Below, piece by piece: positions 1 through 64,000 of a DNA stretch of 64,000 nucleotides (positions are counted from its first letter, which is position 1; each line of letters starts with the position of its first letter). The notes under the pieces were generated by a model that made no database searches, was not told the origin of the DNA, and saw nothing but the letters and a program-made list of their open reading frames with translations. Origin of the DNA: a virus; IMG/VR virus record IMGVR_UViG_3300032267_001142, positions 1-64,000 of that record, one strand, 5' to 3'. Made by a program: the position numbers and the translations under genes.

Positions 1-1
1 A

Positions 2-280
2 ATGATTAAGCCTCAAAAACCGCCCGTCCCGTTTTTCTTTCCCGCTCGCACAGAGGTCAAGGATAAGATAGCTTATCCCAAAGTTTTGCTTGGTGAACTT
101 CGCGTACCTGAGCTTGGTGAATATATTCTTCCCGGACTCAGCGATATGCGCAGAGAATGCTTGAAGCGAAACTGCGCTCGGGGGGCTTATTTTATTCGTA
201 AAGCTACCGTATTCAACACGCGCCGCTTAGAATGGTGCGTGACTATCATCGAAGGAGACAAGGATGATAAAACCAGCTAA
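2..280 (+). CDS. Small MIK-family hypothetical protein (subfamily A, LGE.R.P..GEY core)
   Basis: 92-aa ORF starting MIKPQKPP. Shares an (L/F)xEyR.p..GE[YF] core and a C-terminal W with ORFs at 264, 1769 and 2031. Its stop overlaps the next ORF. Confidence 0.75.
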   Translation: MIKPQKPPVPFFFPARTEVKDKIAYPKVLLGELRVPELGEYILPGLSDMRRECLKRNCARGAYFIRKATVFNTRRLEWCVTIIEGDKDDKTS

Positions 281-500
281 ACCTCCAGCTCCAATCACTT
301 TTACCGGCAAGGACGGAAAAAAGTATCGCCTAGGGGAATATCGCATGGCTCAATCTGGCGAACGCTATCTGACGTTTTCCACTAACGTACGCTTGAACGC
401 CATCAGAAGGTGGATACAAAACTCGCTGTACACCGCAACAGGTTCGACCGTTGTTCGAGTGTGGACTTGCTCTGTAGTGAGGACCACAAAAAAGCCTTGA
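264..500 (+). CDS. Small MIK-family hypothetical protein (subfamily A)
   Basis: MIKPAKPPAP...YRLGEYRMAQSGERYL...VWTC; paralogous to the 2031 ORF. Confidence 0.75.
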   Translation: MIKPAKPPAPITFTGKDGKKYRLGEYRMAQSGERYLTFSTNVRLNAIRRWIQNSLYTATGSTVVRVWTCSVVRTTKKP

Positions 501-530
501 GCCCCCGCGAAACCCTGCTACATTCTGAAC

Positions 531-707
531 ATGTCTCTAATACGCTCCCGCATCAAAATGAAGAAGACCGTGCTTTTCCGTTCGGGCCATAAGCTCAAGA
601 GCGGCAAAACCTATTGGGCGGAAACGGGCTCCGATAACCGCACCTACGCCTCGGTGCGCGGCACAACTCTGTTCGTGAGGCGGACCATGTTTAATACTGT
701 AAAATGA
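531..707 (+). CDS. Small basic hypothetical protein (58 aa)
   Basis: Hand-translated MSLIRSRIKMKKTVLFRSGHKLKSGKTYWAETGSD...TVK*. Below the ORF-track cutoff. Its TGA overlaps the ATG at 704 (ATGA), filling the gap in the coupled array. Confidence 0.55.
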   Translation: MSLIRSRIKMKKTVLFRSGHKLKSGKTYWAETGSDNRTYASVRGTTLFVRRTMFNTVK

Positions 708-910
708 TTAAGGTCGCACCTGTCCGAAAATACGAACTGGTCTACAGGGCACCCAAAGTTGGGGAACTTTTTCTTTCATTTAGCTGCGGAAGGAGCAAAA
801 GTTGGGCCGAGGGCAGGATTCAAATTCGCGGAGCTTTAATGAAAAACTGCGGCAACTATTCTGACGAATTTGCTAGCCATCGGCGATGGGTCAAGCAGGA
901 AATCAAATGA
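704..910 (+). CDS. Small MIK-family hypothetical protein (subfamily B, LVYR.P..G)
   Basis: MIKVAPVRKYELVYRAPKVGELF...SWA...RWVK; ATGA overlaps at both ends. Confidence 0.75.
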   Translation: MIKVAPVRKYELVYRAPKVGELFLSFSCGRSKSWAEGRIQIRGALMKNCGNYSDEFASHRRWVKQEIK

Positions 911-1101
911 TTAAACTCGCTCCTCCGGCAAAATACAACCTAGTTTACAGAGTGCCTAATAGTGGCGACAGTTTCGTTTTGTATAGCTACAATATGCCTA
1001 TCGAATGGGCGCTCCGCATGTTGTATCAAAAGGCTTACGCTGGAAAAGCGAGTCAGGACTACGACTCTCCCCGATGGGTAAAGGAGCCTATCAAAAAATG
1101 A
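907..1101 (+). CDS. Small MIK-family hypothetical protein (subfamily B)
   Basis: Start reassigned from 886 to the ATG at 907 (MIKLAPPAKYNLVYRVPNSGD...EWA...RWVKE), which overlaps the upstream TGA. Confidence 0.75.
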   Translation: MIKLAPPAKYNLVYRVPNSGDSFVLYSYNMPIEWALRMLYQKAYAGKASQDYDSPRWVKEPIKK

Positions 1102-1343
1102 TTAAGCAAAAACGAAAAGTCCTAGTTGGAGTCGGCGACATCGTCATCTATACTGGTGGTCCCAAAGGAAAGAACGGCGTGCTCATTACCGCAGTGAACA
1201 CCGACAACTACGGCGATGGGCGACCGACCTTTCATGGGGTGTATATGGGTTCCGCTGGAGGGTTTTGGGATTTGAACCCGAAGCATATCAGAAAACAAGT
1301 AGGAAACAAAACGTTTCTAATTCACGGCTTTAGGAATGATTAA
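1098..1343 (+). CDS. Small MIK-start hypothetical protein (SH3-like beta-rich)
   Basis: Start reassigned from 1005 to the ATG at 1098 (MIKQKRKVLVGVGDIVIY...). Ends ...FRND* in an ATGATTAA overlap. Confidence 0.7.
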   Translation: MIKQKRKVLVGVGDIVIYTGGPKGKNGVLITAVNTDNYGDGRPTFHGVYMGSAGGFWDLNPKHIRKQVGNKTFLIHGFRND

Positions 1344-1551
1344 GCTCAAGCCAAAACCCCAACTAGTCTATCGAGCGCCCCAAATTGGGGAAGAGTTCAT
1401 CTTCGGTAGTCATGGCGCGTCCCTGTCATGGGCTAAAACCGGATGTTTCCGAAAGAAAGCTAGGCTAATAGCGGAACGCAACTACGCCGAAGATGCTTTT
1501 TGGAAAGAGCGATGGGTCATAATTAAGACACCAGATGGTAAAGCTGCCTAA
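1336..1551 (+). CDS. Small MIK-family hypothetical protein (subfamily B)
   Basis: MIKLKPKPQLVYRAPQIGEEFIF...SWAK...ERWVII. Confidence 0.75.
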   Translation: MIKLKPKPQLVYRAPQIGEEFIFGSHGASLSWAKTGCFRKKARLIAERNYAEDAFWKERWVIIKTPDGKAA

Positions 1552-1738
1552 AAATTATCGCGCATATTATGGGCTAGTCAAATCTGGCATGATTATTGTA
1601 GCTGGCTCTTCTTCATTTAACGAGGATGAAATCGCTGAAACTCTTAGCCTGCACGAGCCTCGTAGCCGTATATTCATTAAGGCGAATAAGATGTTCGAGT
1701 TGGAGCCAGAATGCCGATGGATTATCGAAAAGCCTTGA
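1535..1738 (+). CDS. Small hypothetical protein (MVK start, array member)
   Basis: 67-aa ORF overlapping the previous one; ends CRWIIEKP like subfamily B. Confidence 0.65.
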   Translation: MVKLPKNYRAYYGLVKSGMIIVAGSSSFNEDEIAETLSLHEPRSRIFIKANKMFELEPECRWIIEKP

Positions 1739-1768
1739 CGAAAACATAGACCCTGATACATTACCGAT

Positions 1769-2038
1769 ATGACCCGACACGACGACCAGCAGAGCCAAAT
1801 ACTATTCAGTGCCGACGCCTGTAAGCTCAAGAGCCGCGTAAGTTTGGGAAGGAAGCGCTTTAGGCTTACTGAGCGTCGCCAATGTCGGCCTAGGGAGTTT
1901 TTCGTCGATGGCTGCGATGGTGATTCAGCGAAGCAGGTTGCCGACTGGTGCAGGACTGGATTAGCCATCGTTCTCAAGAATAATACCAAGACTCCCTCCT
2001 CGCAGAAACGTTGGCTATGCGTTCTCGTAAATGATTAA
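1769..2038 (+). CDS. Small hypothetical protein (subfamily A)
   Basis: FRLTERRQCRPREFFVDG...DWCRTGL...RWLCVLVND aligns by eye with 2031..2297. Confidence 0.7.
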   Translation: MTRHDDQQSQILFSADACKLKSRVSLGRKRFRLTERRQCRPREFFVDGCDGDSAKQVADWCRTGLAIVLKNNTKTPSSQKRWLCVLVND

Positions 2039-2297
2039 ACCCGCCCCACTTCCCAAGCCTATAGAATTTAACGGCTCCGTAAGCTCCCTGCATACGTTTA
2101 ATAATTTAGGCGTTAAATCATTTGCCCTTTCTGAATATCGCGAGTGCAAATCCGGAGAGTACTTCATTGATGTTTCCGACGGCCTAACTCGGCGCGTAGT
2201 GGCTGGATGGTGTAAATCCCGTTTGGGCGTTCTGTTGAATGACGGAGTCAGCGACACGCCGAAGAAGTATTGGACATGCATTCCTAAAAATGATTAA
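2031..2297 (+). CDS. Small MIK-family hypothetical protein (subfamily A)
   Basis: MIKPAPLPKP...FALSEYRECKSGEYFIDV...GWCKSRL...YWTCIPKND. Confidence 0.75.
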   Translation: MIKPAPLPKPIEFNGSVSSLHTFNNLGVKSFALSEYRECKSGEYFIDVSDGLTRRVVAGWCKSRLGVLLNDGVSDTPKKYWTCIPKND

Positions 2298-2456
2298 ACC
2301 CACTCCAAATACAAAATTCAGATATGAACTCGTTTATTGCAATATGGACAAACCCGGAAAATTACCCTTCGGGAGCCAATATCAGTGAGTGGGCGGGTCG
2401 TGAAAAGCGCGTCGGGGCGTCTTGAACTAGTCTGGCGGTACGAGGAAAATGATTAA
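2290..2456 (+). pseudogene. Frameshifted MIK-family array member
   Basis: ATG 2290 gives MIKPTPNTKFRYELVY...YQ* (stop 2386-2388). A second frame open 2328-2456 reads ...SGRLELVWRYEEND*, resembling the C-terminus of 2449..2688 (LKLVWRHE) and ending in the usual ATGATTAA junction. Confidence 0.5.
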
Positions 2457-2688
2457 ACTCGTCAAACCAAATCCATTCCAAATAGGCGACATCGTTGAAT
2501 CGAACGCGAAAGTTCGCTATTTCGTATCTGACCTTAAAGGACCAACGGAAATTCTAGTGACTCTGGTGGACGCTGAAGACATTAATCCTACCGTGCTGGA
2601 GTATTATTACACTTGCGACCCTTGGCCCATTAAAGCAAGGTATCTTAAATTGGTATGGAGACACGAAAGCCCTGAACAGCCGCAGTGA
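2449..2688 (+). CDS. Small MIK-start hypothetical protein (F.iGD.V, SH3/KOW-like)
   Basis: MIKLVKPNPFQIGDIVESN...; last member of the array. Confidence 0.7.
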   Translation: MIKLVKPNPFQIGDIVESNAKVRYFVSDLKGPTEILVTLVDAEDINPTVLEYYYTCDPWPIKARYLKLVWRHESPEQPQ

Positions 2689-2799
2689 TTTCAAATAAGT
2701 CGAAATAAGTCATATTCGAGGTATGGCCGTGATGAGGTGCGAAAAGGCAAATAAGAAAGGGTATAGGTATTTGCGCTTTCCTGGCCGCCCGGCATGGGC

Positions 2800-2832
2800 A
2801 AAAAAAGAGGGACGCTCTCGCGAGCGCCCCTC
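2800..2832 (-). terminator. Intrinsic terminator of the DUF932 gene
   Basis: Minus strand GAGGGGCGCTC-GCGA-GAGCGTCCCTC followed by T7; GNRA loop. Confidence 0.85.
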
Positions 2833-2846
2833 TGTGATTCTGCCGC

Positions 2847-3929
2847 CTAGACTTCGGCGGATTCGCTGCGGTCGGAACGGGCGATTTCGACAAGCGCCAA
2901 GCGTCCCGCCTCTTTCAGCTCGTTCACCTTTTCGGGCGAGAGCAGGAGGTTTGCGAATGCCTGCTTATGCTCAGAGGCATCGCCAAACTCAGCCTTGTAT
3001 GCCTTCGTTCCCGCGTCCGCCTTCTTGCCGGTGCCGTCGCCGGAAGTCCAGAACTCCGTCGCGCCGTTCAGCATGTCGTAAAGCGAGCGACCGTTGTTTC
3101 CCTTGCCACGGAGGAAAAGGCGAGCAATTTCGTTCGCCGAATTTTCCGCACGCTTTGAGATGAGCGGCTTGTCGCTTTCCTGCGCGAAGTAGCCGAACGC
3201 GATAAGGCGAGCGTCATCCGTCGTGCAAGGCACGCCCGCAAGATATTCCATATTGGAACGGAAGCGAGCGCGGCCCGTGAGGACTTGGTTGATGAGACCG
3301 CCGAGGTTTTTCATCGCGGACTGCGCGCCCTTGGAATGGTAAACCTTGAATTCGAGATTGCCCTTTGCGTCTTCCGTGAGACTAGCGCGGAGCGTGTTCA
3401 TGCAGACGATTCGCACAAACGAATCATAAGCGCACATGCCCAGCGTGCCGTCGTGAGAAGTCACGAAGTTAAGGTTGGCGCGGTATTCGTCACCGTTGAC
3501 GGTAAACTTGCCGTCGTCTTCGGCGAGCTTCACAGAGATGAAGAACTTTTTCGCGCCTTCCAGTGTGCCGATGCAAGTGACTGTTGCGCTCACGCCACGG
3601 ATGGCTTCCGACATAACAGTCCAGACTTCGCGGTTGGAAATCTGCTGGTACGACTTTTTCGGAATGTGAAGCGGCACGTAATGCTGCGGCTGGCCGTTCA
3701 AATCTGGACGCACTGCGCCGAGGTTGGCGATAAGCGCCTTATGCGCGCTCATGGACACGGGAGCGGTGCTGCCGGTGACGTTCGCGACGATAGGTGCCTC
3801 GAAGATGTCGAAGAGAAATGGCGACGCGACCGCATCGTCGATGACGGGCTTGACGATGGCGAGCCCGTGCCATTCCGCGCCGAGGGTGGAGATGATGTTG
3901 TCGATAGGTGCAATGATTCCGTGTGACAT
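2847..3929 (-). CDS. DUF932 family (LGT_TIGR03299-type phage/plasmid) protein
   Basis: Motifs TSHDGT and VRIVCMNTL plus C-terminal LYDMLNGATEF are typical of DUF932. Start reassigned to the ATG at 3929 (MSHGIIAP, 360 aa); the track's longer start runs through the promoter and the CAA leader. Confidence 0.85.
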   Translation of the reverse strand: MSHGIIAPIDNIISTLGAEWHGLAIVKPVIDDAVASPFLFDIFEAPIVANVTGSTAPVSMSAHKALIANLGAVRPDLNGQPQHYVPLHIPKKSYQQISNREVWTVMSEAIRGVSATVTCIGTLEGAKKFFISVKLAEDDGKFTVNGDEYRANLNFVTSHDGTLGMCAYDSFVRIVCMNTLRASLTEDAKGNLEFKVYHSKGAQSAMKNLGGLINQVLTGRARFRSNMEYLAGVPCTTDDARLIAFGYFAQESDKPLISKRAENSANEIARLFLRGKGNNGRSLYDMLNGATEFWTSGDGTGKKADAGTKAYKAEFGDASEHKQAFANLLLSPEKVNELKEAGRLALVEIARSDRSESAEV

Positions 3930-3942
3930 AGTAGTGAGATGC

Positions 3943-3965
3943 TGTTGTTGTTGTTGTTGTTGTTG
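3943..3965 (-). repeat. (CAA)7-8 microsatellite in the 5' leader of the DUF932 gene
   Basis: Plus strand (TGT)n, lying between a predicted TSS hairpin (GTGGC-AGAC-GCCAC) and CTCACTACT-ATG. Confidence 0.85.
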
Positions 3966-4142
3966 CGTGGCGTCTGCCACTGAAAAGAGAATAGCAGAGC
4001 GTCTAAAAAGAGCAACACTTTTTCGCACAAATCGCCACTTATTTTTAGCCCCGCGCCGAGCCCGCAGGAGCCGGGCTGCCAGGTATCTTCGCCTTTCAAA
4101 GTTTCCGATTGACGAATACACAAAGCCCGCTAATGTTCTGGC

Positions 4143-4856
4143 ATGGCATACACGCTCCTATCAGTCGGCAAAGACGCTAAAACGGTCAAAGGCGAAAAAT
4201 TCGGATACCTTACGGGTATTCTCTACATGCAACCGGCTAGCCTTTCCGGCGTCAATCTGTGTCGCGGCTCTAGTGCCGGATGCCGCGAAGCTTGCCTTTT
4301 TTCCGCTGGCATGGCGAAATTTCCGGCAGTCAAAAAGGGCCGCGCACGCAAGACCGCGATGTTTCTTAACCAGCCCGAAGAGTTTATGAAAGCTCTGAAA
4401 GCGGACGTTGCTTTGCTGGAAAAGCAAGCGAAAAAGAAGGGCATGGGCGCGGTCGTTCGCCTTAACGGTACGACGGACATTCCTTGGGAGGAGCATACTA
4501 TCGACGGCTTGACTATCTTCGAGCATTTTCCAAACGTCAATTTCATGGACTACACTAAAATCCTTAAGCGCATGCTAAAGGGTTCTGCGGCGCTTGCGCA
4601 TCCTAATTATCATTTGACATTCTCGCGCTCTGAGGCAAACGAGCGGCACGCTAGGCTGGTAATGTCTATCGGCGGCAATGTGGCCGTCGTGTTCGCTGGT
4701 AAGACTTTGCCGAAAACCTTTTTGCGCAAGCGTGTTGTCAATGGGGACGAAAGTGATTTGCGCTTTTTGGATAAGAAAGGCGTGGTTGTCGGCCTTTACG
4801 CGAAGGGCAAGGCGAAAAAGGATACTAGCGGATTCGTGGTAATCAACGCCCGCTAA
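4143..4856 (+). CDS. Gp88-family protein (Cys-x6-Cys-x3-Cys, radical-SAM-like)
   Basis: LLSVGKDAKTVKG, GILYMQPA, NLCRGSSAGCREACL, VRLNGTTDIPW, FMDYTK, YHLTFSRSE, VVNGDESDLRFLD: the motif order I recall for the phage Gp88 family. Confidence 0.8.
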   Translation: MAYTLLSVGKDAKTVKGEKFGYLTGILYMQPASLSGVNLCRGSSAGCREACLFSAGMAKFPAVKKGRARKTAMFLNQPEEFMKALKADVALLEKQAKKKGMGAVVRLNGTTDIPWEEHTIDGLTIFEHFPNVNFMDYTKILKRMLKGSAALAHPNYHLTFSRSEANERHARLVMSIGGNVAVVFAGKTLPKTFLRKRVVNGDESDLRFLDKKGVVVGLYAKGKAKKDTSGFVVINAR

Positions 4857-4866
4857 TACTCTCACT

Positions 4867-4929
4867 ATGGGAATCATTGTTCTAGCAGTTTCCCTGTATG
4901 TCATCTGTAAGATAGGGGGAAGACTTTAA
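4867..4929 (+). CDS. Putative 20-aa hydrophobic micropeptide
   Basis: MGIIVLAVSLYVICKIGGRL*; CTCACT-ATG context resembles the DUF932 start; followed by a hairpin. Confidence 0.35.
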   Translation: MGIIVLAVSLYVICKIGGRL

Positions 4930-4991
4930 CACTCACAAATAAACCAGAGGCCCGCGCTCTGTTAGGCCGGGCAGCCAGGAATAAAAACCTA

Positions 4992-5429
4992 TCACCCGAT
5001 AGGAGTCACTTCATAAAGAGCCCGCACTTTGACACGCTTGCCAATGGGAAAGCGGTCATAAATCATGCCGTTAATTAGAGGAAAGACATGGCCGCGCACC
5101 GAAAAGACGAAGGTGCCAAGCTTATATTTTTGCTGGTAGTAGGAAACGGTCTTGCCTTTCTGAAATCCTTTCACGGGCTCCATTTTGATGCCGAAATTCT
5201 CAGCCTTCGCGACGACTTTATGAAAGTGCATTCCGCGCCTGTCTTTTCTGCCGAGCTTCGCCACTTCGGCGTGGCACGTCGTATAGTCTTTGCCGGAAGC
5301 ATGAACCATCGTGCCGACAACGCAATCGTGCCTTTCGTGCTCGAACCTGCCGCCTTCATAGATGGCGGTGTCAGCGAAGTACGGCTGTCTGATGACTACT
5401 CTGGCGATTCGGCGAGGCGGCACGTTCAT
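4992..5429 (-). CDS. Conserved phage hypothetical protein (possible Cys-His-Asp papain/C39-like fold)
   Basis: Start reassigned to ATG 5429, downstream of the promoter TTGACT-16-TATTCT. Motifs HDCVV, VRGHVF, IYDR. Confidence 0.65.
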   Translation of the reverse strand: MNVPPRRIARVVIRQPYFADTAIYEGGRFEHERHDCVVGTMVHASGKDYTTCHAEVAKLGRKDRRGMHFHKVVAKAENFGIKMEPVKGFQKGKTVSYYQQKYKLGTFVFSVRGHVFPLINGMIYDRFPIGKRVKVRALYEVTPIG

Positions 5430-5538
5430 AACTTCGTGAAGAATACAGGATTGACAAATACAGTCAACAACAATTTTCAGATGACCTGGCAGCCCGGCGT
5501 GCTGCCCAATAGTCAAAGATAATACCTCGTTAAGAAAG

Positions 5539-5612
5539 TGCGCCCGACAGGACTCGAACCTGTAACCTCGGGATTATGAGTCCCTCGCTCTAAACCGTTG
5601 AGCTACAAGCGC
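5539..5612 (-). tRNA. tRNA with CAU anticodon (Met elongator or Ile2)
   Basis: Minus strand GCGCTTG-TA-GCTC AACGGTTTA GAGC-G-AGGGA CTCATAA TCCCG...ACAGG TTCGAGT CCTGT-CGGGCGC-A. Full cloverleaf; CCA not encoded; G1-C72 excludes initiator. Confidence 0.9.
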
Positions 5613-5624
5613 TTATGTAGATTC

Positions 5625-5999
5625 TTAAATTGCTCCGCCGTCGATTTCGGCGAACGCTTCGGCCACCGTATTCGTTTCGCCGACCGTGTGACTGTTCCGC
5701 CAGAATTCGATTTTCCGACCGCGACGCTCCACGTTCACGCCTTCGCGCTGTGCGTGATAAACGAGGTTCTTGAATGTTGACGCTTTTCTTTTGACGATAA
5801 AGCGATAAGTGCCAATCGCCTTACAGTATATCGTGTCGGATAGGCTCACTTTTGCGATGCACCTTTCGACGTCGCGGGGCATGTGTCGATTCGCCGAATG
5901 CATGATATAGTATTCCCCCTCGATATTCGTCGGGCCAAAGCGAACGAGTTTCCAGTGACGAGCAACGGATGCGGGAAGTTTCGGGAGTGCGGGTGCCAT
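5625..5999 (-). CDS. Hypothetical protein
   Basis: 124-aa ORF with promoter TTGACA-16-TACGCT-7-ATG. Confidence 0.75.
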   Translation of the reverse strand: MAPALPKLPASVARHWKLVRFGPTNIEGEYYIMHSANRHMPRDVERCIAKVSLSDTIYCKAIGTYRFIVKRKASTFKNLVYHAQREGVNVERRGRKIEFWRNSHTVGETNTVAEAFAEIDGGAI

Positions 6000-6014
6000 G
6001 TGTTAGAGCGTAGA

Positions 6015-6332
6015 CTAGATTTTACGAATGTCAACAGGATAAGGGCCGTTTCTCGTGATTGAGATTCCCCAAAATTTGAGAGCCGCGTCCTCATATTTGC
6101 GAAACTTCTTGCCATGATGAATGCCACCCTCGCAAAAGTGAGTTACTTCATGGACAGCCATGTAGGTCGCGATTGTTTCGCTTTTCGTGAGAATCCACTT
6201 GGGCATCGTGATATACCCTTCATCGGTGAAAGCTTCGGCGCGGCACGTATCGCCCCAGACGACGCGAATCGGGCTCAGCTCCAAATGCTTTGCGGTCACG
6301 TTGACCACAGTTTCAAACATCGCTTTCGTCAT
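6015..6332 (-). CDS. SprT-like/zincin HExxH metalloprotein
   Basis: YMAVHEVTH...HHGKKFR; leaderless start at 6332 after TTGCTA-16-TACAGT. Confidence 0.75.
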   Translation of the reverse strand: MTKAMFETVVNVTAKHLELSPIRVVWGDTCRAEAFTDEGYITMPKWILTKSETIATYMAVHEVTHFCEGGIHHGKKFRKYEDAALKFWGISITRNGPYPVDIRKI

Positions 6333-6412
6333 GTGGAGACTGTAGACGCTGGCACGGAGATAGCAAGAAGTATTTTCAACTATCCGGGCAGCCAGGAACA
6401 CCAGAGCAGAGT

Positions 6413-6844
6413 CTATTTCTCAAGAATGTATATTTCGTAACTTCCGTCTTTGCGCAGAGAGCGAAAAGGCAACTCGATGTATCCTTGCCAAGTCCCTTTA
6501 GAGGTGAAACCGTTTAACTTCCTTCTGTCTCTCCTGACAGTAAAGAACGCAGTGCCGTCATCTTGAAGCAGATTAAAGACCTTTTCGACGACCGCCATCC
6601 TATCTTCCTTTTCCGGAATGACATTGAGCACGAAGTTGCAAGTGATAGTTCTGAACTTACCACTTTTAGGAAGAACGAAGAAAGGAAAATAGTGAGGGTC
6701 GTACTTTTTGAATCCTATCGAGTCAGCGCACTTACCCCTTCCACATCCATAGTCAAGTCCATCGGGAATAAGCAACCCGCTCTTTTGCAGCCAGCGCATC
6801 GGGGATGATAGCTTGTTACGTCCTATGGCGGTTAAATGGCTCAA
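6413..6844 (-). CDS. Class I SAM-dependent methyltransferase resembling the DNA-phosphorothioation-associated methyltransferase domain
   Basis: H.TAI.R..LS.P, LDYGCGRG, KYDPHY, TCNFVLNVIP. TTG start at 6844 is preferred because the ATG at 6877 lies inside the promoter spacer. Confidence 0.75.
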   Translation of the reverse strand: MSHLTAIGRNKLSSPMRWLQKSGLLIPDGLDYGCGRGKCADSIGFKKYDPHYFPFFVLPKSGKFRTITCNFVLNVIPEKEDRMAVVEKVFNLLQDDGTAFFTVRRDRRKLNGFTSKGTWQGYIELPFRSLRKDGSYEIYILEK

Positions 6845-6932
6845 ATCCTTTGGTGTTGTTCTGTGACTGTATCTCATAGTAGTAGTGATGCAAGTTTTAT
6901 TTTGAAAATCCTGGTTGCCCGGCATGATGAAA

Positions 6933-6956
6933 GCGCTGCGGGTTGCCCCGCAGCGC
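6933..6956 (-). terminator. Intrinsic terminator
   Basis: 10-bp stem GCGCTGCGGG/CCCGCAGCGC with a GCAA loop on the minus strand, followed by TTT. Confidence 0.7.
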
Positions 6957-6970
6957 GTGAGGTCGCGTGA

Positions 6971-7387
6971 CTATTCGTAGTCGTTAAATGGTTTGCTGTC
7001 CACCGTTCCGCCCGTGTCGAAAACTGAGCCGCGACGGGCTGCGGGAACGTACCCAGACGATTCTTTCACGAGCGAGCCGAGGAATCCTTCGACCAAAGTA
7101 TTCAGCTCATGCTTGAATCCGTCCCGTTTGCCCTTCCACTTTGGCCCGATTTCTCGCGAAAGCTGAGCGCCAAAAACTCGCTGCAAACCCTTTTTCAGAT
7201 TGTCGCGATATGCGGAAAGGTTCACGGATGTTGATTCTCCGTCCTTGTAGTCGTCATCCTCTTTTAGCGGCATTACCGCACCGTAGTTGATTAAGTGATT
7301 GACAAGCACAGCAAGGTGCTTTGCGTCGCCGGAAAGGTTCAGGATATAGGTGCTGCCGTAGGGACGAATGGTGCCGGTGATGTTCAT
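6971..7387 (-). CDS. Hypothetical protein
   Basis: Start reassigned to ATG 7387 (MNITGTIRP), 6 nt after a CACTCT -10 box. Confidence 0.7.
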   Translation of the reverse strand: MNITGTIRPYGSTYILNLSGDAKHLAVLVNHLINYGAVMPLKEDDDYKDGESTSVNLSAYRDNLKKGLQRVFGAQLSREIGPKWKGKRDGFKHELNTLVEGFLGSLVKESSGYVPAARRGSVFDTGGTVDSKPFNDYE

Positions 7388-7479
7388 GCGTGAAGAGTGC
7401 CATGCCCGCAAATAGAACGCAAGCTTTTTCTTTGTAGAACCTGGCAGCCCGGACATAAAATTCATACCTTGCTTTATGC

Positions 7480-7740
7480 CTATCGGTATAACTCTCGAAT
7501 TGATTTCGGCAACATTGGAACGCGTGCCCGCGCAGTAGCTTCATCGCATGACTCAGCTAGCTCAACAAGCTCTTGGACTTCCCAACGAAGACCCACATAA
7601 AACCCTTGTGGACTCAAATCGGTATACACCGAATAACCGTAGCTATAACCTTTCTGGAAGACGAAGATTTTGTTCGCCGAAGATATCGACTTGAAAAATG
7701 TCGCCTCGGCTGGCGGAGTAGTAGGACGAGGTTTAATCAT
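7480..7740 (-). CDS. Isolated MIKP-start small protein
   Basis: MIKPRPTTPPAEATFF...; same ATGATTAAA start and Pro-rich N-terminus as the 1-2.7 kb array, on the opposite strand. Confidence 0.6.
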   Translation of the reverse strand: MIKPRPTTPPAEATFFKSISSANKIFVFQKGYSYGYSVYTDLSPQGFYVGLRWEVQELVELAESCDEATARARVPMLPKSIRELYR

Positions 7741-7818
7741 TTAGTAAGAAGCCCTCGCCGCTTAGGACAACGGCGAGCGCTCTTAACATTTATTTTTAGT
7801 GCCCTTTTCGAGTCCGCG

Positions 7819-8061
7819 CTAACTAGAGCGCGTGCTGCGGCGCGGCGACTTTCGCTTGTTTTCGGTCTGCTTGCCTTCGGCGCGAGCCTTGGCGGCAGAG
7901 GCGAAAGAGCTGTCCACGGTCGTTCCCTTGGTGCTCGGGAACGCGGTGATGACGAGTGACGTGCCGAGCCCCGGCTTACCATCACGAGGAATGGAAGCGC
8001 CTTTGACGACGCCCGTGGAGAGGTTGACTTTGCGCAGTGCGCGAGTTTGACGATTGGCCAT
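7819..8061 (-). CDS. Small basic hypothetical protein
   Basis: 80-aa ORF with a CAA-rich leader (GTAAGCAACAACACCAACACC...) and an internal promoter TTGATA-16-TACTCT. Confidence 0.65.
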   Translation of the reverse strand: MANRQTRALRKVNLSTGVVKGASIPRDGKPGLGTSLVITAFPSTKGTTVDSSFASAAKARAEGKQTENKRKSPRRSTRSS

Positions 8062-8094
8062 GTTGGTGTAGGTGTTGGTGTTGTTGCTTACAGT

Positions 8095-8418
8095 TCAGAG
8101 AGTATCGGATTTTGCGACAGTATCAAGGGGAACGTCCGCGATGGGCTGTTCCTCGACGCGAAGGGTTTTGCCGTTGTCGACGATGATGTGCCAATTCTTT
8201 CCGGCTTCGAGATGAAGAAACTGCACGGTGCCGTCGATGGAAAGTTCCACGGTCGCCTTTGGCGCTTCGACGGTTTCGGTGAATTCTTCAGACGTGCTTG
8301 AGGCGACGTCTTCAGCAGTGGCGGTCGCGAGGCGCGAAGTAGATGAGGTGACGCACGCGACGATGACGCCGATGAGAATGAGGACGCACAGGAAGTAGGA
8401 CAGTTTTGAGGTTTTCAT
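8095..8418 (-). CDS. Putative lipoprotein / exported protein
   Basis: Basic N-terminus, hydrophobic stretch and IVAC lipobox-like motif; own promoter TTGACA-16-TAAACT. Confidence 0.65.
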   Translation of the reverse strand: MKTSKLSYFLCVLILIGVIVACVTSSTSRLATATAEDVASSTSEEFTETVEAPKATVELSIDGTVQFLHLEAGKNWHIIVDNGKTLRVEEQPIADVPLDTVAKSDTL

Positions 8419-8455
8419 GATGTGAGGAGTTTACGGGCTTTTCTTATGATGTCAA

Positions 8456-8644
8456 CTACAGAGCGCGAGCTGCGACAGCCGCGACCTTTACGGTGAAGCC
8501 GAGCGCTTTGAGCGCGGCGACGTGTCCATAGGTAATGGTTTCTGTGTTAGTGAGCGAGCGTACAGCGACGGCGTGTTCGGAAATGATATAAAGGCGGCGC
8601 TGACCGTATTGGATACGCTCTTCGACAATGATTTCGGTGTTCAT
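8456..8644 (-). CDS. Small conserved phage hypothetical protein
   Basis: MNTEIIVEERIQYGQRRLY...LKALGF (62 aa), coupled to the upstream gene. Confidence 0.7.
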   Translation of the reverse strand: MNTEIIVEERIQYGQRRLYIISEHAVAVRSLTNTETITYGHVAALKALGFTVKVAAVAARAL

Positions 8645-8649
8645 GAAGT

Positions 8650-8961
8650 TCAGCCGATGAATGTGCATTCTTCACCGCCGACAAAAGCATCGTCTTCGTC
8701 GCAGCCGCAATCGGCGCAACGAGGGTGTCCGCCCATCGGAACAAAAAGGTGCGCGCCTTTACTACGCGCAGCGGTAAGCTGGGAAAGTTCGCAATCGAAT
8801 ACATCGTCTTCTTGGTCCCTGACTTGGAAAAGCGCTAGGCCGTCTGCGTCTTTATGACCTACGACTCGGCCCTGAAACTCATTCGCGAAGTCGCCGTCTT
8901 TAGGCGTAGCGATAACGGTAGAGCCGATGGGGAATGCGGAAAAGATAGAAGGTTTACTCAT
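8650..8961 (-). CDS. Hypothetical protein (SH3-like N-terminus, C-terminal CxxC...C)
   Basis: FPIGSTV...; RCADCGC...C; leaderless promoter TTGACT-16-TAATCT-6-ATG. Confidence 0.75.
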   Translation of the reverse strand: MSKPSIFSAFPIGSTVIATPKDGDFANEFQGRVVGHKDADGLALFQVRDQEDDVFDCELSQLTAARSKGAHLFVPMGGHPRCADCGCDEDDAFVGGEECTFIG

Positions 8962-9029
8962 GACGAAAGATTAGCGCAGCGCTTAGAAAAGTCAACAACT
9001 GATTTCGCTTACTCCTGGCAGCCAGGTAA

Positions 9030-9325
9030 CATTTCGAGCAGGAGTAAGTGTTAGTCTCGCGACTATCATCACGGCACGCGGCCCCTTTTCCTCCTGTCGA
9101 AATTGATTTGAAAGTTGACACTGGCCGGTTGCGACCTCAACCGTTTAACTAAGCCGTAACATGTAAAACGGCTTTGCACCAGCTATGGCAACAAGTGACC
9201 GATTATACCGCTAAGCTTCATGCAGCCTAGTTGAGCGAATCGGCACGCTCTGCGCGACCGGAGACTGCGGCGCGAATGGTGCGCGGCGTATTTGGATGTC
9301 CCTATTCTGGTCGCGTCTTACTTTC
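9030..9325 (-). ncRNA. Candidate structured non-coding RNA (~295 nt)
   Basis: No convincing ORF. Complementary segments 9031-9044/9091-9103, 9052-56/9061-65 (GCGA loop on minus), 9126-31/9138-43, 9151-57/9168-74, 9199-9204/9238-43 and 9253-59/9309-15. Confidence 0.5.
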
Positions 9326-9330
9326 GCACC

Positions 9331-9471
9331 CTAGAGTGCGCGTGCAGCACGAAGCCAACGTCGCTTGGTTTTCAAGCTCGCGAACTTGAAGCCCTTTCCC
9401 TCGTTAAGAAGGGATTGAACGTTTTGCTTGTTGCTAGCGCGGATGCGGAAGAGGAGCGAGGTGTTGTTCAT
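9331..9471 (-). CDS. Small basic protein (46 aa)
   Basis: MNNTSLLFRIRASNKQ...WLRAARAL*; promoter TTGACT-16-TAGTAT-7-ATG. Confidence 0.65.
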   Translation of the reverse strand: MNNTSLLFRIRASNKQNVQSLLNEGKGFKFASLKTKRRWLRAARAL

Positions 9472-9502
9472 GTAGTAGATACTAGCGGCTTTTCCCGTGG
9501 AG

Positions 9503-9850
9503 TCAACGGCTTTTCTTGTAACGGAGTTTTGCTAGGCGGATGGCATTAAGATAAAGACAGCGCTCGTTAAGCGTTAATTCCCAATCGTGATGTTGCTGCG
9601 CGTGAATACTGCGCGATTGACGTTGTAGCTCTTGATATTTTTCCCTGAATTTTTTGGCGTGAGTGTAGAAATTTTCTTTACCACCTGCCGCGTAATAGGC
9701 ACGGGAGGCATCGTTCCACTCTTTCGATACTCGCGCTGTCTCAGAAGAAAGAGCGTTGATTTTGATGACCGCTTCAGCATCCGGCATCCAATGTTCAGCG
9801 CGGTAGGCTCGTGCTTGCGCCATTATCTTTTTGATGCTTGGAATTTTCAT
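9503..9850 (-). CDS. Hypothetical helical protein
   Basis: Start reassigned to ATG 9850 (MKIPSIKK), downstream of promoter TTGACT-16-TACCCT. Confidence 0.65.
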   Translation of the reverse strand: MKIPSIKKIMAQARAYRAEHWMPDAEAVIKINALSSETARVSKEWNDASRAYYAAGGKENFYTHAKKFREKYQELQRQSRSIHAQQHHDWELTLNERCLYLNAIRLAKLRYKKSR

Positions 9851-9977
9851 AGGTTCGGTCTTGAATCGAGGGTAGCCTATCAAATAAGGAAGTCAAGAAT
9901 AAACCTCATATGCCTGGCAGCCCGGTATAGCACGAGAAGGGCGACCTCGCGGTCGCCCTTCGTGATTACTTTGTCGG

Positions 9978-10559
9978 TTAGGCGGTCACTCGGAAGTGAG
10001 ACTCGACCTTGCCGCCCTCGCCGATGATGCGGATTTCGTTCACGGATTCCAGCTTGTAAGTAATGACCGTGTTCTGGAATTTCACGCCGATGCCCTTTGC
10101 GGCCTGCCGTGACGAGGACGAAGAGCGTCGCACCAGAAACGGCTCGACCTTTTCGCGAGGAATGAGGACTTCGCTGCCGTCCGCTTTGATGCCGACATAT
10201 TGCGGAAGCACGGCCTCGGGATTGTGGACCTCCACGTAGTACTTGTCCTTGTGGCCGACGATGCACGGCGCGATTTTCTCGCCCCAAGCGCGTCCCGCGC
10301 TCACGAAGTCCGCTTTCTTGTGGCGGCGCTTCAGTTCAGCGTTGACATTCGCGGAATAGTTCTGCGCGATTTTGCCGCTGTGAATGGTGCTGCGCTTGTT
10401 GACGGCGACGAAGCCGAGCGACGCAAGAGTGGCTTCGCTCAGGTCGCACTTTGTGGAAGTCGTCATCTGAATGTCCCTTTCCTCCTTAATGCCGGAGAGG
10501 GCGACGAGAAGGGCGAGGGTGGTGACGTTTTTGACGGATGGAGTAAGAGTTTTGCTCAT
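9978..10559 (-). CDS. Conserved phage hypothetical protein
   Basis: 193 aa with NY...VN..L....ADF....RAWGE...VGHK..YY motif; leaderless promoter; GC3-biased codons. Confidence 0.8.
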   Translation of the reverse strand: MSKTLTPSVKNVTTLALLVALSGIKEERDIQMTTSTKCDLSEATLASLGFVAVNKRSTIHSGKIAQNYSANVNAELKRRHKKADFVSAGRAWGEKIAPCIVGHKDKYYVEVHNPEAVLPQYVGIKADGSEVLIPREKVEPFLVRRSSSSSRQAAKGIGVKFQNTVITYKLESVNEIRIIGEGGKVESHFRVTA

Positions 10560-10638
10560 GGGTCAACAGTAGCACGGGGTGAGACGGACGCAAGACTTAT
10601 TTGGGCAATTGGGTATTTTTTTCCTCAACGCTTTTGTC

Positions 10639-10666
10639 TTGACTAAATAAGCGCATTAGCTATAAT
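10639..10666 (+). promoter_or_regulatory. Near-consensus promoter firing through a palindrome, antisense to 10730..11071
   Basis: TTGACT(10639)-16-TATAAT(10661); the palindrome at 10675 sits at about +2. Confidence 0.65.
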
Positions 10667-10729
10667 ATGCGAAACCTGGCAGCCAGGAATGCATAATATA
10701 TGAGTGTGACATGCCTAATGTCCAAACCG

Positions 10730-11071
10730 CTAGTCTTCAAAGTCGCGCTCTTGACGACGCGACTCCCTTCGCGCCTGACGGTGGCTTGCGATTTTGGTAT
10801 ATTTGCGCGGATTTTCTCTGGTTCCCGCGTGTTTAGCGAGATGAATGAGTTCCGATACGGTATAAAGCCCGAGGCAGTAACCTAGGGACCAAATGACATA
10901 AACGTCTTTGCAGAAATTGTCTTTGACATTCTTGCCTGAACGGCGGCGATGACCAAGCGGCGTATGTTTGACTTCTTTTGCTACGGTCAACTTTTCGTCA
11001 GAGGTAGCGAGGCGCACGGACATGCCGCATTTACGGATTTTAGCGAGAGCTTCTTGGGTAGTCGTATCCAT
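10730..11071 (-). CDS. Small basic hypothetical protein
   Basis: 113 aa; promoter TTGACG-16-TAGTAT-7-ATG. Confidence 0.75.
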   Translation of the reverse strand: MDTTTQEALAKIRKCGMSVRLATSDEKLTVAKEVKHTPLGHRRRSGKNVKDNFCKDVYVIWSLGYCLGLYTVSELIHLAKHAGTRENPRKYTKIASHRQARRESRRQERDFED

Positions 11072-11269
11072 GAACGAGATACTACAACAAATAGCGGAGG
11101 CGTCAAGGACTTTCTATGTGGCCCTGGCAGCCCGGTATAAACAATCTCCGCCCGCAGAAGCTTTTGCGACTACGGACGGAGGGTTATAACAAGATGCCTG
11201 TCTTGTGTTTAACTTCGCAGCCTAACGGCACCGATTAGGCCGCTGCATTCGCTGTGGCGACACTAACAA

Positions 11270-11857
11270 CTATTCGCGCATTTCAATCTCCTGAAGTTTG
11301 ATGTCGAGTTTCGCCGCGCCTTGTTGTGCGCTTTGATACGCCCGCTTCCACAGGCGCACATCGCCGCCGCGCATTTTCGACAAGAGGTGCATCTTTTCTT
11401 TCAGATACACCGCCGCGAAACTTGGGTCGCTTTGTGTGATATCTCCGGTGTTATGAATCAGGTCTACGAACTTGACAGTTTGCGCGTCGTCGGAAATCAG
11501 CGCCAGCCGCTCAGCTTCCTTCTCGTGCCGGATGCGGCGATTCCACTGAGGATAATTTTCCTTCGTATATTGGTCAGTCAGGTCGAAGATGATGCCAGCG
11601 ACGCGGTCCCCGAACATTTCGCGCACCTTGTTCAGCGAGTAGTACGGATTCAGTGGAAAGACATCTTCAATCAGGTCATGCCCGCCAGCCGCGATGATGA
11701 CCTCTTCGTCGTCCGTGACTTCCGCGACGATTGACGCAACGGGCACACAGTGGTTGTCGAAGTAAGGCAGGCCGCTATACTTGCGGACTTGTTTGATAGA
11801 TTCGTGGCCCTCACGAAAGAAAGCGAAAGCGGCCAGCACAGCAGGAGAAAAGGTCAT
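11270..11857 (-). CDS. RelA/SpoT-type HD hydrolase (small alarmone hydrolase / MESH1-like)
   Basis: H..Q.RKY.G.PY..H...VA, IIAAGGHDLIED, LTD, VKFVDLIHN follow the HD_4/SpoT hydrolase pattern; no synthetase domain. Confidence 0.85.
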   Translation of the reverse strand: MTFSPAVLAAFAFFREGHESIKQVRKYSGLPYFDNHCVPVASIVAEVTDDEEVIIAAGGHDLIEDVFPLNPYYSLNKVREMFGDRVAGIIFDLTDQYTKENYPQWNRRIRHEKEAERLALISDDAQTVKFVDLIHNTGDITQSDPSFAAVYLKEKMHLLSKMRGGDVRLWKRAYQSAQQGAAKLDIKLQEIEMRE

Positions 11858-11951
11858 GCGCGAACACTACTTGAACTTCGGCGCGTTGTCAAATACAAAA
11901 GCAGCTTATCCTCAAGTATACCTGGCGGCCAGGACTAAAGCCTTTCGGCCT

Positions 11952-12299
11952 TCACGAGAGGACTCCTTTTAGTTTCATCTGAGACCGCAGAGCTTCGAGA
12001 CGTAAATCTGCTAGGCTCAGGTCTTGCAGCGCCTCAGTGTCGAAATAGCTAAGTTCGTTATTTGCAGCGATGATTATAGAGTAGCACGCTTGGCGCGAAA
12101 GGTATCCGCTTTCGATGTCGAAGATATATTCCACTGTGTTGTGCGGACGGATTGCGCCGATACGCTTGATTGCGGCATCGCATCCCATAATCGTACCATC
12201 GTGCGGCTCGCTGCCAGTAGAAAGCGCTTTTCCAGATTCGCAGAAGATGAAGCTGTTGTGGCGCTCGTGGATGACGATGATGAGATGCGTTTTCTTCAT
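11952..12299 (-). CDS. Hypothetical protein
   Basis: Leaderless start at 12299 (MKKTHLII) after TTGCTT-16-TACTCT. Confidence 0.75.
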   Translation of the reverse strand: MKKTHLIIVIHERHNSFIFCESGKALSTGSEPHDGTIMGCDAAIKRIGAIRPHNTVEYIFDIESGYLSRQACYSIIIAANNELSYFDTEALQDLSLADLRLEALRSQMKLKGVLS

Positions 12300-12366
12300 G
12301 TGGTCAGAGTAGCAGCGGCAAATATCGAAGCAAGTCTTTTCTTTGAGCATCCTGGCAGCCAGGTAT

Positions 12367-12398
12367 AAAAGCTAAGCGGGGCTTTCGCCCCGCCTAGC
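12367..12398 (-). terminator. Intrinsic terminator
   Basis: GCGGGGC-GAAA-GCCCCGC on the minus strand, then TTTTA, abutting the palindrome at 12351. Confidence 0.8.
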
Positions 12399-12404
12399 GC
12401 CCTT

Positions 12405-13208
12405 TTATTGCTTGCGCTTTGCCAGAAGCTTGCCGCTCAGCCACGCACGGATGCACGCGACCCTTTTGACGTCGACGCCATAGCGGCGGGCGATGATTTC
12501 GGAAGCCTCGCCGAATCGCGTGATGTCGTGACGAATACTTTCCCGCGTCTCGTTGTCGATTTTGCTCTTCTTCGGCGCTGGACGCCGGAAGATAAGCGTT
12601 GCCATACCGTTTACCGCGCCGGTGTTTTTGTAGTGGTCGGAATCGACAAACTCAAGGCCGGTTTTGCTGGTGATGTATGCGGCGATGGCTTTGTAGTCTT
12701 TGATGGACTCAACTGTGAATCCTGCCGGAAGTTTGGCGGTGTGCGTGGCACGGAAACTGCCGCGAATGATGATGGTGAGCGCTAAGACTTGGCTTCTCTT
12801 CGTAATGTCAATGACACTGTCGGCGAGATTGGCGGTAAACCAACTGCAAGTGTCGAAGTCCACGAATGTCGCCGTGCCGTAGATTGCCCAAGCTCCAAAT
12901 TTCGTGCTGTCGAAGCTCACGCTCGTAATCCCGCTTTCTTGTCCAAGCACATTGAACTTTTGACGAGCCTTGGGAATCTCGGCTGGGTTGTTGTTGAACG
13001 CGAAAATGTGGCACTTGATGGAATTGTGATTGCCGAATTTCACCAGCTCGGTCTCGAACTTTGCGGAAGCGCCGCACAGCGTGTAAACCCAATGGGTCGA
13101 GCCGCCAAGTGGCGCATAGTCTTTGAGCGCCTTCTTGGCGTGGCCAAGCTTGAAGAGACGATTTGCGGTTTTGACTGCGGAACGGTGATAAGAACGGGTG
13201 TTGCTCAT
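12405..13208 (-). CDS. Methyltransferase-fold-like protein with C-terminal helix-turn-helix
   Basis: Rossmann-like pattern (VYTLCG, IFAFNN, FVDFDTC, Y...GMATLIFRR). C-terminal ETRESIRHD...ASEIIARRYGVDVKRVACIRAW looks like an HTH. Confidence 0.5.
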   Translation of the reverse strand: MSNTRSYHRSAVKTANRLFKLGHAKKALKDYAPLGGSTHWVYTLCGASAKFETELVKFGNHNSIKCHIFAFNNNPAEIPKARQKFNVLGQESGITSVSFDSTKFGAWAIYGTATFVDFDTCSWFTANLADSVIDITKRSQVLALTIIIRGSFRATHTAKLPAGFTVESIKDYKAIAAYITSKTGLEFVDSDHYKNTGAVNGMATLIFRRPAPKKSKIDNETRESIRHDITRFGEASEIIARRYGVDVKRVACIRAWLSGKLLAKRKQ

Positions 13209-13276
13209 GGGAGAACCGTATCAGGCGGAACCGATAAAACAACAGAAATCCCGAGTGAAAAACATTCACTCAAATA

Positions 13277-13292
13277 TGGCATGCCGCTTGCT
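13277..13292 (+). promoter_or_regulatory. Sigma54 (RpoN) -24/-12-like site
   Basis: TGGCATG-CCGC-TTGCT with exact GG-N10-GC spacing; intergenic. Confidence 0.55.
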
Positions 13293-13345
13293 ATACGAGT
13301 TCCCGGCGGCCAGGATTAAAACCCTAACTATTTTTGGAAGGCTCA

Positions 13346-13588
13346 TCAGTTTTTAACGTGGAGGATTTTCTTGCCGCTGCATAGGAGTCGGGCCGCACGC
13401 ATCATTTTACGTTTGTCCGCGTTATATCGCCACGGATAAATTTCTTCACGATTGACGCACCGTCCGTTCTGCACTTTTTCCACAACGAGGCAGCGAAACT
13501 CCATTTCGCCCATCCTGCGTTTGAAATGAACTTCGAGAGCATACGCGCAGCCCTTGTCTTGATAGGTTGCTCGGCGGAAGGTCTTCAT
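13346..13588 (-). CDS. Small basic hypothetical protein
   Basis: MKTFRRATYQDKG... (80 aa); ATGA overlap with the upstream gene's stop. Confidence 0.7.
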   Translation of the reverse strand: MKTFRRATYQDKGCAYALEVHFKRRMGEMEFRCLVVEKVQNGRCVNREEIYPWRYNADKRKMMRAARLLCSGKKILHVKN

Positions 13589-13827
13589 CGTTTTAGGATT
13601 TTGGCAACGTTGTGTGAGGCGCGAAAGAAACAGAGGTTCGAGTCGCTGTTCCATCCAATGAATGTATAGTTGCGCCCCTCGAATTGCAAGACTTTTTTGG
13701 AGATTTTCTTTACGTCGTTCCAGCCATCCGGCACGCTCACGCGAAGGTAATACGGATTCGGCTGCATGTCCTCGCGGTAATTCGGCGTGACTTCGATAAG
13801 GTCTTTCGCGACAGTGGCGGTGGGCAT
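13585..13827 (-). CDS. Hypothetical protein
   Basis: 80 aa; leaderless promoter TTGACT-16-TAGAGT-6-ATG. Confidence 0.75.
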   Translation of the reverse strand: MPTATVAKDLIEVTPNYREDMQPNPYYLRVSVPDGWNDVKKISKKVLQFEGRNYTFIGWNSDSNLCFFRASHNVAKILKR

Positions 13828-14185
13828 GGACAGACTCTAGCGTTTCCAAATACGAAGTCAACAAAGAAATCGAAAACCTGGCAGCCCGGCAACGAACGAG
13901 ACGCCAATCAGGTTTATCTGTTGGCGCTCGCCTCTGCTGCTGACCTTACGGTTTGACAAACAGAGATATTCTATAAAGTGGTGGACGTATCGTGCCCTTA
14001 CGCCGGATTTCTACCGGAAGTCATCGCGTTTGACTAGACGTTTGTTACCCGATTTGCCGACTTTTTGCGGAGCCGTTCCCTCTGCGCGCAAACGCAACGG
14101 GAAACTGTTTGTCAGTGCCTCTAGGCAAAGTGTTAAAAATTCTCTCTTGTAGGCGCGCATTATGTGCCTCGCTATTCTTGCAAGA

Positions 14186-14312
14186 TGGCCCATACTGGAA
14201 TCGAACCAGTGCCTCTATCGTTAACGCCTGTCTGCTTACGCTACGTTTGCGCTCGCATTAGACTCGTCAGTCAAGCGCGTAGAAAGAAGTTCTGCCATTA
14301 AACTAATGGGCC
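14186..14312 (-). tRNA. tRNA-like gene with a ~55-nt structured insertion in the anticodon arm
   Basis: Acceptor GGCCCAT/ATGGGCC-A, D arm GTTT-AATGGCA-GAAC, T arm ACTGG-TTCGATT-CCAGT. 77 nt lie between position 26 and the T stem instead of about 22. The frame and a GTTAA near the 3' side resemble tRNA-Asn. Confidence 0.8.
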
Positions 14313-14346
14313 GTTATCGTTTCAACTACCTTGCAACTCTGAGAGC

Positions 14347-14518
14347 GTTTTAGAACTGTTTGGCGTCGGCAAGGATAATCCCCTTGCAATTCGTCACATT
14401 ATGTGTATGGCTAAGACACATTTTTAGACTACTTCATCTTTTAAGTCAGCCCACGGCCAAGCGGAAACTTTAAGGATAGGCGTGTATCGCGCATCTCGCC
14501 GCCAAACAATTCTAAAAC
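14347..14518 (-). ncRNA. Candidate 172-nt ncRNA closed by a 19-bp stem
   Basis: GTTTTAGAATTGTTTGGCG (14518-14500) pairs with CGCCAAACAGTTCTAAAAC (14365-14347), one G-U. Internal hairpins GCAAGG/CCTTGC and ATGTGT/ACACAT. Lies between a promoter (14562-14589) and the aberrant tRNA. Confidence 0.6.
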
Positions 14519-14521
14519 TTA

Positions 14522-14549
14522 GTTTTCAAAGAGCAGCGGGTGTCCCGCT
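14522..14549 (-). promoter_or_regulatory. rrn-like antitermination leader (boxB hairpin + boxA)
   Basis: Minus strand AGCGGG-ACA-CCCGCT immediately followed by (T)GCTCTTTGAAAAC, just downstream of promoter TTGTCT-16-TAATCT. Confidence 0.6.
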
Positions 14550-14628
14550 CTGATAGTTAAGAGATTAGCAACCTTCGCCGGAAAGACAAGAGAAATCTTC
14601 GCGATTCCTGGCAGCCAGGTATAACAAA

Positions 14629-14694
14629 GAGGGCTGACGCGCTGGAGCCTTTTGGGCTCTCGTGGCACGGTGGGCCACTTTCGCGTCAACCCTC
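14629..14694 (-). terminator. Branched (three-way) hairpin, probable terminator
   Basis: Outer stem GAGGGTTGACGCG/CGCGTCAGCCCTC encloses hairpins GTGGC/GCCAC and GAGCC/GGCTC; followed by TTTGTT on the minus strand. Confidence 0.55.
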
Positions 14695-14699
14695 TGAGG

Positions 14700-14888
14700 T
14701 CACGAGCACATACAACTTCCGTATCGCTCGCAGCAAGTCATCGAATACATCCGGCACGATTCGCAATAAGTCATCTGCCCTAAGCATGAACTGCATTGCG
14801 CGGGGTCGCGCTCTTTTCGCATAGCGTCTTTCCGACGCTTACGCTCACGCCTAGAAAGGCTTTTGTCTGTGAGGAATCTTAATCCCAT
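14700..14888 (-). CDS. Small Cys-rich putative zinc-binding protein
   Basis: 62 aa; C-terminal CSSC-x5-CESC-x5-TCCERYGSCMC (8 Cys). Confidence 0.55.
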   Translation of the reverse strand: MGLRFLTDKSLSRRERKRRKDAMRKERDPAQCSSCLGQMTYCESCRMYSMTCCERYGSCMCS

Positions 14889-14899
14889 AAAAGAAAGGA

Positions 14900-14957
14900 C
14901 GGACGCGACGGGACTCGAACCCGCAGTTTGAACGCTCTACCATTAAGCTACGCGCCC
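14900..14957 (-). tRNA. tRNA-like gene lacking the anticodon arm (58 nt)
   Basis: GGGCGCG-TA-GCTT AATGGTA GAGC-GTTCAAACT-GCGGG TTCGAGT CCCGT-CGCGTCC-G. Acceptor, D and T arms intact; only 9 nt between the D and T arms. Confidence 0.8.
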
Positions 14958-14965
14958 GATTGAAA

Positions 14966-15331
14966 TCAGTTAAGCTTGTCGAAGCTCACGTCTTCGCTGT
15001 AGTATCCGTTAGACTGGCCAAGCCAGCGGATTTCGACCGTGCCCCGCTCAGTCGAGATAAAGAAACGTGACCATGTACCGCTTTCATAAATCTCTTCGCC
15101 GTGATTTTCGGGTTCATCATCGTTCTCCACCGCGTTCGTGATAGGGAAGCCGATGATGCTCGGAAGGTCGCCGAACGTGCCGAGCACCTTCACGCTTTCG
15201 CAGCAGTCTTGAACGTGATGCATCATGTAGCGCTCACCAGAGGCGCACTCGAAGATGACGCTATCGTCGTTTATAAAAAGGTTCCGAATCGTTTGACCGA
15301 GAAGGGACTTAAGCTTGAGTTCGGGAGACAT
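14966..15331 (-). CDS. Conserved phage protein (H.QDCCE.V ... SNGYYSE family; DUF7448-like from memory)
   Basis: MHHVQDCCESV, GDL..IIG.PI..A, GTW, GTVEIRWLGQSNGYYSEDV. Start at ATG 15331. Confidence 0.75.
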   Translation of the reverse strand: MSPELKLKSLLGQTIRNLFINDDSVIFECASGERYMMHHVQDCCESVKVLGTFGDLPSIIGFPITNAVENDDEPENHGEEIYESGTWSRFFISTERGTVEIRWLGQSNGYYSEDVSFDKLN

Positions 15332-15335
15332 AGTA

Positions 15336-15491
15336 TTAGGAATTTGAAATTGCAGCGTAGACACTGTATCCGACCCAGCCGAAGGTTGCAAGAAGAATTG
15401 CGACCACGACGGTCACATAGATGCGTTGCAGCCAAGCGAGGGCCGTGGAGGTTTCGTCGAGTTGTTTCAGAAGTGAAGTGCGGTTTTTCAT
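15336..15491 (-). CDS. Small single-pass membrane protein (51 aa)
   Basis: MKNRTSLLKQLD...IYVTVVVAILLATFGWVGYSVYAAISNS*; promoter TTGCTT-16-TACAGT. Confidence 0.7.
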   Translation of the reverse strand: MKNRTSLLKQLDETSTALAWLQRIYVTVVVAILLATFGWVGYSVYAAISNS

Positions 15492-15609
15492 AACGAGGTC
15501 ACTGTAGCAGCGCCAAATACGAAAGCAAGGATTATTTTAGGATATCCGGGCAGCCAGGTATTGACAGAGGCCGCGCCCACTCAGGCGCGGCATGTCAGCT
15601 ATGAAAATT

Positions 15610-16140
15610 CTAGTAGTTTTCGAGTTCTTTCCGTAGAAACTCGATTTGTGCTCGTGTCAGAGCTTTTTCGACTTTTCTCAGACTTTCGCGGCACGCTTCA
15701 TGCGTACGGAGCGCCGAAATCGAATCGTCATCGTAGCCAAAATTCGCGCAAAATTCGGAAAAATTGCAATCGCCCGCGTCCATATCGTTGAGAATCGCGT
15801 AGAAAAAACCCTTCGGGTCTGGCTTTGAGAGGTTTACGATGTCGGCGCATAGGCGGCGCACGTCGCGGTCATCGGCGTTCTTGTGAATCTTCACGCGTCC
15901 GCTCAGAATGTGGCCCAGCAAATCGCCGAGCCGAGAGTTGGTGTAGCCGAAAGAACGCGAGAGCTTTGTAAGGGCGTCTTTTTCGAGAAATGCCCGAATG
16001 CCTCCTGAATACTCAAAGCGCTGACCTTTCAGTATCACGGCAAAGCAGACCTGTTCTTTCAGGTAATCGAATCCGATGCTAAAAAATTCAGGTTTGGGAA
16101 TATCGTCCCAAGTAGTGATAGCGTCTTTCGTGGTTTTCAT
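15610..16140 (-). CDS. Conserved phage hypothetical protein
   Basis: C-terminal ILND...FSEFCANFGYDDDSI.AL motif; start reassigned to 16140 after its promoter. Confidence 0.75.
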   Translation of the reverse strand: MKTTKDAITTWDDIPKPEFFSIGFDYLKEQVCFAVILKGQRFEYSGGIRAFLEKDALTKLSRSFGYTNSRLGDLLGHILSGRVKIHKNADDRDVRRLCADIVNLSKPDPKGFFYAILNDMDAGDCNFSEFCANFGYDDDSISALRTHEACRESLRKVEKALTRAQIEFLRKELENY

Positions 16141-16223
16141 AACGTGATGAAGATAGCAGACCCAAATACTAACACAAGAACTTTCTTCAACTATCCTGGC
16201 AGCCCGGACTAAAGGCCGCAGCC

Positions 16224-16403
16224 TTATTCGATATGCTCCCTCACCGTTCCGTCTTTGTCGCGATACCTTACCTTCAAGAACCACATAACACAGGAGTCGT
16301 CAACATCTTCCAAAACTCCTAAACGCTCCGAAAGTTCCTCACGCTCTTTTCTGTACGCGTCGCAGGCGGCTTTCGCCTCCGTGATGTTGTCGTGAACTTT
16401 CAT
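16224..16403 (-). CDS. Small hypothetical protein (59 aa)
   Basis: MKVHDNITEAKAACDAYRKERE...EHIE*, starting 1 nt after the upstream stop. Confidence 0.65.
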   Translation of the reverse strand: MKVHDNITEAKAACDAYRKEREELSERLGVLEDVDDSCVMWFLKVRYRDKDGTVREHIE

Positions 16404-16404
16404 G

Positions 16405-16647
16405 TCAGAAGGATAAGCGGAACTCGCGGAATACAGGAATGACGTTTGGCATGTTACCCGCTAAGACGCGGCGATAGGCTGCGGCCTTTTCGGGCGTATT
16501 GATTGGCAGAATCGCCAAAGTATCGCGCACCAGCTTCTTTTGCAAAGCGATTTCCGCCAGTACGACTTGAGAAACAATCGGCCCACGGCCCAAGGGCCGA
16601 ACTCCAATGTTAGCTTTCTCTGCACCTTCGGCGTATTCCAGTGACAT
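16405..16647 (-). CDS. Hypothetical protein
   Basis: 80 aa; leaderless promoter TTGCTA-16-TATTCT. Confidence 0.7.
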   Translation of the reverse strand: MSLEYAEGAEKANIGVRPLGRGPIVSQVVLAEIALQKKLVRDTLAILPINTPEKAAAYRRVLAGNMPNVIPVFREFRLSF

Positions 16648-16748
16648 ACTGAGAGAATAGCGCGACTGCGCGGAATAGCAAGAAGTATTTTAGGATACCT
16701 GGCAGCCCGGTGATGACAGGGGCCGCTCATGAAGGTGGGGCTTGGTTT

Positions 16749-16946
16749 TCATTCGAGCCATTTAGCGATTTTGTGAACAAATGCAGCGATTAGAGGAATG
16801 CAGAAACACACAACCAAAATGCCAATAGTTGTCCCTTCCGGATTCGCGAGATACATCGCGATAAGTAGCATAGCGAAAAACGTCGCGCCCGATAGGAAGA
16901 ACAGGGCGATTAGAGTGGCGATGAAGTAACGAAGGGACTTTGGCAT
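16749..16946 (-). CDS. Small two-TM membrane protein (65 aa)
   Basis: MPKSLRYFIATLIALFF...; two hydrophobic segments; promoter TTGACT-16-TAGAGT. Confidence 0.7.
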   Translation of the reverse strand: MPKSLRYFIATLIALFFLSGATFFAMLLIAMYLANPEGTTIGILVVCFCIPLIAAFVHKIAKWLE

Positions 16947-17063
16947 ATTGATGACTCTAGCAGGTGCAAATACGAAGTCAACGGCTTTCTTTGTAAACCT
17001 GGCAGCCAGGAAAACGAACATTTCTCTTGCTTAGCGTGTCGTGTCATGTATAGTTCTCTCGCT

Positions 17064-17309
17064 ATGAACATCGTCGCCAATCCCGCCGCCCGTCTTTTGT
17101 CTGCAATCGAACGCCTTAGCTCGGCAATGCGCCGCCTGCGTAATCGCGGCCAGTGTGCGGATTCGGTTGCGCGTTTTGGGGATTTGGAAACTGATAGGGC
17201 GCTGCGCGCTCGGCTTTTTGCTGATGTTCGTGACGAATCCCGCTCTGTTCGTGAACACATTCGCGAGTGTGCCGTCATCGCATACGGATATGCGGCCTGT
17301 CTAAAGTAA
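17064..17309 (+). CDS. Hypothetical helical protein
   Basis: MNIVANPAARLL... divergent from 16946; promoter TTGCTT-16-TATAGT. Confidence 0.7.
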   Translation: MNIVANPAARLLSAIERLSSAMRRLRNRGQCADSVARFGDLETDRALRARLFADVRDESRSVREHIRECAVIAYGYAACLK

Positions 17310-17412
17310 AAGGAACAAATATCGGCCACCTCGAAAGCTTCAATACCGGGCTGCCAGGAATCTAAAACAAAACTGTTGACTGCACGCGCTGAGCTGGTAG
17401 AGTCTTCACGTT

Positions 17413-17811
17413 ATGACGATTCACGCTCCTTTCCTTATCACCCCGCGTTTAATGGCAGGCGTCCGCGTTGGCGGCGCGTTCATTTCCATCGGTGGCGGGC
17501 CTCGCAATTCTGAGAACCGTACGCGATACGGCGTTTTTATTGACCTTCCCGAAGGAAAAGAGTTTGAAATCACTGACCTTCGTTCCGGTTGCGGCGGTGG
17601 CGACCTCAAGAGCGGAATGGAGTCGCTGCTTTCTTTTCTGGGCGCGGCGGCTGAGTCGTTCAGGTATCGCGGAGCGCTTTGGGAGAATGTGGAGGCAGAT
17701 GACAACGCCAACCTTTTCCCTCGTGAGGTCACCGAGTGGGCATATCAGAACGGCGACGAAATTTCAATGCTGGAAATCGAGATTCAAGAATCGGACTGCA
17801 TCGGGGAGTGA
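17413..17811 (+). CDS. Conserved phage hypothetical protein
   Basis: LLSFLGAAAES.RY...DNANLFP..V.EWA.QN.DEISML motif; own promoter. Confidence 0.75.
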   Translation: MTIHAPFLITPRLMAGVRVGGAFISIGGGPRNSENRTRYGVFIDLPEGKEFEITDLRSGCGGGDLKSGMESLLSFLGAAAESFRYRGALWENVEADDNANLFPREVTEWAYQNGDEISMLEIEIQESDCIGE

Positions 17812-17895
17812 GGCGGAAGCGGTAAATAAGACAGGACCGCCACTGTCAGATACCTGGCAGCCAGGTATTAGAGCCGCAGGCGCTCTAGTGGCTCG

Positions 17896-18120
17896 CTATG
17901 TCAGTTTGCGCCTGCAACATGGGCAGGTATCGGTGTCGGTAGTGATACGCTTCACTCCCGCACCGAGGTTGTAAACACGAAACGGTGTCGAACGATTTGC
18001 CAGCTCAGCCACAAGCCACGCGGCGGGCTTGTTATTCGTCAGCGTTTCATCAATAGACAAAGCCGAATCCATTCGGATAGTCATGTTGCGCTGCCATGTG
18101 GGATTGATGATTGTTGCCAT
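17896..18120 (-). CDS. Small protein with a C-terminal CPCC motif
   Basis: 74 aa; YNLGAGVKRITT.TD.CPCC; leaderless promoter. Confidence 0.75.
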   Translation of the reverse strand: MATIINPTWQRNMTIRMDSALSIDETLTNNKPAAWLVAELANRSTPFRVYNLGAGVKRITTDTDTCPCCRRKLT

Positions 18121-18238
18121 GTGCAGAAGCTAACAGACTCGCGGCTGGAGTCAATAGTTATTTTTGAAAACCTGGCAGCCCGGAATAAAAGCTGACGCGC
18201 CCGCCACCGCAGTAGCGAGCGCGCCGTGCTATGAAAAA

Positions 18239-18508
18239 CTAGCGGCGACGGAACTTGTAATCCGGCGACTTCGGGTCGTACGTCTTCGTGAGCGGGACGT
18301 AGCGCGTTTCCACGTTGTCGCCGTGCGTGACGGTGATTTCGCGGGCGACTTCCCACTTGCTTTCGCGCATGACTTCCGCGCCCTTCTGTTCAGCCTGCGA
18401 GACGTCGGTGAAGCCCGACTCGCCGCCGTGCAGCGTGGGAGTCATGGTGCCCGCCAAGATGAGAGAGGCGGAGAGGATGATGATGCGATAGGAGATGCGG
18501 CGTTTCAT
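18239..18508 (-). CDS. Small exported/membrane-anchored protein
   Basis: Signal-like N-terminus MKRRISYRIIILSASLILAG; CAA-rich leader. Confidence 0.7.
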   Translation of the reverse strand: MKRRISYRIIILSASLILAGTMTPTLHGGESGFTDVSQAEQKGAEVMRESKWEVAREITVTHGDNVETRYVPLTKTYDPKSPDYKFRRR

Positions 18509-18688
18509 GGTGTTTGTGTTGTTGGTGTTGCTTACTTGGACACTGTAGCACGGCCCCGCTGAGTTGCAAGAGGAAAATGCAGATTTCTATGATAATCCTG
18601 GCTGCCCGGTATAAAGGGTGAGCCTCGGAACCTATAATCAGGCCGAGGCTCGAATGGATTTCGCGCTTGCGCGCTAGGCTCACGTAAC

Positions 18689-18958
18689 CTATTCGCCCCC
18701 GAAGAACTCAGGCGATTCGTCGTGCTCGCAGTCGTCCGGATACATATGGCTGTCGTCCGTGCGGTCCTCGTACGACGCGTCGAGATAGGCGTCTTCGCGC
18801 CCGTCGAGTTCGGAGTCTTCGTAGTCGTCGTCATCGCGACCGCCAGCGCGGATTTCCGCGAGGATGTCGAGCGCGTCGAGTTCTTCGCGCCCCGCGAGTT
18901 CGCTCGCGGCGGCGTGCATGTCTTCGGCTTCAGTGGAGAAGTGCATTTCAGGATTCAT
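18689..18958 (-). CDS. Highly acidic small protein
   Basis: 32 of 89 residues are D/E, with 5 R and no K; own promoter. Confidence 0.75.
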   Translation of the reverse strand: MNPEMHFSTEAEDMHAAASELAGREELDALDILAEIRAGGRDDDDYEDSELDGREDAYLDASYEDRTDDSHMYPDDCEHDESPEFFGGE

Positions 18959-19083
18959 AGCGTGATGACTGTAGCATGGACAAATATGGCGTCAACATGT
19001 ATTTTTCGATACCGGGCAGCCAGGGATAAAGGGTGAGGGCGCGGCCTTTGCGACCGCGCCCTCTTTAGGTGTTGCGCTTGTGT

Positions 19084-19419
19084 TTAGTTTGCTTGGCGGA
19101 TTTTGTTGATGGCGCGCTCGGCCCATCCGTCATTCTTGTACGGGAAGAGTTCGGGGAACGCCTTGCGGTAGTTGCTGACACGCACGGCTGCGGAGGTCAT
19201 CTGAATACCCCAGACCGCGCTCAATTCGCGGATTGTCAGACGGCTGTACTGCTCGGCGTAGACGAGGGCGAGAGCTTTGGAACGCAGCGGACGCCCTTTG
19301 CGAAAGTGGCTCTTCGCGGGCGTTTTGTGAGGTGTCGTAGGCTGTTGCATCGCCTGATTAAAGGCGGTGATTGCTGCGGCGAGTGCGATGAGGAGTTGGT
19401 TGTTGTTTGTTGCTTTCAC
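19084..19419 (-). CDS. Helix-turn-helix DNA-binding protein (putative)
   Basis: LTIRELSAVWGIQMTSAAVRVSNYRK is HTH-like; GTG start 7 nt after TGGACA-16-TAGGCT. Confidence 0.6.
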   Translation of the reverse strand: MKATNNNQLLIALAAAITAFNQAMQQPTTPHKTPAKSHFRKGRPLRSKALALVYAEQYSRLTIRELSAVWGIQMTSAAVRVSNYRKAFPELFPYKNDGWAERAINKIRQAN

Positions 19420-19546
19420 GAGGAAGAGCCTATCTGAAAAAAAGGAATTGTCCAAAAGAATCAAAAACAAGTTTCATGCCAGCTATGGAGCTTCCGGGCT
19501 GCCAGGTTTCCATTGACTCTTCGTGCCCCTCTGCTATTGTTCACCC

Positions 19547-19741
19547 ATGACTAAAGGCCACTTCAACAGCTCAACCAACGAGGGTATTTCCAATCGCGGC
19601 GTCCACTTTCACATCGCGAGGGAAGCCGACCGCGACGAGCCCGACAACACGCGTTTCGAGTATAACATTCACCCAGTCAGCGGCCCAGTCATTTCGCGTG
19701 ACACGCTGAAGGAAGCCGTCGAAAGGGCGATGGAGCTGTAG
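19547..19741 (+). CDS. Small RDEPDN-motif protein (paralog of 22946..23137)
   Basis: MTKGHFNSST...DRDEPDNTRFEY...DTLKEAV. Confidence 0.75.
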   Translation: MTKGHFNSSTNEGISNRGVHFHIAREADRDEPDNTRFEYNIHPVSGPVISRDTLKEAVERAMEL

Positions 19742-19846
19742 CATTCTGAGTGGTTGGTAGCCAAATAAGGTTGCCAGCCGCTCTCGGCTATACCGGGCAG
19801 CCAGGATTGTTGTTGACTTGTCGGTCTGTTCAAGTATCTTTCCCGC

Positions 19847-20023
19847 ATGAGCACCGCCGCTATTGACATCCTGCAAATCAAAATCGTTCTCGCCGTCTAT
19901 AAGGAGACGAAGACTAAAGGTGAAGCTTTCGAGCTAGCTCGACAGCGCGGCTTTGTCATGGGCAGTCGAGACTTTGGATTGATGTGGGAAACCGTTGACG
20001 CGTGTGCGTGGGACGCGGCTTGA
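19847..20023 (+). CDS. Small hypothetical protein (58 aa)
   Basis: MSTAAIDILQIKIVLAVYKE...AWDAA*; leaderless promoter TTGACT-16-TATCTT. Confidence 0.7.
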   Translation: MSTAAIDILQIKIVLAVYKETKTKGEAFELARQRGFVMGSRDFGLMWETVDACAWDAA

Positions 20024-20053
20024 CATTAGCGAAAGCTCTGATATTTTCACAAC

Positions 20054-20239
20054 ATGTACAACGTCTGCCCAGTTCGGTCTTCACTCATTCACGAAATCAC
20101 GGAGGTTTCAGGCCATGCGCCTAACATCACCGGCAAGGAAAGCGAGGCTGTGCTCAAGGAAATCCTCGCCCGCGCTCGCTACGCCAAGCACGCGGAAACC
20201 TATCCCGACAATCGCAACACCGTCCGCCATGAAGTGTAA
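20054..20239 (+). CDS. Small hypothetical protein
   Basis: 61 aa; leaderless promoter TTGACA-16-TATTTT. Confidence 0.7.
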   Translation: MYNVCPVRSSLIHEITEVSGHAPNITGKESEAVLKEILARARYAKHAETYPDNRNTVRHEV

Positions 20240-20376
20240 AGTGTAACTCACCGCCTCGCGGATACTACTAGTTCAGTCAAATAACCATCTAGCCCCAATC
20301 TCGGCAAGCCGGGCTGCCAGGTAACAAGAGAAAGCACCCGCGTCGTGCGGATGCGCCCCCTTGCTATGATGAAAGT

Positions 20377-20604
20377 TCAGAAGACTCGAATGACAATCGG
20401 CGGGCAGAAGTTGGGCCGGATTTCACGAAGTTCATGCACGTTGACCGGACGGAACACATTAGGAATGCCGAGCGTACGAAACGCGGCGTGCATGGCGAGA
20501 TTTTCAGGGACTTTGGTTTCTTCGTGTCCATTAGCGAGCCAGCGCAGACGGATGCGAGCGGCCACCATTTTCTTGCGCTGCTCAGGAGTAACGAGGTTGT
20601 TCAT
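20377..20604 (-). CDS. Small basic hypothetical protein
   Basis: Start reassigned to 20604 (MNNLVTPEQRKKM). Confidence 0.65.
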   Translation of the reverse strand: MNNLVTPEQRKKMVAARIRLRWLANGHEETKVPENLAMHAAFRTLGIPNVFRPVNVHELREIRPNFCPPIVIRVF

Positions 20605-20743
20605 AGCGTCGAGACTATGACATGTGCCTAGGTGTATGTCGAGAGAAATCCAAAACAATTTCCGTGCCAACCCAAAGCCCTTGATACCTATAGACTAGCC
20701 AAATATAGTCCATAACATTAACCAAAAAGACCTGGCTGCCCGG

Positions 20744-20916
20744 CTTTCTCATTTTTGAGAGTCCGATTTTCTCATTTCTGATAATTCTCAAAAGTAAGAG
20801 TGAGAGGTCGTTCTCATTTCTTAGAGTTTCTCATTCTTGTTTTTGCGAGGCTCTCATTCTCATTATTAATACTCTCAAACACGAGAAGCCCGCCCTCATT
20901 TCTGAGAGCGGGCTTC
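20744..20916. repeat. CTCA/TGAG repeat array 1
   Basis: CTCA at 20748, 20771, 20787, 20813, 20830, 20853, 20859, 20874, 20895, many as CTCA-N4-TGAG-like units. Ends in hairpin GAAGCCCGC...GCGGGCTTC (20885-20916). Confidence 0.85.
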
Positions 20917-20935
20917 GGTAGGTTGTTCGGGCTCG

Positions 20936-21292
20936 CTAGCTGGGAAGCTGCAAGGGAAATTCCGAGGGTTTGACTGGACGCTCGACAAGGTCTGGCATGA
21001 CTTGCGCGCCACGTAGGTCAATCACGACGCCATGCACGGTCTTTTTCCAGTCGTAGCACGACGAACCGGAAGGCACGGCGGTCCACCCATCTGTGCCGAA
21101 AATTTCGGCGGCGCGCACAAGTCGCGATTCGTCATGCTCAACATAGCTGAAGAGCGTCGGAGTGGAAAGGTCAGAGACTCCGAAGTCGGAAAGGTTAGTC
21201 CCTTCCGGTAGCTTGGCCAGCATGCTGTCGAAAGTGGCGAGCTTCGTGCGTTGCGCGTTGAGTGAATCGGCGATGTGTTGGTTGTTTTTCAT
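20936..21292 (-). CDS. Hypothetical protein
   Basis: 118 aa; promoter GTGACA-16-TAGAGT-9-ATG. Confidence 0.75.
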   Translation of the reverse strand: MKNNQHIADSLNAQRTKLATFDSMLAKLPEGTNLSDFGVSDLSTPTLFSYVEHDESRLVRAAEIFGTDGWTAVPSGSSCYDWKKTVHGVVIDLRGAQVMPDLVERPVKPSEFPLQLPS

Positions 21293-21351
21293 AACGCAAC
21301 CACTCTATCACGAGCGGGCCGCATGTCACGTTAATTTTCTGTCATCTTGGT

Positions 21352-21396
21352 CTAGCAATGTTCGTGCCAGACGCATTTTCTTTTTAGTTTGGCATG
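21352..21396. promoter_or_regulatory. Divergent sigma54-like -24/-12 pair
   Basis: Minus 21369-21354 TGGCACG-AACA-TTGCT (full consensus). Plus 21390 TGGCATG-AAAC-TATTT (-12 degenerate). The two -24 boxes are 20 bp apart. Confidence 0.55.
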
Positions 21397-21455
21397 AAAC
21401 TATTTTTTGAAAGAATGCGTGACATGGCTGTGGCAGGGTGTATAGTCGGGACGCT

Positions 21456-21698
21456 ATGAAAAACACCGCTTCAATCACTCACTACTCGCAACTGCTCAAG
21501 GGCGCAATCTATGTCGTCGAAGGGCGCACAGCGCGCTTCACTGGCGTCGTCAAACGTGTCGCACCGCTCTTTACGCGTCGCCCCATTTTCAGGGAACACG
21601 GCGTGCGATTCTCCGCCAAGATTACCAAGGTGCGCCGCGCCACCATTCCCGAGGTTGCCGCCTACCTTGGCAAGACGGTGGCAGACATGCGCGGTTAG
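21456..21698 (+). CDS. Small basic protein (paralog of 22600..22944)
   Basis: THYSQLLKGAIY...ARFTG...RPIF..HG.R..AK...V.AYLG. Confidence 0.8.
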   Translation: MKNTASITHYSQLLKGAIYVVEGRTARFTGVVKRVAPLFTRRPIFREHGVRFSAKITKVRRATIPEVAAYLGKTVADMRG

Positions 21699-21716
21699 CT
21701 ATCAACGCCCGCTAAG

Positions 21717-21746
21717 GTTCCGAGGGGGTTCCAACCCCCTCGGAAC
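21717..21746. terminator. Perfect 12-bp hairpin after gene 21456..21698
   Basis: GTTCCGAGGGGG-TTCCAA-CCCCCTCGGAAC; no clear U tract. Confidence 0.55.
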
Positions 21747-22100
21747 TGAGAGTTTCAGAAGTGAGATTCTCATTCTTGCTTTTGAGAATTCGCAGCGTTG
21801 AGAGTCTCGGTGTTGCGTTTGAGAGTCTCAAATATGAGGCTATTCTCATTTTTGCAAAGCCGGGCCTCCGGGTTCGGTGATGAACCTCAGAGGAGCAAAT
21901 ATATCGTATAGGCGTATCTTTGGAAGCCTGGCCGCCCGGTTTCTCATTTTTGAGAATGAGAGTCTCATTCTTGTTTTCGCGAATTCTCAGGTTTGCGATG
22001 TTGTTATTGAGAATTTCTCATTTCTGATATGTCAATTGTGAGGATTCTCATTCGCACAAACGAGAGCGAGGCCCTCATTCCTGAGAGCCTCGCATTCGTG
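21746..22100. repeat. CTCA/TGAG repeat arrays 2 and 3
   Basis: Dense TGAGA/ATTCTCATT/GAGAGTCTC units at 21746-21856 and 21940-22100. Array 3 starts directly after the palindrome at 21927 (as array 1 does after 20731) and ends in the equivalent hairpin GCGAGGC...GCCTCGC (22066-22093). Confidence 0.85.
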
Positions 22101-22112
22101 AGAGTGGCGCGT

Positions 22113-22418
22113 TTACTTTGCTTCCGCTTGCTTTCGCGCAGCGTGGAATGCGTGGCGCAGTGTGTCTTCTTGCTGCTCCGATGTTTCGTTCAACTTAAGG
22201 TCCGCGTAGGCAGCGCCTACGCTGTTGCCTACAAGCACGGACACGATGACGCGCAGGGCTGGCGCTTTGGCGTCGTCTGTCAGGACTTCCAAGGGCTCAA
22301 ACCTTGCGACACTTAAAGGCATGGAATATGCTTTGTGATTCTGTGACCGGAAGCGGTCAACGGTGCGAAGGGCGGCGGAGCATAGGCGAAGGGCGGCGAT
22401 TGCGGAGAGGTCTTGCAT
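22113..22418 (-). CDS. Hypothetical protein
   Basis: 101 aa; leaderless promoter TAGACA-16-TAGAGT. Confidence 0.7.
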   Translation of the reverse strand: MQDLSAIAALRLCSAALRTVDRFRSQNHKAYSMPLSVARFEPLEVLTDDAKAPALRVIVSVLVGNSVGAAYADLKLNETSEQQEDTLRHAFHAARKQAEAK

Positions 22419-22474
22419 GGGAAGACTCTAGCACATGGGGCGCGTGTGTCTAGTGAATTTCTTGTAATGTTTGG

Positions 22475-22528
22475 CTAGCATGTAGCGTGCCACGCAAGAA
22501 ACTTTCCGCACTTGGCATGGCGTATGCT
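22475..22528. promoter_or_regulatory. Divergent sigma54-like -24/-12 pair
   Basis: Minus 22492-22477 TGGCACG-CTAC-ATGCT. Plus 22513-22528 TGGCATG-GCGT-ATGCT. The -24 boxes are again 20 bp apart. Confidence 0.6.
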
Positions 22529-22599
22529 ACGCATCTAGCCTGAAAGATTACAGAAAATTTAGGTGACAAGCTGCGCCCATGTGTTAATCTCTTAACGCT

Positions 22600-22944
22600 A
22601 TGGGAAACAAAAAAACAATCTACGGGGGAAAGGCTGTCAGCCATTTCTCACAACTGCGCAAAGGTTCAATCTATCTCGCCAAAGGGGTGCTCGCACGCTT
22701 CACTGGCGACACGAAGAAAGTCGGACTCCTTCGTCGGGAGCGTCCGGTTTTCTCTTCGCACGGCAAACGCTACACGGCAAAGGTAACGGAAATTTCCACG
22801 GTTGACGGTGACGGCGTGCGCGCCTACCTTGGGCGTCGCGAGGACGAGCCCCTGCGCGGCACGAATGACCGCGTGCAAGCGTCCCTCTCCGCGCCCATGC
22901 TCGCCGAGTTTGAGAAAGTTACGAAAACCATCAAAGTCCGCTAA
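22600..22944 (+). CDS. Small basic protein (paralog of 21456..21698)
   Basis: SHFSQLRKGSIY...ARFTG...RPVF..HG.RY.AK...VRAYLG. Confidence 0.8.
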   Translation: MGNKKTIYGGKAVSHFSQLRKGSIYLAKGVLARFTGDTKKVGLLRRERPVFSSHGKRYTAKVTEISTVDGDGVRAYLGRREDEPLRGTNDRVQASLSAPMLAEFEKVTKTIKVR

Positions 22945-22945
22945 C

Positions 22946-23137
22946 ATGCTAGCCACATTCAACAAATCCACAATGACCGGCACAAGCTTCAACGGCGTGA
23001 CCTTCTTCGTAGACAAGACAGTCAACAGGGACGAGCCAGACAACTCACGCACCGAATACCTCGTGCATGCGAAAGGTCAACCGCCAATTCAGTGCGACAC
23101 GCTGGACGAGGCGCTTCTCAAAGCTGAGAAACTTTAG
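22946..23137 (+). CDS. Small RDEPDN-motif protein (paralog of 19547..19741)
   Basis: MLATFNKST...NRDEPDNSRTEY...DTLDEAL. Confidence 0.75.
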   Translation: MLATFNKSTMTGTSFNGVTFFVDKTVNRDEPDNSRTEYLVHAKGQPPIQCDTLDEALLKAEKL

Positions 23138-23204
23138 TTCATAGCATCTCATTCTTGCGAGTTCGACCCTCGCAGGAATGGGAGCATGACTCTCAAAAAA
23201 GAGA

Positions 23205-23384
23205 CCCACCCCTGTTTATGAAATTTATTGACATTACAGGTTCGCGAAATACCGGGTGGGTATGAATTTTATTTCCACCTACAGGAAAAAAGAGGAGTAG
23301 CTACTATCATTGGGTACGGAGGTGTGTATCTCTATACCTTATGTATTCATACTCCTATACATACCCCCACCCCTGTTTATGAAA
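23205..23384 (+). repeat. 19-bp direct repeat CCCACCCCTGTTTATGAAA (2 copies)
   Basis: Copies at 23205-23223 and 23366-23384 in the non-coding gap where early and late transcription converge. Confidence 0.8.
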
Positions 23385-23474
23385 CACTCGGGCATCGGAA
23401 GAGCTGCCAATAAGCTGTTTCCAAAAAACCTGGACGGGTTAAAAACCCCTAGGGCATTTTCATTATATATGCCG

Positions 23475-24254
23475 TTAACCAAGTCCGTTTAGTGGCGGGA
23501 CTGTGATTCTTGGGCTGAAAGTGCCTCCGCCTGCCGCGAAGCCCACGTCAGGCGTTACTCCTGAGATTGTCCACCTAGAGCCGTTCCACTGAAAAGAGGC
23601 TGTCGATGCGGGAGAATAGGTGCCACCTTTGAACCAGTTGTTTATTGATTTCGCCGTTGTCGCGTGAGCGTAAGTTATAGACATCCTATACTCACTAGCT
23701 AATGACGCGGATGATTCGTCAGCGCCAAAACCGCTGGTAGGCCCAAGCGTAATTAGGCCATTGAAAAGGCCACCGGTGATATAAAGTCCATTACCCGTGA
23801 TACCGCCATTAAAGGTTCCTCCGGTGATGTAAAGCAAGTAGACGATTAGAAAGGGCGTTCCGTTATTGATTATCGTCCTAAGAAATCTTGTGTTGATATT
23901 CCCGTTGAACGTTCCCGCTGTGATTTTTAGCGTGCCTAAGCCTGGAGAGTCGGGATAACCGTTAGTCTCCGCAAAACTGATGTTCCCGTTCCAGATTGTG
24001 TTGGTATTGAGGGAAGCTCTTTGACCAATTATTATGTTACCGCCGAAACTGCCGGAGGTTGGTCCTGTAGTGATAGACATATCATCAAGAACAACAACAG
24101 TATCCGAATCATTCGGCACCCGACCTAATGGTATTCCTGGAATTGTGCCTTTGCCAGTATAAGCCGAAGGCGTCGAATACCAGTTTGCTAAGTTATTCCA
24201 GTTTCCCGAAAGACCACCTGAAGCTGAGCCGTCGCCATAATAAACAGTAGCCAT
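23475..24254 (-). CDS. Virion fibre/decoration protein, Gly/Thr/Asn-rich beta-helix-like
   Basis: N-terminal G.W.N.ANW motif and repeated I.GG.FNG.I units; last gene of the late minus-strand block. Confidence 0.6.
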   Translation of the reverse strand: MATVYYGDGSASGGLSGNWNNLANWYSTPSAYTGKGTIPGIPLGRVPNDSDTVVVLDDMSITTGPTSGSFGGNIIIGQRASLNTNTIWNGNISFAETNGYPDSPGLGTLKITAGTFNGNINTRFLRTIINNGTPFLIVYLLYITGGTFNGGITGNGLYITGGLFNGLITLGPTSGFGADESSASLASEYRMSITYAHATTAKSINNWFKGGTYSPASTASFQWNGSRWTISGVTPDVGFAAGGGTFSPRITVPPLNGLG

Positions 24255-24814
24255 TAGCGATTAATGTAAACCTCCGGATTCACTACCGCAGCGGCAGCTT
24301 TTTCATCGAACTTGAACTCTGTGGTGTTAACCCACGAGGCGACCCGCGCTATCTCTTTAGTTGGGTCTTTAACTACGGTGTCGTAATCTAATACGAGGAA
24401 TTTAGTCGCATTGTCCGTAAGTATTTTTTGCCATCTTGGATATTGTGATTCCGCTTTGTCCCTAGCTGCGATAAGTGTTGTAACATCCGCTTGATGTTCT
24501 GCAAATCTCTCAATTACCGCGTTCCAAGAAGCTAATATCTTAGGCAAAGCCCTACCCATGAAAATGAACCTATAATCGTCAGGCACGCTATCTAGGTAAC
24601 GGATGTTCGCGAGCTTAAACGAGTTCTCAAACTTTCCGGCCACGATGTTCTGGTGGTTTTCGTGCATACCATTCGGAAGTCTCATCAAATCAAGCGTAAG
24701 TTGGGCTGCGCGAGGAGATTCATCAATAATCAAACCTCCAGCCTGAAGCACTTCCATCATCATAGATGAGCCGCTTCGCCCCTGCGTGCATAAACAAACT
24801 CTTGGTATATTCAT
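24254..24814 (-). CDS. Sulfotransferase-family protein
   Basis: 5'-PSB-like QGRSGSSMMM..L.AGG, FIFMGR, and LDYDTVVKDP..EI.RV..W typical of Sulfotransfer_3/Stf0-like P-loop proteins. Confidence 0.75.
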   Translation of the reverse strand: MNIPRVCLCTQGRSGSSMMMEVLQAGGLIIDESPRAAQLTLDLMRLPNGMHENHQNIVAGKFENSFKLANIRYLDSVPDDYRFIFMGRALPKILASWNAVIERFAEHQADVTTLIAARDKAESQYPRWQKILTDNATKFLVLDYDTVVKDPTKEIARVASWVNTTEFKFDEKAAAAVVNPEVYINR

Positions 24815-24815
24815 A

Positions 24816-25133
24816 TTAGTATCCTGGTAGAAATCCTACGACGTCCCATTTTGGACCGCTAGACCTATACATGACCTTAACGATATCAAAGCGCCCATTA
24901 GCTGTGGACAACGTTATAGAATATGGGCCAAAATTGAAAATCGCGTTCCAAGTAGCCGTTCCTGGGCTACCGCTTGAAGGTTGATAAAGACGATAGATTA
25001 TTTCTTGACCGTCGAAAGGAGAGCCGCTTGGAGAGGCTATAGTATTCGCGCCATTTGACAGGTTGACGTTTACGATTGTGCATTTCTCGAAATTACCCGT
25101 CTCTGACTTAATCTCGTTAGCTAAAATTTCCAT
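24816..25133 (-). CDS. Small tail-fibre-type domain protein
   Basis: PFDGQEIIYRL.Q...GTATWNAIFNFG...TLSTANG.FDIV...Y resembles a common phage fibre C-terminal module; GTGTAA upstream. Confidence 0.65.
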   Translation of the reverse strand: MEILANEIKSETGNFEKCTIVNVNLSNGANTIASPSGSPFDGQEIIYRLYQPSSGSPGTATWNAIFNFGPYSITLSTANGRFDIVKVMYRSSGPKWDVVGFLPGY

Positions 25134-25141
25134 GCGAGTGA

Positions 25142-25321
25142 TTATTTTACACTAACCGATACGTCATTGACTAAATCAGTGAGTATAGTTAACAGCGCTG
25201 AAGCCTTGATTGAAGCTTCGGTTAGAGACTTGGACGCTCCACATCCCTCTATTTGCCAACAGACTTCCATAGCCGCGTCTCGGGCGGCGTTAATTCTGGT
25301 TTTGATATCTGGAGCGCTCAT
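25142..25321 (-). CDS. Small hypothetical protein (59 aa)
   Basis: MSAPDIKTRINAARDAAMEVCW...VSVK* fills the gap between 25133 and 25325. Confidence 0.55.
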   Translation of the reverse strand: MSAPDIKTRINAARDAAMEVCWQIEGCGASKSLTEASIKASALLTILTDLVNDVSVSVK

Positions 25322-25324
25322 ATT

Positions 25325-25537
25325 TTATCGTGTTTGAAGATATGGGTCGGCCTCTTCAATAGGGTCACGGGCGGAGTCGTTCTCACGCGCCTCATCATGA
25401 ATGGCGCTGAATACGCCGTCTTTCTCAACTGTTTCTACCGCGTTATGAGCTAGGACTTTGTGTTGTAATCTGCGTATAGCTTTCAGTCCGGTAGGAGGGA
25501 AGGTGCCAGCGTAATGAAATTTGGTATAATCGTCCAT
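25325..25537 (-). CDS. Small hypothetical protein
   Basis: 70-aa ORF in the operon direction. Confidence 0.5.
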   Translation of the reverse strand: MDDYTKFHYAGTFPPTGLKAIRRLQHKVLAHNAVETVEKDGVFSAIHDEARENDSARDPIEEADPYLQTR

Positions 25538-25582
25538 GTGCTTTTATAGTAGCCCCGTTTGATAACGACGGCAAGTTTTAAC

Positions 25583-26038
25583 TTAGCAAACTAAGGCTTT
25601 GAAGCCCTCCTTTAGCTTCACCAACTCCGAAGACTGAGACATCATTGAATCTGGAGTCTTCAAACCGTCTATTACCGCCAGCGCTCCCAACTTGTCTCCG
25701 CAGCGTCTCATTTCTCTAACGGCTGCGAAGTCACGCCCAAAAGCGGCACGAATTGGAAGAGGTAGGGACAAGAATGACAACTGTAGCGCTGCATCAACTT
25801 TTTGGTCAACCAATTCATCTGATGGCCACTCTATCTCTTCAGTGTCCCCGAACTTTCTAAGGACTTCTCCGTTAAGCTTGAACCTCACGTAATACCCATA
25901 TAATCCAGAAGGATACCTAGCGCCGATACCTTCTAACAGCATAGCTGCGCCCAAAGTAAAATTTCGGGAGTAACCTCCGTTCTGTCGCCCCGTTGCGAGC
26001 TGCTGATTCATTAAGGATTCGATATGGGAGGTGTTCAT
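25583..26038 (-). CDS. Hypothetical protein (possible fibre assembly chaperone)
   Basis: 151 aa, coupled to the upstream fibre gene. Confidence 0.6.
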   Translation of the reverse strand: MNTSHIESLMNQQLATGRQNGGYSRNFTLGAAMLLEGIGARYPSGLYGYYVRFKLNGEVLRKFGDTEEIEWPSDELVDQKVDAALQLSFLSLPLPIRAAFGRDFAAVREMRRCGDKLGALAVIDGLKTPDSMMSQSSELVKLKEGFKALVC

Positions 26039-27732
26039 TATATCGTTATTTCATTACTATAAGCCTCTCCGGTACCAGTCGCTCCTGGTCTCTGAACCCG
26101 AACTCTGTATGCTAACATCGGGGAAAGCGTAAATAAGGTGTAGTAATTGCGATTAGAAAATTCTAATGTCATGTTTTCGTCCATCACCCACCCACCTATG
26201 CCTGCATCATATCTCTCCAAGACGGCTGATGAAGTGCTAAAACCTCCAACTGAACTATATCTCCAAGTTCCCTCTGTGCAAATTGAGATGTTTCCGTCGT
26301 AAGTCAAAACTGGCGATACTGTGCAGTAAGGAGTACCTTCAACAGGGAGGTACCCCGCACTTACTGTCTGATATCCGAAAGATGTCGTTGCGGTGATTTC
26401 GCAGTTTAGAATGTCCATTGCTTCGGTAACCATAATAAATTCGTATGGTCCAGCACTGTTGTTCCAATAGTAACTGATAGTTCCTTCTGAGCTACTAAAA
26501 ATAGCAAAAACTTGGTCCCCGACGAACGCCGCGCTGACGGGCGAGCCCAGAATAGTATAAGAGGCACCATTGACCGAGCCTCTCAATCCAGTAGTGAGTG
26601 CGCCTGTCGTGTAAGTATGTGAGCCTGATGAGTTCGTGGCCGTTACTGAGCATCTTATTAGACTATCATCATTCACCATGAACGTCGCGACCCCTCCGGA
26701 CTCTAGCCACTGACTATTCACCGAATCATAGGATTCCCATAAGTAAGTATATGTTGGCGTCGGGGTTCCTTGAGAAAGTGTAATAGTCACTCCGTGCTGG
26801 TAGCCTATAGCTCCAGGGTTAGCTAGCGTTCCAGCGCCACCTGCGCTAGGATTAGTTAGTCTTATTGATACCGAAGAAATTATCGGAGGTATACCGTCTA
26901 CGTCCCTACTGCTCGAAATGACATTAGCAGAGCCTCTTGAATTTGTAGCCGTTACCGATACCCTGACCGACTCAGAGGCAGTGACAACATAAGTAGCGGA
27001 AGTCGCTCCTGAAATGTTCACCCAAGCGCCAGTCCTAAAAGCCTGCCACTGATAAGAATACGATGGGGCTGGCCAGCCCAACCAAGTGCCGCTGCTGGAC
27101 GTCAAAGTCTGACCTACAGCGTTGGTTCCTGAAATGCTTGGCGCTACAGTATTTACAGGTGAGAAGTAAAAATCCCCAACAACTGTCCATCTGCTCGCAT
27201 CGGTTCCAGAAGAGCCAGGATAAATTAAGCTATAAAGATTGTGGTCGTCCTTCTGACCTACGAGGGCTCCTAACTCTCTCGTCGTGGATAGTGCGTACCT
27301 TTGAGCGCTATTGGTGACGACGTCCAGAGTATGAGACGATGCCATTGAGTCAGACACTCTCCATCCGATTGTCGAATTCACATAAACCGCAGTCAACTGC
27401 CCACCAGCAACGTTTGCTAAATAGTCTGCGTAGAAGCTGTTAATTTTGGAGCCGTTTCTGGATAAAGTCAGAGCGTTATCATGCCAAGACGAGGAAGGGT
27501 CATTAATAAGCACTTCATCTCCTTCGGATGGGCTCGAAGGTAGAGTTAGCGACCAAGTTCCTCCGGAAGTGTCCGCGAGGATTTTTTCACCAGAGGTAGC
27601 GTTGTAATTTGCTGTCTTTAGCGACCAAGAAGAGTTCGCTACTAAATTACTCCCGTTAATCTGGAGTTGACCACCAGACTCAGTCAGGGTAGCGGACCCC
27701 AGTTTAATTGAATTGGCGGAAAAAGATGACAT
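26038..27732 (-). CDS. Tail fibre / receptor-binding protein with Ig-like domains
   Basis: N-terminal fibre module (T.NY.A..G..ILADTSGG...LTLP.SPS.GD.V) and Ig-like repeats (PVNTVAPSISG...GQTLT...GTW.G.PAPSYSYQW). Confidence 0.75.
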   Translation of the reverse strand: MSSFSANSIKLGSATLTESGGQLQINGSNLVANSSWSLKTANYNATSGEKILADTSGGTWSLTLPSSPSEGDEVLINDPSSSWHDNALTLSRNGSKINSFYADYLANVAGGQLTAVYVNSTIGWRVSDSMASSHTLDVVTNSAQRYALSTTRELGALVGQKDDHNLYSLIYPGSSGTDASRWTVVGDFYFSPVNTVAPSISGTNAVGQTLTSSSGTWLGWPAPSYSYQWQAFRTGAWVNISGATSATYVVTASESVRVSVTATNSRGSANVISSSRDVDGIPPIISSVSIRLTNPSAGGAGTLANPGAIGYQHGVTITLSQGTPTPTYTYLWESYDSVNSQWLESGGVATFMVNDDSLIRCSVTATNSSGSHTYTTGALTTGLRGSVNGASYTILGSPVSAAFVGDQVFAIFSSSEGTISYYWNNSAGPYEFIMVTEAMDILNCEITATTSFGYQTVSAGYLPVEGTPYCTVSPVLTYDGNISICTEGTWRYSSVGGFSTSSAVLERYDAGIGGWVMDENMTLEFSNRNYYTLFTLSPMLAYRVRVQRPGATGTGEAYSNEITI

Positions 27733-28220
27733 TACGAGGTTAGCGCCGCTATTTCAGCTTCCGCTTGAGCTTTGGCTGCTCTAGCTGCCTCTAGGCGTCT
27801 TTCGTTCGGTCCTTTCGAGGCTTCGGAAAGAATCGCGACAAGACTCGATACGTTCTCTTTGAATGTTTCGTCCTGCGAGCTGACAGAAAGAGACACAAAG
27901 TATTCGATGACTGGCCGAGCGAGAGTTACGGCTGCGTCGCTGATTCTCTGATGCGCCAAGAGGAGTTCGTTGAGTCCGTCTTCTTTTGCTTGCTTTGCGG
28001 CGAGAGCGGCGTCGCTTGCAGTTTTGTCCGAAAGAATCTTTGCGTCTTTCGTGGCCATCTCTGAGGCGTGTCTGGCAACGAGGGTCGAGTGATACGCCTG
28101 AAGTGCGCGCTGCACGTCAGAGGCCCACTGAGTGTTATTTACCGCAAAATCAACAGCCGCTCCTGAAGCTGCGCCGTCTACTGTGATATCGTCTGGAGTG
28201 TTTATGATGATGGTTGGCAT
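27732..28220 (-). CDS. Coiled-coil virion-associated protein
   Basis: 162 aa, Ala-rich helical; coupled between two fibre genes. Confidence 0.65.
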   Translation of the reverse strand: MPTIIINTPDDITVDGAASGAAVDFAVNNTQWASDVQRALQAYHSTLVARHASEMATKDAKILSDKTASDAALAAKQAKEDGLNELLLAHQRISDAAVTLARPVIEYFVSLSVSSQDETFKENVSSLVAILSEASKGPNERRLEAARAAKAQAEAEIAALTS

Positions 28221-28223
28221 ATA

Positions 28224-29108
28224 TTAGAAGTTCATTACTGTAGCTCTAAAGCCAGAGCTTGCTGGGTTTTGGTCAGCTCCGCTGTAATTAGAGAACCTTA
28301 TTGTCACCGTGTCTGCGGCGGATACCCAAGCGTGATAAGAGCACGCTGCCGAAGGCATCGCCGCTGCTGGTATTCCTAGATGAACGGTGCTGGTCGTGGT
28401 AGCCCCTGTGACTGAAATGTTCAAATCTGAATAGCTTCCGGAGGTTGTGTTACCGAAGTCCAAAGTAGCGGAAGTTGAGTTTATACTTTTGATTACTGCT
28501 GCGTTAGCGAGACCGACGCACATCGACCCTGTAATGTTTACTTTGCCTGTGCCCTTTGGCACTAAGTTGATATCAATGTTAGTTGAGTTACCGGCAGCGG
28601 TAAGTTTTGGAGAACCCGTTACGCCGGAGGCCGTTATATAGTCTACGGAAGTGACGTTACACGCTACAGAAAAAGCTAAAGCGTTTCCGTCTCCGGCAGA
28701 AGCAAATCTAACAGCATTACCGGCAAGAACACCTTGACTTGTTAGGTTACCAAAAATAACCCACGCAGAGTTGCTCCCACCTACTAGACGTAGGCATGTA
28801 TCGTTACCCAAGCTAAGCGTTCCTAACACTCCCATGCCACCAGAAAGAAGAACCGACCCAGTAGTAGGTGTGGTGCTATTGGTCGTCGAAGTGAAAGCTA
28901 CTGCGCCATTCGCTGCGAGGCTCGTGAAAGCTCCGGAGCCGCGAGTGGACGCGCCGATTGAGCAGTTGTTAATCGTGCTCGCCGCAGTCGGATTAAGCGT
29001 CACCGAACCTATCGGCGAGATGGTTACGTTTCCTGAAGTCGACAGGTTAATATCGCCTGTCAATATAGAAAAGTTGCTTGATTGAATACTGTCTAAAAGA
29101 ATCTGCAT
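28224..29108 (-). CDS. Tail fibre/spike-like virion protein
   Basis: Ser/Thr/Gly-rich; STT.TTG...SGG.GV, NIDINLVPKGTGKV, and C-terminal TLDFG...V.GA...V.LG..A.VSAADTVTIR modules seen in phage fibres. Confidence 0.7.
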   Translation of the reverse strand: MQILLDSIQSSNFSILTGDINLSTSGNVTISPIGSVTLNPTAASTINNCSIGASTRGSGAFTSLAANGAVAFTSTTNSTTPTTGSVLLSGGMGVLGTLSLGNDTCLRLVGGSNSAWVIFGNLTSQGVLAGNAVRFASAGDGNALAFSVACNVTSVDYITASGVTGSPKLTAAGNSTNIDINLVPKGTGKVNITGSMCVGLANAAVIKSINSTSATLDFGNTTSGSYSDLNISVTGATTTSTVHLGIPAAAMPSAACSYHAWVSAADTVTIRFSNYSGADQNPASSGFRATVMNF

Positions 29109-29476
29109 TATTTAGCGATAGTATTGATTGCGTAGCTGCTGTTAGGAACGGCGGCAGAAAACGCCACGAGGTAACCCGAAGTACTTTTGTTGACTATCAT
29201 ATGGGCCAGAATACCAGTGTTGCCAACTATAGTAGCCGCCACTACCGGAATACTTGTGAAATTCGTAGGAAAAGAAATAAACTGACCTGTTGCACCACTT
29301 GTAAGATTCGTAACGAAAGCCTGTATTGACGAAGCTCCGCCAATGTTCAAAAGGTCTACTACGTCAAGCGGGCGATAACCTCCTCTACCTCCGTTGACGG
29401 CGGCGTCGTAGATGACCATAGCTTGACAATTCAGGTCGGTGTCGGGAAGATTTGGCCAAATGATAGAAGATGACAT
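29108..29476 (-). CDS. Small virion protein with an H-type-lectin-like beta domain (paralog of 39625..39963)
   Basis: FISFPTNFTSIPVVAATIV; aligns by eye with 39625..39963. Confidence 0.6.
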   Translation of the reverse strand: MSSSIIWPNLPDTDLNCQAMVIYDAAVNGGRGGYRPLDVVDLLNIGGASSIQAFVTNLTSGATGQFISFPTNFTSIPVVAATIVGNTGILAHMIVNKSTSGYLVAFSAAVPNSSYAINTIAK

Positions 29477-29496
29477 ATAAGGTTATTACACCGTTT

Positions 29497-30312
29497 TTAG
29501 AGTTTTGGTGCCCAGTCTTCTATTTTTGTATCGACTTGAAAGGGCTTTTCTTTTACACGGGTTTCCCTCGGCGCGGACTCTAATTTTTCGATGATGTAAT
29601 GAAGGACTCCGCTTCGCACGATGTCGGACCTATCGAATTTAACGCAATGAATTCCTTCATTCCGGCTCTGTTCATCGTTAAAGATGTCTATCATTTTCTT
29701 AAAACCAGACTGTCCGTATAAGTCTGCCTGCATTGGGTCGCCGATAACAAGCATCTTTGAATGATTGCCTATTCTCGTTAATGCCGTAGTAAGCTCCTGA
29801 AAGCTGAAGTTTTGGGCCTCTTCGAGAATGATATATTTTACGTTGAACGACGCTCCCCTTAAGTGGTTGATTGGCATGCCTTTGATGCGCTCATCCTTGA
29901 GCAACTTTTCGGACTGAGATTTACTAAGAAGCTCTTCCAATTTATCCATCAAGGGCATAAGAAACGGACCTATCTTCTCTTCTAGGGTGCCCGGAAGGAA
30001 CCCTAGTGATTTCGATGCAGACTCAACAATCGTTCTTATGAAGATTAGCTGGTCAGCGCGCTTCATATTAAGCATGCGGAGACCACAAAGCGCGGAAAGG
30101 TGAGTCTTTGCCGTTCCTGCTGGCCCCTCAAGAAAGACAATCTTAGTGTCCTTCCTTTCCACGAGTTCTATGAACGCTTTTTGCTTTTCGGTATAAGGGA
30201 ATTCCCTGATGTTCAAGTCGAAATCTATTTTCGCCCTTTGCGAAATAAATGCCTTACCGAGTTTATCTTCTGACGCGCTATCGACTATTGCCGATTTTGG
30301 TTTTTTACTCAT
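29497..30312 (-). CDS. phoH: PhoH-family ATPase
   Basis: Walker A GPAGTAKT, LGFLPGTLEEK, RGASF, ILEEAQN, LTRIG, GDPMQADL, DIVRS. Confidence 0.92.
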   Translation of the reverse strand: MSKKPKSAIVDSASEDKLGKAFISQRAKIDFDLNIREFPYTEKQKAFIELVERKDTKIVFLEGPAGTAKTHLSALCGLRMLNMKRADQLIFIRTIVESASKSLGFLPGTLEEKIGPFLMPLMDKLEELLSKSQSEKLLKDERIKGMPINHLRGASFNVKYIILEEAQNFSFQELTTALTRIGNHSKMLVIGDPMQADLYGQSGFKKMIDIFNDEQSRNEGIHCVKFDRSDIVRSGVLHYIIEKLESAPRETRVKEKPFQVDTKIEDWAPKL

Positions 30313-30398
30313 TATAGTGTATATTTACTACGAAACAGATTACACTATTTTTCTAAAATGACACGATGAATTTCCTAGGGCAGTAAATATAATCAGGT

Positions 30399-31844
30399 AT
30401 GACTAAGACTTCTTTCTCTTTCAGGTCGGCATGCACGGTCGCCACTCAAGAACTATTCAGTGAAGTAGCTATAGCTATAATCAGTCTCACTATACTTTAT
30501 CCAAAGCTTCCAATTATTATCATTGTACCTTTAGGACAGGCGAGACTACTTGACGCGTCAATACGAAAAAACCGCAATGTAAAGATTATAGAAAGAGACT
30601 TCTCTCCTTCGCCAGAATACAAAAAACACAATAACTATCATCAAATATCTCCAATTCTCATGAAGATGGAAGCGATGAAGGTGGGTATTGATACTTACGG
30701 AGACTGCTTGTTTTTCGATGCCGACCTAACGTTCTTCGAGAAGATTGACGGCCCAGAAGATTGCGAGTTAGCTCTGTCCCTGAACCTACCCCAAGAGAAT
30801 CAAGACGGTAACGGAATGAAATACGGATTCTATAACGCGGGACTGATTTGGAGTAATAATCCGACCTTTCCTAATTGGTGGAAAGAGAAGACTCTTGAAT
30901 CTAAGGGCTTTTACGAACAGGGCTGTCTAAATATGACAGGTTCGACTTTCAGATGCGGCTTCTTCGACTTGAAGCATAATCACGGATTCTGGAGGGGCTC
31001 TATTGGAGGAAGGACAGTGAAGTCCCTGCATCTTCATCTCTCGAAAGCTCTCGACGTAGGAATGCCGAAAAATATGGTAAATAAGGTCAGAGAGGTCAGA
31101 AAAGAGGCTTGGCAATCACTATTCCCTAACACTGACCCTAGGTTAGTTTCTGAGTCAAGACGCCTTTTGGGCTTACCTCAGAAGCTATGGTTCGTTCATT
31201 ACGGCAAAGCTGCCGGAATCTATACCAACAAAATACTCAAAAACCAAGTTCTAAAGAAATACGAAATATTCGATTCTTGGGACAAGAAGCTTGGGCGAGA
31301 CTGGACTAAAGCTGAGCTGCAAGAAATTATCTTAACGGCGAAAGGGCCTACCTTTCTTCACCAGCACCACATAAATATATCAAAAGAGGAGATGTCGCTC
31401 GCCAAGAAGAACGGCTGGACGACCTTTTCTTTTCTTAGAAACCCCGCTGACATACTTTGTTCGTTGTATCACTGGAATAACGACCGTGCGGCTTCGGGCT
31501 TAGCGAAAAGCGAGGGACTAAACGCTCTTACCTCGTTGCCTTTCAGGGACTACTGGATGGAGATGCTAAAACCAGCGAACTTACATCTATGGACGGTTCC
31601 AGACTACTATGATGATATAGATTACGTCTGTGAATTCTCAGAAGACGCATTGGCTGGCCTGATATATCACCTGTTCGGCTTCGTTCATACCAAAAGTGAA
31701 CCAAAAAATGTAAGTTCAAGCAAGGGGCTTCAGGGAATGATAGCTAGCGATGAAATTGACGAGGAGATGCTGGCGGCGATATACGGACACTCTGAATATG
31801 AAAGGTTTCTGGCCTTCAGGTCTCGTAACGTTTTTACTTTTTAG
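30399..31844 (+). CDS. Glycosyltransferase (GT-A) fused to a sulfotransferase-like domain
   Basis: N-half LFFDADL (DxD), YNAGLIW, YEQGCLN. C-half FVHYGKAAG and TFSFLRNPADILCSLY are Sulfotransfer_2-type PAPS motifs. Confidence 0.7.
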   Translation: MTKTSFSFRSACTVATQELFSEVAIAIISLTILYPKLPIIIIVPLGQARLLDASIRKNRNVKIIERDFSPSPEYKKHNNYHQISPILMKMEAMKVGIDTYGDCLFFDADLTFFEKIDGPEDCELALSLNLPQENQDGNGMKYGFYNAGLIWSNNPTFPNWWKEKTLESKGFYEQGCLNMTGSTFRCGFFDLKHNHGFWRGSIGGRTVKSLHLHLSKALDVGMPKNMVNKVREVRKEAWQSLFPNTDPRLVSESRRLLGLPQKLWFVHYGKAAGIYTNKILKNQVLKKYEIFDSWDKKLGRDWTKAELQEIILTAKGPTFLHQHHINISKEEMSLAKKNGWTTFSFLRNPADILCSLYHWNNDRAASGLAKSEGLNALTSLPFRDYWMEMLKPANLHLWTVPDYYDDIDYVCEFSEDALAGLIYHLFGFVHTKSEPKNVSSSKGLQGMIASDEIDEEMLAAIYGHSEYERFLAFRSRNVFTF

Positions 31845-32133
31845 TCGCATCGTGATTTAGCCTGAATCCGACTTTGTAAAGGAAAGAAGATAGGTCGTTA
31901 GCGACGTCAACTACCGTCTCTTCACTCAAAAACCAAAGGCAGGCATGCAGACCTTCGTGTAAGCAGGTATCCAAGAACTCCTGCTCCTTGGCTTGGGGAT
32001 TAATGGTCATCTCTGGAGCTTTCTCTTCTGGACTGTCACATAACCCATCGCATCCTCTCGGTTTAGCCCACCTAAGTTTATACTTCTTCTTGTTGAAGGT
32101 GTGGGTTTTAACTTTAGGAATCAATCTCTTCAT
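31834..32133 (-). CDS. Small HExxH metallopeptidase-like protein
   Basis: GLCD...MTINP...LDTCLHEGLHA....EE.V. Confidence 0.65.
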   Translation of the reverse strand: MKRLIPKVKTHTFNKKKYKLRWAKPRGCDGLCDSPEEKAPEMTINPQAKEQEFLDTCLHEGLHACLWFLSEETVVDVANDLSSFLYKVGFRLNHDATKK

Positions 32134-32167
32134 GGGTTGAAGTTCTGAGGTTTTTCTTTATAATTAA

Positions 32168-32566
32168 GTGAATATGAATACTGAAAAATTTAGTGCGGCG
32201 GTAGCCTTCTTGATGCTCGCGTGGTTTTACACTACTGTCTTAATAGACTACGCCAAACTTTTCAAAATTGAAAATGTTTTCAAAAATAAGGAATGGGAAG
32301 CCTTCGTAATGCGGCAAAAGTTACCGCAAGACATCAAATACCCGCTCTTTTTGCGAGAAGTCTTTCCGTGCTGGTTAACTAAGCTTCTCGGATGCCCGAT
32401 ATGCCTGTCTGGGTTCTCGCATGGCTTGTCAGCGCTCCTTTCTATAATTTGCGGCGCTAATGCTTACTGTAGTTTGGTGGATGCTTTTTATGGCGCGTGG
32501 CTAACGATAATTTTGTTTTTTATTTCGGAACTCCTATTGAAAAAAGTGTATTACGAAGGAAAATAG
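32168..32566 (+). CDS. Membrane protein with a CPxC motif (DUF1360-like)
   Basis: Three hydrophobic segments; KLLGCPICLS. Confidence 0.55.
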   Translation: MNMNTEKFSAAVAFLMLAWFYTTVLIDYAKLFKIENVFKNKEWEAFVMRQKLPQDIKYPLFLREVFPCWLTKLLGCPICLSGFSHGLSALLSIICGANAYCSLVDAFYGAWLTIILFFISELLLKKVYYEGK

Positions 32567-32590
32567 TGTAAACACAAACTGAACATAAAA

Positions 32591-33013
32591 ATGCCTGTAA
32601 TATACTGCTCATCTTGCGGTTCGCCTAATAAATACGATTTCTCGAAACCGGAGAAATGTTCTGAATGTCACGGAGACGTGTCATCTTTCGTTACGACCTC
32701 GCCAAAGAAATACACTGAAGCTAGCGCCGTCGCTCCCGTAAGAAAAGTTCAGCCCAAACTGCCGCGTTATCATAATGACGATGAACCATTGGACGACGAA
32801 TTAGATTTCGTAGATTTCTCTTCCATAAAGAAACTTGAAGTAAAAATCAACATTCCAGAGCGGGAAATCGTTAAGGCTAGCGACGTCGTTGGGACAGGCC
32901 CTTCTGGCTTCCAGTCAGAAAAGAAGAGGAAGAGAAGCAGTAATAAAGTCCTAGAAGATTTTCGCGAAAAGATATCCGGCAGAACGGTGATTGACATTGG
33001 CGAAGATGAGTAA
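32591..33013 (+). CDS. Zinc-ribbon protein with an acidic C-terminal region
   Basis: YCSSCG...KCSECH at the N-terminus; coupled to the sigma gene. Confidence 0.7.
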   Translation: MPVIYCSSCGSPNKYDFSKPEKCSECHGDVSSFVTTSPKKYTEASAVAPVRKVQPKLPRYHNDDEPLDDELDFVDFSSIKKLEVKINIPEREIVKASDVVGTGPSGFQSEKKRKRSSNKVLEDFREKISGRTVIDIGEDE

Positions 33014-33719
33014 TTCAACCGAAGAAGTTGCTATTTTGACTAATACACGAACATTCGAGGAGTGCTATCCAGAGATAGAGGCGATTATCGAAAAGAAGAG
33101 GGGAAGTTGGACGTATAAAGCCGACTTAATGATGGACTTTGATGATGTAAAGATGCAAATTATCGCCCACATCAACGCTCAGTGGCCAAAATATGACCAA
33201 GCGAGACATTTGGGTGGGTGGGTGAGCACTATCTTCAAGAGAAAGTTCATTAACTTATTGCGCGACCTTTATATGTCGACAAGCTCTCCGTGCAATCGTT
33301 GCGCGTGTAATCTTGGCAATTCCATTTGCTCTATGTATGGCGAGCAAGGGGTCGAGTGCCCGTTATACGCGAAATGGAGCAAGAGTAAAAGACACTCTCA
33401 CGAAGTGAGGATGCCACTTCCTTTAGAAAACCATATTCAGGAAGTCTGCGCCATTCCTCAAGAATCCCTCGATTTAGATAGGGCGGCAGAAGGCTTACAC
33501 GCGAAGATTAAAGAGAAGCTCACCCAAAGCGAGTGGGAGGTTTATAGGCGTTTGTATATCGAAGGTCAGGATGAAGCCAAAATAGCTGAAGAATTAGGAT
33601 TCAAGACTACAGAATCAGGGCGCAAAAGGGGATACAAGAGGATACTTCAAGTCAAGGCGCTGGCGTATAAACACGGTTCCGAAATACTTAAGAACGACGG
33701 AATAGAAGGTCTTTATTAG
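33006..33719 (+). CDS. Phage-encoded sigma70-family (ECF-like) RNA polymerase sigma factor
   Basis: Region 2-like DFDDVKMQI..HI...WPKYDQ...L.GWV.TI......NLLRD; Cys-rich insert; region 4-like LTQSEWEVYRRLYIEG..EAKIAEELGF. Confidence 0.75.
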   Translation: MSNSTEEVAILTNTRTFEECYPEIEAIIEKKRGSWTYKADLMMDFDDVKMQIIAHINAQWPKYDQARHLGGWVSTIFKRKFINLLRDLYMSTSSPCNRCACNLGNSICSMYGEQGVECPLYAKWSKSKRHSHEVRMPLPLENHIQEVCAIPQESLDLDRAAEGLHAKIKEKLTQSEWEVYRRLYIEGQDEAKIAEELGFKTTESGRKRGYKRILQVKALAYKHGSEILKNDGIEGLY

Positions 33720-33724
33720 AATTC

Positions 33725-34867
33725 ATGGCTGGAGAACCTTTCGATTTTGAAGTAGACCCTTTCGCGGACGACTCTCTTCCTGCTGTATCTATATCAACCG
33801 GCCCATACGAGTTGACCGATGACGAAAAGAAGAAAGCTTTAGACGCCTGGAACTCCGGAAAGAGCAAGCTCAAAGATATCATAGTTGCATCAGTCGGCCC
33901 GAACTACGACGGACGTAGTCGTCAAGGATTAGCCGTAAAATCTTATCTCGCCTCCCTCAAAATCTCTCCTACGCCAGCTCAGGAATACCAGAGGAAGACT
34001 GATGATATGGAGCTTACGGAGGCTCACAAAGAGTATATCCGCAATCATGCCGCTACCAACACGGCGTTGGCCCTAGCTAGAGAAATTTACAACGACCCTT
34101 CACTACAGCACCTTTCTGCTAAAGCCCGCGTAGTGAACACTTTCTACAACTCTCTGGACCCATCATTGAGGATGAAGAGTAATGTAGTCGAAAACCCTGA
34201 CTACAACCCTCCTAGGAGCGTCGAACAGACCGTCTACCGCATAAACAAATATGTGCTAGACGCTATTGACCCGAAGAACCTTTCCGAAAAAAATAAAGCG
34301 TGCATTACCGCACTGACTAGGTATATGCACGTTCACCAATACCTTTTCAGCATTAGGGAATACACGGACAAAACTGAAAGAGAGCTTTTTGAATCCGCAT
34401 ACGTCCGCTTCTGTTACGACAAGCCCGATTTAAGCGAGGAAGAGATAACCCTTTATCTAAACCTTTGTTCCGATATCGTCAATCTGAAAAGGCTTCAGAA
34501 AGACCTCACGGGACTCATCGCGGTTCGAGACGAAGTGCTAGATGAGACGAAAAAGATGCCGATGCCAATAGTGGAGGCTATTGGAAAGACGTATAAAGAA
34601 ATCGACGACAACCAGAAACGGCAAAAGGTCATCTCTGATACCTTGAGCGGTAAGCGCTCTGAGAGAATGGCAAAGAGAAAGCAAGAGACCGCTAGCGTTT
34701 TGCAGTTAGTAGAGATGTGGAAAAACGAAGAGCACCGCTTACAGCTAATAAAGCTTGCGGAGGCTAGAAAAAACAAAATCAAAGATGAGGTCCAGCGTCT
34801 AGAGACGATGGAAGACTTGAGATTCCAGCTTTGGGGAATCGGAAAAGAAGAGCTACTGAACTACTAA
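33725..34867 (+). CDS. Coiled-coil protein directly upstream of TerL (positional small-terminase candidate)
   Basis: 380 aa, helical C-half, 1 nt from the TerL start. Function inferred from position only. Confidence 0.45.
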   Translation: MAGEPFDFEVDPFADDSLPAVSISTGPYELTDDEKKKALDAWNSGKSKLKDIIVASVGPNYDGRSRQGLAVKSYLASLKISPTPAQEYQRKTDDMELTEAHKEYIRNHAATNTALALAREIYNDPSLQHLSAKARVVNTFYNSLDPSLRMKSNVVENPDYNPPRSVEQTVYRINKYVLDAIDPKNLSEKNKACITALTRYMHVHQYLFSIREYTDKTERELFESAYVRFCYDKPDLSEEEITLYLNLCSDIVNLKRLQKDLTGLIAVRDEVLDETKKMPMPIVEAIGKTYKEIDDNQKRQKVISDTLSGKRSERMAKRKQETASVLQLVEMWKNEEHRLQLIKLAEARKNKIKDEVQRLETMEDLRFQLWGIGKEELLNY

Positions 34868-34868
34868 T

Positions 34869-36746
34869 ATGGCTTGGGAAGAGGGAGCACAACAAAAACT
34901 AATCGCACCGATTTCTGACTATAATCAGGTCGCTAAGCTTCTTAAAGGTAACTTGGACGATAAAAAGGCCAAGATAACTCTAGCTACCTTTCTGAGGAGA
35001 AATCTAGGCTTCACATTCGAGTTGATGTCAGGGATGAGACTTCTTCCTCAACAGGAGATTGTTCTCAAGTCCCTGTTTATGAGGGACAACGGATTAGTCG
35101 TCGCGGGTCGAGGTTACGGTAAATCTACGTTGATTGCGATGTTTTGCACTCTTTTCCCGATATTCTGTCAACGAGCAAAAATCTGCTTAATTTCGGCGAA
35201 CTTTCGAGGCGCTCGACGAATCTTCGACGAAGCCGAAAAGATGGTAAAAGGAGAAAAGGCACACTTACTAAGGGAGTGTTTCTCGTCGGAGCCTAGCAAA
35301 AAGAACGACATCATGTCTTGGAAACTAGACAACGGCTCCGATATTTTCGCTCTACCGCTTTCTTCTGGGGATGGTCTCCGAGGAACTAGAGCGTCTGTCG
35401 TGTTCGTTGACGAAGGATTGTTGATTAGCGAGGAGATTCAGAAGAAGATTATCAGACCCTTCTTGACCGCTCGCCAGAACTATCTCGAAGAGGTGGAAAC
35501 GAAAGAAGCGGAGGATGAGCTAATTAAAGCTGGGCTCCTTACTGAATCTGATAGAGTTTCATTTCCGAAGAACAAATATCTGATATGCAGCTCCGCAAGC
35601 TACGACTTTGACTATCTGTATAGCATCTACAGGGACTATATCAACAACATAATGCAGCCACCCGAGATAACAGAGCGAGGCGAAAGCCCTCCTACTTATT
35701 TCGTAGTTAGGTCATCTTATGAATCTCTACCTGATGACTCTTTCATCGACCACGCCGCCATTGAATCGGCAAAAGCCAATGGTGGAGAGGACAGCGACTA
35801 TTTCAAACGAGAATACAGAGCGATGTTCTCTAATGGCGGAGACAGCTTCTTCAACCCGAAGAACATGAAAGAATGCACGGTTCTTGACGGTAGTGAGCCG
35901 ACGGTTTTGTTAAGAGGGAAATCTAACGAGTCCTACGGTCTGGCAATCGACCCCTCCTATTCTGAATCTAAATCTTCCGACTTTTTCGCTATTGGCGTAT
36001 ACGCAATACACGCAGAAAATAAGTCGATGACGCTAGTGCATTCTTACGGCGTTGCGGGACGCAATCTGAGCGAGCACTACAAGTATCTCTTGTATCTGCT
36101 CACTCACTTTAACATAGAATGGATTACTATTGACGCGTCCGGTTCCGAATTTATAGACTCGTTCAATCAATCTTCGATAGCGCAAGAGGCGGGAATAAAG
36201 CTGTCGTTCCTGACTGCGGAACTCCACAAGGAAGACCCTAAAGACTACCAAGAGCAGCTAAGAAAGTTCAAAAGCGAATACAATGTCCAAGCTCGCCGAT
36301 ACGTTTATCGACAGCCGTTCTCCAGCCCGACGATTCGTATGATGAACGAACGCCTACAAGCCGGAATTGGAGAAAAGAAGGTTTGGTGGGCGTCGAGACT
36401 TAATATGGACGAGTCCGCATTCCAGCGGGCAATATCTCATCCGCCTTCGTATTTTCCTCCTGACGCCTCCGGTAAAGACATTTCGATATCGGAATTCATT
36501 GACATGCAGGATGACTGGCAAAATGAGACCAAGAAGCAGCTTTCTTTGATTGAGGTTAGCTCGACTGCTAATGGCCATATGCAGTTTGACCTGCCCAACC
36601 ATATTCGCAAAAGTAAGTCAACTACTAAACCGAGACGAGATAATTATACTTGTATGCTTATGGCTTACATGATGATTAAACACTATACGGACATGCTAAA
36701 CCTAAAAGAAGTTAATTCGTCGGGCTTCGTGCCGTTCGCTATCTAA
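34869..36746 (+). CDS. terL: Terminase large subunit
   Basis: Q-motif LLPQQE, Walker A AGRGYGKST, LRGTRA, Walker B VFVDEG, RNase H-like LAIDPS and RRDNY. Confidence 0.92.
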   Translation: MAWEEGAQQKLIAPISDYNQVAKLLKGNLDDKKAKITLATFLRRNLGFTFELMSGMRLLPQQEIVLKSLFMRDNGLVVAGRGYGKSTLIAMFCTLFPIFCQRAKICLISANFRGARRIFDEAEKMVKGEKAHLLRECFSSEPSKKNDIMSWKLDNGSDIFALPLSSGDGLRGTRASVVFVDEGLLISEEIQKKIIRPFLTARQNYLEEVETKEAEDELIKAGLLTESDRVSFPKNKYLICSSASYDFDYLYSIYRDYINNIMQPPEITERGESPPTYFVVRSSYESLPDDSFIDHAAIESAKANGGEDSDYFKREYRAMFSNGGDSFFNPKNMKECTVLDGSEPTVLLRGKSNESYGLAIDPSYSESKSSDFFAIGVYAIHAENKSMTLVHSYGVAGRNLSEHYKYLLYLLTHFNIEWITIDASGSEFIDSFNQSSIAQEAGIKLSFLTAELHKEDPKDYQEQLRKFKSEYNVQARRYVYRQPFSSPTIRMMNERLQAGIGEKKVWWASRLNMDESAFQRAISHPPSYFPPDASGKDISISEFIDMQDDWQNETKKQLSLIEVSSTANGHMQFDLPNHIRKSKSTTKPRRDNYTCMLMAYMMIKHYTDMLNLKEVNSSGFVPFAI

Positions 36747-36753
36747 AGTCATC

Positions 36754-37671
36754 ATGAAATGTAAAATCTGCGGCGAAGAATTCGTCGAACCTTCTAAATT
36801 CCATCGGCATTTACCGTCCAAGCACAAAACGACGATGGAGAAGTATTACCATCAGTATCATCCGCGCCATGACCTACTGACTGGTGACCCGATTCTTTTC
36901 AAGAGTTACGATTGGTACTTCTCTTCGTTATTCAATAGTCGCTCGAACATGATTACTTTTTTCAAAAGTCATCCGAACCGTAAGGAAGAAATTTGCGCTA
37001 GGTTGATTAAGTTAGCCAAGAAAAGAAAGCAGCTCACGACCGCTCCTGATACGGTATACTCTAGGACTTCGATGCTCTTGACTCCAGCCCAGATAGCCAA
37101 AATCGGTTTGGATTACTCCTCCTTATGCGCCGCCGAAGATTTGAAGCTGACTCGTGATTACTCTATCCGCAGTATCGCAGGAAAGATTCCGGAAGATTTT
37201 GAGATAACGGTAGATACCAGAGAGCAGAAGCCTTTGGCATTCAGTGGTTTCCGATTAGTCGCTGATAAGCTCGACTTTGGAGATTACGCCTCAATTTCTC
37301 ATTTCAAGAGAGTCTTTGTAGAGAGGAAGAGCCTATCAGATTTATGCGGGACTCTTTCTGGAGGGTTTGAGCGTTTCCAAAACGAAATAAAAAGAGCGGC
37401 GGAGATGTCTTGCAATTTGGTCGTCGTGTGCGAATCTCCTATAGAGGATTTAGTCAATCTTTCTAGTTCTGTGAAGTTTACAAAAGCCTCTTCGGAGTTC
37501 ATATGTCACCGTGTTAGAGAGCTATTAAGCGCGTTTAATAACCTACAGTTCTTATTTTTGAAAAGCCGTCAAGACATGGAGATTATAGTGCCTAAGCTGC
37601 TTTATGCCGATTTCGATTTCTTCAAAGCCGACCTTCAGTATATTTATGATTGTGGCGGACTGCAAGCCTAA
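36754..37671 (+). CDS. C2H2 zinc finger + ERCC4/XPF-family nuclease
   Basis: CKICG...HRHL..KH; VDTREQKP, LDFGDY, VERKSLSDL, GFERFQNEI.RA. Confidence 0.85.
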   Translation: MKCKICGEEFVEPSKFHRHLPSKHKTTMEKYYHQYHPRHDLLTGDPILFKSYDWYFSSLFNSRSNMITFFKSHPNRKEEICARLIKLAKKRKQLTTAPDTVYSRTSMLLTPAQIAKIGLDYSSLCAAEDLKLTRDYSIRSIAGKIPEDFEITVDTREQKPLAFSGFRLVADKLDFGDYASISHFKRVFVERKSLSDLCGTLSGGFERFQNEIKRAAEMSCNLVVVCESPIEDLVNLSSSVKFTKASSEFICHRVRELLSAFNNLQFLFLKSRQDMEIIVPKLLYADFDFFKADLQYIYDCGGLQA

Positions 37672-37697
37672 GTTCAGTGTAAATAGCTAACGGTATC

Positions 37698-39635
37698 ATG
37701 TCAAAAGTCAAGAAATCCATCAAAAAACAAACAGCCGCATCTATCGGAAGCAATATCACGCTGAAAGATTTGGCGGATGATGGCGGAAGAGGTATGATTT
37801 TCGCAGACACCGAAAAGCCGATGAGGGTTTCCGCTTCTCGTTCTGTAGCTAAGTCGCGGGTCAACAAGTGGTTACAATCCGAAAACGACTCTCTTTATCC
37901 GAATATCCGCACATTAGTTGACCCTATTTCTTCCAACGGAGGAGACTCCGTAGATGCTAGGGACGCTATCATGCTATGCCAGAAAGCGTATCGAGGCTTT
38001 CCGTTACTCAGGAACATTATCGACGTGATGACGGAGCTTTGCAACAGCCGACTTTTCTTAAAAGGGGGCAATAAAAGCACCAGAGATTACATCATGGGAT
38101 GGTGGGATACTATCAATATTTGGCAGTTGCGAGAGCAATTTTTCCGCGAATTTTTCCGTTCGGGCAATGTTTTCATTTACAGGCTAGAGGGGCAGTTTAA
38201 GCGTAGCGACCAACTAAAGCTAGCTCAGTCTTTCGGCTCGGTTCGAGATGACGCCAAAGTCCCTGTAAAATACATGATATTAGACCCTAAAGAAATCAAA
38301 ATTGACTCAAACGTCTCGCTTCAGGAGCCGATATACCAAAAGATTCTAAACTCTTTTGAACTGTCCAGAATCATCAAGCCCCAGACTCCCGACGACAAAG
38401 CGATAAGAGACTCCTTGAGTCCCGAATCTCTAAGGGCACTAAGAGATAACGTCTCTTCTTCGATGCCGCTGGACCCCAAGTCTATCGTCGCTGTCTTCTA
38501 TAAAAAACAGCCATACGAAGCTTTTGCTGTTCCTTTTGCGTTTCCTGTCTTAAGGGATATCGACGCTAAGCTTGAGTTGAAGTCGATTGATATGCGCGTA
38601 GCTAGGCAGCTAGAGCGAGCGTTCCTTCTCATTACTGCTGGAGCCAAGATAGAAGATGGAGGCGTCAGCGCCGCAACGATGCAGGCGCTACAAAATCTTT
38701 TCGCAAACGAGTCTCTAGTAAGGACTTTGGTGGCCGATTACACCGTAAAAGCTGAATGGCTGATTCCTGATGTTAACAAAGTCCTTGGCACCGCAAAATA
38801 TGAGCAGCTAGATAAGGATATCGCCGCTGGATTGAACGCCATACTGTTCTCCCAATCCGAAGCTTTCGCGAACACTAGCATCAAAGTGCAGGTCTTTATT
38901 GAGCGGCTAAAGGAAGCTAGGCAGGCTTTCTTGACCAGCTTTTTGATTCCTGAAATAAAGAGGCTCTGCATTGCTATTAACGCAAAATCATGTCCCGAGC
39001 CCCTATTCGAGGAATTGAATCTAAAGGACGAACTGCAATACTGCAAGATGTTCACTACTCTGGCTCAGTTTGGCCTTCTCACTCCAAAGGAGCTTTTTGA
39101 GGCTATCGACGGTGGAAAGCTTCCTAATCCAGAAGAAAGCCTTGCTAACCAAGAGGAGTTCCTCGGTCAGAAGGAGCGCGGATTCTACGCGCCGTTAGTG
39201 ATGTCTGGCAATTCCGATAATACAGATAAAGGAGGTAGACCTCAAGGCTCCAAAGCTCCTCAATCTACAAAAGAGATTACTCCTATCGGCCAATCTAACG
39301 CTTCTATCGGTTTTGGCGTCAAGGCTTTTGCGGAAAACTTGGAGAAACTAAATGACCTTCATCAAACCGTGGCGACAGAACTAAGAAAGACCTTCAAAGT
39401 CAGAAAGTTCAACGATATTCAAAATAGAGCCTGTAAGAGTCTTACGGAGGTCATCGTAGCCAACGAACCTGTTGAAAATTGGCATACCTCTATAGCTAAC
39501 TATATAGGCTCCGACAAAGTTGCTCCCGACGAGTTCGAGAAAGAAGTTGATTCAATAATCGGAGAATACGGAGTGGATAAACTAACGGCTATCGCCCTCA
39601 AACTCTCGAAAACGACTATTCCAGATGGACAATAG
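37698..39635 (+). CDS. Portal protein
   Basis: 645 aa after TerL; RNIID.M.E..N, REFFRSGNVFIY, KQPYE.FA.P, LTP.ELFE and a low-complexity C-terminus fit the portal pattern. Confidence 0.8.
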   Translation: MSKVKKSIKKQTAASIGSNITLKDLADDGGRGMIFADTEKPMRVSASRSVAKSRVNKWLQSENDSLYPNIRTLVDPISSNGGDSVDARDAIMLCQKAYRGFPLLRNIIDVMTELCNSRLFLKGGNKSTRDYIMGWWDTINIWQLREQFFREFFRSGNVFIYRLEGQFKRSDQLKLAQSFGSVRDDAKVPVKYMILDPKEIKIDSNVSLQEPIYQKILNSFELSRIIKPQTPDDKAIRDSLSPESLRALRDNVSSSMPLDPKSIVAVFYKKQPYEAFAVPFAFPVLRDIDAKLELKSIDMRVARQLERAFLLITAGAKIEDGGVSAATMQALQNLFANESLVRTLVADYTVKAEWLIPDVNKVLGTAKYEQLDKDIAAGLNAILFSQSEAFANTSIKVQVFIERLKEARQAFLTSFLIPEIKRLCIAINAKSCPEPLFEELNLKDELQYCKMFTTLAQFGLLTPKELFEAIDGGKLPNPEESLANQEEFLGQKERGFYAPLVMSGNSDNTDKGGRPQGSKAPQSTKEITPIGQSNASIGFGVKAFAENLEKLNDLHQTVATELRKTFKVRKFNDIQNRACKSLTEVIVANEPVENWHTSIANYIGSDKVAPDEFEKEVDSIIGEYGVDKLTAIALKLSKTTIPDGQ

Positions 39636-39963
39636 AATTCGACTATCTCAAATATATCTTCCCGAGCTTTATGATTATCTGCAAAAACAGTTTGCGGTGT
39701 TCAGTAACGCGAGCGGCAGCAGTGGGTATATCCAAAGCTTCAATAGAACTCTCAATTCGGGAGTATCATCTCAGCGTATAACGCTTCCAACGCCGTATTC
39801 TGGCAGTTTACCGGTAGTTACGACTACCCTCGTTCATCCTTCCGGTTCGCCGATTATAGCTCACGGCATTGATGTAAAGACTGGATATTTTGATATTTTC
39901 TTAACTGCGGCTATTCCTTCGAGCGGTTACAGCGTAAATGTTTTAGTCGGGACTCGTATGTAG
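39625..39963 (+). CDS. Small virion protein, lectin-like beta domain (paralog of 29108..29476)
   Basis: IQSF...L.SG...PVV.TT.V...I.AH...GYF...AAIPSSGYSVNV. Confidence 0.6.
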   Translation: MDNRIRLSQIYLPELYDYLQKQFAVFSNASGSSGYIQSFNRTLNSGVSSQRITLPTPYSGSLPVVTTTLVHPSGSPIIAHGIDVKTGYFDIFLTAAIPSSGYSVNVLVGTRM

Positions 39964-39976
39964 TGTAAATAAAATA

Positions 39977-40213
39977 GTGAGAGTCGCGTTTTTTACATTT
40001 TTAGTTTGTCTGAGTTTCTCCGGCTGTGCTACGCGTGACACCGGAGCTGGTCAGAAATTAGTCAATGAGCAGGTGAGCTATAACGCTTATGCCGTTGATG
40101 ATAGCATTCGGTTGGGCAGATTTGACTTGGCTAAAAAATACAGCGGTCAAACAGTTAGACTTATAGCTCCTCCAGAAAAACGGGCTGTCATTAGGGCTAT
40201 TTATGAAGATTAG
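39977..40213 (+). CDS. Lipoprotein (o-spanin candidate)
   Basis: Signal peptide with FSGC lipobox, first gene of the lysis cluster. Confidence 0.55.
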   Translation: MRVAFFTFLVCLSFSGCATRDTGAGQKLVNEQVSYNAYAVDDSIRLGRFDLAKKYSGQTVRLIAPPEKRAVIRAIYED

Positions 40214-40703
40214 TGTGTTCATTTTAGCTTTTCTTTTACTTCTCGCTCCTCATGTTGAAGCGAGAAAGCCAGTCGTCGTGCTTCCTCAAGAATTCGCCGG
40301 AAGAACGGTCTATATCGAAGGCTCTACAGAGTTTTATAAACTGGTTCAAGGCCATACCGAGTTGGAGAAGCAACTGGAAGAAGAGAAGCGCGAGTTTGAG
40401 GCTTCCGTCAAGCTAAATGATGAAGCCCTACGCCAGAGAGAGAAAGACATAGAGTCTCTTCGTGAGAGTCTAGCTAAAGCTCGCTCAGAAAAGAGCTTTC
40501 TTTCTAGTTTATTTAAGTGGAGCTGGGGCTTGTTCGGGTTGTCTATTCTCGCTTTGGGCGTTTTGTGCGTTTTCAACCCTGCTATTTTAGTAAGCATCAT
40601 CAACGTCACTGTCAATATTGTAAAATTCGTGGCGAGGTTTTTCGGAAAGGCTGTCGACGGATTAGACAAAATTACTTCCGCCGCAAGTAAAACTCAACAC
40701 TAA
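40203..40703 (+). CDS. Membrane coiled-coil protein (i-spanin candidate)
   Basis: N-terminal hydrophobic segment, central coiled coil, C-terminal TM; overlaps the lipoprotein gene. Confidence 0.5.
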   Translation: MKISVFILAFLLLLAPHVEARKPVVVLPQEFAGRTVYIEGSTEFYKLVQGHTELEKQLEEEKREFEASVKLNDEALRQREKDIESLRESLAKARSEKSFLSSLFKWSWGLFGLSILALGVLCVFNPAILVSIINVTVNIVKFVARFFGKAVDGLDKITSAASKTQH

Positions 40704-40713
40704 CTAATACCAT

Positions 40714-41121
40714 ATGGAAATCCAAGACTTCAAAGAGCCGGTAAGGCGACTAAAAAAATCAGCAACATGGCAGCGCATCACGGTAGCTCTGTTGGGTATC
40801 GCTGTAGAAGTTGGTATTTGGCAGTGGGCGGTTTGGCATCTATATTCACTTCCTCCGGAATCCGTGTCATCGTTTACGACTATCACAGTAAACTGTTTTT
40901 ATGTCATCGCTGCTCTGGTCCTGTTCTTCGTTACAGGCAAGTTGATTTACGACCTCAAAGTCGACACAGTCGCCCAAGTAGTGACTGAAGGCAAAGCTCT
41001 CATCGAGAAGAAGTATGAGAAAATCGAAAAACTTGAACACGTCATAATAGAAGGAGACGTCGGCGCTCCTGAAAGGCGACCTTTTAACCCTGACTCTAAA
41101 CACGACGAAGAGGAGGCTTAA
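40714..41121 (+). CDS. Holin-like two-TM protein
   Basis: Two TM helices and a charged C-terminus, directly upstream of the lysin. Confidence 0.55.
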   Translation: MEIQDFKEPVRRLKKSATWQRITVALLGIAVEVGIWQWAVWHLYSLPPESVSSFTTITVNCFYVIAALVLFFVTGKLIYDLKVDTVAQVVTEGKALIEKKYEKIEKLEHVIIEGDVGAPERRPFNPDSKHDEEEA

Positions 41122-41123
41122 TT

Positions 41124-41810
41124 ATGAATCCAGCTACGACGCCAGCATATATTCGCACCTACACCACGTTTCTGAATTTAGCAGAGAACGATAGCGGTTC
41201 ACCTAATACCGACTACCGCTCTGTGTATATTTACGCAGACGGTAATAATAGTCGTAAGCAAGTTACTCTAGCAAGAGGATTTACGCAGGACGGTGGCAAT
41301 TTATGGAAAGTTTTGCAGCGCTATATCCAGAAGGGCGGAGATAGGTCTCAGTTTTTCGCAGCGTATAAGTCAAAGATGGGTAGCGCCGTTCTGTATAAGG
41401 ACTCTGCCTTTATTAAGGCGTTGCGCGATTCTTCTATTGAGCAGAAAATGAAAGACGCTCAAGATGAGGTTTTCAATGAGGTTTACCTTTCTCCGGCGCT
41501 TAGTTGGGCAGAGAATAACGGGTTTAAGCTTCCTCTTTCTTATGCTGTTGCCGTGGACTCATATCTGCACAGCGGAAAAATGAGTGACAGAGTCACAAAA
41601 AGAATGTCACAGAAAACCCCAAGCAAGGGTGGCGACGAAAAGGCTTGGATAACTGAGTATTTGAAGATTCGATTAAGCTGGTTCGCTGGAGCCTCTGGCG
41701 CGCTCAAAACTTGCACGTTTCGTCCTAAGTTTTTCTTGGGTGAGATAGATAAGGGCAATTGGAATATGTCCTGTCCGCTATCCGTTACTGGAAAAGGCAA
41801 GATTTGCTAA
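41124..41810 (+). CDS. Endolysin of GH46 chitosanase-like (lysozyme superfamily) type
   Basis: AEND..S...Y..VY.YADG...VTL..GFTQDGGNL..VLQRY, QD.VF..VYL.PA, VDSYLHSG parallel GH46 motifs. Confidence 0.65.
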   Translation: MNPATTPAYIRTYTTFLNLAENDSGSPNTDYRSVYIYADGNNSRKQVTLARGFTQDGGNLWKVLQRYIQKGGDRSQFFAAYKSKMGSAVLYKDSAFIKALRDSSIEQKMKDAQDEVFNEVYLSPALSWAENNGFKLPLSYAVAVDSYLHSGKMSDRVTKRMSQKTPSKGGDEKAWITEYLKIRLSWFAGASGALKTCTFRPKFFLGEIDKGNWNMSCPLSVTGKGKIC

Positions 41811-41847
41811 TTTCCCTCTGAAGCCTATTAAGTGTAACTCCTGCTAT

Positions 41848-42237
41848 ATGAACATTCCTGAAGTAATTAAAGATTCCATCTCCCAGCTAGCTAAACTCCA
41901 AGCTGTCGTTTCCAAGATTCCTGGATATCAGACTCAAGCCGACTGCTGCATCGCGGAGTGCGATTCGGAAGAACGCCCCGAGGTGTCTTATGAAGACCTC
42001 AATCGCGTTTATCGTTACATCGACGAAATGACGAAGTATTTGTCTGACCGACTGTCTTCTTTGCAGGAATCATTCTGGACCCACAAGGAACAAGGTCATC
42101 TTCCCGCTATTCTTAGTCCTTCTTTGATGAAAGACGCACTCAAGGCCATTGGACTAGACGGCGATTACGAAGTTCAAAAGAAGGTCGTGTATGCTAGCAC
42201 TGGAGAACCTGTCGAGACTATTCTCTCAATCAAGTAA
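41848..42237 (+). CDS. Hypothetical head-associated protein
   Basis: 129 aa between the lysin and the protease; GTGTAA upstream. Confidence 0.65.
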   Translation: MNIPEVIKDSISQLAKLQAVVSKIPGYQTQADCCIAECDSEERPEVSYEDLNRVYRYIDEMTKYLSDRLSSLQESFWTHKEQGHLPAILSPSLMKDALKAIGLDGDYEVQKKVVYASTGEPVETILSIK

Positions 42238-43743
42238 GTGAAAGACCCAGAAAGCTACAAATACAAAGCTCGGTTCTCCGCCTCACTTAGATGTGATGCG
42301 GATTTCGGTGGTCTCGCGGATAAAAAGCTTTCGATAGCCTCTTTAGATGGGCTCTCTAAAATCCTTCCTACTTACGAAAAGGTCGACGACTTTCAAGACC
42401 TTCTTCCTGTAGTAGGAAACGCTTGCGTTATTAACTACGCGAATCTTCGAGACGAGATGGTCGATACCGCAACCGGTCTCAACCTGAAAAGATGCTTCGC
42501 TAATAAGTTCATGAACGTCGAGCACGACCGCAAAACGGTCGTCGGCCACTGGAAAGACGCTTTTTATACAAAGTTTCATCCTGAATATAGATTAGGCAAA
42601 GGCTCTGAGATTATTCCAGACGAAGAAATTGAGGGAATGACCGAGCCTTTCAATATCGCCCTATCGGGATTCGTTTATGGAGTGGCTTATCCCGCGCTAG
42701 CTAAACAAATAGTAATAGCGAACGACCCTGACAGCGAAGATTACTTGAGTATATGTATTTCTTGGGAATTAGCTTTTGATTCCTATAGCATCGCTTTGGG
42801 TTCGTCTAGGAAGTTGTCTGATTGTGAAATTCTAACTTCGGAAGCTGATATAGAAAAATACACCCCATATCTTATCACCGAAGGCGGAAGAGGTGTCGCG
42901 CCTGATGGACGCAGAGTATTCAAGCTCATCAATAACGGCGTGTTGCCTCTCGGGGCGGCTTTGACTTATCAACCAGCCGCACAAGTAGCCGGTCTCGTAG
43001 CTGATGCTCCCAATAAAAAACTTACTACAGACGCAAATATAATTGAGGATTCTTCAAAAAACATTTCCCAAGAACATCCTGAGCTTGTAATGACTAATAG
43101 CACAATGAACACTCTCAATTCTCTAGCCGACATTAAGGCACTTACCGAAGAAGACGCAAAGCAGTATACTCTCGCTAGCGTTAAGGGCCTAATCGAAACA
43201 GAAATTCAGCAACTAGTCGAAGCTCACGACAAGAAGGCTCAAGAAGAAGCCCAACGCGCCGCTACTGCCGAAAAGAAAGCAAATGAAGCGCTCGCAAGTT
43301 TGGGTTCACTTAAGTCCGAACTCGAAGCACTCAAGCTCGCCGAAGCGCAGCGAGCCGCCGCAGAAGCTTTTAATAACCGCATGTCGGCTCTTGATGAGTC
43401 CTTCGTATTGACAGTTCCTCAGAGGACTGCCATCGCAAGCCAAATCAAAGACCTCGACGAAACTCAGTTCTCGAACTGGAAGACTTCCGTTTTTGAACCT
43501 TTCGCAGTAAAGCGCGAAGCGGTCGTAACGAAGAGCCAGACTGTCGCTTCCGTTACCGCTCCGATTCCTCCAGTAGCCGACGTCAGAAGTGTCGCCGCAG
43601 AAGCGGTCGCCGCAGTCCAACAGCCAGCGACTCCAGTTGTCGCAATCGCTGCCGCTCAGGCTCCAGAACCAATTTCCGAAACTCTTCGCAAGGCTTTTTC
43701 AACCGAAGCTGGCGGAGGTCTCACAATCGTAACCAGAAACTAA
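42238..43743 (+). CDS. Prohead protease / scaffold fusion
   Basis: MNVEHDRKTVVGH and SICISWE protease-like motifs, then a long Ala/Glu coiled coil and Pro/Ala tail; lies upstream of the capsid genes. Confidence 0.7.
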   Translation: MKDPESYKYKARFSASLRCDADFGGLADKKLSIASLDGLSKILPTYEKVDDFQDLLPVVGNACVINYANLRDEMVDTATGLNLKRCFANKFMNVEHDRKTVVGHWKDAFYTKFHPEYRLGKGSEIIPDEEIEGMTEPFNIALSGFVYGVAYPALAKQIVIANDPDSEDYLSICISWELAFDSYSIALGSSRKLSDCEILTSEADIEKYTPYLITEGGRGVAPDGRRVFKLINNGVLPLGAALTYQPAAQVAGLVADAPNKKLTTDANIIEDSSKNISQEHPELVMTNSTMNTLNSLADIKALTEEDAKQYTLASVKGLIETEIQQLVEAHDKKAQEEAQRAATAEKKANEALASLGSLKSELEALKLAEAQRAAAEAFNNRMSALDESFVLTVPQRTAIASQIKDLDETQFSNWKTSVFEPFAVKREAVVTKSQTVASVTAPIPPVADVRSVAAEAVAAVQQPATPVVAIAAAQAPEPISETLRKAFSTEAGGGLTIVTRN

Positions 43744-43768
43744 TAACACACTTTAGCAATATCCCATT

Positions 43769-44320
43769 ATGAAAATCCGTCCTCTAAACGACTACTCCGA
43801 ACACGACGTTATCAACTTTTTCGCGCTTGACACCGCGACTGGTGCCGCAGGCACTCTGGTCAAGGTCAAGGGCTCGGGCTTCTTGAACGACGCTAACCTC
43901 ACGATTAGCCAAGATATGTCCACCATCAAGAACGCCTATATCCCTCGTTGGGAAGTGCCTCACAAGGTAACTCGCGTTTCTAGCGGCGAACTTCCTCTCG
44001 GATTCCTGCGCTTTGAAGTCAAGGAAGTCAACTTCGAGGGCGTCTCCTTTAAGCACGACCCTACCCGCAAGGCCGAAGCTCAGGTCGTCTGCTCTGGCGA
44101 AGCAGTTCCGGTAGTAAGAAAGGGTCTGTTCCTCGTTGGCGACTGGCCATCCGGCCAAGTTCCTCTTCCGGGCAAGGCCGTCGTCGCTCTCGACAATGGT
44201 GATTGGGGTGTTCGCTCCGCGAGCGCTTCCGGTGACGCAAATGTCTTCGGTCAGTGCCTTGGCGCACTCGATTCAAAGGGCGACGCGCTGGTCGTTGTCG
44301 ACTTCAACCGCGCTCGTTAA
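43769..44320 (+). CDS. Capsid decoration/cement protein
   Basis: 183 aa between the scaffold and MCP; V.SGEAVPVVRKG.F pattern. Confidence 0.65.
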   Translation: MKIRPLNDYSEHDVINFFALDTATGAAGTLVKVKGSGFLNDANLTISQDMSTIKNAYIPRWEVPHKVTRVSSGELPLGFLRFEVKEVNFEGVSFKHDPTRKAEAQVVCSGEAVPVVRKGLFLVGDWPSGQVPLPGKAVVALDNGDWGVRSASASGDANVFGQCLGALDSKGDALVVVDFNRAR

Positions 44321-44354
44321 TCTTAACAACTTACGCTCTTAGAAAAACAAAAAT

Positions 44355-45491
44355 ATGAAAATCCAATTCAATAAGTCTCCCGAACAGTTGCAGCTCATCG
44401 CCGCGATGGGCCACAAGGACAAGGCTATCTCCGTTCCCGCACAGGAAACGTTTGCTAACCTGCTCGCTCCCACCCTTGGCAAAGTGTTCTCTCAGGCCGA
44501 TACGTCTACCGCGTTTTATCGCGATATGCCATTCGCCGCTGACAGTGACCCGACCTTCCCTCTGGAACTCTTCACTGACACCCCTGAAGGATACTTCTCT
44601 ATCTGGTCTCAGGCGATGCCGGGCGGTCTTCCTACTAACACCGTTCACCAGCCAATCGAGGAAGTTCGTTTCCACACCTACAATCTCGATACTGCGGTGT
44701 CCTATCTAGCGAAGTATGCTCGTCAGACCCGTCTGCCGGTCATCGCTCGCGCTCTTGAGCGTCTGGTGAATACCGTGCTCGTCAAGACGCAGGGTAACGC
44801 TTGGATGGTTCTCTTCGCTGCTCTCGCAAAGGCGGAAACAAACGCAAAGAAGCACGTCTGGGCTTCTGAAAACGCTGGAGCTTTCAGCTTGACTGACTAC
44901 AACAAGTTGCTGACCTTCTTCCGCAGGCTGAACCGCTCTTGGGCAGGCGGAACTCCTGTTGGAGTTTCCTCTCGTCCAACTGACTTGGTGATTTCACCAG
45001 AAGTCATGGAAAGTTTCCGTGCGCTGGCTTACAACCCAGTCAACAGCAAGGGCGCTAACAACGTCGCTGGAACTCAATATTCGGGCGTCGTCGCCCTGCC
45101 TGACGAAGAGCGTAAGAAAATCTTCGCTACCGCACAGGCTCCTGAGTTCTTCGGTGTGAACCTGATTGAGCTTGTCGAACTCGGCAAGGGGATGCCTTAC
45201 AACATCCTGTTCAAGAACCAGATTGGTTCAACGGCCATCGCTAAGCTTGACCCAGCCGTCGCCGGAACGGTTACCTTCGATAAGGACGCTAATGAAGTCC
45301 TTCTAGCAATCGACGGAAGCCAAGATTTCGCCTACCGCGCAATCCAAGAAGACGCAGAAACGGGAAGCACCTTCTCGCTTCAGCCTGACGACCAGTTCAC
45401 GTCACGCAGCGGCAAAATCGGTCAGGTCGGCGGAATCACTGAGGGTCGTATGGTCCTCAACGCCCGTCCTCTGGTCGGTCTGGTTCTCTAA
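44355..45491 (+). CDS. Major capsid protein (HK97 fold, inferred)
   Basis: 378 aa, strongly biased codons, canonical position, followed by a strong terminator. Confidence 0.85.
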   Translation: MKIQFNKSPEQLQLIAAMGHKDKAISVPAQETFANLLAPTLGKVFSQADTSTAFYRDMPFAADSDPTFPLELFTDTPEGYFSIWSQAMPGGLPTNTVHQPIEEVRFHTYNLDTAVSYLAKYARQTRLPVIARALERLVNTVLVKTQGNAWMVLFAALAKAETNAKKHVWASENAGAFSLTDYNKLLTFFRRLNRSWAGGTPVGVSSRPTDLVISPEVMESFRALAYNPVNSKGANNVAGTQYSGVVALPDEERKKIFATAQAPEFFGVNLIELVELGKGMPYNILFKNQIGSTAIAKLDPAVAGTVTFDKDANEVLLAIDGSQDFAYRAIQEDAETGSTFSLQPDDQFTSRSGKIGQVGGITEGRMVLNARPLVGLVL

Positions 45492-45520
45492 GTTAAGAAC
45501 GGTTTCTCAAAAACATCACA

Positions 45521-45549
45521 AAAGCCGCCCTTCGGGCGGCTTTTTGTTT
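45521..45549 (+). terminator. Intrinsic terminator after MCP
   Basis: AAAGCCGCCC-TTCG-GGCGGCTTTTT. Confidence 0.9.
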
Positions 45550-45600
45550 TCCCTATTATAGTCTTTTCGTGTAAAGCCCTCGAACACAAGGAATCAAATT

Positions 45601-45978
45601 ATGAAAAGGTCATCAATCAAAGAAAAGAAGCAAACCAACGGTAAAAAGGAAGTAGGCCCAACAGCAAGAACACTAGAAGAGCTTATCAAGGGGCCTTCGA
45701 CAGGAAGGTTCTCCGCTAAAACTGAAGAGGAGTTTAAGGGCGAGCTGAATTTGATGAACATAATCGACATCCAGAGGGAGGCTATTAGAGTGGGTCTACA
45801 GCCTCATACGAATCGCGTTAAGATGATTGAACTTCTGTTGCGCGAATTCCGCAGAGATGCGGCGCTAGTAGCTACGGCAGGAGAGTTCGAGAGGGTGAAC
45901 TCTATCGCTACGAGCAATAAGGTTCCTGACGAGCTGCGAAGATTTCTTGAAACAATTGGCGGCAACGCTTTGGCATAA
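45601..45978 (+). CDS. Hypothetical protein
   Basis: 125 aa; GTGTAA promoter upstream. Confidence 0.7.
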   Translation: MKRSSIKEKKQTNGKKEVGPTARTLEELIKGPSTGRFSAKTEEEFKGELNLMNIIDIQREAIRVGLQPHTNRVKMIELLLREFRRDAALVATAGEFERVNSIATSNKVPDELRRFLETIGGNALA

Positions 45979-45980
45979 AG

Positions 45981-46295
45981 ATGCGTCTCGACCTGTCTTG
46001 CTATTTTTTGCTTCCGTTTTCGGCTAGAGTTCTCGTCACTGGGGACTCTGGACTTCCGATAAATCTGAGCGGATATAGTGGATGTATCGGGGACATCTTC
46101 CCTCAGTATGGAGAATCGGCTATAGCAGCACTTAACTGTTCCATTCCTTCGGGAGTATCTGGAGCTTTAGACTTGAGCTTTGCTACCGGAATTTATACAG
46201 GAGTGCCGCCTTCTGAACATCGTTATTTCGTAGATGCCACTAGCGGAAACTTGACTGAGCGTCTTTTAGAGGGATATTTTCGAGTCCTTCCTTAA
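45981..46295 (+). CDS. Small virion beta protein (BppU N-terminal-like)
   Basis: PINLSGYS....I...Y, G.LDLS....T..VP...YFVD....RLLEGYF.V.P pattern. Confidence 0.55.
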   Translation: MRLDLSCYFLLPFSARVLVTGDSGLPINLSGYSGCIGDIFPQYGESAIAALNCSIPSGVSGALDLSFATGIYTGVPPSEHRYFVDATSGNLTERLLEGYFRVLP

Positions 46296-46324
46296 TTTTG
46301 GCCGTCTAGGTGTAAAGAGAAGAT

Positions 46325-46819
46325 ATGAACGTTGCATCTTTAGCCGACCAAATACACAGAGAACTCGACTCCCCCGATGATGTTTCCATTGCGAGTTTGA
46401 TTTTTTGGCTGCGAACCAATCTAGGCAGATTGAATAGCAGGCTAGAGATATCATTAGCGATAGACGATGGCGGCGAATTCAGCGGGGATTATTCGATTGA
46501 AGCTTGCGACGTTTACAAGGAGATGTATAAGTTGAATTATTATACAAGAAAGACGGCTGCGCACGCAGGCGCAGCAGGTTACGACTCGTCAATATTGGAA
46601 ATGAAAGAGGGCGATGTAACAGTGAAAAAGGTTAACAGAAATGAAATCGCTAAAGTCTTTCTTAGTCTGAAAAGAGATACTGAGGCTGGGTTAGACAGGC
46701 TAGTCGGGACGTTTAAGCTCAATGCCGCTAAACCGATTCAGGTGGCCGGTGAGTTGCCTTATACTGAGGTTTTTAACTACATTGGAGAGGATAGGCGCAG
46801 TCGTCGCGATTTTTACTAA
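46325..46819 (+). CDS. Head-tail adaptor (neck) protein
   Basis: Position after the capsid genes; size and helical pattern. Confidence 0.55.
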   Translation: MNVASLADQIHRELDSPDDVSIASLIFWLRTNLGRLNSRLEISLAIDDGGEFSGDYSIEACDVYKEMYKLNYYTRKTAAHAGAAGYDSSILEMKEGDVTVKKVNRNEIAKVFLSLKRDTEAGLDRLVGTFKLNAAKPIQVAGELPYTEVFNYIGEDRRSRRDFY

Positions 46820-46820
46820 A

Positions 46821-47267
46821 ATGACGTTTTCCACTTCTGAAAAAGCTGAAGTCGAAGCCATGCGACATGCGGCGTTTGAGTTCAAAAGAGAGCAGATTCT
46901 AGTTTGGTCCGAACCGGAGACTTCTAGTATTTCCGACGGCCCGTCTCTTAATTTCGCATATAGCGAGGAGAATATCTCAGAAGGCGTAACGAAAACGTAC
47001 TCTCCGGTCTCGACCGCTATTTGGGCAACAGTCCAACCCGCTAATCTTATGAAGGAATCGGAGGTTATCGGGCAAATCGGAGAGGCGAGATTCATAAAGT
47101 CAAAAAACTTAACAAAGATAAACATCGAAAGCTCGAATTTAGACTTAGTAAGCAAAAGCGAATCAATCTCATTGAATGGAAAGCATTACGTTATTGTGGC
47201 TGGACCTACGCGACGCAAGATTTTGGGTGCGGAATATTATGATTTTTGGATAGACATCGAAGCTTAA
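46821..47267 (+). CDS. Head-closure/stopper-like protein
   Basis: Start reassigned to ATG 46821; C-terminal I.LNGK.Y.IV motif; neck-region position. Confidence 0.55.
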   Translation: MTFSTSEKAEVEAMRHAAFEFKREQILVWSEPETSSISDGPSLNFAYSEENISEGVTKTYSPVSTAIWATVQPANLMKESEVIGQIGEARFIKSKNLTKINIESSNLDLVSKSESISLNGKHYVIVAGPTRRKILGAEYYDFWIDIEA

Positions 47268-47268
47268 A

Positions 47269-47853
47269 ATGGCCAAAATTGATTACCAGTCATTAATGAA
47301 CTCGCTGAACGCGAACGGTCTGCCGGAGTCTTTACTAGCCCAGACCTATCGCGGTAAGTTTGATTTGGCCAAAAAGAATTTGATTAGAGACTTCTTGGCG
47401 CACCCAGTCACGCAAGAAATCCTAGCTGGTCCTACCGCGTCGAACATATCGGGAACACTAAACGGTCGAGGAAACCTGTTCTCTTTTATTGGATTTCCTG
47501 AAGGAAGTAAGCCTATTAATGATGTTTTGTCCGCCATAGAGCAAGGACTCACGCTACGACCCTTCACGAAAAAGGTAGGAATCCGTAATATCGCCATATC
47601 TTATAGCATCAAAATACCTCTTGAAGAGATTGAAGACGCGTCTCCTCTACCGTTCGAGCCGGGACTATCGTGGGTTACAGGAATAGAAGAAGGTATTTCC
47701 GGATTCGGCAGCTACGTTTCACTGATAAAGAAAGCAGGAAGCTCGCGTTCTGGATACGGAATTCAAAGCGACTCGGCAAAATTGCCGGGCGAGTTTCACA
47801 CGCGTCCATACATGAGCGTTCTTTTTAATAGTTTGCTGGAGGCTTTAGAATAA
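47269..47853 (+). CDS. Tail-completion protein (HK97 gp10-like position)
   Basis: Neck-region order; C-terminal RPYM motif. Confidence 0.55.
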   Translation: MAKIDYQSLMNSLNANGLPESLLAQTYRGKFDLAKKNLIRDFLAHPVTQEILAGPTASNISGTLNGRGNLFSFIGFPEGSKPINDVLSAIEQGLTLRPFTKKVGIRNIAISYSIKIPLEEIEDASPLPFEPGLSWVTGIEEGISGFGSYVSLIKKAGSSRSGYGIQSDSAKLPGEFHTRPYMSVLFNSLLEALE

Positions 47854-47855
47854 AT

Positions 47856-48731
47856 ATGAAAGAGAATTTTGATGTACTACTTAAAGCCTCGATTGGTTTG
47901 TGGGTCGACTATGTACTCTGCGATTTAGGTAAAGCCTTTAAGACCGAAACGTCTAATTTCCAAAAAGTGTCAACTAAAATTGGCGGCTACGACGCGTTCA
48001 AATGTCGCAGAAATCAGTTAGTTTATGATGAGTCGATAGATGGCGTTACCGTGCCGAAGGCGGCAACCATAAACGGAGTATCGACAAACCTTCATGTTGG
48101 ACAAATCTCAGGAAGTTCTGATAATATCTTGGATTACAATAACGGTAGGGTATTGGTAAAAAAGTCTAACGCTGTTGCCTCCGTGTCTGCGACTTACAGC
48201 TATAAAGAGGTCGAAGTTCGTTTTTCGTCTTTGACCGAGGCCCAACTAGTATTCCAAGACAAATACGCGTCTACATTCCGAGACGAAGAGAAGCTTCCCG
48301 ACACTGAAAAGCAAACCGCTGGACCTATCATTTACATAAAATACTCCGCTGGCGAAAATGCCCCTTGGTGCCTCGGCGGAGTTGATAAAACAGAAACAAA
48401 GGCTCGCCTAGTGTTTCTGTCTCAAGACTCTTATCTATTTGATGGCGTCTGTGGTCTTTTCAGAGACCAAGAGAAAAAGATGATGTCCGTTTTCCCTTCA
48501 AATCTGCTACCATTTAACGCGCTAGGAGGTCTGAAATACGTCAATGCCGGATTGACTTTTGACTATTCTGCCGCCCTGCAAGCTAACTTGCAAGCCAATA
48601 CCAATCTCTGCGAGGTTAGCAAGGTCAGGATTTCCGAATTCGGAGAGGATGTCAACCATCTAATCGGCCCAGAAGTCCGTGGGGGCTTTATTGATGTGAA
48701 TATATCAGCACTAAGGACTCCTAGACTATAA
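47856..48731 (+). CDS. Tail terminator-like / neck protein
   Basis: 291 aa directly upstream of the tail tube gene. Confidence 0.5.
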   Translation: MKENFDVLLKASIGLWVDYVLCDLGKAFKTETSNFQKVSTKIGGYDAFKCRRNQLVYDESIDGVTVPKAATINGVSTNLHVGQISGSSDNILDYNNGRVLVKKSNAVASVSATYSYKEVEVRFSSLTEAQLVFQDKYASTFRDEEKLPDTEKQTAGPIIYIKYSAGENAPWCLGGVDKTETKARLVFLSQDSYLFDGVCGLFRDQEKKMMSVFPSNLLPFNALGGLKYVNAGLTFDYSAALQANLQANTNLCEVSKVRISEFGEDVNHLIGPEVRGGFIDVNISALRTPRL

Positions 48732-48802
48732 AAATCTTTCACATTGCCTCTTCTTCGTGTAAATGTTTCGTAACTTACAATTTCGTACAAGTTTAACCTC
48801 TT

Positions 48803-49846
48803 ATGTCACAGCGCCAAATTTATAACCAGCAAGCCGTTTTCGTCACCAATTCCCCTGCAACTGGGGCGGTCACAAGTATTTCCCAGCTACACCGTATTAC
48901 GGCCTGTAACTGGTCCGACTCGATTGCTCGTGAAGACATTAACCAAGCCGGTCAGCTAGCCGCTCTTGACCGTATCATTCTGAACGCTCCGTCAGTGTCT
49001 CTCGACCTGAATTACCATGTCGCCGGTATTTGGAACGAAACCGCAGTTGGTTTCCGCACGGATGCGGTAGCTAACGCTATCTCTTATTTGATTGACGGAA
49101 CGCAATCCGACAAGAACTACTTGGTGAGATTGGTTCCCGAGGGTAACGACGCTGTCGGTTACACCGGAACGGACGGAGGGGTTATCGGTTTCGGCAACGC
49201 TTTCATTTCTTCTTACAGCACCCAAGGAGCCGTCGGAGCTATTCCTTCGGCCTCGCTAAGACTCGAAGCTTCGCACGTCAAATACGACGTTAGCTCTAGC
49301 GGTATCATCACTCCCGCCGTAAACGTTACGAACGGACAGCTACTAGCTCACACTCTTACTGTTCCTACTGCAAAGACCGGAGAGGCAGGACAGTTGTCGG
49401 CGCTTCAACCGGGTCAAATCGTAGTGAACGTTTCTGGCGCGTTCGGTATTCAGAATCACTGTATCCAGAGCTATAATCTTGGCCTTGATATGAGACGCGA
49501 GCCCCTTCAGTGCCTCGGTTCCCGTTTCCCATTCGCTCGTGTTGTAACTTTCCCTGTTACGGCGAGCTTGGATATCGAAACTAACGTTCAGGATTTCGGA
49601 ACTGGCTCGCTGGCCGATATCATCTGCAACGACCGTTCTTACGACCTCTCAGTGACGCTTTATGCTCCTTCCTGCACCGGATACGGCGTAATGAAGGCGC
49701 GCTATACCCTCAAGGGCGCTAAGCTGGACTCGCAGAACATCTCGACCTCTATCGGACCTAACACGAGAGCCTCTCTCAAGTATTCCGCTCAGGTCGGTGG
49801 CCCTCAAGACACGACTCGCGGTCTATTCATCGACGGCTCTAACTAA
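48803..49846 (+). CDS. Major tail (tube) protein
   Basis: 347 aa, beta-rich with internal duplication, biased codons, own promoter and terminator; no sheath gene seen. Confidence 0.75.
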   Translation: MSQRQIYNQQAVFVTNSPATGAVTSISQLHRITACNWSDSIAREDINQAGQLAALDRIILNAPSVSLDLNYHVAGIWNETAVGFRTDAVANAISYLIDGTQSDKNYLVRLVPEGNDAVGYTGTDGGVIGFGNAFISSYSTQGAVGAIPSASLRLEASHVKYDVSSSGIITPAVNVTNGQLLAHTLTVPTAKTGEAGQLSALQPGQIVVNVSGAFGIQNHCIQSYNLGLDMRREPLQCLGSRFPFARVVTFPVTASLDIETNVQDFGTGSLADIICNDRSYDLSVTLYAPSCTGYGVMKARYTLKGAKLDSQNISTSIGPNTRASLKYSAQVGGPQDTTRGLFIDGSN

Positions 49847-49873
49847 GAGTCAAAAGGTTAAATTCAAAAAAGC

Positions 49874-49899
49874 AAGCGGCTTATGGCCGCTTTCTTTTT
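49874..49899 (+). terminator. Intrinsic terminator after the tail tube gene
   Basis: AAGCGGC-TTATG-GCCGCTT-TCTTTTT. Confidence 0.8.
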
Positions 49900-49955
49900 G
49901 TACTTATTTCCCGCCAGAGATTTTTTGTGTAATACCGTACGGTAAAAGGAACATT

Positions 49956-50249
49956 ATGAGCGATAATCTCAAAGCAAAGGAACTTTGCCTATTTCAAATT
50001 AGGCAGCAGGTGTCTTCGATTTATAAATACTATCTTTCTTGTCTGGAGGATTTGTATATCGAACACCAAGAAATCTTGTCGAAAATCAACGCGTCGCTTC
50101 CTGACGGCTCAGGTGTGAACGTCGAGGCAGTTGATAGCTTCACGGAGAATAAGTTCAAGCATCTAAGAAAGAGGGTTTTGGATTATGGCAATGATGCGAT
50201 TCGTGGTCTTAGCGACCAAATTCTAAGATTCAAGATAGACTTTCAATAA
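49956..50249 (+). CDS. Hypothetical protein (97 aa)
   Basis: Start reassigned to ATG 49956, downstream of GTGTAA 49927. Confidence 0.7.
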   Translation: MSDNLKAKELCLFQIRQQVSSIYKYYLSCLEDLYIEHQEILSKINASLPDGSGVNVEAVDSFTENKFKHLRKRVLDYGNDAIRGLSDQILRFKIDFQ

Positions 50250-50263
50250 CAAGGTATAAGAAC

Positions 50264-51052
50264 ATGAGCAATAAAGAGACAAAGGAAATGTATAAGTTCG
50301 TCTTCCCTCAGAAGACGATTATTGATGACAGAGAAGTCAAAGTCGACGAGTCTGGCAACGAAACGACAGTAATAACCAAAAAGCCGTCTTTTGTAGACCG
50401 CTCAATTAGACTGACCGTAGCTACTCGCCGCCAAATGGACGATGCTGAACTTTATTACAACGTGCTGGTAAGCAAGGGCATTCAGGCCGGTCTGATGAGC
50501 CGTCAGCTTTTGCAAAAGCGCTTTCTCGATGATGGTGGTCTTTTGGCAGAGGGGCAGAAATCCAAAGAGAAGTCCCTTTATGAATCCTTGAGCGAAAAAG
50601 AGTCGCAGTATTACTCTTTGCTCACGAAGCAGGACAAAACCCAAGAGGATACTGAGTCTCTCGCCAAGATTCAAAAAGAGCTGGCGCTGTTGAAGCATGA
50701 ACTTCAGTCTTGGGAGATGAGCAAGATGTCTATCTACGACATCACGGCGGAAAACCGAGCGCGCAACAAGACTATCCTCTGGTGGCTTTTTGAACTTAGC
50801 CAGATTAAGAATGATAAAGGCGAATGGGTGGCTCTATTTCCAGGAAAAACGACAGAAGAAAAATCAGACAAGTATCATTCACTCTTAGAGGGCGAGGGTT
50901 TAACTAAGGAAGACACGGAATTCTATCAAAACGTTATTTCTAAGTGTCTCATTTCTGTTTCCTATTGGTATTATGGCCGAGCCGAGTCGCAAGAGGATTT
51001 CGAGAAAGCTCAGCAAGAAATAGACAGGGACTCTAAGCTTCTTGCGGAGTAA
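50264..51052 (+). CDS. Tail assembly chaperone (gpG-like position)
   Basis: Acidic helical protein between the tube and TMP genes. Confidence 0.6.
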   Translation: MSNKETKEMYKFVFPQKTIIDDREVKVDESGNETTVITKKPSFVDRSIRLTVATRRQMDDAELYYNVLVSKGIQAGLMSRQLLQKRFLDDGGLLAEGQKSKEKSLYESLSEKESQYYSLLTKQDKTQEDTESLAKIQKELALLKHELQSWEMSKMSIYDITAENRARNKTILWWLFELSQIKNDKGEWVALFPGKTTEEKSDKYHSLLEGEGLTKEDTEFYQNVISKCLISVSYWYYGRAESQEDFEKAQQEIDRDSKLLAE

Positions 51053-51058
51053 AACAGG

Positions 51059-52066
51059 ATGAGCGAGACTTCAGCGAAGTCTATCGCTTTTTTGCGAAGG
51101 GTTTACTCTGAGATATTCTCTGGGTATACGCCTTTTATTGACCCGATAAGTGGAAATAGGGCGTTCATCCGTCACGTCTCTTCTTCGGAGCAGTCGGAGC
51201 TGGATGCCCGATACGAAGAGATTCTTGAAGACATCGTCTCTAAAGGCGTCCCGAATGAGGCGTCAGCACTTGCTATCGCTAAAGAGCGCGGTTTCTGGAA
51301 AGACTCTACTGACAAAGAGTTAGAAATAAAAAGAGAAGAGCTTCGTCAATTGAGGGATACGAAGAAGTGTCTGATTTTACCTTCTCAGATATGCAGCATC
51401 GACAAATCTATCGCTGATGCCGAAAGTTACATTCGGGGCGTCGAAATTGAGCGCGAGGAAGCTTTAGGTGTGACAGCGGAATCTCTTGCGATGGCTAGAT
51501 TGAATAACGTCTATATCCAACTAATGATGTTCTGCGACAAAAAGTTGGAAGTCCCGCTTTTTCCACCGGAAAGGTTCGATACGCTACAATATCGAGAGGT
51601 AACTAACGTGACGGCGGCATATAACGCCGCGATGTCTAAATTCGCGAACGTGAACATTAAGAATCTTTCGGTCGCCGCGTTTGTGCAAAATATGTTCAAT
51701 CTAGCTGGCAAGAAGCCATATTCTTTTTTCGGCAAAGCTATAGGCGGTCTGACCTTTTATCAAATAGAGTTGATGAATTATGTCGCTTATTTTTCTGCGC
51801 TTTTGTCTTCAGAAAACAGACCTCCTGACAGTATAATGGACGACCCAGAAAAAATCGTCAACTGGTATACTGCGGAAAAGAACAGTCGTGAAGCGCTTAA
51901 GTCTGGCAATGGGTCAGTGTCTATCGCCGGAGCGACTCAAGAAGATTTACAGCAATTGGGTGTCGCGAATAAAGTCGTAGATTTGGCAGCGATAGCCAAG
52001 AAAAAAGGCTCAACGGGCCTGACTATGGATGAGTTAATGTCTATTTCCCGTGGTGCGTCGTCATAA
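51059..52066 (+). CDS. Second tail assembly chaperone (gpT-like position)
   Basis: Immediately upstream of TMP; same reading frame as 50264..51052. Confidence 0.55.
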   Translation: MSETSAKSIAFLRRVYSEIFSGYTPFIDPISGNRAFIRHVSSSEQSELDARYEEILEDIVSKGVPNEASALAIAKERGFWKDSTDKELEIKREELRQLRDTKKCLILPSQICSIDKSIADAESYIRGVEIEREEALGVTAESLAMARLNNVYIQLMMFCDKKLEVPLFPPERFDTLQYREVTNVTAAYNAAMSKFANVNIKNLSVAAFVQNMFNLAGKKPYSFFGKAIGGLTFYQIELMNYVAYFSALLSSENRPPDSIMDDPEKIVNWYTAEKNSREALKSGNGSVSIAGATQEDLQQLGVANKVVDLAAIAKKKGSTGLTMDELMSISRGASS

Positions 52067-52102
52067 TAAGGTGTAAATAAGCTATAGGTATAAGGATTCG
52101 TC

Positions 52103-55100
52103 ATGCCAACTAGCGTTACTAACATACAGGCTAATTTAGACATGGTGCCAGTGAGCACCAAGGTCGACAACTATCTGTCCGGACTGGAGAGAAAGACTTA
52201 CAAAATCAAATTCGACGCTCAGCCGCTTGGTCACTTAAGCGGAAAAGCCTCCGAGTTTGAAAAGTCTCTCGAAGCTGCTAATGCGCGTGTCGTCGCGTTC
52301 GGTGCGTCGGCAAGCCTGATTGCTGGCGTAGGAACCGCCATGAAAGCGATGGTCAGGGAAGCCGTTCTCGTCGACAGAGAACTTACTGACATCAATGCTA
52401 TATTGCAGGCGTCTACCGGAAACCTCCAAAAGTTTGGTGATAGTCTGTTCGATATCGCAAAAAATACAGGCTCGTCCTTCTCTCAGGTTGCCGACGCCGC
52501 TAAGGAATTTGCTCGTCAAGGTCTTTCAATGGAGGAAACGTTGTCGAGAACGAACGGAGCGCTCGTCTTGACGCGTTTGTCGGGTTTGGAAGTCCAAGAC
52601 TCTGTAAAGGCTTTGACTGGAACTCTCAATACTTTCACGAAAGAGGCTCTAGGAGTTTGGGAAGTCGTGAACCGTCTCGCGAATGTTGACGCCGCTTTCG
52701 CCGTAAGCTCGGCTGACTTGGCCACAGCTATATCCCGCGTAGGTAACGTCGCTGAAGACTCGAAAATCAGTCTTAATGAACTTCTTGCTGCGGTTACCGC
52801 AGTTCAACAGAGAACTGCACGAGGCGGCGCGACTATCGGTGAAGCTTTCAAGACCATCTTTACTCGTCTTGAGCGTTCTGACACCATCGAGAAGCTTGGT
52901 CAGCTAGGTATCGCCACAAAGAACGTAGAAGGTCAGTTGCTTCCAGCAATGCAGGTGATGGAGACCCTTGCTGACAGGTTCTATACCCTTAGCGATTCTC
53001 AGCAGTCTTACATTGCCGAAGCGGTCGGTGGAGTTCGTCAGTTAAACATTCTGAAAGCTCTTCTCAAGGACTTGGGCTCGGAATATTCGATTTATAAAAG
53101 CTCCTTAGACGTAGCCAACAATACGACTAACGAGGCTACGACCAGAAATAACCTTCTCAATCAATCATTAGCCGCTCTTAAAAATAGGGCGTCGGTAGAT
53201 TTTTCTAAGTTTTCTGCGGCGACTCAGACAGCTTTCGCTCCCGCTTTGGAAAAGATATTTGGAGGATTTTCAGAAGTCGTCGCGGGCACGAATCTAGAAT
53301 CTAGTGGTAAGAGCATGGGAGACGCCATATTGAAAGGTCTGGGCTCAGTTATCTCGGGGCCGGTCTTGCAAGCCGTCACCGTTTTGGGTGTTAAATTCCT
53401 AGCTCAGTTTTCCGGTTTCGCGGCGAAGTCGTTGCAGCAGGTTCTTAATATCGGTAGCGTTTCTCGTAACGAGCTAGCCTTGCAGAAGGACATAAACGCC
53501 GTATTAGCTCAGACGCCTCACCTATATGACCAGATTCTTACAAAAGCTAAAAGTACTGTAGATGTTGTTCGTATTCTTTCCGAACACACAAAAGAACTAC
53601 AACTTGCAGGAGCGAGACAAACAAATATAGTAGGAGGCTCAGCCGCGCTACTCAACTCGTTAGGAGCTAAAGGCTCGTCTGAAGGAAATGGAAATTTTAA
53701 GCTAAAAGCTTCTGGATTCGTGCCTAATTTTGTAGACCCTATCGCGGCAATGGGGGAAGTCGCTAGTGCAAAACGCGCAGGGTATAACATATCACCTTCT
53801 GAGGTGCGCTCTATGCGGGCGCGTATTGACGGACGTAGCACTGAGGTTGTTTACAACACCCGCGAGACTGTAATCCCTAATTTTGCAGGGACCGGAGAAC
53901 CGGCGATAGTTCCTCCTAACGCGTCTATCTCTGACCTTATTAGCAGAAAATATGCCGCGAAAGGCGTCATGCCGGGCGGGCAAGAGCTAATTGGAAAAGG
54001 CTCATATCGCCGAGTATATACTCACGAAAAGGGAATAGAAAGCATTCCTCGTTCTGCTGAAGAGGTTTATCCTTCTGTTTCTAAGTTCATGACGCTGGAC
54101 GACGTTAGGGAGCTTATGGCCAGAGAAAGGCGTACGCGGCCAGCGTTGCAGAAGTCTATTGGAGACTTGGGCCTCGGACCAAAAGTATTCGATATTAGGG
54201 AAGACGGTTCTTATGTGGCCGAAAGAGTTTTGATGCCAAAGCTATCGGAGGCTTTAGCCGCAGGAACGATGACCAGTAAGGAAGCTTCTTCCATTCTGGA
54301 GAAAGCAAAGAAATCGCTAAAGGCCAAGGGTCTCGGAAATCTAAACGACGTAACATTTAATAATGTTGCCGGTAACGTAAACACGGGCAAGTTTTCTGTT
54401 TTAGATTTTGGTGGCGGGTTCGTCCCTAATTTTGCGAATTATTTTTCCGCGCCTACGAAGCGCTCAGAGCAACTGCCAGCCGATTTCCTTGAAAAGCTTC
54501 GTTTTCAAGGCCACATGCCTCGCGTTAGAATTCCCGCTAAAGATTTGGCGGTTTTTACGCCTGAGACTTTTAATTTCGGCATAGGTGATGGTTATGCTAG
54601 CCCTTTGGAGGCTGGGACTCAGCTTTACGGATACGGCAAAGAGGACATCGCTGAAAAACTAAGAGTTCCAACCGTGAACGGCGTGGCTTATGACGCCGGT
54701 ATTTCTGCTAGATACGGTAATCTAATGAAGGGTTTAGCTGGGCGAGGCGAGGCTGGAGCGGTGCTTCAGTCCATATTTGAAGACCAAGCTAAGAAAGGTA
54801 ACGACCGCATTATGCACGGTTTAGCTGTCGACGCTGGCGCGGTTTTCAGTTTGAAGACCGATGCCGGAAAGTCTCGTAGCTATCGCGATAACGGCCCCGA
54901 CAGTAGTGGCAAAACTTTTGAATCTGATTTCTTTAGGCAATATTTGAGTGGTTCACCTCTGCCGTCCTCAAACCAGCCGGTAGACGTCTCGGCAGCGAAT
55001 ATTGAAAAACTTAGGTCTGGAGATTTCAAAGCCTCATTGCCCTCTTGGATAACCCGTGGAGAATTAAAGATTTCGGCCTTTGAGTATTCTCAGCGCCGTG

Positions 55101-58100
55101 GCAAATCAACAGGAGCTTCTCCTAGCATCAGCCGTATCGTCGCTAATGAGCTTGTGTCGCGCCTCGACGAAGCCCTGCCAGCGATAATCTCTGACCCATC
55201 GGAGCTGAGAAGGGCTCTCAACGAAAAAACCAGAAAAGGAGAGACTTTCGGCTCAGTCCTGTCCAGAACTGCAAAATTGAACCCCGCCATATACAAGGGG
55301 CGCGGATTCGTTCCTAATTTTAGCTCCTCTCAAATTTCAGCGAGAGAGGCTATCGCGAGCGGTCTTACCTCTCAGATTCCTGGTCTCGGCGAAGCGATTT
55401 CTAGAGAAGTTTCTGGAACAGGCGTCTCTTTGGATGATACGAGAGTAAACCTCGGCGGACATTTGCCAGTTTCAGTAACAAACGTCAGAGACGAGGGACC
55501 ATTAGCTCTGCCTGAAATAGGCGCTGCCAGAGTTTCTAGAAGAGGCGGAAATCCTCGCTTAGCAGGAAGCGGAAAAGAGTATCTATCAAGAGGTTACGTT
55601 CCTAACTTTGCGACCGAAGACGACGAAGGTTTATTGATGCCTAGCAGCTCAAATCTGCCGGATAGAATTGTCGTTGTTGAGGTTAAAAATGCAAACGAGC
55701 TTGGACAAAAAATAGGCAATGCCGTAGCCGATGCAGACAAAAAGGCCAGCACTTCCGCTGGGACCGACACTAAAAATACGCCAACCGCTCCGAAGGTCGT
55801 CACTCCTCCTGTTTCAAGCTCCGAGAGCTTTCTTGACGGGGGAGACATAGCCCCGTCTAAGGACAAAGAGGAGGCTATAAGAAAAGACAAAGAAGATACT
55901 CGCAGAAATCAACTCGCCTTGGAGAGGGAGGGCGAAGCTTATCAAAAACGCAGGGAGTCCAAGGCTAAATGGGAGCAAAGGGCGATATACGGAAGCCTTG
56001 GCGTTTCGTTCTTAGGTGGCGCTATATCTAGTCAGTTTGGTGGAGATACTATCTCTGATAGAAAGACGGGCAGAAGAGTCGACGCCGCTGGAGAAGCCAT
56101 CTCTACTGGCTTAGGTGCATTTTCTGCAACAGGCAACGTTTACGTTGGAGCTGCTGCTGCGGTTGGTAGTTTGTTATTCAATTTAGGCAAACTAGGGACG
56201 ACTTTTGAGGACTTAGCAAAAGAGAGCGAAAAGCTTACCGCGAAGCATGCTGAAGTGACTCAGTCGCTTTCTGGGTTCTCGGTCGCGGTATCGCAGACTG
56301 ATGACTTAATCAAAGGCGGAGCCTCTAAGTCTGCTATTTTCCGAGCGCAGCAAGCTGAACAGGAGGCGTTCAATAGAACTCCGAAGGAATTACAGTCCAA
56401 GCTTCTCGCGGCGAATCGCGACCAAGAGACTCTCGCTAAAATACAAATAGACATAGCCAAAGAGCAAGAAAAAGAAGCTGCATTCGCAAATCTTTCTACC
56501 GTATCTAAAGGATATCAAGAAAAGGCTTACAAAAACCGAGGCTTTTTCGAGAGAGTGGGTTCAGGATTGGGACTTCCTTCGCTTGCTAACTTCGTCGCTG
56601 GAGCCACCGGCTTGAAGAAAACGGACGAGCTTAGTTCAAGTAACTACGATAAAGATGCTTATAAAGAAATCTCCGCCCTAATCCAAAAAACCGGCATTCT
56701 AGATAATCTCGACAACTCTCAACTGTCAGAATTGCGTGATAAACTAAAAGCCGCTCAATATACAAGTGCTAACGATTCTGCTTCGCTGACTCCTAATCAA
56801 AATACCCAAGCTAGAATTGCCGCTGTCGTAAAGCAACAAACTGGAGCGTCGTTGCCCGAAGAGTTTTCAGAGACCAATGGGACTATCGCCATCAAGGCGT
56901 TCTTGAGCGCCATCACTGGACAAGAAAATCTAAAGAGGTTTACTGACGCGCAGAAATCAGCTCAAGCTTTTTATATTTCGATTCGTTCGCTTTCTACCGC
57001 GTTTCAAGAATCGCAGAGGGCTACGTCAGCTTACGATAGCTTCGTGACTCAGAAAAGCTCTTCCGCCGCAGGTCTGGCTTTTGGCGGACTCCGTGGTATT
57101 GCGTCGTTAAACGAGCCATTTACATCTAGCGATTCAAAAATTCAAGAATCTTACAGAATTTCTAAAGCAGAAATCGAAACTTCAAGAAGTCTTGAACTCG
57201 AAAAAGCTCGTAACGAAGCAAGGGTTAACTTGAGTCAGGCAGTCTCTCCTCAAGTTATCGAGGAGGCGGTCTCAGGTAAGGGAGGAATAGCGTTTAAGGC
57301 CAACTTGAGGGAAGTTCTCGCGCAGGCGCAAACCGGAGACCCTTCTGTTATCGTCGCGAGACTATTATCATCTTTGGAGAATGCGAAAAATGGGAAAGCT
57401 GAAGGCGTTAGCGTAAGTGACTCCGCAGGAGCAGAACTCATAAGTACGCTCAAGACTTTACTATTCAATCAAAACTCGACAAAAGCCTCAATCAACGCGT
57501 CATTTAACGACAAATCTAACGATGCGTTTCAACAGGCCGGACTCGCTAGGACGGGAGCTGCGCTGGATTTCATAGGCAATCAGTTCAGGGGCTCTAAAGC
57601 CTTTTCGAGTGATGGTCAAGACATTTCGACTTCTTCTAAGGGATTTGCGGCGATACTAGAGGGAATAACGTTAACCAACGATAAGAGCGCGCAGAGACGT
57701 TTCAGACAGAGCTACAATAATCCCGTCGGCCCATTCGGTCCTGCGAGAGCTAATTTGGTATATGACGCCGAGCAAAAGAAGCTGCCGATATACGAAAACA
57801 TTGCGGCAGGAATCAAGGACGACGCCGCAAGCGGTCTTGGACCTACTCAGGAATTGGTTGATTTTCTAAACCGACAGGGTCGCTCGGCTGAAGCGGAAAA
57901 AGCCGCGAAAGGTCTTGCTCGAAATAGAGCCAGACTAGAAGGAGCTTACAGCGCGCAAGGCAAGAGCTTTCTGCAAAAAAACGGACTCGCTGATTTCGCT
58001 CAATTCAAAGACGCCATAAAAGGTGATGTCTTCGAGGGCTCATCTGGAGGTCGAGTTGATATATCTAGGACTTTGAATGATGTAGAAGCTGCCGTTAAGT

Positions 58101-59071
58101 CTACTGACTTCGGAAAAGCGCAAAGTCTTCTTTCGGGTTTGAGAACTTCTGCCAGCCCAATAGCCGCTAAGAAAATCGACGAATTTTCACAAAGAATCGG
58201 CGGTCTTAAGAGTCAGTCAGAATTACTGGGCGTCTCTGCGAATCTGCAAGCCGCTAAGGACTTGAAAGGCGGCGCTGGCCCACTTACAAATGATAAATAT
58301 TGGGAGGGCGTAATAAAGCTTTATGGCGCGTTGGTATCAAGGTTGACTTATTCGGAAAACCGCGAAGCGGTCGATACCGTAATGGGTTCTTCATTAGGCG
58401 CACTCAAAAATATTACATCTCTTGGGGCGAATCCCGCTGCAATTTTTACTTCTGGGGCTTTCAGCACCACGGGCGCAAAACTCAATAGCGAGGTTGAGGC
58501 TACTAGACTCTCATTGAGTGCCGCGATGGATAAGGCCACTCCTAAATTTGTAGACCCAAGACTGCCTCAGTATTCCGAAATTTATGCAGGACCGCAAAGA
58601 AGAGTGCAGGACGCTATAACTGCTTTACCTGCTGGCACTGGTGTCGATAAGAGCATGGTGGCCATCATGAGTGATGGTTACGGCGCTGACAGGGAGTCTA
58701 CCGATAGAAGGGTTTATGAGGACTTCGCTAGAATTCTGCGTGAAAATAACAAAGTCGGCTCGTTGCTAGGTTCGACTCCTACTAATGACATAGTGGGTAG
58801 CGTTATGAACGCGGTTAATGATGCGCTGCGTCGCGACGTAGGCAATCGTTACGAATCTGGGAATCTCGGCAAGGATATCAAGGTAAACACTGATGGGACA
58901 ATTACTCTCAACGCTTCTGTAAATATCAAAGCCGACGAGTCGGATGTAGCTCAGAGAGTTAAATCGGAATTCGATAAGGTGTTTGAAAATCTTCAGTATC
59001 AGATTCAACAAATCATCAATCAAACTGGGGCGGTAATTCCTCCTAGGTCGTTCAGTCAGCCTGTTCAATAA
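52103..59071 (+). CDS. Tape measure protein (2322 aa) with internal cargo domains
   Basis: N-terminal TP901-type TMP repeats (A.EFARQGL, L.L.RLSGL, ELLAAVTAVQQRTARGGA.IG.AFKTI..RL) and Gly/Ala-rich helical segments. Internal G[FY]VPNF repeats at aa 538, 772, 1068, 1164 and a kinase-like domain at aa ~625-770. Confidence 0.9.
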   Translation: MPTSVTNIQANLDMVPVSTKVDNYLSGLERKTYKIKFDAQPLGHLSGKASEFEKSLEAANARVVAFGASASLIAGVGTAMKAMVREAVLVDRELTDINAILQASTGNLQKFGDSLFDIAKNTGSSFSQVADAAKEFARQGLSMEETLSRTNGALVLTRLSGLEVQDSVKALTGTLNTFTKEALGVWEVVNRLANVDAAFAVSSADLATAISRVGNVAEDSKISLNELLAAVTAVQQRTARGGATIGEAFKTIFTRLERSDTIEKLGQLGIATKNVEGQLLPAMQVMETLADRFYTLSDSQQSYIAEAVGGVRQLNILKALLKDLGSEYSIYKSSLDVANNTTNEATTRNNLLNQSLAALKNRASVDFSKFSAATQTAFAPALEKIFGGFSEVVAGTNLESSGKSMGDAILKGLGSVISGPVLQAVTVLGVKFLAQFSGFAAKSLQQVLNIGSVSRNELALQKDINAVLAQTPHLYDQILTKAKSTVDVVRILSEHTKELQLAGARQTNIVGGSAALLNSLGAKGSSEGNGNFKLKASGFVPNFVDPIAAMGEVASAKRAGYNISPSEVRSMRARIDGRSTEVVYNTRETVIPNFAGTGEPAIVPPNASISDLISRKYAAKGVMPGGQELIGKGSYRRVYTHEKGIESIPRSAEEVYPSVSKFMTLDDVRELMARERRTRPALQKSIGDLGLGPKVFDIREDGSYVAERVLMPKLSEALAAGTMTSKEASSILEKAKKSLKAKGLGNLNDVTFNNVAGNVNTGKFSVLDFGGGFVPNFANYFSAPTKRSEQLPADFLEKLRFQGHMPRVRIPAKDLAVFTPETFNFGIGDGYASPLEAGTQLYGYGKEDIAEKLRVPTVNGVAYDAGISARYGNLMKGLAGRGEAGAVLQSIFEDQAKKGNDRIMHGLAVDAGAVFSLKTDAGKSRSYRDNGPDSSGKTFESDFFRQYLSGSPLPSSNQPVDVSAANIEKLRSGDFKASLPSWITRGELKISAFEYSQRRGKSTGASPSISRIVANELVSRLDEALPAIISDPSELRRALNEKTRKGETFGSVLSRTAKLNPAIYKGRGFVPNFSSSQISAREAIASGLTSQIPGLGEAISREVSGTGVSLDDTRVNLGGHLPVSVTNVRDEGPLALPEIGAARVSRRGGNPRLAGSGKEYLSRGYVPNFATEDDEGLLMPSSSNLPDRIVVVEVKNANELGQKIGNAVADADKKASTSAGTDTKNTPTAPKVVTPPVSSSESFLDGGDIAPSKDKEEAIRKDKEDTRRNQLALEREGEAYQKRRESKAKWEQRAIYGSLGVSFLGGAISSQFGGDTISDRKTGRRVDAAGEAISTGLGAFSATGNVYVGAAAAVGSLLFNLGKLGTTFEDLAKESEKLTAKHAEVTQSLSGFSVAVSQTDDLIKGGASKSAIFRAQQAEQEAFNRTPKELQSKLLAANRDQETLAKIQIDIAKEQEKEAAFANLSTVSKGYQEKAYKNRGFFERVGSGLGLPSLANFVAGATGLKKTDELSSSNYDKDAYKEISALIQKTGILDNLDNSQLSELRDKLKAAQYTSANDSASLTPNQNTQARIAAVVKQQTGASLPEEFSETNGTIAIKAFLSAITGQENLKRFTDAQKSAQAFYISIRSLSTAFQESQRATSAYDSFVTQKSSSAAGLAFGGLRGIASLNEPFTSSDSKIQESYRISKAEIETSRSLELEKARNEARVNLSQAVSPQVIEEAVSGKGGIAFKANLREVLAQAQTGDPSVIVARLLSSLENAKNGKAEGVSVSDSAGAELISTLKTLLFNQNSTKASINASFNDKSNDAFQQAGLARTGAALDFIGNQFRGSKAFSSDGQDISTSSKGFAAILEGITLTNDKSAQRRFRQSYNNPVGPFGPARANLVYDAEQKKLPIYENIAAGIKDDAASGLGPTQELVDFLNRQGRSAEAEKAAKGLARNRARLEGAYSAQGKSFLQKNGLADFAQFKDAIKGDVFEGSSGGRVDISRTLNDVEAAVKSTDFGKAQSLLSGLRTSASPIAAKKIDEFSQRIGGLKSQSELLGVSANLQAAKDLKGGAGPLTNDKYWEGVIKLYGALVSRLTYSENREAVDTVMGSSLGALKNITSLGANPAAIFTSGAFSTTGAKLNSEVEATRLSLSAAMDKATPKFVDPRLPQYSEIYAGPQRRVQDAITALPAGTGVDKSMVAIMSDGYGADRESTDRRVYEDFARILRENNKVGSLLGSTPTNDIVGSVMNAVNDALRRDVGNRYESGNLGKDIKVNTDGTITLNASVNIKADESDVAQRVKSEFDKVFENLQYQIQQIINQTGAVIPPRSFSQPVQ

Positions 59072-60690
59072 TGATAGCGTTTGACAATGTAACATTGCTG
59101 TCTTACTCGCATTCTCCGTCCTTCTTCGGTTTCGGATTACGCTACAAAGTTCAAAAGACCTTTTCTATAGAGGGCGTCCTTGTCGATTTATCTAATACGG
59201 ACGGTCTTACAGGGACGTGGACTAAAGCTGAGCTTCTAAATCTGAGCGCCAAAGATTACGAAGATATCATAATCAACGGAAAGAGCTTTGGTAAAGGTAA
59301 AGTTAGGTCTATTTCTTTCGCGGCGGGAAACCATGTTCAACAGCAGAAATACTCATTAAATATAGAGGCTTATTCTACTGGTGACCTGTCTTTGTCGCTC
59401 CCTCCAGAATATGACGGTTTGGACTTTTCAACAATCGCCTGCGTAGACTCGTTTAACGATTCTCTTTCGTTTACGCGTGATGAATCCAAGGACCAAGCAT
59501 ATCAGCACTCTTTGAATATTAGATTCAATCGTAACATCGCTTCACTTACGCAGAATCCGACAGATTTGGCGAAAGCTTTAGCCATTAATTTCTTTTCCAA
59601 TACAAATCTGTCTTCTTTTATCGGCGATTTCGATGGATTAGTAGTCAACAAGTATCATACCGAAACTTATAACGCGGTCGATTTCTCTTGTTCTATTTCT
59701 GAAACTTGGAAGATACCTAACGCTTCTGCCGGTGACTATTCCATTTCCTTCTTTCATACACTGACTCTTTCAGAAAAGGGCATTGTTTCCGCTTCCGAGA
59801 AGGGCTCTATTACAGCTCTGGCAACTCCGCGTCAGGCTTCGGCAGCTTTAGGTTTTGCTACTGAAGCGACGGACGCGCTGGTTTACGGACGCGTAAATAG
59901 TATCTATGCCAATTACAATTGGTCTATACTGCCCCTTCATGAAATCGTAATAAGCTCAGAGGTCTCCGATAACAAGTTCGAGGGAAAAATCGAGTATACC
60001 AAAACATTTACAAATGACCCAAAAGTCTTTGAATACGCTATTTGGGATAAAACTTTGTCATTCTCTAGGTCGGAACAGAACTATATCACCGTTTCTGAAC
60101 GCGGAAGTGTCAGAGGCATAGGAAGGCCGCTTGTGAATAAATTTGAAAGAGCTAAGGACTTTTACAATTCTAGTGTTTTATCCGGAATTGCCGCAAGAGC
60201 TTTGGCCTTTTACAACTACTGTGGCGGCACCAACGCCGCGTCGCTAGTTGTGGACAAGGTGGGTTATTCTGAGGCTAAATACGCAGGGGCGATAGACTAC
60301 GAGCGCTCTTGGACCGATAATCGTCAGTATATCATGGCAGCGGACATAAAAAAACAGGAAGTTTCGGTGTCTACTGAATATCCCGTTCATCTTACCTCCG
60401 TTTTCAATATTTTCAATGAAAAGCAGCTCATTCAACCCCAAAATACTTCTACCGTAGGAAATAGGAGTATCGAAATCAAGCTTCAGGGCGCTCGCTCAAC
60501 CACACTCGCGCAATATGTAGCCGCCGCAAAAGCAATCATAGTCGCTAATTCTTATCATCTAATCGGCACGGACCCAATAATATCATCAGCCAACTACTCT
60601 TTACAAAAGAACCGAAACCGTTTCTCTATGTCTGTAAGGCTCAGTTTTTTTGGTTTCTATCGAGCCTTCGAGAGGCTCTCTCTGTCTTAA
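59071..60690 (+). CDS. Tail-tip / hub protein (paralog of 60692..62293)
   Basis: Beta-rich, directly after TMP, with repeated (V/I)SE.G.(I/V) and Y...(F/W)T(N/D) units. Confidence 0.6.
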   Translation: MIAFDNVTLLSYSHSPSFFGFGLRYKVQKTFSIEGVLVDLSNTDGLTGTWTKAELLNLSAKDYEDIIINGKSFGKGKVRSISFAAGNHVQQQKYSLNIEAYSTGDLSLSLPPEYDGLDFSTIACVDSFNDSLSFTRDESKDQAYQHSLNIRFNRNIASLTQNPTDLAKALAINFFSNTNLSSFIGDFDGLVVNKYHTETYNAVDFSCSISETWKIPNASAGDYSISFFHTLTLSEKGIVSASEKGSITALATPRQASAALGFATEATDALVYGRVNSIYANYNWSILPLHEIVISSEVSDNKFEGKIEYTKTFTNDPKVFEYAIWDKTLSFSRSEQNYITVSERGSVRGIGRPLVNKFERAKDFYNSSVLSGIAARALAFYNYCGGTNAASLVVDKVGYSEAKYAGAIDYERSWTDNRQYIMAADIKKQEVSVSTEYPVHLTSVFNIFNEKQLIQPQNTSTVGNRSIEIKLQGARSTTLAQYVAAAKAIIVANSYHLIGTDPIISSANYSLQKNRNRFSMSVRLSFFGFYRAFERLSLS

Positions 60691-60691
60691 C

Positions 60692-62293
60692 ATGATTACA
60701 GTTTTATACAACAACGTTGACTTATTTTCCGGTATCTGCCCTGTGCCGTTTATCGGCAGGGACGTGACGATACTAGAGTTCGGGGACCGTTGGGGAGAAA
60801 GGGAGACGTTCAAAATGAACGGCGTCATAACCGGTGGGTGTTCCGGTTTTTCCGGTATACTGGCGCGGCAAGAGACTCTCATCTCTAGGCTGTCTTCTGA
60901 TTATAAAGGCTTTGAGATTTCTCAGGGGGGCTTTTCCGTCTTTTCTCGCCCAGTCGTCGAGGTAGGAAATCTCAATTTTCAAGACTCTAATTTGGCTTAC
61001 TCGCTGCCATTTTCTTTAGAAATGCACGCCTATCCATCTGGGTATTTTTCTGGTGCTTATGGAGTCCTTGACCCTAAAAACGAGTTCTCATACTCGGAAT
61101 CCGAGGGTGGAATAATGTCTCTAGTGCATACGGTCAGCGCGAAGGGATTTAATACTAGCGCCTCGCAGAATAACGCCTTAGCTAACGCGAAGGCTTGGGT
61201 TTCTTCAAAGACGGGTTTAGGTTCGTTAGTCCTACCGGCTTTCATTGATTACAACTATCAGGCTTTTTGTCCGACAACAATTTCAGAGCAAATAAGTCGA
61301 ATCTCCGCGACTTACGAGGTAAGAGAGTCTTATACCACCGACCTTATGCAGGCGGGATTCGGTATACTGAGATACACAGTGCAGTCTTCCGAGAACTCTG
61401 AAGACGGGAAGATTACGATAACCGTTCAGGGCGATATTGCTGGGTGCAGCAACGGAACTATGGAGCAAGTGCGACAGCGTTTCGCTTCTTTTGACGCGTA
61501 TAGCGCTGCGAAAACATTTTATTTCATTGTCAGCGGCAATACCGACCTGAATTCTCAGTTCGTTTCTCGTGGCGTGTCTGAAGACCCACAAAAATTGAGG
61601 CTGTCTTTTTCTTTCGTTTTTGATAATAGTTTAGAGCTTCTAACTAAATTCGAGTATACAACCAAATTCAACTACGATATTACCGAAGACCTTATTTCGG
61701 CAGAAATAGAGGGCACAGTATCGTCTAGGTCGGAGCTTGGCGGCAGATGGGAAATCGTGAAAGCTTATGCTAATTCTTTAGACCTATTTTCTATTCTTAA
61801 TGCGTCCTACGCGTTATACGCAAGTAGTGTTGGAGTATCGTATCCGCTCAATCCTTACAAGCGCTCCGAATCGCGCTCAGAAAATGAATTTACGTGCGAA
61901 ATTAAGCTGTCTCAGACCTACACTAACGCGCCAATACCTCCGAACGGCTTCCTTGAGCAAGACGTTAGTATCGAAATCTCCCCGTCTCTTCGTCAGTATT
62001 CTTTCAATCCGTGCTTAGACGGCTCAGGAAATTACGTCGTTACTGACTTAGGTTACTCGACGAGACAAAGAGCCTCATTTTCCATCGCCTCCGTCGCCGC
62101 GACTGGCTCTTCTACAGAGGCGGCTTTAGCCTCGATGAAGGGGCAAATGGTGGAATTGTTCAATATCTTTTTGGGAGGCGTCCGGCCAAATTTAGAGTCC
62201 CAATCACAGACTGTATCAGATGAGGCGTTTGGTCTCGCACCGTCGCTTTCTTGCTCTTATACATCCGAAGGGCCTATTTTCACTATCCCATAA
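60692..62293 (+). CDS. Tail-tip / hub protein
   Basis: Start reassigned to ATG 60692; similar repeat architecture to the upstream gene. Confidence 0.6.
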   Translation: MITVLYNNVDLFSGICPVPFIGRDVTILEFGDRWGERETFKMNGVITGGCSGFSGILARQETLISRLSSDYKGFEISQGGFSVFSRPVVEVGNLNFQDSNLAYSLPFSLEMHAYPSGYFSGAYGVLDPKNEFSYSESEGGIMSLVHTVSAKGFNTSASQNNALANAKAWVSSKTGLGSLVLPAFIDYNYQAFCPTTISEQISRISATYEVRESYTTDLMQAGFGILRYTVQSSENSEDGKITITVQGDIAGCSNGTMEQVRQRFASFDAYSAAKTFYFIVSGNTDLNSQFVSRGVSEDPQKLRLSFSFVFDNSLELLTKFEYTTKFNYDITEDLISAEIEGTVSSRSELGGRWEIVKAYANSLDLFSILNASYALYASSVGVSYPLNPYKRSESRSENEFTCEIKLSQTYTNAPIPPNGFLEQDVSIEISPSLRQYSFNPCLDGSGNYVVTDLGYSTRQRASFSIASVAATGSSTEAALASMKGQMVELFNIFLGGVRPNLESQSQTVSDEAFGLAPSLSCSYTSEGPIFTIP

Positions 62294-62334
62294 GGGTCAT
62301 TTGCGTGTAAACCTTTATTGGTAAAAGGTATTAC

Positions 62335-63996
62335 ATGGCTCTATCAGGTCTTAGCTATTTCTTCAGGGAGGCTGGGTTATCCAGCGCGTCTATCCCGGCT
62401 TACTACGATTTTCGTGTTTCTGGAGCTTTTGCCCGCTCGGTAGCTCCCTCTGATGGTCTCAATTCAGGAATCTTGTCTGGGCTTTCTCCCTCTTTTTGGG
62501 CGAGGGCTCATTCTGGGCTGTTTATTGGCGGTTTTGTGCAGCCTTCTCAACGGAATCGGATGGTTTCCGATTACTGGACGCATCTTTTCATCTATCAGAG
62601 AAACAACGCTGGACACGCTGTATTATTTGATAGTTACTCTGGTGGTTCTGGCTATACAATAGGAATGACGGCGACGAATAACGTATATTTTTCGTCCGAT
62701 AGCGAGCGTGGGCCGCAAACTTTGGTGAGTAAGATATCTTCTCCAGATAAGTCTGCTTTCGCCGTAGTTAAGGCGGATGGAGCTATCGCTTTCTATCATT
62801 TGCGTCCTGATGTGATGAGCGTATATAGCGATGCCGCAAGATGTTATCCATTCTTGGAGAACGCGTCGTATTGCAGGCTAGGTTCTAATTATGGACTTAC
62901 TCCCGACATTGCTCGCGGATATTTGGATGAATACGCCTATCTGAATCTTGCTGCTGACGCGAATCTTGTGAAATCGCTGTTTTCGGGAATGTTTTCTCAG
63001 TATACTGTGTCGGCAGCGCCAGTAAGCTATACGGGCTACATTGGCATAACCGGATATCGTCAAGCCCTCACCGGAATTACCGGCGTGACTGGATATCAAT
63101 ATTCAACCACACCGACCGGATACGATACTTTCGGCGACCCAATGTTTAGTCCTTCAGGAATCGCTATGACCGGATATATTATGTCTGGATTGGCTCAGAT
63201 ACCCATGACTGGATGGATTAACGTGCCGATGACGGGTGCGGCATCAGGTTCGTTTGTTGTTGATACTGGTTTTATCCTTAAAACCTTCGGATACAACAAG
63301 ATATCTTTTATCCACCAAATCAGTCCGGACGACGCTATTAGCGCTGTAGGCTACCAAAAAACAATTGGTGACACATATAACAAGACTGCTGAATTTGATT
63401 CCATAAAGGGCAAGTTTGAAATGGATGCGCCATATCGCTCAGGCGACATCATGATGTTTAGAAATGGTGTTTTGCAAAAAATTGATGCCATCTCTGGGGT
63501 TGTCGGCCTTTATTCCACGACCCCTGTGACGGTAGGAGATTGTGGCGTCACAGGGCATGATATTCTATTCGCTACTCCAGCGACCTATAATGAAACCGTC
63601 GTGTATGACTTGGCTTATGCCGACATCAGAGCTTTCGGAACCGGCCACTACAATAGCGGCGAGCTAATGCCGGTAACACCCACTGCAATTGATAGGGTTT
63701 TCGTGAACGGCTTACTCCAGTATAGCGGCCTAGACTATTCTATTTCTGGCGCTAGCGGGTATTGGAATAGGGACGTCGATGGTGAGATTCTATTTTCGAC
63801 GCTTTACGGGCAAACCGTAGACTTAACCGGCAATCCACCATTGCGTAATTTCGTGATTGGAAGCTCACAGGTTTTCAGAAATGGGGCTAGACAGACTTTG
63901 GGTTCTAACTATGTCGAATCTAGCACATTTTCTCTTCTCGGCTTTAGTGGGATATTTGAGACTGTGACAGACGAAGTATATAATACAGAAGTTTAA
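62335..63996 (+). CDS. Tail protein with a LamG/concanavalin-A-like domain
   Basis: AYYDF, WTHLFIY, Y.IGM, GYLDEYAY are LamG-like; C-terminal .F.NG..Q..G.DY repeats. Confidence 0.65.
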   Translation: MALSGLSYFFREAGLSSASIPAYYDFRVSGAFARSVAPSDGLNSGILSGLSPSFWARAHSGLFIGGFVQPSQRNRMVSDYWTHLFIYQRNNAGHAVLFDSYSGGSGYTIGMTATNNVYFSSDSERGPQTLVSKISSPDKSAFAVVKADGAIAFYHLRPDVMSVYSDAARCYPFLENASYCRLGSNYGLTPDIARGYLDEYAYLNLAADANLVKSLFSGMFSQYTVSAAPVSYTGYIGITGYRQALTGITGVTGYQYSTTPTGYDTFGDPMFSPSGIAMTGYIMSGLAQIPMTGWINVPMTGAASGSFVVDTGFILKTFGYNKISFIHQISPDDAISAVGYQKTIGDTYNKTAEFDSIKGKFEMDAPYRSGDIMMFRNGVLQKIDAISGVVGLYSTTPVTVGDCGVTGHDILFATPATYNETVVYDLAYADIRAFGTGHYNSGELMPVTPTAIDRVFVNGLLQYSGLDYSISGASGYWNRDVDGEILFSTLYGQTVDLTGNPPLRNFVIGSSQVFRNGARQTLGSNYVESSTFSLLGFSGIFETVTDEVYNTEV

Positions 63997-64000
63997 TATG

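Follow-up and report, generated by a model that had tools for sequence, protein, structure and literature searches.

Class I activator sites of the CRP type have their centre near -61.5 or displaced from there in one-turn steps, and the repressor of phiC31, a temperate Streptomyces phage, binds conserved inverted repeats (CIRs) of 17 bp in the early region. In the T4-type phages RB49 and phi1, promoter-early stem-loop (PeSL) cassettes are known in which sigma70 promoters have A/T-rich upstream regions and mediate shuffling (Arbiol et al. 2010, PMC2839356). Operator/stoperator arrays have likewise been described for gp71 of the cluster A mycobacteriophage L5 (PMC9283540). The uncultured phage studied here, with a genome of 186,105 bp, carries a 13-bp palindrome, CCNGGCNGCCNGG, at which a single regulatory protein controlling a whole early-gene block most likely docks.

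A 13-bp motif scan located 29 exact copies of CCNGGCNGCCNGG between positions 2780 and 21939, against 0.02 expected from shuffles of the window (the whole 64-kb stretch of DNA analysed), and no copy in the other 164 kb of the genome. The motif is sharp genome-wide: besides the 29 exact sites, only two have one mismatch and 16 have two. The copy at 6910-6922, CCTGGTTGCCCGG, differs at one position but shares the terminator-palindrome-promoter layout and is therefore the 30th copy counted in the preliminary description, whose observation, including the absence of the motif from the late region, is confirmed. At 21860 the copy takes the form of a direct repeat and is no palindrome. All 30 copies are intergenic and confined to about 10% of the genome, within a block (2780-21939) of some 40 small, mostly orphan genes lying mainly on the minus strand.

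Both arms follow the half-site consensus CC(T/G)GGC, and the middle base is T or G (K) in 57 of 58 half-sites; T and G are the two bases with a common major-groove keto group. As originally noted, one CCWGG arm often accompanies one CCSGG arm: 21 of the 29 exact copies are mixed (T with G), seven have CCWGG in both arms, one combines C with T, and none has CCSGG with G in both. The middle bases pair between the arms in only 7 copies versus about 15 expected (p = 0.002), mismatches being favoured rather than avoided, which makes a hairpin unlikely and a dimeric DNA-binding protein likely. The ten fixed bases are invariant in the 29 copies while the neighbouring linker has diverged, pointing to direct selection on the 13-mer. 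A TATTT(G/A) box lies 24 to 26 nt from the palindrome, constantly on the same side, at 20 of the 30 copies.

Twenty-two copies lie upstream of 23 sigma70-like promoters with predicted leaderless mRNAs; promoters were called as consensus matches, and transcription starts were inferred from them. These promoters are near-consensus (TTGAC, in some cases with a TG preceding the -10 box). At 18 of them the -35 box starts 15 to 18 nt from the palindrome, at the other five 6 to 7 or 25 to 28 nt, and all 23 distances fall within 2 bp of 16.5 plus or minus 10.5. The order proposed earlier, with an A/T-rich linker of 16 to 17 nt, holds in part: the linker, within a slightly wider range, is present at 18 promoters, and the five outliers are displaced by roughly one turn of the helix, in either direction. 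These distances put the palindrome centre near -57/-58 relative to the inferred start, the shifted centres lying at -47/-48 and -66 to -69. The linker, with an A-tract between palindrome and -35 box, is 70% A+T, and one column is A in 18/18 promoters.

At 12351-12363, a typical cassette, a terminator (12371-12398) is followed by TTTTATA, the palindrome, 17 nt, the -35 box at 12333 and the ATG at 12299. Minus-strand promoters adjoin the palindromes at 5485-5497 (-35 at 5467, 17 nt; ATG 5429; tRNA-Met upstream), 6384-6396 (-35 at 6366, 17 nt; ATG 6332), 7440-7452 (-35 TTGCGT at 7422, 17 nt; ATG 7387), 9014-9026 (-35 at 8995, 18 nt; ATG 8961), 9913-9925 (-35 at 9896, 16 nt; ATG 9850; strong terminator 5 nt upstream), 11123-11135 (-35 at 11106, 16 nt; ATG 11071), 13877-13889 (-35 at 13861, 15 nt; ATG 13827), 15546-15558 (-35 at 15528, 17 nt; ATG 15491), 16195-16207 (-35 at 16177, 17 nt; ATG 16140), 16698-16710 (-35 at 16681, 16 nt; ATG 16647), 18171-18183 (-35 at 18154, 16 nt; ATG 18120; terminator 18194-18225 upstream), and 19012-19024 (-35 at 18995, 16 nt; ATG 18958). 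The 6910 copy has a terminator hairpin upstream and a promoter-like TTGCAT at 16 nt on the minus strand, while the copy at 14607-14619, upstream of structured RNA and tRNA-like genes, precedes a minus promoter (-35 TTGTCT at 14589, 17 nt) with no ORF. A plus promoter follows the palindrome at 17346-17358 (-35 at 17376, 17 nt; ATG 17413), and the one at 16998-17010 lies 16 nt from both members of a divergent promoter pair, which share it (minus -35 at 16981, ATG 16946; plus -35 at 17027, ATG 17064). The shifted promoters comprise one on the plus strand at 4071-4083 (-35 TTGACG at 4109, 25 nt; ATG 4143, a GP88 family gene); two on the minus strand, at 11921-11933 (-35 at 11892, 28 nt; ATG 11857, an HD-domain gene; TATTTG still at +25 despite the shift) and 18597-18609 (-35 TTGCAA at 18569, 27 nt; 33-nt leader; ATG 18508); and two on the plus strand lying one turn nearer, at 19494-19506 (-35 at 19513, 6 nt; ATG 19547) and 19793-19805 (-35 at 19813, 7 nt; ATG 19847).

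Eight copies have no nearby promoter, the four so described previously (2780, 4967, 17853, and 20309) and four more. The palindrome at 2780-2792 follows the terminator of a minus-strand DUF932 gene, convergent with a plus-strand array (hairpin 2806-2833; TATTTG at +26, minus side); that at 4967-4979 lies between convergent terminators with no credible promoter (TATTTG at +25); that at 17853-17865 has convergent terminator hairpins on both sides; and that at 20309-20321 has no convincing promoter (TATTTG at +25, minus side). At 10675-10687 there is no promoter within 60 nt, the closest of those on the minus strand being at 10593 (81 nt). The copy at 13302-13314, with the sole non-K half-site (CCCGG), has no clear sigma70 promoter; gene 12405-13208 starts 93 nt away from it, and a sigma54-like site occurs at 13277-13292. 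The copies at 20731-20743 and 21927-21939, the latter the last and at the block edge, adjoin a CTCA-N4-TGAG-type repeat array, and 30 bp at the former are 93% identical to 21927-21955.

Elsewhere, about 25 leaderless promoters of similar type, three of which lie within the block, have neither the palindrome nor the TATTTG spacer box. The existence of this second, palindrome-free class, which like the copy number, confinement, geometry and half-site rules is established, means that the palindrome defines a regulon.

Outside the palindrome, whose two component words are CCNGG and GGCNGCC, the phage genome is purged of both. Beyond the palindromes, CCNGG occurs 46 times versus 308 expected, with just one isolated occurrence in the early block, and GGCNGCC occurs twice versus 37 expected; there is no such deficit for the sub-words GGCNGC and GCNGCC. 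GATC and a dozen six-base palindromes are altogether absent from the genome. The deamination products of CCNGG, CT.GG and CC.AG, are not in excess.

Most early-block proteins have no family match. The proteins encoded at 12405 and 19084, previously singled out as helix-turn-helix candidates, have C-terminal tails that resemble such a motif by eye but match no family in Pfam, NCBIfam or PHROGs; the 12405-13208 product has a methyltransferase-like fold (ESM Atlas). The phage has genes for an N6/N4 DNA methyltransferase and two methyltransferase-like early proteins, and no C5 methyltransferase was found in it.

Overall, an operator array is the best reading of the palindrome. We put at about 55% the probability that it serves as operator for a single DNA-binding protein, sequence-specific and two-fold symmetric, of phage or host origin, whose binding and effect we infer. 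The regulon operator was one of three ideas in the preliminary description and fits best, given the 29 exact and one near-exact copies gathered in 10% of the genome where shuffles of the window predict 0.02, the phased -35 spacing, the palindrome that serves two divergent promoters, the K-type half-sites, the few arm matches, the A/T-rich linker, the ten invariant bases, the position in untranscribed gaps and the palindrome-free promoter class; however, no binder was identified, no early protein matching a DNA-binding family. Each monomer of the candidate protein would read CC(T/G)GGC at a site in the untranscribed gap between the end of one cassette and the next promoter, separated from the -35 box by an A-tract resembling an RNA polymerase alpha-subunit (UP-type) site. 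The bound protein could touch RNA polymerase on one helix face and so switch some 23 early promoters jointly; copies at convergent gene ends may also be boundaries. Since the promoters are near-consensus by themselves, shut-off or timing control is somewhat more likely than obligatory activation. Against the operator stand the eight copies with no nearby promoter, the half-site centres only about 7 bp apart, tighter than in the usual helix-turn-helix dimer, where they are wider apart, and the complete lack of weak variants, more enzyme-like than typical operators.

The bound protein might instead mainly halt read-through polymerases in either direction, insulating about 30 small transcription units as stoperators do, the fixed promoter distance then reflecting mere tight packing. 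Every copy does lie at the end of a transcription unit, those at 2780, 4967, and 17853 at convergent, promoter-less junctions, and L5 sets a precedent with more than 20 13-bp sites in short intergenic spaces (PMC9283540). The hairpin that was said to precede the palindrome is strong at only about 13 of 29 copies, and about half of the cassettes are without a strong intrinsic terminator. Yet its distance from the palindrome varies from 0 to 18 nt while that to the -35 box is tight, with exceptions at about one helical turn, a phasing unnecessary for a roadblock, and we consider this account unlikely. It is quite unlikely that the palindrome works with no dedicated factor, as the conserved upstream edge of a duplicated promoter module of about 75 bp that now serves as a homology patch for cassette shuffling. 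Self-comparison of the block yields just 50- to 77-bp promoter-plus-palindrome modules, 72 to 85% identical, ending at the palindrome or a few bases beyond, in keeping with PeSLs, whose sigma70 promoters with A/T-rich upstream regions mediate shuffling (PMC2839356); moreover, the GP88 gene lies between palindromes here and, in the relative G004, between copies of another repeat that belongs to that phage. The palindrome itself was not found in the related phages examined. The recombination anchor suggested at the outset keeps this analogy, but the block contains no paralogous genes, the ten bases are invariant beside a diverged linker, the palindrome survives where the promoter is lost, and neither a tyrosine nor a serine recombinase is encoded in the genome (PF00589 and PF00239 gave no match, with positive search controls). 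An integron attC or other site-specific recombination site was rejected on that last ground.

The purge of CCNGG and GGCNGCC from the rest of the genome gives an unexpected basis to the third early suggestion, a link to restriction, even though the two-site decoy proposed has no direct support. With two CCNGG and one GGCNGCC, each palindrome could be a sink, a sensor or a switch gated by methylation, linked to a host restriction-modification system or a phage methyltransferase. The single isolated CCNGG in the block, the missing GATC and six-base palindromes, and the encoded methyltransferases are in line with this, but no enzyme of such specificity was found, nor a C5 methyltransferase or an excess of CT.GG or CC.AG, and a decoy explains neither the helical phasing with promoters nor the K rule, which leaves a restriction- or methylation-linked element improbable. 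Because only 7/29 copies have two CCWGG sites, EcoRII logic fits poorly, and an EcoRII-type two-site target was rejected. It is very unlikely that the phage has deliberately kept the palindrome as a bundle of purged words with a restriction- or methyltransferase-like, or methylation-sensitive, reader, so that the regulon is gated by restriction-modification state at DNA entry. Finally, the formal 5+3+5 shape and the central T on the transcribed strand in 19/22 promoter-linked copies recall a hairpin signal, either a single-strand promoter of the N4 type or an RNA stem of 5 bp, closed by a loop of 3 nt, for processing or termination. This is highly improbable: a 5-bp stem is predicted in 7/29 copies only (-5.4 kcal/mol; -0.7 to -2.2 kcal/mol in the others), arm mismatches are favoured, the promoter and terminator calls place the palindrome outside transcripts, Rfam gave no match, and no T7/N4-type polymerase was detected (no PF00940 match, the control of that search likewise giving no signal and so being uninformative). 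The N4-type promoter stem (5-7 bp, 3-nt loop) was discarded, the arms mismatching in 22/29 copies.

If the operator reading is true, an entirely uncultured lineage of large tailed phages has yielded, by computation, an early regulon that is unusually clean, with about 23 leaderless sigma70-type promoters sharing one invariant putative operator beside a matched palindrome-free class. The 13-mer would then be a direct bait for the regulator that times host-takeover genes. Were the kept bundle of purged words true instead, an early regulon, probably for host takeover or anti-defence, would be gated by restriction-modification state. The data also raise the question of why CCNGG and GGCNGCC, removed elsewhere, are kept at exactly 30 places.

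Among known systems, class I sites of the CRP type resemble the array in having a dyad site just upstream of an alpha-subunit-type A-tract, with helical phasing, that divergent promoters can use. The centre here, however, is at -57/-58 (from inferred starts), the half-sites are G/C-rich and just about 7 bp apart, and the near-consensus promoters may not need activation. The phiC31 CIRs are also many copies of one inverted repeat in early-region intergenic spaces, but are 17 bp long and belong to a temperate Streptomyces phage with another promoter type. Like the stoperators, more than 20 highly conserved 13-bp sites bound by one phage protein in L5 promoters and short intergenic gaps, the palindromes are numerous (n = 30) and all intergenic. 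Stoperators are nevertheless asymmetric, monomer-bound, oriented with transcription and spread genome-wide in a temperate phage. In the present phage the core is symmetric, only the TATTTR box 24 to 26 nt away being oriented, all copies are confined to 2.8-22 kb of 186 kb (10% of the genome), and neither an integrase nor a repressor homologue was seen (no repressor-family match among the early proteins scanned). PeSLs share with this locus many small orphan early genes, each with a strong sigma70-type promoter, an A/T-rich upstream region (23 promoters and a 70% A+T linker here) and a terminator, and a conserved module of about 75 to 100 bp repeated between the genes of one plastic region. The PeSL stem-loop, however, is a real G/C terminating hairpin of variable placement. 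The mRNAs of the present phage, which is not T4-like, are predicted to be leaderless, and in place of a terminating stem-loop (5-bp stem in 7/29, separate hairpins at about 13/29) its cassettes carry an invariant, mostly unpairable 13-mer at a fixed, phased distance from the -35 box.

The preliminary description had counted 30 palindromes between 2780 and 21939 and none in the late region, and both points held in a motif scan of the whole 186,105-bp genome. The scan for CCNGGCNGCCNGG, i.e., two CCNGG arms 3 bp apart, showed an exceptionally sharp motif, with 29 exact copies, all located between 2780 and 21939 (0.02 expected from dinucleotide-preserving shuffles of the 64-kb window), plus 2 one-mismatch and 16 two-mismatch sites, while the remaining 164 kb contained no exact copy. 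The one-mismatch copy at 6910, flanked by a terminator hairpin and, 16 nt away on its other side, by a promoter, genuinely belongs to the set as its 30th member; the 21860 copy is a direct repeat rather than a palindrome. The array is real and highly nonrandom. The last two palindromes, at 20731 and 21927, are both followed by the same 30 bp (20731-20760 and 21927-21955; 93% identical), a segment with which CTCA-N4-TGAG-type repeat arrays open at the margin of the early block.

Every copy is intergenic, and 22 of them precede 23 sigma70-like promoters (class P), made up of a TTGAC-type −35 box, a 16-bp spacer, and TAnnnT, with TG directly upstream of the −10 box in some. The ATG lies 6 to 10 nt past the −10 box, implying that the class-P mRNAs are leaderless or nearly so. 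Measured from the palindrome, the −35 box starts at 15 to 18 nt in 18 promoters, at 25 to 28 nt in three (4071, 11921, and 18597), and at 6 to 7 nt in two (19494 and 19793), all the exceptional distances falling within 2 bp of 16.5 ± 10.5. Taking the A of the ATG as the start, the palindrome center would fall at −57/−58, or one helical turn nearer or farther. A single palindrome, at 16998, is common to two divergent promoters, 16 nt from either. The linker to the −35 box is 70% A+T, compared to 53% in the same region of palindrome-free promoters, and includes an A-tract whose column is fixed (A in 18/18). The cassette order originally proposed stands in part: a spacing of 15 to 18 nt applies at 18 promoters, the five shifted ones aside, but a strong upstream hairpin accompanies only ~13 copies, at a gap of 0 to 18 nt, indicating that the palindrome keeps its position with respect to the promoter and not to the terminator. 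Eight palindromes have no promoter close by, three of which (2780, 4967, and 17853) lie at convergent gene ends, as previously described; 20309, listed with them, is also promoter-less. The promoter at the 14607 palindrome (14589-14619) is followed by no ORF and faces structured RNA and tRNA-like genes (14186-14518), with Rfam tRNA matches at 14186-14312 and 14900-14957.

About 25 more leaderless sigma70-like promoters in the genome are palindrome-free, most of them at 157 to 186 kb and at 1735 and three inside the block (6034, 8455, and 9506); the class is also seen in the window at 10593, 13689, and 20020. Their 16-bp spacer contains an AAAA(C) box, as opposed to TATTTG in the palindrome-linked promoters. 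Leaderless TTGAC-N16-17-TAnnnT-N6-ATG promoters with no palindrome upstream are also found in G001 and G002, two of four distant relatives (G001 to G004) reached through the terminase (36 to 48% identity). With palindrome-free promoters in both the phage and these relatives, the palindrome is best seen as a lineage-specific addition marking one promoter class; judging from promoter sequence, it would define a regulon rather than being a generic promoter part. The late genes inspected (window 30399-62335) have no Shine-Dalgarno motif at their starts and, considered with the G001 and G002 promoters, leaderless expression looks lineage-wide.

The distance from the palindrome to TATTT(G/A), a box with a background rate of 7e-4 per base, is 24 to 26 nt for 20 of the 30 copies and 29 nt for one more (window 2748-21900). 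The box is on the minus-strand side every time and never on the other, an absolute orientation independent of local gene direction. The distance is kept where the −35 box is shifted (11921), beside plus-strand promoters, and at the promoter-less palindromes 2780, 17853, 20309, 20731, and 21927.

Read inward, the half-site is CC(T/G)GGC in 57 of 58 instances. T and G have a common major-groove keto group, and tolerance of either is a pattern suited to direct protein readout, not one demanded by base pairing. The two arms match at the T/G position in 7 of 29 copies compared to ~15 expected (p = 0.002), and only these seven form a 5-bp stem (−5.4 kcal/mol; −0.7 to −2.2 kcal/mol for the others). 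The predicted promoters and terminators place the palindrome past the end of one transcript and ahead of the next. Conjointly, the half-site rule, arm mismatch, weak folding, and untranscribed position favor a double-stranded DNA site bound by a symmetric dimer over an RNA hairpin or a single-strand one. Among the copies linked to promoters, 18/22 have CCAGG as the promoter-proximal arm and 19/22 have T on the coding strand as the central base, a bias that could reflect function or shared descent.

Restriction-site avoidance in the phage genome is extreme and selective. GATC is absent (~580 expected), as are ATCGAT, CACGTG, CAGCTG, CCATGG, CCGCGG, CGGCCG, CTCGAG, CTGCAG, GAGCTC, GCCGGC, GGCGCC, and TTCGAA; CCTNAGG is found 0 times versus 24 expected and CAGNNNCTG once versus 33, while GANTC, AAGCTT, and GATATC are not avoided. 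Beyond the palindromes there are 46 CCNGG sites compared to 308 expected, just one of them isolated within the block, and 2 GGCNGCC compared to 37, with GGCNGC and GCNGCC at normal levels. Since the 13-mer is made of two words otherwise removed, its retention must be under strong selection. Loss of CCNGG through 5-methylcytosine deamination was rejected because the products, CT.GG and CC.AG, are not in excess; no C5 methyltransferase was found in the phage. The sole DNA methyltransferase found (genome positions 155465-156157, plus strand, locus L350) is of the N6/N4 beta class, closest to the MboIIA, CcrM, and N4C types. A small early protein (6413-6925, minus strand) has weak similarity to TIGR04096 (DNA-phosphorothioation-associated methyltransferase; E = 1e-10, below cutoff) and to Methyltransf_23.

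Large terminase and portal genes are present in the phage genome, which has 47% G+C and a 123-bp terminal repeat. The lineage is uncultured: the terminase is 24% identical to the closest cultured one but has hundreds of relatives in metagenomes, on contigs of 150 to 218 kb. The block gave no megablast match to cultured phages, and no tyrosine or serine recombinase was found in the genome. IMG/VR scans with the palindrome plus −35 box, the palindrome plus ATA flank, or CAAATA-N24-26-palindrome yielded single matches only, at about chance level, and, near-identical contigs aside, no other contig with several copies. The 13-mer was not found as a known motif in the literature searched. It has zero copies in G001 to G004, which have only the DUF932 and GP88 genes in common with the block, so its absence there neither supports nor refutes conservation; the contigs examined from relatives with 63% terminase identity (11.6 and 18 kb) stop short of the early region. 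G004 (IMGVR_UViG_3300046777_002930) has an intergenic repeat of its own in 13 copies (16675-36870; loci L217 to L219), a triple hairpin with GGGCC-N4-GGCCC between two GTAAGTCGTTGA-type hairpins, unrelated to the palindrome. Palindromes flank the GP88-family gene in the window (4143-4856), and in G004 (30519-31190) it lies between two copies of the G004 repeat, which places the same cassette gene between lineage-specific boundary elements. The G004 repeat block also has six sigma54-like TGGCAC-N5-YTGC sites (0.2 expected).

We infer, with a probability of about 0.55, that the palindromes are the operator array of one dimeric DNA-binding protein, which from its site at about −58 would jointly control the class-P early promoters and might also act as a boundary. 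The regulon operator of the preliminary description is hence the best reading, given the phased spacing, the half-site rule, and the palindrome-free promoter class, although no DNA-binding family was found among the early proteins by Pfam, NCBIfam, or PHROGs. The two helix-turn-helix proteins put forward previously, at 12405 and 19084, have tails that resemble this fold by eye only; most block proteins have no family match at all. The former (12405-13208, minus strand), for which no sequence homologues were found, has a short basic C-terminal tail, and the ESM Atlas model of residues 1 to 212 resembles class I SAM methyltransferases. A sigma54 promoter within the palindrome was discarded on inspection of the sequence, as the GG of TGGCAG has no GC at the −12 spacing. 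Sigma54-type −24/−12 matches numbered 8 versus 3 expected (13277-13292, 21354-21369, and six with one mismatch), a count reached in 2 of 100 shuffles, and had no fixed geometry to the palindromes.

A stoperator-like roadblock would account for the promoter-less copies but leaves the helical phasing unexplained, and we consider it unlikely. Slightly less probable is a module like the promoter-early stem-loop (PeSL) cassettes of T4-type phages, working with no binding factor: 50- to 77-bp modules, 72 to 85% alike, do end at the palindrome, yet this does not explain the invariance of the 13-mer. The chances of a restriction- or methylation-linked role are slimmer again. That the palindrome is a hairpin signal is highly improbable in view of the folding energies (stems in 7/29) and the arm mismatches.

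The palindrome array lacks defining features of both PeSL cassettes and stoperator arrays. It is like the stoperators of Cluster A mycobacteriophages (PMC9283540) in copy number and site length, but its core is symmetric and its copies are confined to one block. Compared to PeSL-type early cassettes (PMC2839356), the repeat is not the terminator stem-loop, and the arrangement is like an operator array grafted onto such cassettes.

Follow-up and report, generated by a model that had tools for sequence, protein, structure and literature searches.

Swappable, peptide-fenced modules suggested in the tape measure protein of an uncultured phage

Introduction

Tape measure proteins (TMPs) set the length of the phage tail by their own length, fill its lumen and leave it first at infection, and some of them, such as those of mycobacteriophage TM4 and pb2 of T5, contain embedded enzymes. 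The domains known to be embedded in this way are hydrolases of the cell wall; a TMP has one or two of them and no repeated joint. TMPs of the TP901-1/SPbeta type (PF10145, TIGR01760), among them SPbeta YomI, annotated as a transglycosylase, share with the protein described here the N-terminal TMP core and the principle that entry can involve a catalytic domain carried by the TMP. On the contrary, the domains found here are kinase-like, zincin-like or of unknown kind, occupy several slots and appear to be exchanged at a conserved peptide. Similarly, a short peptide borders the conserved delivery part and the variable functional domains of polymorphic toxins such as CdiA (VENN) and Rhs (PxxxxDPxGL), where a single C-terminal toxin is accompanied by an adjacent immunity gene and where the Rhs motif is part of a known autoprotease. 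The TMP family resembles these systems in its exchange at a peptide-marked border, but has several internal slots in the context of a phage virion, and neither an immunity gene nor a recognisable toxin family was seen in it.

The polyvalent proteins of phages and conjugative elements are, like this TMP, very large virion-associated chains of unrelated enzyme domains believed to accompany the DNA into the host, and they share with the TMP family kinases lacking the whole C-terminal subdomain, zincin-type peptidase domains that were proposed to process the chain, and a variable, cassette-like domain content (Iyer, Burroughs, Anand, de Souza and Aravind, 2017; PMC5512222). However, tape measure proteins have no occurrence in that article, nor does a repeated delimiting peptide; the tail ruler, not a protein packaged in the head, is the carrier in the present case, and the TMP studied here is devoid of a peptidase domain. 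The Sle1-type TMP-related effectors of actinobacterial contractile injection systems likewise use a TMP-derived scaffold loaded in a tail-like tube, and their functional domain varies between species and is experimentally exchangeable (Nagakubo et al., 2026; PMC13277306). Those systems are nevertheless not phages, carry one C-terminal functional domain with no reported repeated joint (PMC13277306) and show no sequence relation to the present family. TMPs with embedded enzymes and polyvalent proteins are thus kinds already known; no published description of a TMP fenced by such a motif was found in the literature.

Results

The window, i.e., the whole stretch of 64,000 nucleotides that was analysed, belongs to the 186-kb genome of an uncultured, large siphovirus-like phage. 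The gene that the first-pass annotation had called a TMP (Table 1) is one, as it matches PF10145 (E=1.5e-28), TIGR01760 (E=3.2e-34) and 13 PHROG TMP families. An N-terminal query matches cultured phages, e.g., SPbeta YomI, within aa 12-502, with the TMPs of SPbeta and phi3T at 26-29% identity over aa 12-378, and for aa 500-1200 the collection gave no match to a cultured phage. The modules described below lie in this last part (aa ~536-1170), between the N-terminal core and a hydrophobic/helical, conserved C-terminal body in which homology with relatives restarts at aa 1268-1306.

Table 1. Features of the TMP gene, with nucleotide positions in the window
Feature	Residues (aa)	Positions	Strand	Basis or remark
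TMP gene	2322 aa	52103..59071	+	0 Cys; ORF and translation
TP901-type TMP core, conserved	73-395	52319..53287	+	TIGR01760 match
Joint 1, ASGFVPNF	536-543	53708..53731	+	model pLDDT about 31
Module A, small domain of a helix and four strands	545-606	53735..53920	+	conserved in about 25 TMP clusters, same position
Joint 2, degenerate, AAKGVMP	618-624	53954..53974	+	motif scan
D1, minimal protein-kinase-like domain without C-lobe	629-769	53987..54409	+	block-mean pLDDT about 67-90, mostly >75
Joint 3, GGGFVPNFA	770-778	54410..54436	+	directly after the DFG of D1; pLDDT below 50
D2, orphan stretch	779-1065 (287 aa)	54437..55297	+	orphan by homology search; mostly pLDDT <50
Joint 4, GRGFVPNF	1066-1073	55298..55321	+	motif scan
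Module B, second small helix-plus-hairpin module	1075-1160	55325..55582	+	pLDDT 76-91 (model residues 300-340)
Joint 5, SRGYVPNFA	1162-1170	55586..55612	+	alignments stop at aa 1169-1180
Acidic, charged low-complexity linker, pI 5.1	1171-1290	55613..55972	+	composition; not alignable with relatives
Gly-rich hydrophobic segment	~1295-1365	55985..56197	+	hydropathy peak at aa 1349-1357; C-terminal TMP body restarts here

All the motif copies listed at first pass are present in the frame of the ORF: [FYV][VI]PNF occurs at aa 539, 590, 773, 1069 and 1165 and the degenerate GVMP at aa 621, i.e., five full copies where about 0.003 would be expected by chance in 2322 aa (roughly estimated with typical residue frequencies). 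Scanning the window in six frames returned a single further match (IIPNF, minus strand, 25530), and the canonical form, G-aromatic-[VI]-PN-aromatic, is confined to the TMP gene among the ORFs of at least 80 aa of the whole genome. The motif is a family-wide element and not a chance repeat, since 35 TMPs of relatives harbor 49 strict copies, compared to 0.075 in shuffled sequences. These copies define a nine-residue consensus, [AS]-x-G-[YF]-[VI]-P-N-[FYL]-[AV], whose position -2 is Ala or Ser in 43 of the 49; every relative presents G[FYH][VIM]P at the position of joint 1, and the distant contigs L002-L004, with N-terminal regions 35% identical, have three copies each. Structure models place the motif, in agreement with its proposed delimiting role, in low-confidence linkers between separately folding modules: joints 1, 3 and 4 show pLDDT below 50 and are flanked by modules modelled at 70-90.

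Homology with relatives breaks at these joints, as 40 of the 70 internal BLAST endpoints fall at most 12 aa from one, compared to 4.8 expected, the endpoints not being phylogenetically independent. Nine alignments stop exactly at aa 624 (joint 2), the homology of P0006 and P0027 stops at aa 775 and 778 (joint 3), and the alignments of seven relatives begin at aa 1067-1077 (joint 4). Identity between P0014 and P0021 drops from 94% to 41% after aa 628, and modules are found displaced with a joint on each side, namely module A at aa 1246-1334 of P0032 and D1 at aa 1214-1370 of P0027. The content between motifs was anticipated to vary, and the catalogue of intervening modules bears this out: the slots of relatives contain a minimal kinase, a peptidase-like module with HExxH...EE, or modules of unknown kind, and at least nine changes of slot content are needed on an N-terminal-region tree of 26 proteins. 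The peptidase-like module replaces the kinase directly after module A in about 11 relatives, which mostly have only the reduced form G[HY][IVM]P, and the HExxH motif occurs in 17 of the 35 TMPs. Sequence comparison thus supports the existence of motif-delimited swappable modules.

Module A (block-mean pLDDT about 67-84; strands at model residues 49-56, 59-66, 70-72 and 82-84) is found in nearly all relatives and is a conserved core part of the TMP family, not cargo. The internal VIPNF (aa 590-594, nt 53870-53884; VIPNFA, aa 590-595) lies within module A, and its first residues are modelled as the short beta-strand at model residues 70-72. Module B, with the core ...A[IV]xRE...G[VT]...RV...V[ST]NxRDE..., is 50-60% identical over the aligned segment to its copies in P0003, P0004, P0005 and P0007, and 31-33% identical by tblastn to those of the viral contigs L002-L004. 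Both modules correspond to the two related linkers previously noticed and do exist as such; MAFFT aligns one onto the other and the predicted order of secondary structure is the same (helix, then beta-hairpin), but their relatedness is statistically weak (BLAST E=0.02, hhalign P=0.03).

Two unrelated globular domains had been predicted between the motifs, one of which, D1, is folded (pLDDT 75-90) and enzyme-like. Foldseek gave WbdD, PknA, Rio2 and Bud32 as its top hits, all 50 top rows of VIA-align were kinases (Z of 9.6 for PknE, 8.6 for Bud32, 8.4 for Rio2, 8.1 for OspG and 7.2 for NleH1; rmsd 3.1 over 117 aligned residues for OspG), and the copy of P0027 matches Pfam ABC1 (E=1.2e-5, 25 bits versus a cut-off of 22.9). 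The key residues are the Gly-loop G631/G633, R650, D749, N754 and D768 of the DFG. The C-lobe is reduced in the structural neighbours OspG/NleH and Bud32/RIO, whose small kinase folds span 160-250 aa; D1 is even shorter since it stops right at the DFG, shares only 9-16% sequence identity with them and, unlike them, resides within a TMP. It also lacks the insert between the catalytic His and Asp of the polyvalent kinase clade (H-A-D in P0027, H-A-S-D in P0006). The copy of the window may be inactive, judging from its residues, because R650 stands where relatives have the ATP-binding beta3 Lys and the His of the H-x-D loop is lost. For D2, on the contrary, the predicted fold is unconfirmed: most of the model is at pLDDT below 50 with no recognisable fold, neither a Pfam hit nor a usable ESM Atlas hit was obtained, and no homologue was found outside its own cluster among 1.84 billion representatives; D2 may not be a domain.

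Cysteine is avoided throughout the family (7 in about 64,000 residues, versus 1.5% in the other long ORFs of the phage), and this avoidance reaches into the modules, which can be read as a signature of translocation.

Discussion

Modules fenced by a peptide at which relatives swap suggest a tail that probably delivers variable proteins to the host. The conserved joint would link separately folding modules between the TMP core and the C-terminal body. Because the TMP fills the lumen and leaves first, the cysteine-free modules would travel extended within the tail and refold in the envelope or cytoplasm of the host; an extended state must be assumed, as the lumen measures about 4 nm and three folded modules of 16-31 kDa per trimer cannot fit. 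OspG and NleH similarly pass unfolded through a narrow injection needle. D1 would then bind ATP and phosphorylate a host target, the Arg-bearing copy of the window perhaps only binding. We infer, in line with the first-pass annotation, a cleavage signal in the joint and injected effectors in the modules: the joint would be a handling site for a single conserved partner, most likely a protease by which the modules are released once the TMP has been ejected. We give this reading, joint-linked swappable modules carried into the host with a handling site that is likely cut, about an even chance of being right. The effector status stands in part, given the kinase fold of D1, and is weakened by its Arg in place of the ATP-binding Lys, the foldless D2 and the core nature of module A. 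In many relatives the HExxH module of the TMP itself could be the joint protease; against this, the reduced motif form prevails where the peptidase-like module directly follows module A. The TMP of the window has the most canonical joints yet no such module, so that self-processing is not a general rule, and no homologue of the module was found in its genome. A protease acting in trans would be needed in this phage; none was identified in the genome, and neither PHROGs nor Pfam gave a protease hit for the ORF at 42238, formerly considered as the prohead protease.

The same lack of a recognisable protease would fit a joint that is never cut and serves as a structural or packing element, the modules staying tethered, any action of theirs being that of domains anchored in the membrane at the site of entry. 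Such a joint could, for instance, bind the tail assembly chaperones or the inside of the tail tube, hold the three TMP chains in register where bulky inserts separate them, or form a prolyl switch for refolding; indeed, its aromatic-aliphatic-Pro is invariant, and HK97 infection reportedly depends on a periplasmic prolyl isomerase through the TMP (Cumby and colleagues, 2015). All relatives, even those without extra modules, have module A flanked by the joint, which ties the joint to a core structural part; the first residues of VIPNF are modelled as a strand within module A, so that strand addition by this peptide is conceivable at other places too, and the insert lies between the hydrophobic segments at aa 410-440 and aa 1340-1365, the arrangement expected of a tethered loop. 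However, the joints are unstructured in monomer models, no partner was identified for them, and joint 3 lies between D1 and D2, away from modules A and B, so that the joint is more than the boundary of such a module. An uncut joint is a serious candidate, if a somewhat improbable one. It is rather unlikely that the modules are lineage-specific inserts that shape or lengthen the tail without acting on the host, D1 being a decayed pseudokinase. Any insert changes the tail, since TMP length sets its length, and the altered Lys and His of D1, the foldless and relative-less D2 and a frameshifted D1 copy on a Richelia MAG contig (L009) agree with this reading. This frameshift may nonetheless be an assembly error; the Gly-loop, the catalytic Asp/Asn and the DFG Asp are kept in all three complete D1 copies, the 50% identity of D1 between P0001 and P0006 implies purifying selection, other enzyme-like modules occupy this slot in relatives, and the cysteine avoidance includes the modules.

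For the swapping itself the first-pass annotation had also considered a recombination-junction signal, which in the DNA would be a short conserved nucleotide sequence promoting cassette exchange, with the peptide as a by-product. The PNF copies of the window do use CCT and TTT in five out of five cases and AAT in four out of five, a uniformity beyond the codon usage of the gene (about 3e-4, as a rough product). On the contrary, the Gly and Val codons differ among the five copies, which leaves a longest common run of only about 10 nt, and conservation at positions -2 (Ala/Ser) and +6 (Ala/Val) is that of a residue class. In relatives the amino acids are fixed and the codons vary synonymously (in L006, e.g., CCA/CCT/CCC, AAT/AAC and TTT/TTC), which disfavours a signal in the DNA to the point of making it highly improbable and points to selection on the peptide; the joint is shown to be under protein-level selection across the whole TMP family. 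Swapping at joints is better explained by where junctions are tolerated, as junctions placed there would keep every module and every site intact.

A tape measure protein with a modular insert

The tape measure protein (TMP) encoded in the window contains a modular, hypervariable insert; a short recurrent peptide under selection, which we call the joint, borders each of its units. An IMG/VR record of 186,105 bp, which has direct terminal repeats and is estimated to be complete, contains the window as its first 64 kb. Matches above the curated cut-offs of PF10145 and TIGR01760 assign the product to the TP901-type phage tail tape measure proteins, and the ORF also matches 13 PHROG TMP families.

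Coordinates of the tape measure protein, its joints and modules, and related features (aa, residues of the window's TMP unless a relative is named)
Feature	Coordinates	Observation
TMP gene	52103-59071 (+)	2322 aa; one ORF holding all motif copies
Hydrophobic segments	aa 60-90, 410-440, 1340-1365	
TIGR01760 match	aa 73-395	E=3.2e-34; 118.5 bits, cut-off 28.8
PF10145 (PhageMin_Tail) match	aa 119-309	E=1.5e-28; 100.5 bits, cut-off 33.2
Joint 1	aa 536-543	GFVPNF at 538
Module A	aa 545-606	Model: helix and four short strands, block-mean pLDDT ~67-84
Internal motif of module A	aa 590	VIPNF; first residues form a short strand of the modelled fold
Joint 2, degenerate	aa 618-624	GVMP at 621
D1, kinase-like	aa 629-769	Gly-rich loop G631-K-G633-S-Y; D749 and N754 (LNDVTFNN); D768-F-G
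Joint 3	aa 770-778	GFVPNF at 772
D2	aa 779-1065	
Joint 4	aa 1066-1073	GFVPNF at 1068
Module B	aa 1075-1160	Joint on both sides in every case
Joint 5	aa 1162-1170	GYVPNF at 1164
Module A copy in relative P0032	aa 1246-1334	Flanked by joints
D1 copy in relative P0027	aa 1214-1370	Complete; GFVPNY and GLVPNF on its flanks
HExxH module in relative P0018	aa 638-796	
Small hhHExxH ORF	6015-6401 (-)	128 aa; SprT/DUF45 type
Small hhHExxH ORF	genome 115104-115526 (+); L013:605-1027	140 aa; SprT/DUF45 type
Late-block ORF	42238-43743	Sole match RNase_Y_N, weak, coiled-coil-like, E=0.0016
Upstream ORFs	50264-51052, 51059-52066	Same frame

The gene is the largest of the tail module and sits among tail genes, downstream of a portal-like gene in a same-strand late block; the gene order around it is conserved in four contigs with related TMPs (L005-L008); downstream, all relatives have conserved tail genes of ~530-570 aa. 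No family match was obtained for the genes neighbouring the TMP, nor for most of the surrounding late genes. The ORF at 42238-43743, taken for a prohead protease in the first-pass annotation, has no protease match in PHROGs or Pfam. A read-through joining the two upstream ORFs was ruled out, the first of them ending in an ordinary TAA with a start codon after it. Near 24 kb, the GC content falls from ~0.51-0.53 (positions 1-24000) to ~0.44-0.48 (24000-64000), which coincides with a switch from many small mixed-strand ORFs to the long same-strand late block.

The closest cultured phages are SPbeta, phi3T (YomI) and some Staphylococcaceae phages, with a match confined to aa 12-502 of the TMP. 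Among 50,697 phage records, no cultured phage was matched by blastn of positions 53000-56500 or tblastn of aa 500-1200, and PDB sequence searches with the insert, the whole TMP and the relative P0018 gave nothing below E=0.19.

Conservation of the joint peptide

All motif copies reported at first pass are present, where ~0.003 chance matches to [FYV][VI]PNF would be expected in a protein of 2322 aa (a rough estimate from typical residue frequencies). Among the ORFs of at least 80 aa in the whole genome, the canonical form G-aromatic-[VI]-PN-aromatic is confined to the TMP gene. When aa 520-1200 were searched exhaustively with phmmer against 1.84 billion representatives, 31 clusters were retrieved, nearly all of them TMPs of 1500-4900 aa; further relatives were added by a word-indexed search and a scan of viral contigs. 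The motif recurs in these phage proteins, the strict form G[FYHWLM][VIL]PN[FYLIM] being found 49 times in 35 proteins against 0.075 in shuffles. It occurs three times in each of L002-L004, three contigs that share just 35% identity with the window in the N-terminal TMP region. The logo of the 49 copies reads [AS]-x-G-[YF]-[VI]-P-N-[FYL]-[AV]-[DN], with Ala or Ser at position -2 in 43 of them; in many relatives, the motif before module A is reduced to G[HY][IVM]P.

The five PNF copies of the window are written with nearly uniform codons (CCT AAT TTT), and their Gly and Val codons differ. In relatives, synonymous codons vary within the motif but the residues do not (contig L006 uses CCA/CCT/CCC, AAT/AAC and TTT/TTC). 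Selection thus acts on the peptide, and the recombination-junction signal first proposed is unlikely at the DNA level. The canonical joints 1, 3 and 4, with pLDDT <50 in both models, are predicted to be linkers.

Exchange of modules at the joints

BLAST alignments of the window's TMP with all relatives terminate at aa 605-635 (nine precisely at 624), 775/778, 1067-1077 and 1169-1180. Forty of the 70 internal endpoints, which are not independent of each other, fall within 12 aa of a joint, compared to 4.8 expected. Modules were assigned by module HMMs, single-linkage clustering of inter-joint segments having chained nearly all of them into one family. The early idea of interchangeable domains is supported, as inter-motif content differs among relatives (a kinase, an HExxH...EE module and unnamed modules) and homology breaks at the motifs. 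Modules also change position, with copies of module A and D1 found in P0032 and P0027, respectively, each between flanking joints. Between the relatives P0014 and P0021, identity is 94% as far as aa 628, immediately past module A, and only 41% from there on, where P0021 has ~175 extra residues relative to P0014. A maximum-likelihood tree built from the first 520 aa of 26 proteins requires at least nine changes of slot content, the minimum possible being four. Slot content is partly clustered by clade, and the two kinase-bearing TMPs could share a single origin.

Module A is found at the same place in ~25 clusters and belongs to the core of the family rather than to its cargo. Module B is conserved in five relatives (P0003, P0004, P0005, P0007 and P0023) and present in a short form in L002-L004. 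The first-pass annotation considered A and B as related linkers; they are indeed alike in feature order and predicted secondary structure, homology itself reaching only P=0.03 (hhalign), and a common origin is plausible. It also placed two unrelated globular domains between them, of which D1 was modelled with confidence as a kinase fold and D2 yielded no confident model. No relative of D2 was detected by phmmer among 1.84 billion representatives, nor any Pfam or usable ESM Atlas match; its AF2 model is poor and VIA-align matched it only to generic helical repeats (Z<=5). The lack of a recognised fold is not evidence of novelty. Two separate pieces were folded because MAFFT stacked all segments of the whole insert onto module B and a global full-protein alignment was noisy.

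A kinase-like module

D1 is predicted to form a minimal kinase fold with an N-lobe sheet, helix C, a catalytic loop and a DFG strand (AF2, block-mean pLDDT ~67-90, mostly >75). The top PDB matches in Foldseek were WbdD, PknA, Rio2, CK2 and Bud32, the kinases having probabilities of 0.94-1.0 and weak E-values of 7e-3 to 5e-2. VIA-align, which is independent of Foldseek, returned kinases in 50 of its 50 top rows, with PknE as best match (Z 9.6, rmsd 3.2 over 124 residues) and Bud32 (8.6), Rio2 (8.4), OspG (8.1), Ark1 (8.1) and NleH1 (7.2) among the others. Viral structure matches were mostly stand-alone kinases of phages and giant viruses.

Complete copies of D1 are found in P0006, in the same slot and with 50% identity, and in P0027; the Gly-rich loop, Asp, Asn and DFG residues are invariant in both. 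The catalytic loop reads H-A-D in P0027, H-A-S-D in P0006 and N-L-N-D in the window. The ATP-anchoring beta3 Lys is present in P0006 and P0027 and absent from the window's D1. Since R650 replaces it there, the activity of this copy is doubtful, and it may be weak or inactive. A Pfam scan of the window's copy gave no match at E<=10; the P0027 copy alone matched ABC1 (PF03109) with E=1.2e-5 and 25.0 bits, for a cut-off of 22.9, and 19.3 bits in the full protein. D1 stops at the DFG (aa 768-770), without a C-lobe and with joint 3 directly after, and the sequence that follows it differs in P0006 and P0027. A related TMP is called as three genes in a contig of a Richelia sp. MAG (L009:1-3000, NCBI GCA_012033295.1), its first break being a frameshift within a D1-type kinase copy that reflects an assembly error or a decaying gene. 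This contig resembles phage or prophage sequence that was binned together with a cyanobacterial MAG.

A putative peptidase module and the search for a protease

In 11 relatives (P0009, P0010, P0013, P0014, P0017-P0022 and P0024), a conserved module of ~155 aa directly follows module A. It comprises hhHExxH and, ~50 residues on, an invariant Glu usually in an EE pair, and ends with the joint AGG-x-[IMV]-P or a degenerate version. Pfam offers no name for this putative gluzincin-like peptidase; a weak match to DUF6782, "putative metallopeptidase", was obtained for P0032. Overall, an HExxH motif is present in 17 of the 35 TMPs. The window's TMP has neither HExxH nor a protease domain, and nothing homologous to the relatives' HExxH module is encoded in its genome. 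This genome does have two small hhHExxH ORFs, unrelated to the TMP module, which were considered as a trans-cleaving protease and rejected in the absence of any link to the TMP. Natural TMP splits were also discarded as an uninformative proxy for cleavage: those in L009 and L011 are frameshift-like with breaks away from the joints, and P0023 lies on a 1.9-kb contig.

Possible roles of the joint

A TMP fills the tail lumen, is expelled first and enters the envelope. From this established biology, the modules would travel inside the tail and fold again once in the host. None of the 2322 residues of the window's TMP is Cys, and the family has 7 in ~64,000 (the outlier P0029 left out), against 1.5% in the phage's other long ORFs. 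This avoidance extends to the kinase and peptidase-like modules and fits a protein handled unfolded while passing through the envelope.

In the reading that we favour, a single conserved partner would process or handle the TMP at the joint, a role for which zincin-processed polyvalent proteins offer a parallel (Iyer et al., 2017; PMC5512222). A joint that is never cut and acts as a structural, docking or prolyl-switch element is the main rival and is rated almost as likely, because the best joints sit in a TMP without any protease. It is also conceivable that D1 and D2 are decayed, non-effector domains in the window's phage.

A more elaborate form of processing, in which the joint is a release-and-timing signal of delivery through the tail lumen, is improbable in our view. 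After ejection, a conserved protease would cut at G|[YF] or N|[FYL], namely the TMP's own HExxH module in many relatives and a host envelope or cytoplasmic protease in the window's phage. Each freed module would then receive an aromatic or Leu N-terminus. Such termini are bacterial N-degrons. An injected kinase or peptidase would thus act briefly before being degraded and, if so, large uncultured siphophages would possess a programmable device for injecting several effectors, with a plug-and-play junction.

Relation to known systems

Precedents exist for TMPs that contain wall hydrolases, for polyvalent proteins and for a CIS effector, related to TMPs, whose domains can be exchanged (PMC13277306). 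Polyvalent proteins combine several unrelated effector-type domains in one giant polypeptide that is delivered by the virion; a zincin-like peptidase for processing is often among them, and kinases without the C-terminal subdomain are included (Iyer et al., 2017). The window's TMP has one enzyme-like domain, D1, besides unnamed modules and no HExxH, whereas relatives carry the HExxH...EE module. D1 and the polyvalent-protein kinase clade both lack the C-lobe, but the latter has an insert between the catalytic-loop His and Asp that is missing from D1 in the window, P0006 and P0027. Polymorphic toxin systems present a variable C-terminal toxin after a conserved motif and an adjacent immunity gene; here, on the contrary, variable modules are internal and conserved tail genes lie downstream. 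No toxin family was matched in family-profile scans of the window's TMP.

Our literature search found no paper on a repeated joint peptide (VPNF) in TMPs, on kinase-like or zincin-like/HExxH modules in TMPs, or on TMPs as such polyvalent proteins, and the family is apparently undescribed. The present analysis contributes the assignment of D1 to the kinases (subject to the Lys-to-Arg substitution), shows that the HExxH module occupies the first slot most often, argues from codon usage against a DNA-level signal, lengthens the logo, documents that cysteine is avoided and reveals one sister pair (P0014/P0021) whose identity falls sharply. If the modules are delivered, the tails of large uncultured siphophages would bring ready-made, exchangeable enzymes into the cell before the DNA, a second virion-borne effector route beside head-packaged polyvalent proteins. 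The joint provides a simple sequence handle to find and catalogue cargo of this kind in metagenomes; here, most of it has no known family. The joint also marks a natural junction at which foreign domains might be grafted into a scaffold delivered by the tail. How domains of 16-31 kDa would pass a tail lumen of ~4 nm and refold is a question raised by these modules.

Some relatives reach 3300-4900 residues with at least eight joints, such as P0032 (4929 aa) and P0027 (3283 aa, L006:3001-12852), the latter with two HExxH sites, one copy of the kinase and an incomplete second module A. Because TMPs of this size, if fully helical, would require tails 500-700 nm long, the inserts probably do not contribute to tail length at 0.15 nm per residue.

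Follow-up and report, generated by a model that had tools for sequence, protein, structure and literature searches.

The window analysed here is a 64,000-nucleotide stretch (positions 1 to 64,000 of IMG/VR record IMGVR_UViG_3300032267_001142) of the complete 186-kb genome of an uncultured phage. Within its tail gene block lies a gene for a very long tape measure protein (TMP), the neighbours of which are conserved across four related loci. The annotation as a TMP is supported by this position, by the great length of the product and by a match to PF10145 (PhageMin_Tail) at aa 119–309 that exceeds the family cut-off (E 1.5e-28, 100.5 bits vs. a cut-off of 33.2); the protein also matches 13 PHROG TMP families. 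Among the ten ORFs around the gene, a terminase and a portal were the only ones recognised by PHROG and Pfam. The TMP itself had no megablast match among GenBank phages, and of the sequencing runs, only the probable source metagenome contains the stretch, with no RNA run listed. The N-terminal block of the protein is shared with related TMPs at 35–50% BLASTP identity, with similarity stopping at ~aa 605–630 in nearly all relatives; in one search the matches span aa 549–626 only. The TMPs of SPbeta-type phages are distantly related to the same block (<30% identity).

The variable middle of the TMP consists of three cassettes, each terminated by a G-[FY]-V-P-N-F peptide (Table 1). The extended consensus of this delimiter is [FLY]-[AS]-x-G-x-[VI]-P-N-F, with copies also at aa 538 and 589, inside the conserved N-terminal block. 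The peptide is strictly conserved, yet its codons vary at wobble positions, and therefore selection appears to act on the peptide itself. Searches of Pfam and PHROG with TMP aa 534–780 and 771–1200 returned no match. Cassette C likewise had no match in either database and no usable match to ESM Atlas by language-model features, and its AF2 model, built from a single sequence, was unusable (pLDDT 35).

Table 1. Features of the TMP gene, with positions in the window.
Feature	TMP residues	Position	Strand	Basis or remark
TMP gene	2322 aa	52103..59071	+	ORF call; PF10145; PHROG
Conserved N-terminal block	1-625	52103..53977	+	Common to about 25 related TMPs
Delimiter peptide 1, GFVPNF	538-543	53714..53731	+	Sequence motif
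Protein-kinase-like cassette without rear C-lobe	626-771	53978..54415	+	AF2, structure searches, homology block
Gly-loop, beta1-beta2	629-639	53987..54019	+	Alignment; G633, R636, V638 invariant
Arg650, end of beta3, candidate beta3-Lys equivalent	650	54050..54052	+	Lys in 4/4 TMP relatives; equivalence inferred
Glu675, long helix, candidate alphaC acid	675	54125..54127	+	E/E/D/E/D across family
Catalytic loop, D749-x4-N754	749-754	54347..54364	+	Aligns to HRD...N of Pim-1 and haspin
DFG	768-770	54404..54412	+	Asp768 a metal-binding candidate; aligns to Pim-1 DFG
Delimiter peptide 2, GFVPNF	772-777	54416..54433	+	Disordered in model, pLDDT <50 for model residues 152-163
Cassette C, orphan	779-1067	54437..55303	+	No relative among TMP homologues
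Delimiter peptide 3	1068-1073	55304..55321	+	Sequence motif
Delimiter peptide 4, GYVPNF	1164-1169	55592..55609	+	Variable middle ends here

An earlier note on this DNA had placed a protein-kinase domain inside the TMP at 53975–54412 (aa 625–770), ending at the next GFVPNF peptide. The motifs it named are all present at the residues it gave (the Gly-loop, K661, E675, a GLGPKV stretch, D749, N754 and DFG), and its boundary agrees with the delimiter at aa 772–777 and with the loss of homology to other TMPs at aa 775–778. The AF2 model of the protein-kinase-like (PKL) module, made from 5 sequences only, reached a pLDDT of 82.4 and a pTM of 0.76. A Foldseek search of the PDB, one of the checks that the earlier note had proposed, listed 50 matches, all of them kinases and most at a probability of 1.00. 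VIA-align Z scores were highest for PRPK/Bud32 (10.6, 7szc), followed by Rio2 (10.4, 1tqi), OspG (10.2) and NleH2 (8.6). The matches listed by searches of BFVD and ESM Atlas with the module were exclusively kinases, and its language-model neighbours include the OspG family (0.95). A profile search of PDB sequences gave the same picture, with kinases making up 60 of the 60 listed matches in colinear alignments that paired Gly-loop with Gly-loop and, likewise, catalytic loop and DFG with their counterparts.

The predicted core follows the kinase order: an N-lobe beta-sheet (beta1–beta5) with alphaC, then alphaD and alphaE, the catalytic loop, beta7–8 and the metal-binding Asp, and nothing further. 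Both the homology and the confidently modelled region stop 3–7 residues past D768, the model residues beyond DFG are disordered, and the rear of the C-lobe (activation segment and alphaF–alphaI) is absent. The claim of a kinase domain in the TMP thus stands for the PKL fold and the conserved residues, but not for a full bilobed kinase. Provision of the missing C-lobe by the downstream cassette was considered and rejected, as the relatives' neighbours at that position differ or are absent. As judged from the predicted fold together with residue conservation, TMP aa 626–771 is a genuine protein-kinase-like domain.

Conservation was assessed in five TMP modules and one weak stand-alone relative (P0029), so the statistics are thin. 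The residues invariant in the five TMP modules are G633, R636, V638, P649, E653, R679 and N754. The loop at aa 631–638 has the form G-x-G-x-[FY]-x-x-V and aligns to the Gly-loop of Pim-1, with R636 facing the third Gly of the latter. D749 is retained in 4/5 TMP modules and in P0029 and is unclear in one relative; position 768 reads D/D/D/D/E across the five TMP modules and D in P0029. This phage lacks the His of the HxD motif and has N-L-N-D instead; the P0023 module has both the Lys and an H-x-D. Of the DFG reported in the earlier note, only Asp768 is clearly kinase-specific, since F and G fall within the extended delimiter consensus. The same note had proposed K661 (in VSKF) as the beta3 Lys; this position is not conserved and the proposal was rejected, the conserved basic residues being Arg636 and position 650. 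In sequence alignment, position 650 is Lys in the four relatives and Arg in this phage, and the acidic positions E/D675 and E653 are conserved. An hhalign comparison of the module alignment with E. coli UbiB for mapping the beta3 Lys gave a probability of 0.3, too weak to inform.

The modules were also compared with the HMMs of named kinase families. None of the five modules matched PF00069 (eukaryotic-type protein kinase) at E <= 10, and the module of the window had no Pfam match even at E 10. Only the P0023 module matched ABC1 (PF03109), at E 1.2e-5 as a segment, but the whole protein, at 19.3 bits, falls below the gathering cut-off of 22.9, and with the window's module unmatched, membership in ABC1/UbiB is not indicated; the P0023 module also matches the catalytic loop of haspin. 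Kinase-PolyVal (PF18762) had no match at E <= 10 in the whole 186-kb record, nor in an hmmscan of the five modules, and the RIO1 HMM found nothing in the same record. PF22303 (OspG/NleH) was also without a Pfam match, the similarity to this family being structural and by language model.

The PKL module was found in four other giant TMPs only, each time at a different position in the protein, and in the weak stand-alone relative. Homology of P0022, P0023 and P0027 is confined to the segment from aa 626–629 through 775–778, which in these TMPs lies at positions 1517, 1214 and 1052, and P0003 diverges directly after aa 775. Homology therefore ends at the flanking G-x-[VI]-P-N-F peptide at differing TMP positions, a pattern which, by sequence comparison, marks the module as a mobile, swappable cassette among related TMPs. 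A search for proteins homologous to the region returned only the TMP itself and one among proteins of near length returned nothing; the search of longer homologous proteins reached 2000 aa, which is below the size of the TMP. A search for related loci gave no relative in viral contigs, two of the kinase modules had no tblastn match among GenBank phages, and phmmer of the segment against the PDB gave noise only (pepV at E 0.036).

A close parallel is provided by the polyvalent proteins of phages and conjugative elements. Iyer, Burroughs, Anand, de Souza and Aravind (2017; PMC5512222) described, within giant phage polyvalent proteins that are presumably injected, kinase domains that have lost the whole C-terminal subdomain while keeping the residues for ATP binding and phosphotransfer. 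Like these, the PKL module is a domain of the Ser/Thr/Tyr-kinase superfamily that lacks the C-terminal subdomain and retains active-site residues, and its carrier, too, is a giant multidomain protein of a phage, presumed to pass into the host together with the DNA and to shuffle its modules as cassettes. It differs in lacking a PF18762 match, and the hallmarks of the polyvalent-protein kinases (Glu ahead of strand 2, Gln in the final strand of the N-lobe and an insert separating His from Asp) were not seen in the module alignment. Unlike the polyvalent carriers, the protein that carries the PKL module is a true TMP (PF10145) with cassettes bounded by G-x-[VI]-P-N-F; in the 2017 paper the word "tape" occurs 0 times and TMPs go unmentioned. 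The earlier note knew of no described TMP-borne kinase, and none was found in the literature, but the idea of a C-lobe-less kinase in a presumably injected phage protein already has its precedent in that work (PMC5512222).

Other known systems share parts of this architecture. The type III effector kinases OspG and NleH (4q5e, 4bvu, 4lrk) are likewise minimal PKL domains, of about 170 aa, that are sent through a narrow injection conduit. In the OspG comparison, 132 of 168 OspG residues were aligned to the module (TM by target 0.52–0.55, about 14% identity); OspG differs in keeping short helices after DFG. OspG is activated by E2~ubiquitin, and its targets are eukaryotic. The best structural matches, the atypical kinases Bud32/PRPK and RIO, are also small, have no activation loop and have a similar hinge, but they keep C-lobe helices after DFG, and PRPK aligned only over residues 31–186 of about 250. 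At the sequence level no match of the module to either family was found with Pfam or with the RIO1 HMM on the record. Bud32/PRPK and RIO act mainly as ATPases or switches (in KEOPS and ribosome maturation) rather than as classical protein kinases. To our knowledge, enzymes embedded in TMPs have so far been solely wall-degrading. Examples are the TMP of mycobacteriophage TM4, which carries a peptidoglycan-hydrolase motif acting at infection (PMC1796659), and SPbeta YomI, which is annotated as a TMP / lytic transglycosylase. Both resemble the present case as catalytic modules within a TMP that are presumed active at infection, but they are peptidoglycan hydrolases that act on the wall without ATP, whereas the PKL module has a fold that depends on ATP and would naturally work in the cytoplasm. 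T7 gp0.7, cited in PMC5512222 and offered as an analogy in the earlier note, is a phage-encoded PKL enzyme whose modification of host proteins comes very early; it differs in being made from the first-entering DNA, in not being virion-borne and in not being truncated at DFG.

The proposal that the cassette binds ATP-Mg, is catalytic and reaches the host as a pre-made enzyme before phage expression is evenly poised on the predicted structure and sequence. ATP-Mg would bind in the cleft with its phosphates held by Arg636 and/or Lys/Arg650, and D749, N754 and D768 would carry out the chemistry on the gamma-phosphate, either its transfer or its hydrolysis. The Gly-loop position of Arg636 would correspond to that of the catalytic Lys in WNK kinases (WNK1). 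TMPs occupy the tail lumen and exit the virion ahead of the DNA, and for this reason the module could arrive as a pre-made enzyme. It would pass the tail tube probably unfolded or staggered, and could then act, ahead of all phage gene expression, either on a target in the host or on its own carrier TMP. In its small size the module is similar to OspG/NleH and the polyvalent-protein kinases, which are also sent through narrow conduits. A more elaborate version, which we regard as rather doubtful, would make the TMP middle a swappable effector train in which the kinase becomes free or accessible at the G-[FY]-V-P-N-F joints, refolds, and phosphorylates a defence, translation or envelope component before transcription, its truncation being an adaptation to tube passage independent of the type III effector kinases. 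Against catalysis, this phage has Arg at the likely beta3-Lys position, where Lys-to-Arg is a substitution routinely used to inactivate canonical kinases. The absence of alphaF and the later helices leaves the stability of the module and its substrate binding unexplained. In Gram-negative hosts, much of the ejected TMP is thought to remain in the envelope, where ATP is absent, and a tail lumen about 4 nm wide would not accommodate three folded 17-kDa domains next to one another.

The same observations bear on readings in which the cassette has a kinase-like fold without phosphotransfer, serving as a nucleotide or small-molecule binder (sponge or sensor), a docking scaffold, a folded spacer or a tail plug. 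Arg at position 650 against Lys in the four TMP relatives, the lack of His before D749, the missing rear of the C-lobe and the mostly ATPase or switch roles of the top structural neighbours, Bud32/PRPK and RIO, would all suit such a pseudokinase. Pseudokinases usually lose some of the residues in question, however, while here the Gly-loop and N754 are retained in every member, D749 in all but one of the TMP modules and in P0029, and the metal-binding Asp in all but one, P0029 included; the invariant Arg636 could moreover replace the beta3 Lys. A pseudokinase seems rather unlikely.

That the cassette is an active enzyme but not a delivered effector seems less probable still. It would act inside the cell that produces it, or be excised at G-[FY]-V-P-N-F before or during tail assembly, the TMP gene serving as a polyprotein vehicle for late expression. 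The difficulty of fitting folded globular domains into the tail lumen speaks for this, and a strictly conserved fencing peptide under selection would suit a protease or docking site; on the other hand, delimiters also occur at aa 538 and 589, inside the conserved N-terminal block that has to stay in the tail, and the TMP-embedded enzymes that have been studied, such as the TM4 motif (PMC1796659), are active at infection. An explanation by chance resemblance, in which a non-kinase segment happens to contain a few kinase-like motifs, could appeal to the lack of any Pfam, PHROG or PDB sequence match for the window's own segment, but the searches by fold and by profile agree with the conservation pattern in pointing to kinases; this explanation is barely credible, and the fold and profile results effectively refute it.

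Ending at its metal-binding Asp, the PKL module is among the smallest natural kinase cores and may be useful for asking how small a catalytic unit with the kinase fold can be. The delivered-enzyme reading has wider consequences, as an ATP-dependent kinase fold carried by a TMP implies that some of this protein enters the cytoplasm in a functional state. A TMP kinase would let phages modify host proteins or metabolites before transcription begins, by the same logic as T4 Alt or the N4 vRNAP but via the tail ruler. The array of peptide-delimited cassettes suggests that a general, possibly engineerable cargo slot may exist in long-tailed phages.

The kinase-like motifs described from the tape measure protein (TMP) in the earlier note lie where they were placed, between aa 625 and 770. 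Pfam, PHROG and PDB sequences gave no match to this segment of the window TMP itself. An exhaustive phmmer search with TMP aa 545-782 against 1.84 billion representatives yielded 28 hits, which divide the query into aa 549-626 and aa 626-779. The latter part was found in only five places: a close TMP (P0003, 54% identity), P0022, P0023 and P0027, all giant TMPs at ~30% identity, and, as a weak match, the 177-aa stand-alone protein P0029. The window module and the modules of its four TMP relatives, taken from their DNA, were combined into alignment A1, from which AlphaFold2 produced a model with pLDDT 82.4 and pTM 0.76. In the model, beta1-3 are followed by a short and then a 24-residue helix; next come beta4-5, a pair of helices, a loop and beta7-8, and disorder starts three residues past D768. 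Foldseek, the check suggested earlier, gave kinases for all 50 of the 50 PDB matches listed; the structural matches listed from BFVD and the ESM Atlas were likewise all kinases (Atlas TM by query 0.63-0.70), and VIA-align scored PRPK/Bud32 at Z 10.6, Rio2 at 10.4, OspG at 10.2 (over 132 of its 168 residues) and NleH2 at 8.6. The language-model search placed the module near unnamed phage proteins and, at 0.95, the OspG family. Sequence evidence agrees independently with these structure searches: all 60 PDB-sequence hits listed for the A1 profile were kinases, in colinear alignments that pair the module's Gly-loop with that of Pim-1 and its catalytic loop and DFG with H-R-D...N...D-F-G. The P0023 module matched Pfam ABC1 at E 1.2e-5, under the curated cut-off, and also the haspin catalytic loop. 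The kinase-fold assignment is secure, and the proposal of a kinase-like domain inside the TMP is borne out by fold, profile search and residue conservation.

The complete two-lobed kinase implied by that proposal did not hold up. Boundaries drawn by BLASTP of the whole window TMP against all relatives show a block common to the TMPs that extends only from aa 626-629 to 775-778, located at position 1517 in P0022, 1214 in P0023 and 1052 in P0027, and the P0003 sequence departs from the window TMP directly after aa 775. Because the shared block stops here and its neighbours differ, the rear C-lobe (activation segment and alphaF onward) is absent and no conserved neighbour supplies one. The module is shown to be a mobile protein-kinase-like cassette within a TMP, lacking the rear C-lobe, with nucleotide-binding and phosphotransfer motifs largely conserved. 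P0029 begins at beta3, and its last ~35 residues carry a Gly-loop-like I-G-E-G-x-x-R-x-V-F. Placing this tail ahead of the rest of the protein lets the A1 profile align over its full length at 51 bits, against 43 bits for the native order and also 43 bits for shuffled-tail controls, a weak sequence-level hint that P0029 may be a circular permutant with the post-DFG end joined to the Gly-loop start; this would fit the domain limits of the module. The 7-kb contig of P0029 also encodes a Zeta_toxin/AAA_33 protein.

Features of the TMP, its kinase module and the surrounding genome
Feature	TMP residues (aa)	Position	Strand	Remarks
tRNA-Met (CAT) gene		5538-5612	minus	window half with higher GC and short ORFs
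~262-aa and ~335-aa genes before TMP		50264-52066		size and order kept in 4/4 related loci
TMP gene		52103-59071	+	single ORF, 2322 aa
Hydrophobic Gly/Ala-rich segments	~58-90, 409-439, 1346-1364	52274-52372, 53327-53417, 56138-56194
Delimiter G-[FY]-V-P-N-F	538, 772, 1068, 1164	53714-55609
Short module	~549-626	53735-53977
Kinase module	626-771	53978-54415
Gly-loop	629-639
G633, R636, V638, P649, E653, R679, N754				invariant across five modules (A1)
End of beta3	650			Lys in four relatives, Arg in window phage
K661	661			not conserved across five modules
E675	675			E/E/D/E/D across five modules
G-L-G-P-K-V stretch				in kinase module
D749	749			kept in 4/5 modules; insertion in this loop of P0022
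D768	768			D in 4, E in 1 of five modules
D-F-G	768-770			followed by G-F-V-P-N-F, 772-777
Cassette C	779-1067	54437-55303		orphan, 289 aa
~539-aa gene after TMP		59071-60690		size and order kept in 4/4 related loci
P0022		L003:3001-14112		TMP, 3703 aa
P0029		L001:223-756		177 aa

K661, previously put forward as the beta3 Lys, was rejected because it varies across A1. R636 lies opposite the third Gly of G-x-G-x-x-G in the alignment with Pim-1; since the catalytic Lys of WNK kinases sits at this Gly-loop position, R636 could, by analogy, stand in for the beta3 Lys. The F-G of DFG coincides with an extended delimiter consensus, [FLY]-[AS]-x-G-x-[VI]-P-N-F, so that only Asp768 is clearly kinase-specific; its equivalent is kept in P0029, which has no delimiter.

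If active, the cassette would bind ATP-Mg and then transfer or hydrolyse the gamma-phosphate. By analogy with established TMP biology it would exit the virion together with the TMP before the DNA does, and its target, reached before phage genes are transcribed, might be a host component or the TMP itself. Weighing against catalysis are the Arg at 650, the lack of a His ahead of D749 and the missing alphaF; a rival reading is that the module is a non-catalytic binder or scaffold, set against which are the largely conserved motifs. Delivery of an active enzyme also faces the objections that the periplasm has no ATP and that three folded copies would be tight in the tail lumen. Alternatively, the enzyme may work, or be excised, in the producing cell. 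The earlier observation is confirmed and its interpretation partly supported.

By BLASTP, aa 1-625 are common to the TMP family, as is a helical C-terminal region (about aa 1230-2100). The middle varies, and in the window TMP it consists of three cassettes, kinase, 289-aa orphan and ~90-aa, each closed by a delimiter. V-I-P-N-F also occurs at aa 589-593, and P0022 and P0023 each contain nine copies of the extended consensus; with the last position relaxed to [FLY]-[AS]-x-G-x-[VI]-P-N-[FY], the relatives carry up to nine. Homology among the TMPs breaks exactly at these peptides. Codons of the four window copies vary at wobble positions, indicating selection on the peptide and not a DNA recombination site; the peptide may mark a point of cleavage, mediate docking or act as a flexible joint. 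Cassette C has no relative among related TMPs, no Pfam or PHROG match and no neighbour in an ESM Atlas feature (language-model) search, and its single-sequence AF2 model reached pLDDT 35. The short module ending the N-terminal block is conserved in about 20 TMPs, has no Pfam match, and is matched in part by one relative, P0025, in eight separate stretches. In P0022 the kinase cassette is accompanied by DUF7178 at aa 799-1005 (E 4.9e-15) and, as a weak match, T4_Y16D, indicating that the cassette train mixes several families.

The carrier is a true TMP: aa 119-309 match Pfam PhageMin_Tail (PF10145, E 1.5e-28), and hits to 13 PHROG TMP families fall in the first ~500 residues. The virus genome in this record is complete, at 186,105 bp with direct terminal repeats, and its terminase and portal genes lie upstream of the TMP gene. 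The three flanking genes matched no Pfam or PHROG family; the tail module here is deep-branching and belongs to an uncultured phage lineage. Among cultured phages, SPbeta YomI-type TMPs come closest to the TMP N-terminal block (<30% identity). The hydrophobic segments on either side of the cassette region are candidate membrane-inserting stretches.

The nearest concept comes from phage "polyvalent proteins", in which Iyer et al. 2017 (PMC5512222) described kinase domains that form a monophyletic group and have lost the whole C-terminal subdomain while keeping active-site residues; T7-kinase-like roles were proposed for them. Those domains belong to Pfam PF18762, whereas the window module has no PF18762 match, lacks the hallmarks listed in PMC5512222 and resides in a TMP, a carrier never mentioned there. 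Known TMP-embedded enzymes (for example TM4, PMC1796659, and SPbeta YomI-type) are peptidoglycan hydrolases, in contrast to the kinase fold found here. In agreement with the earlier note, no description of a TMP-borne kinase was found in the full-text literature, a scope excluding most subscription journals. The window TMP combines two known themes: truncated kinases carried by multidomain phage proteins that are presumably injected, and TMPs that harbour an enzyme cassette.
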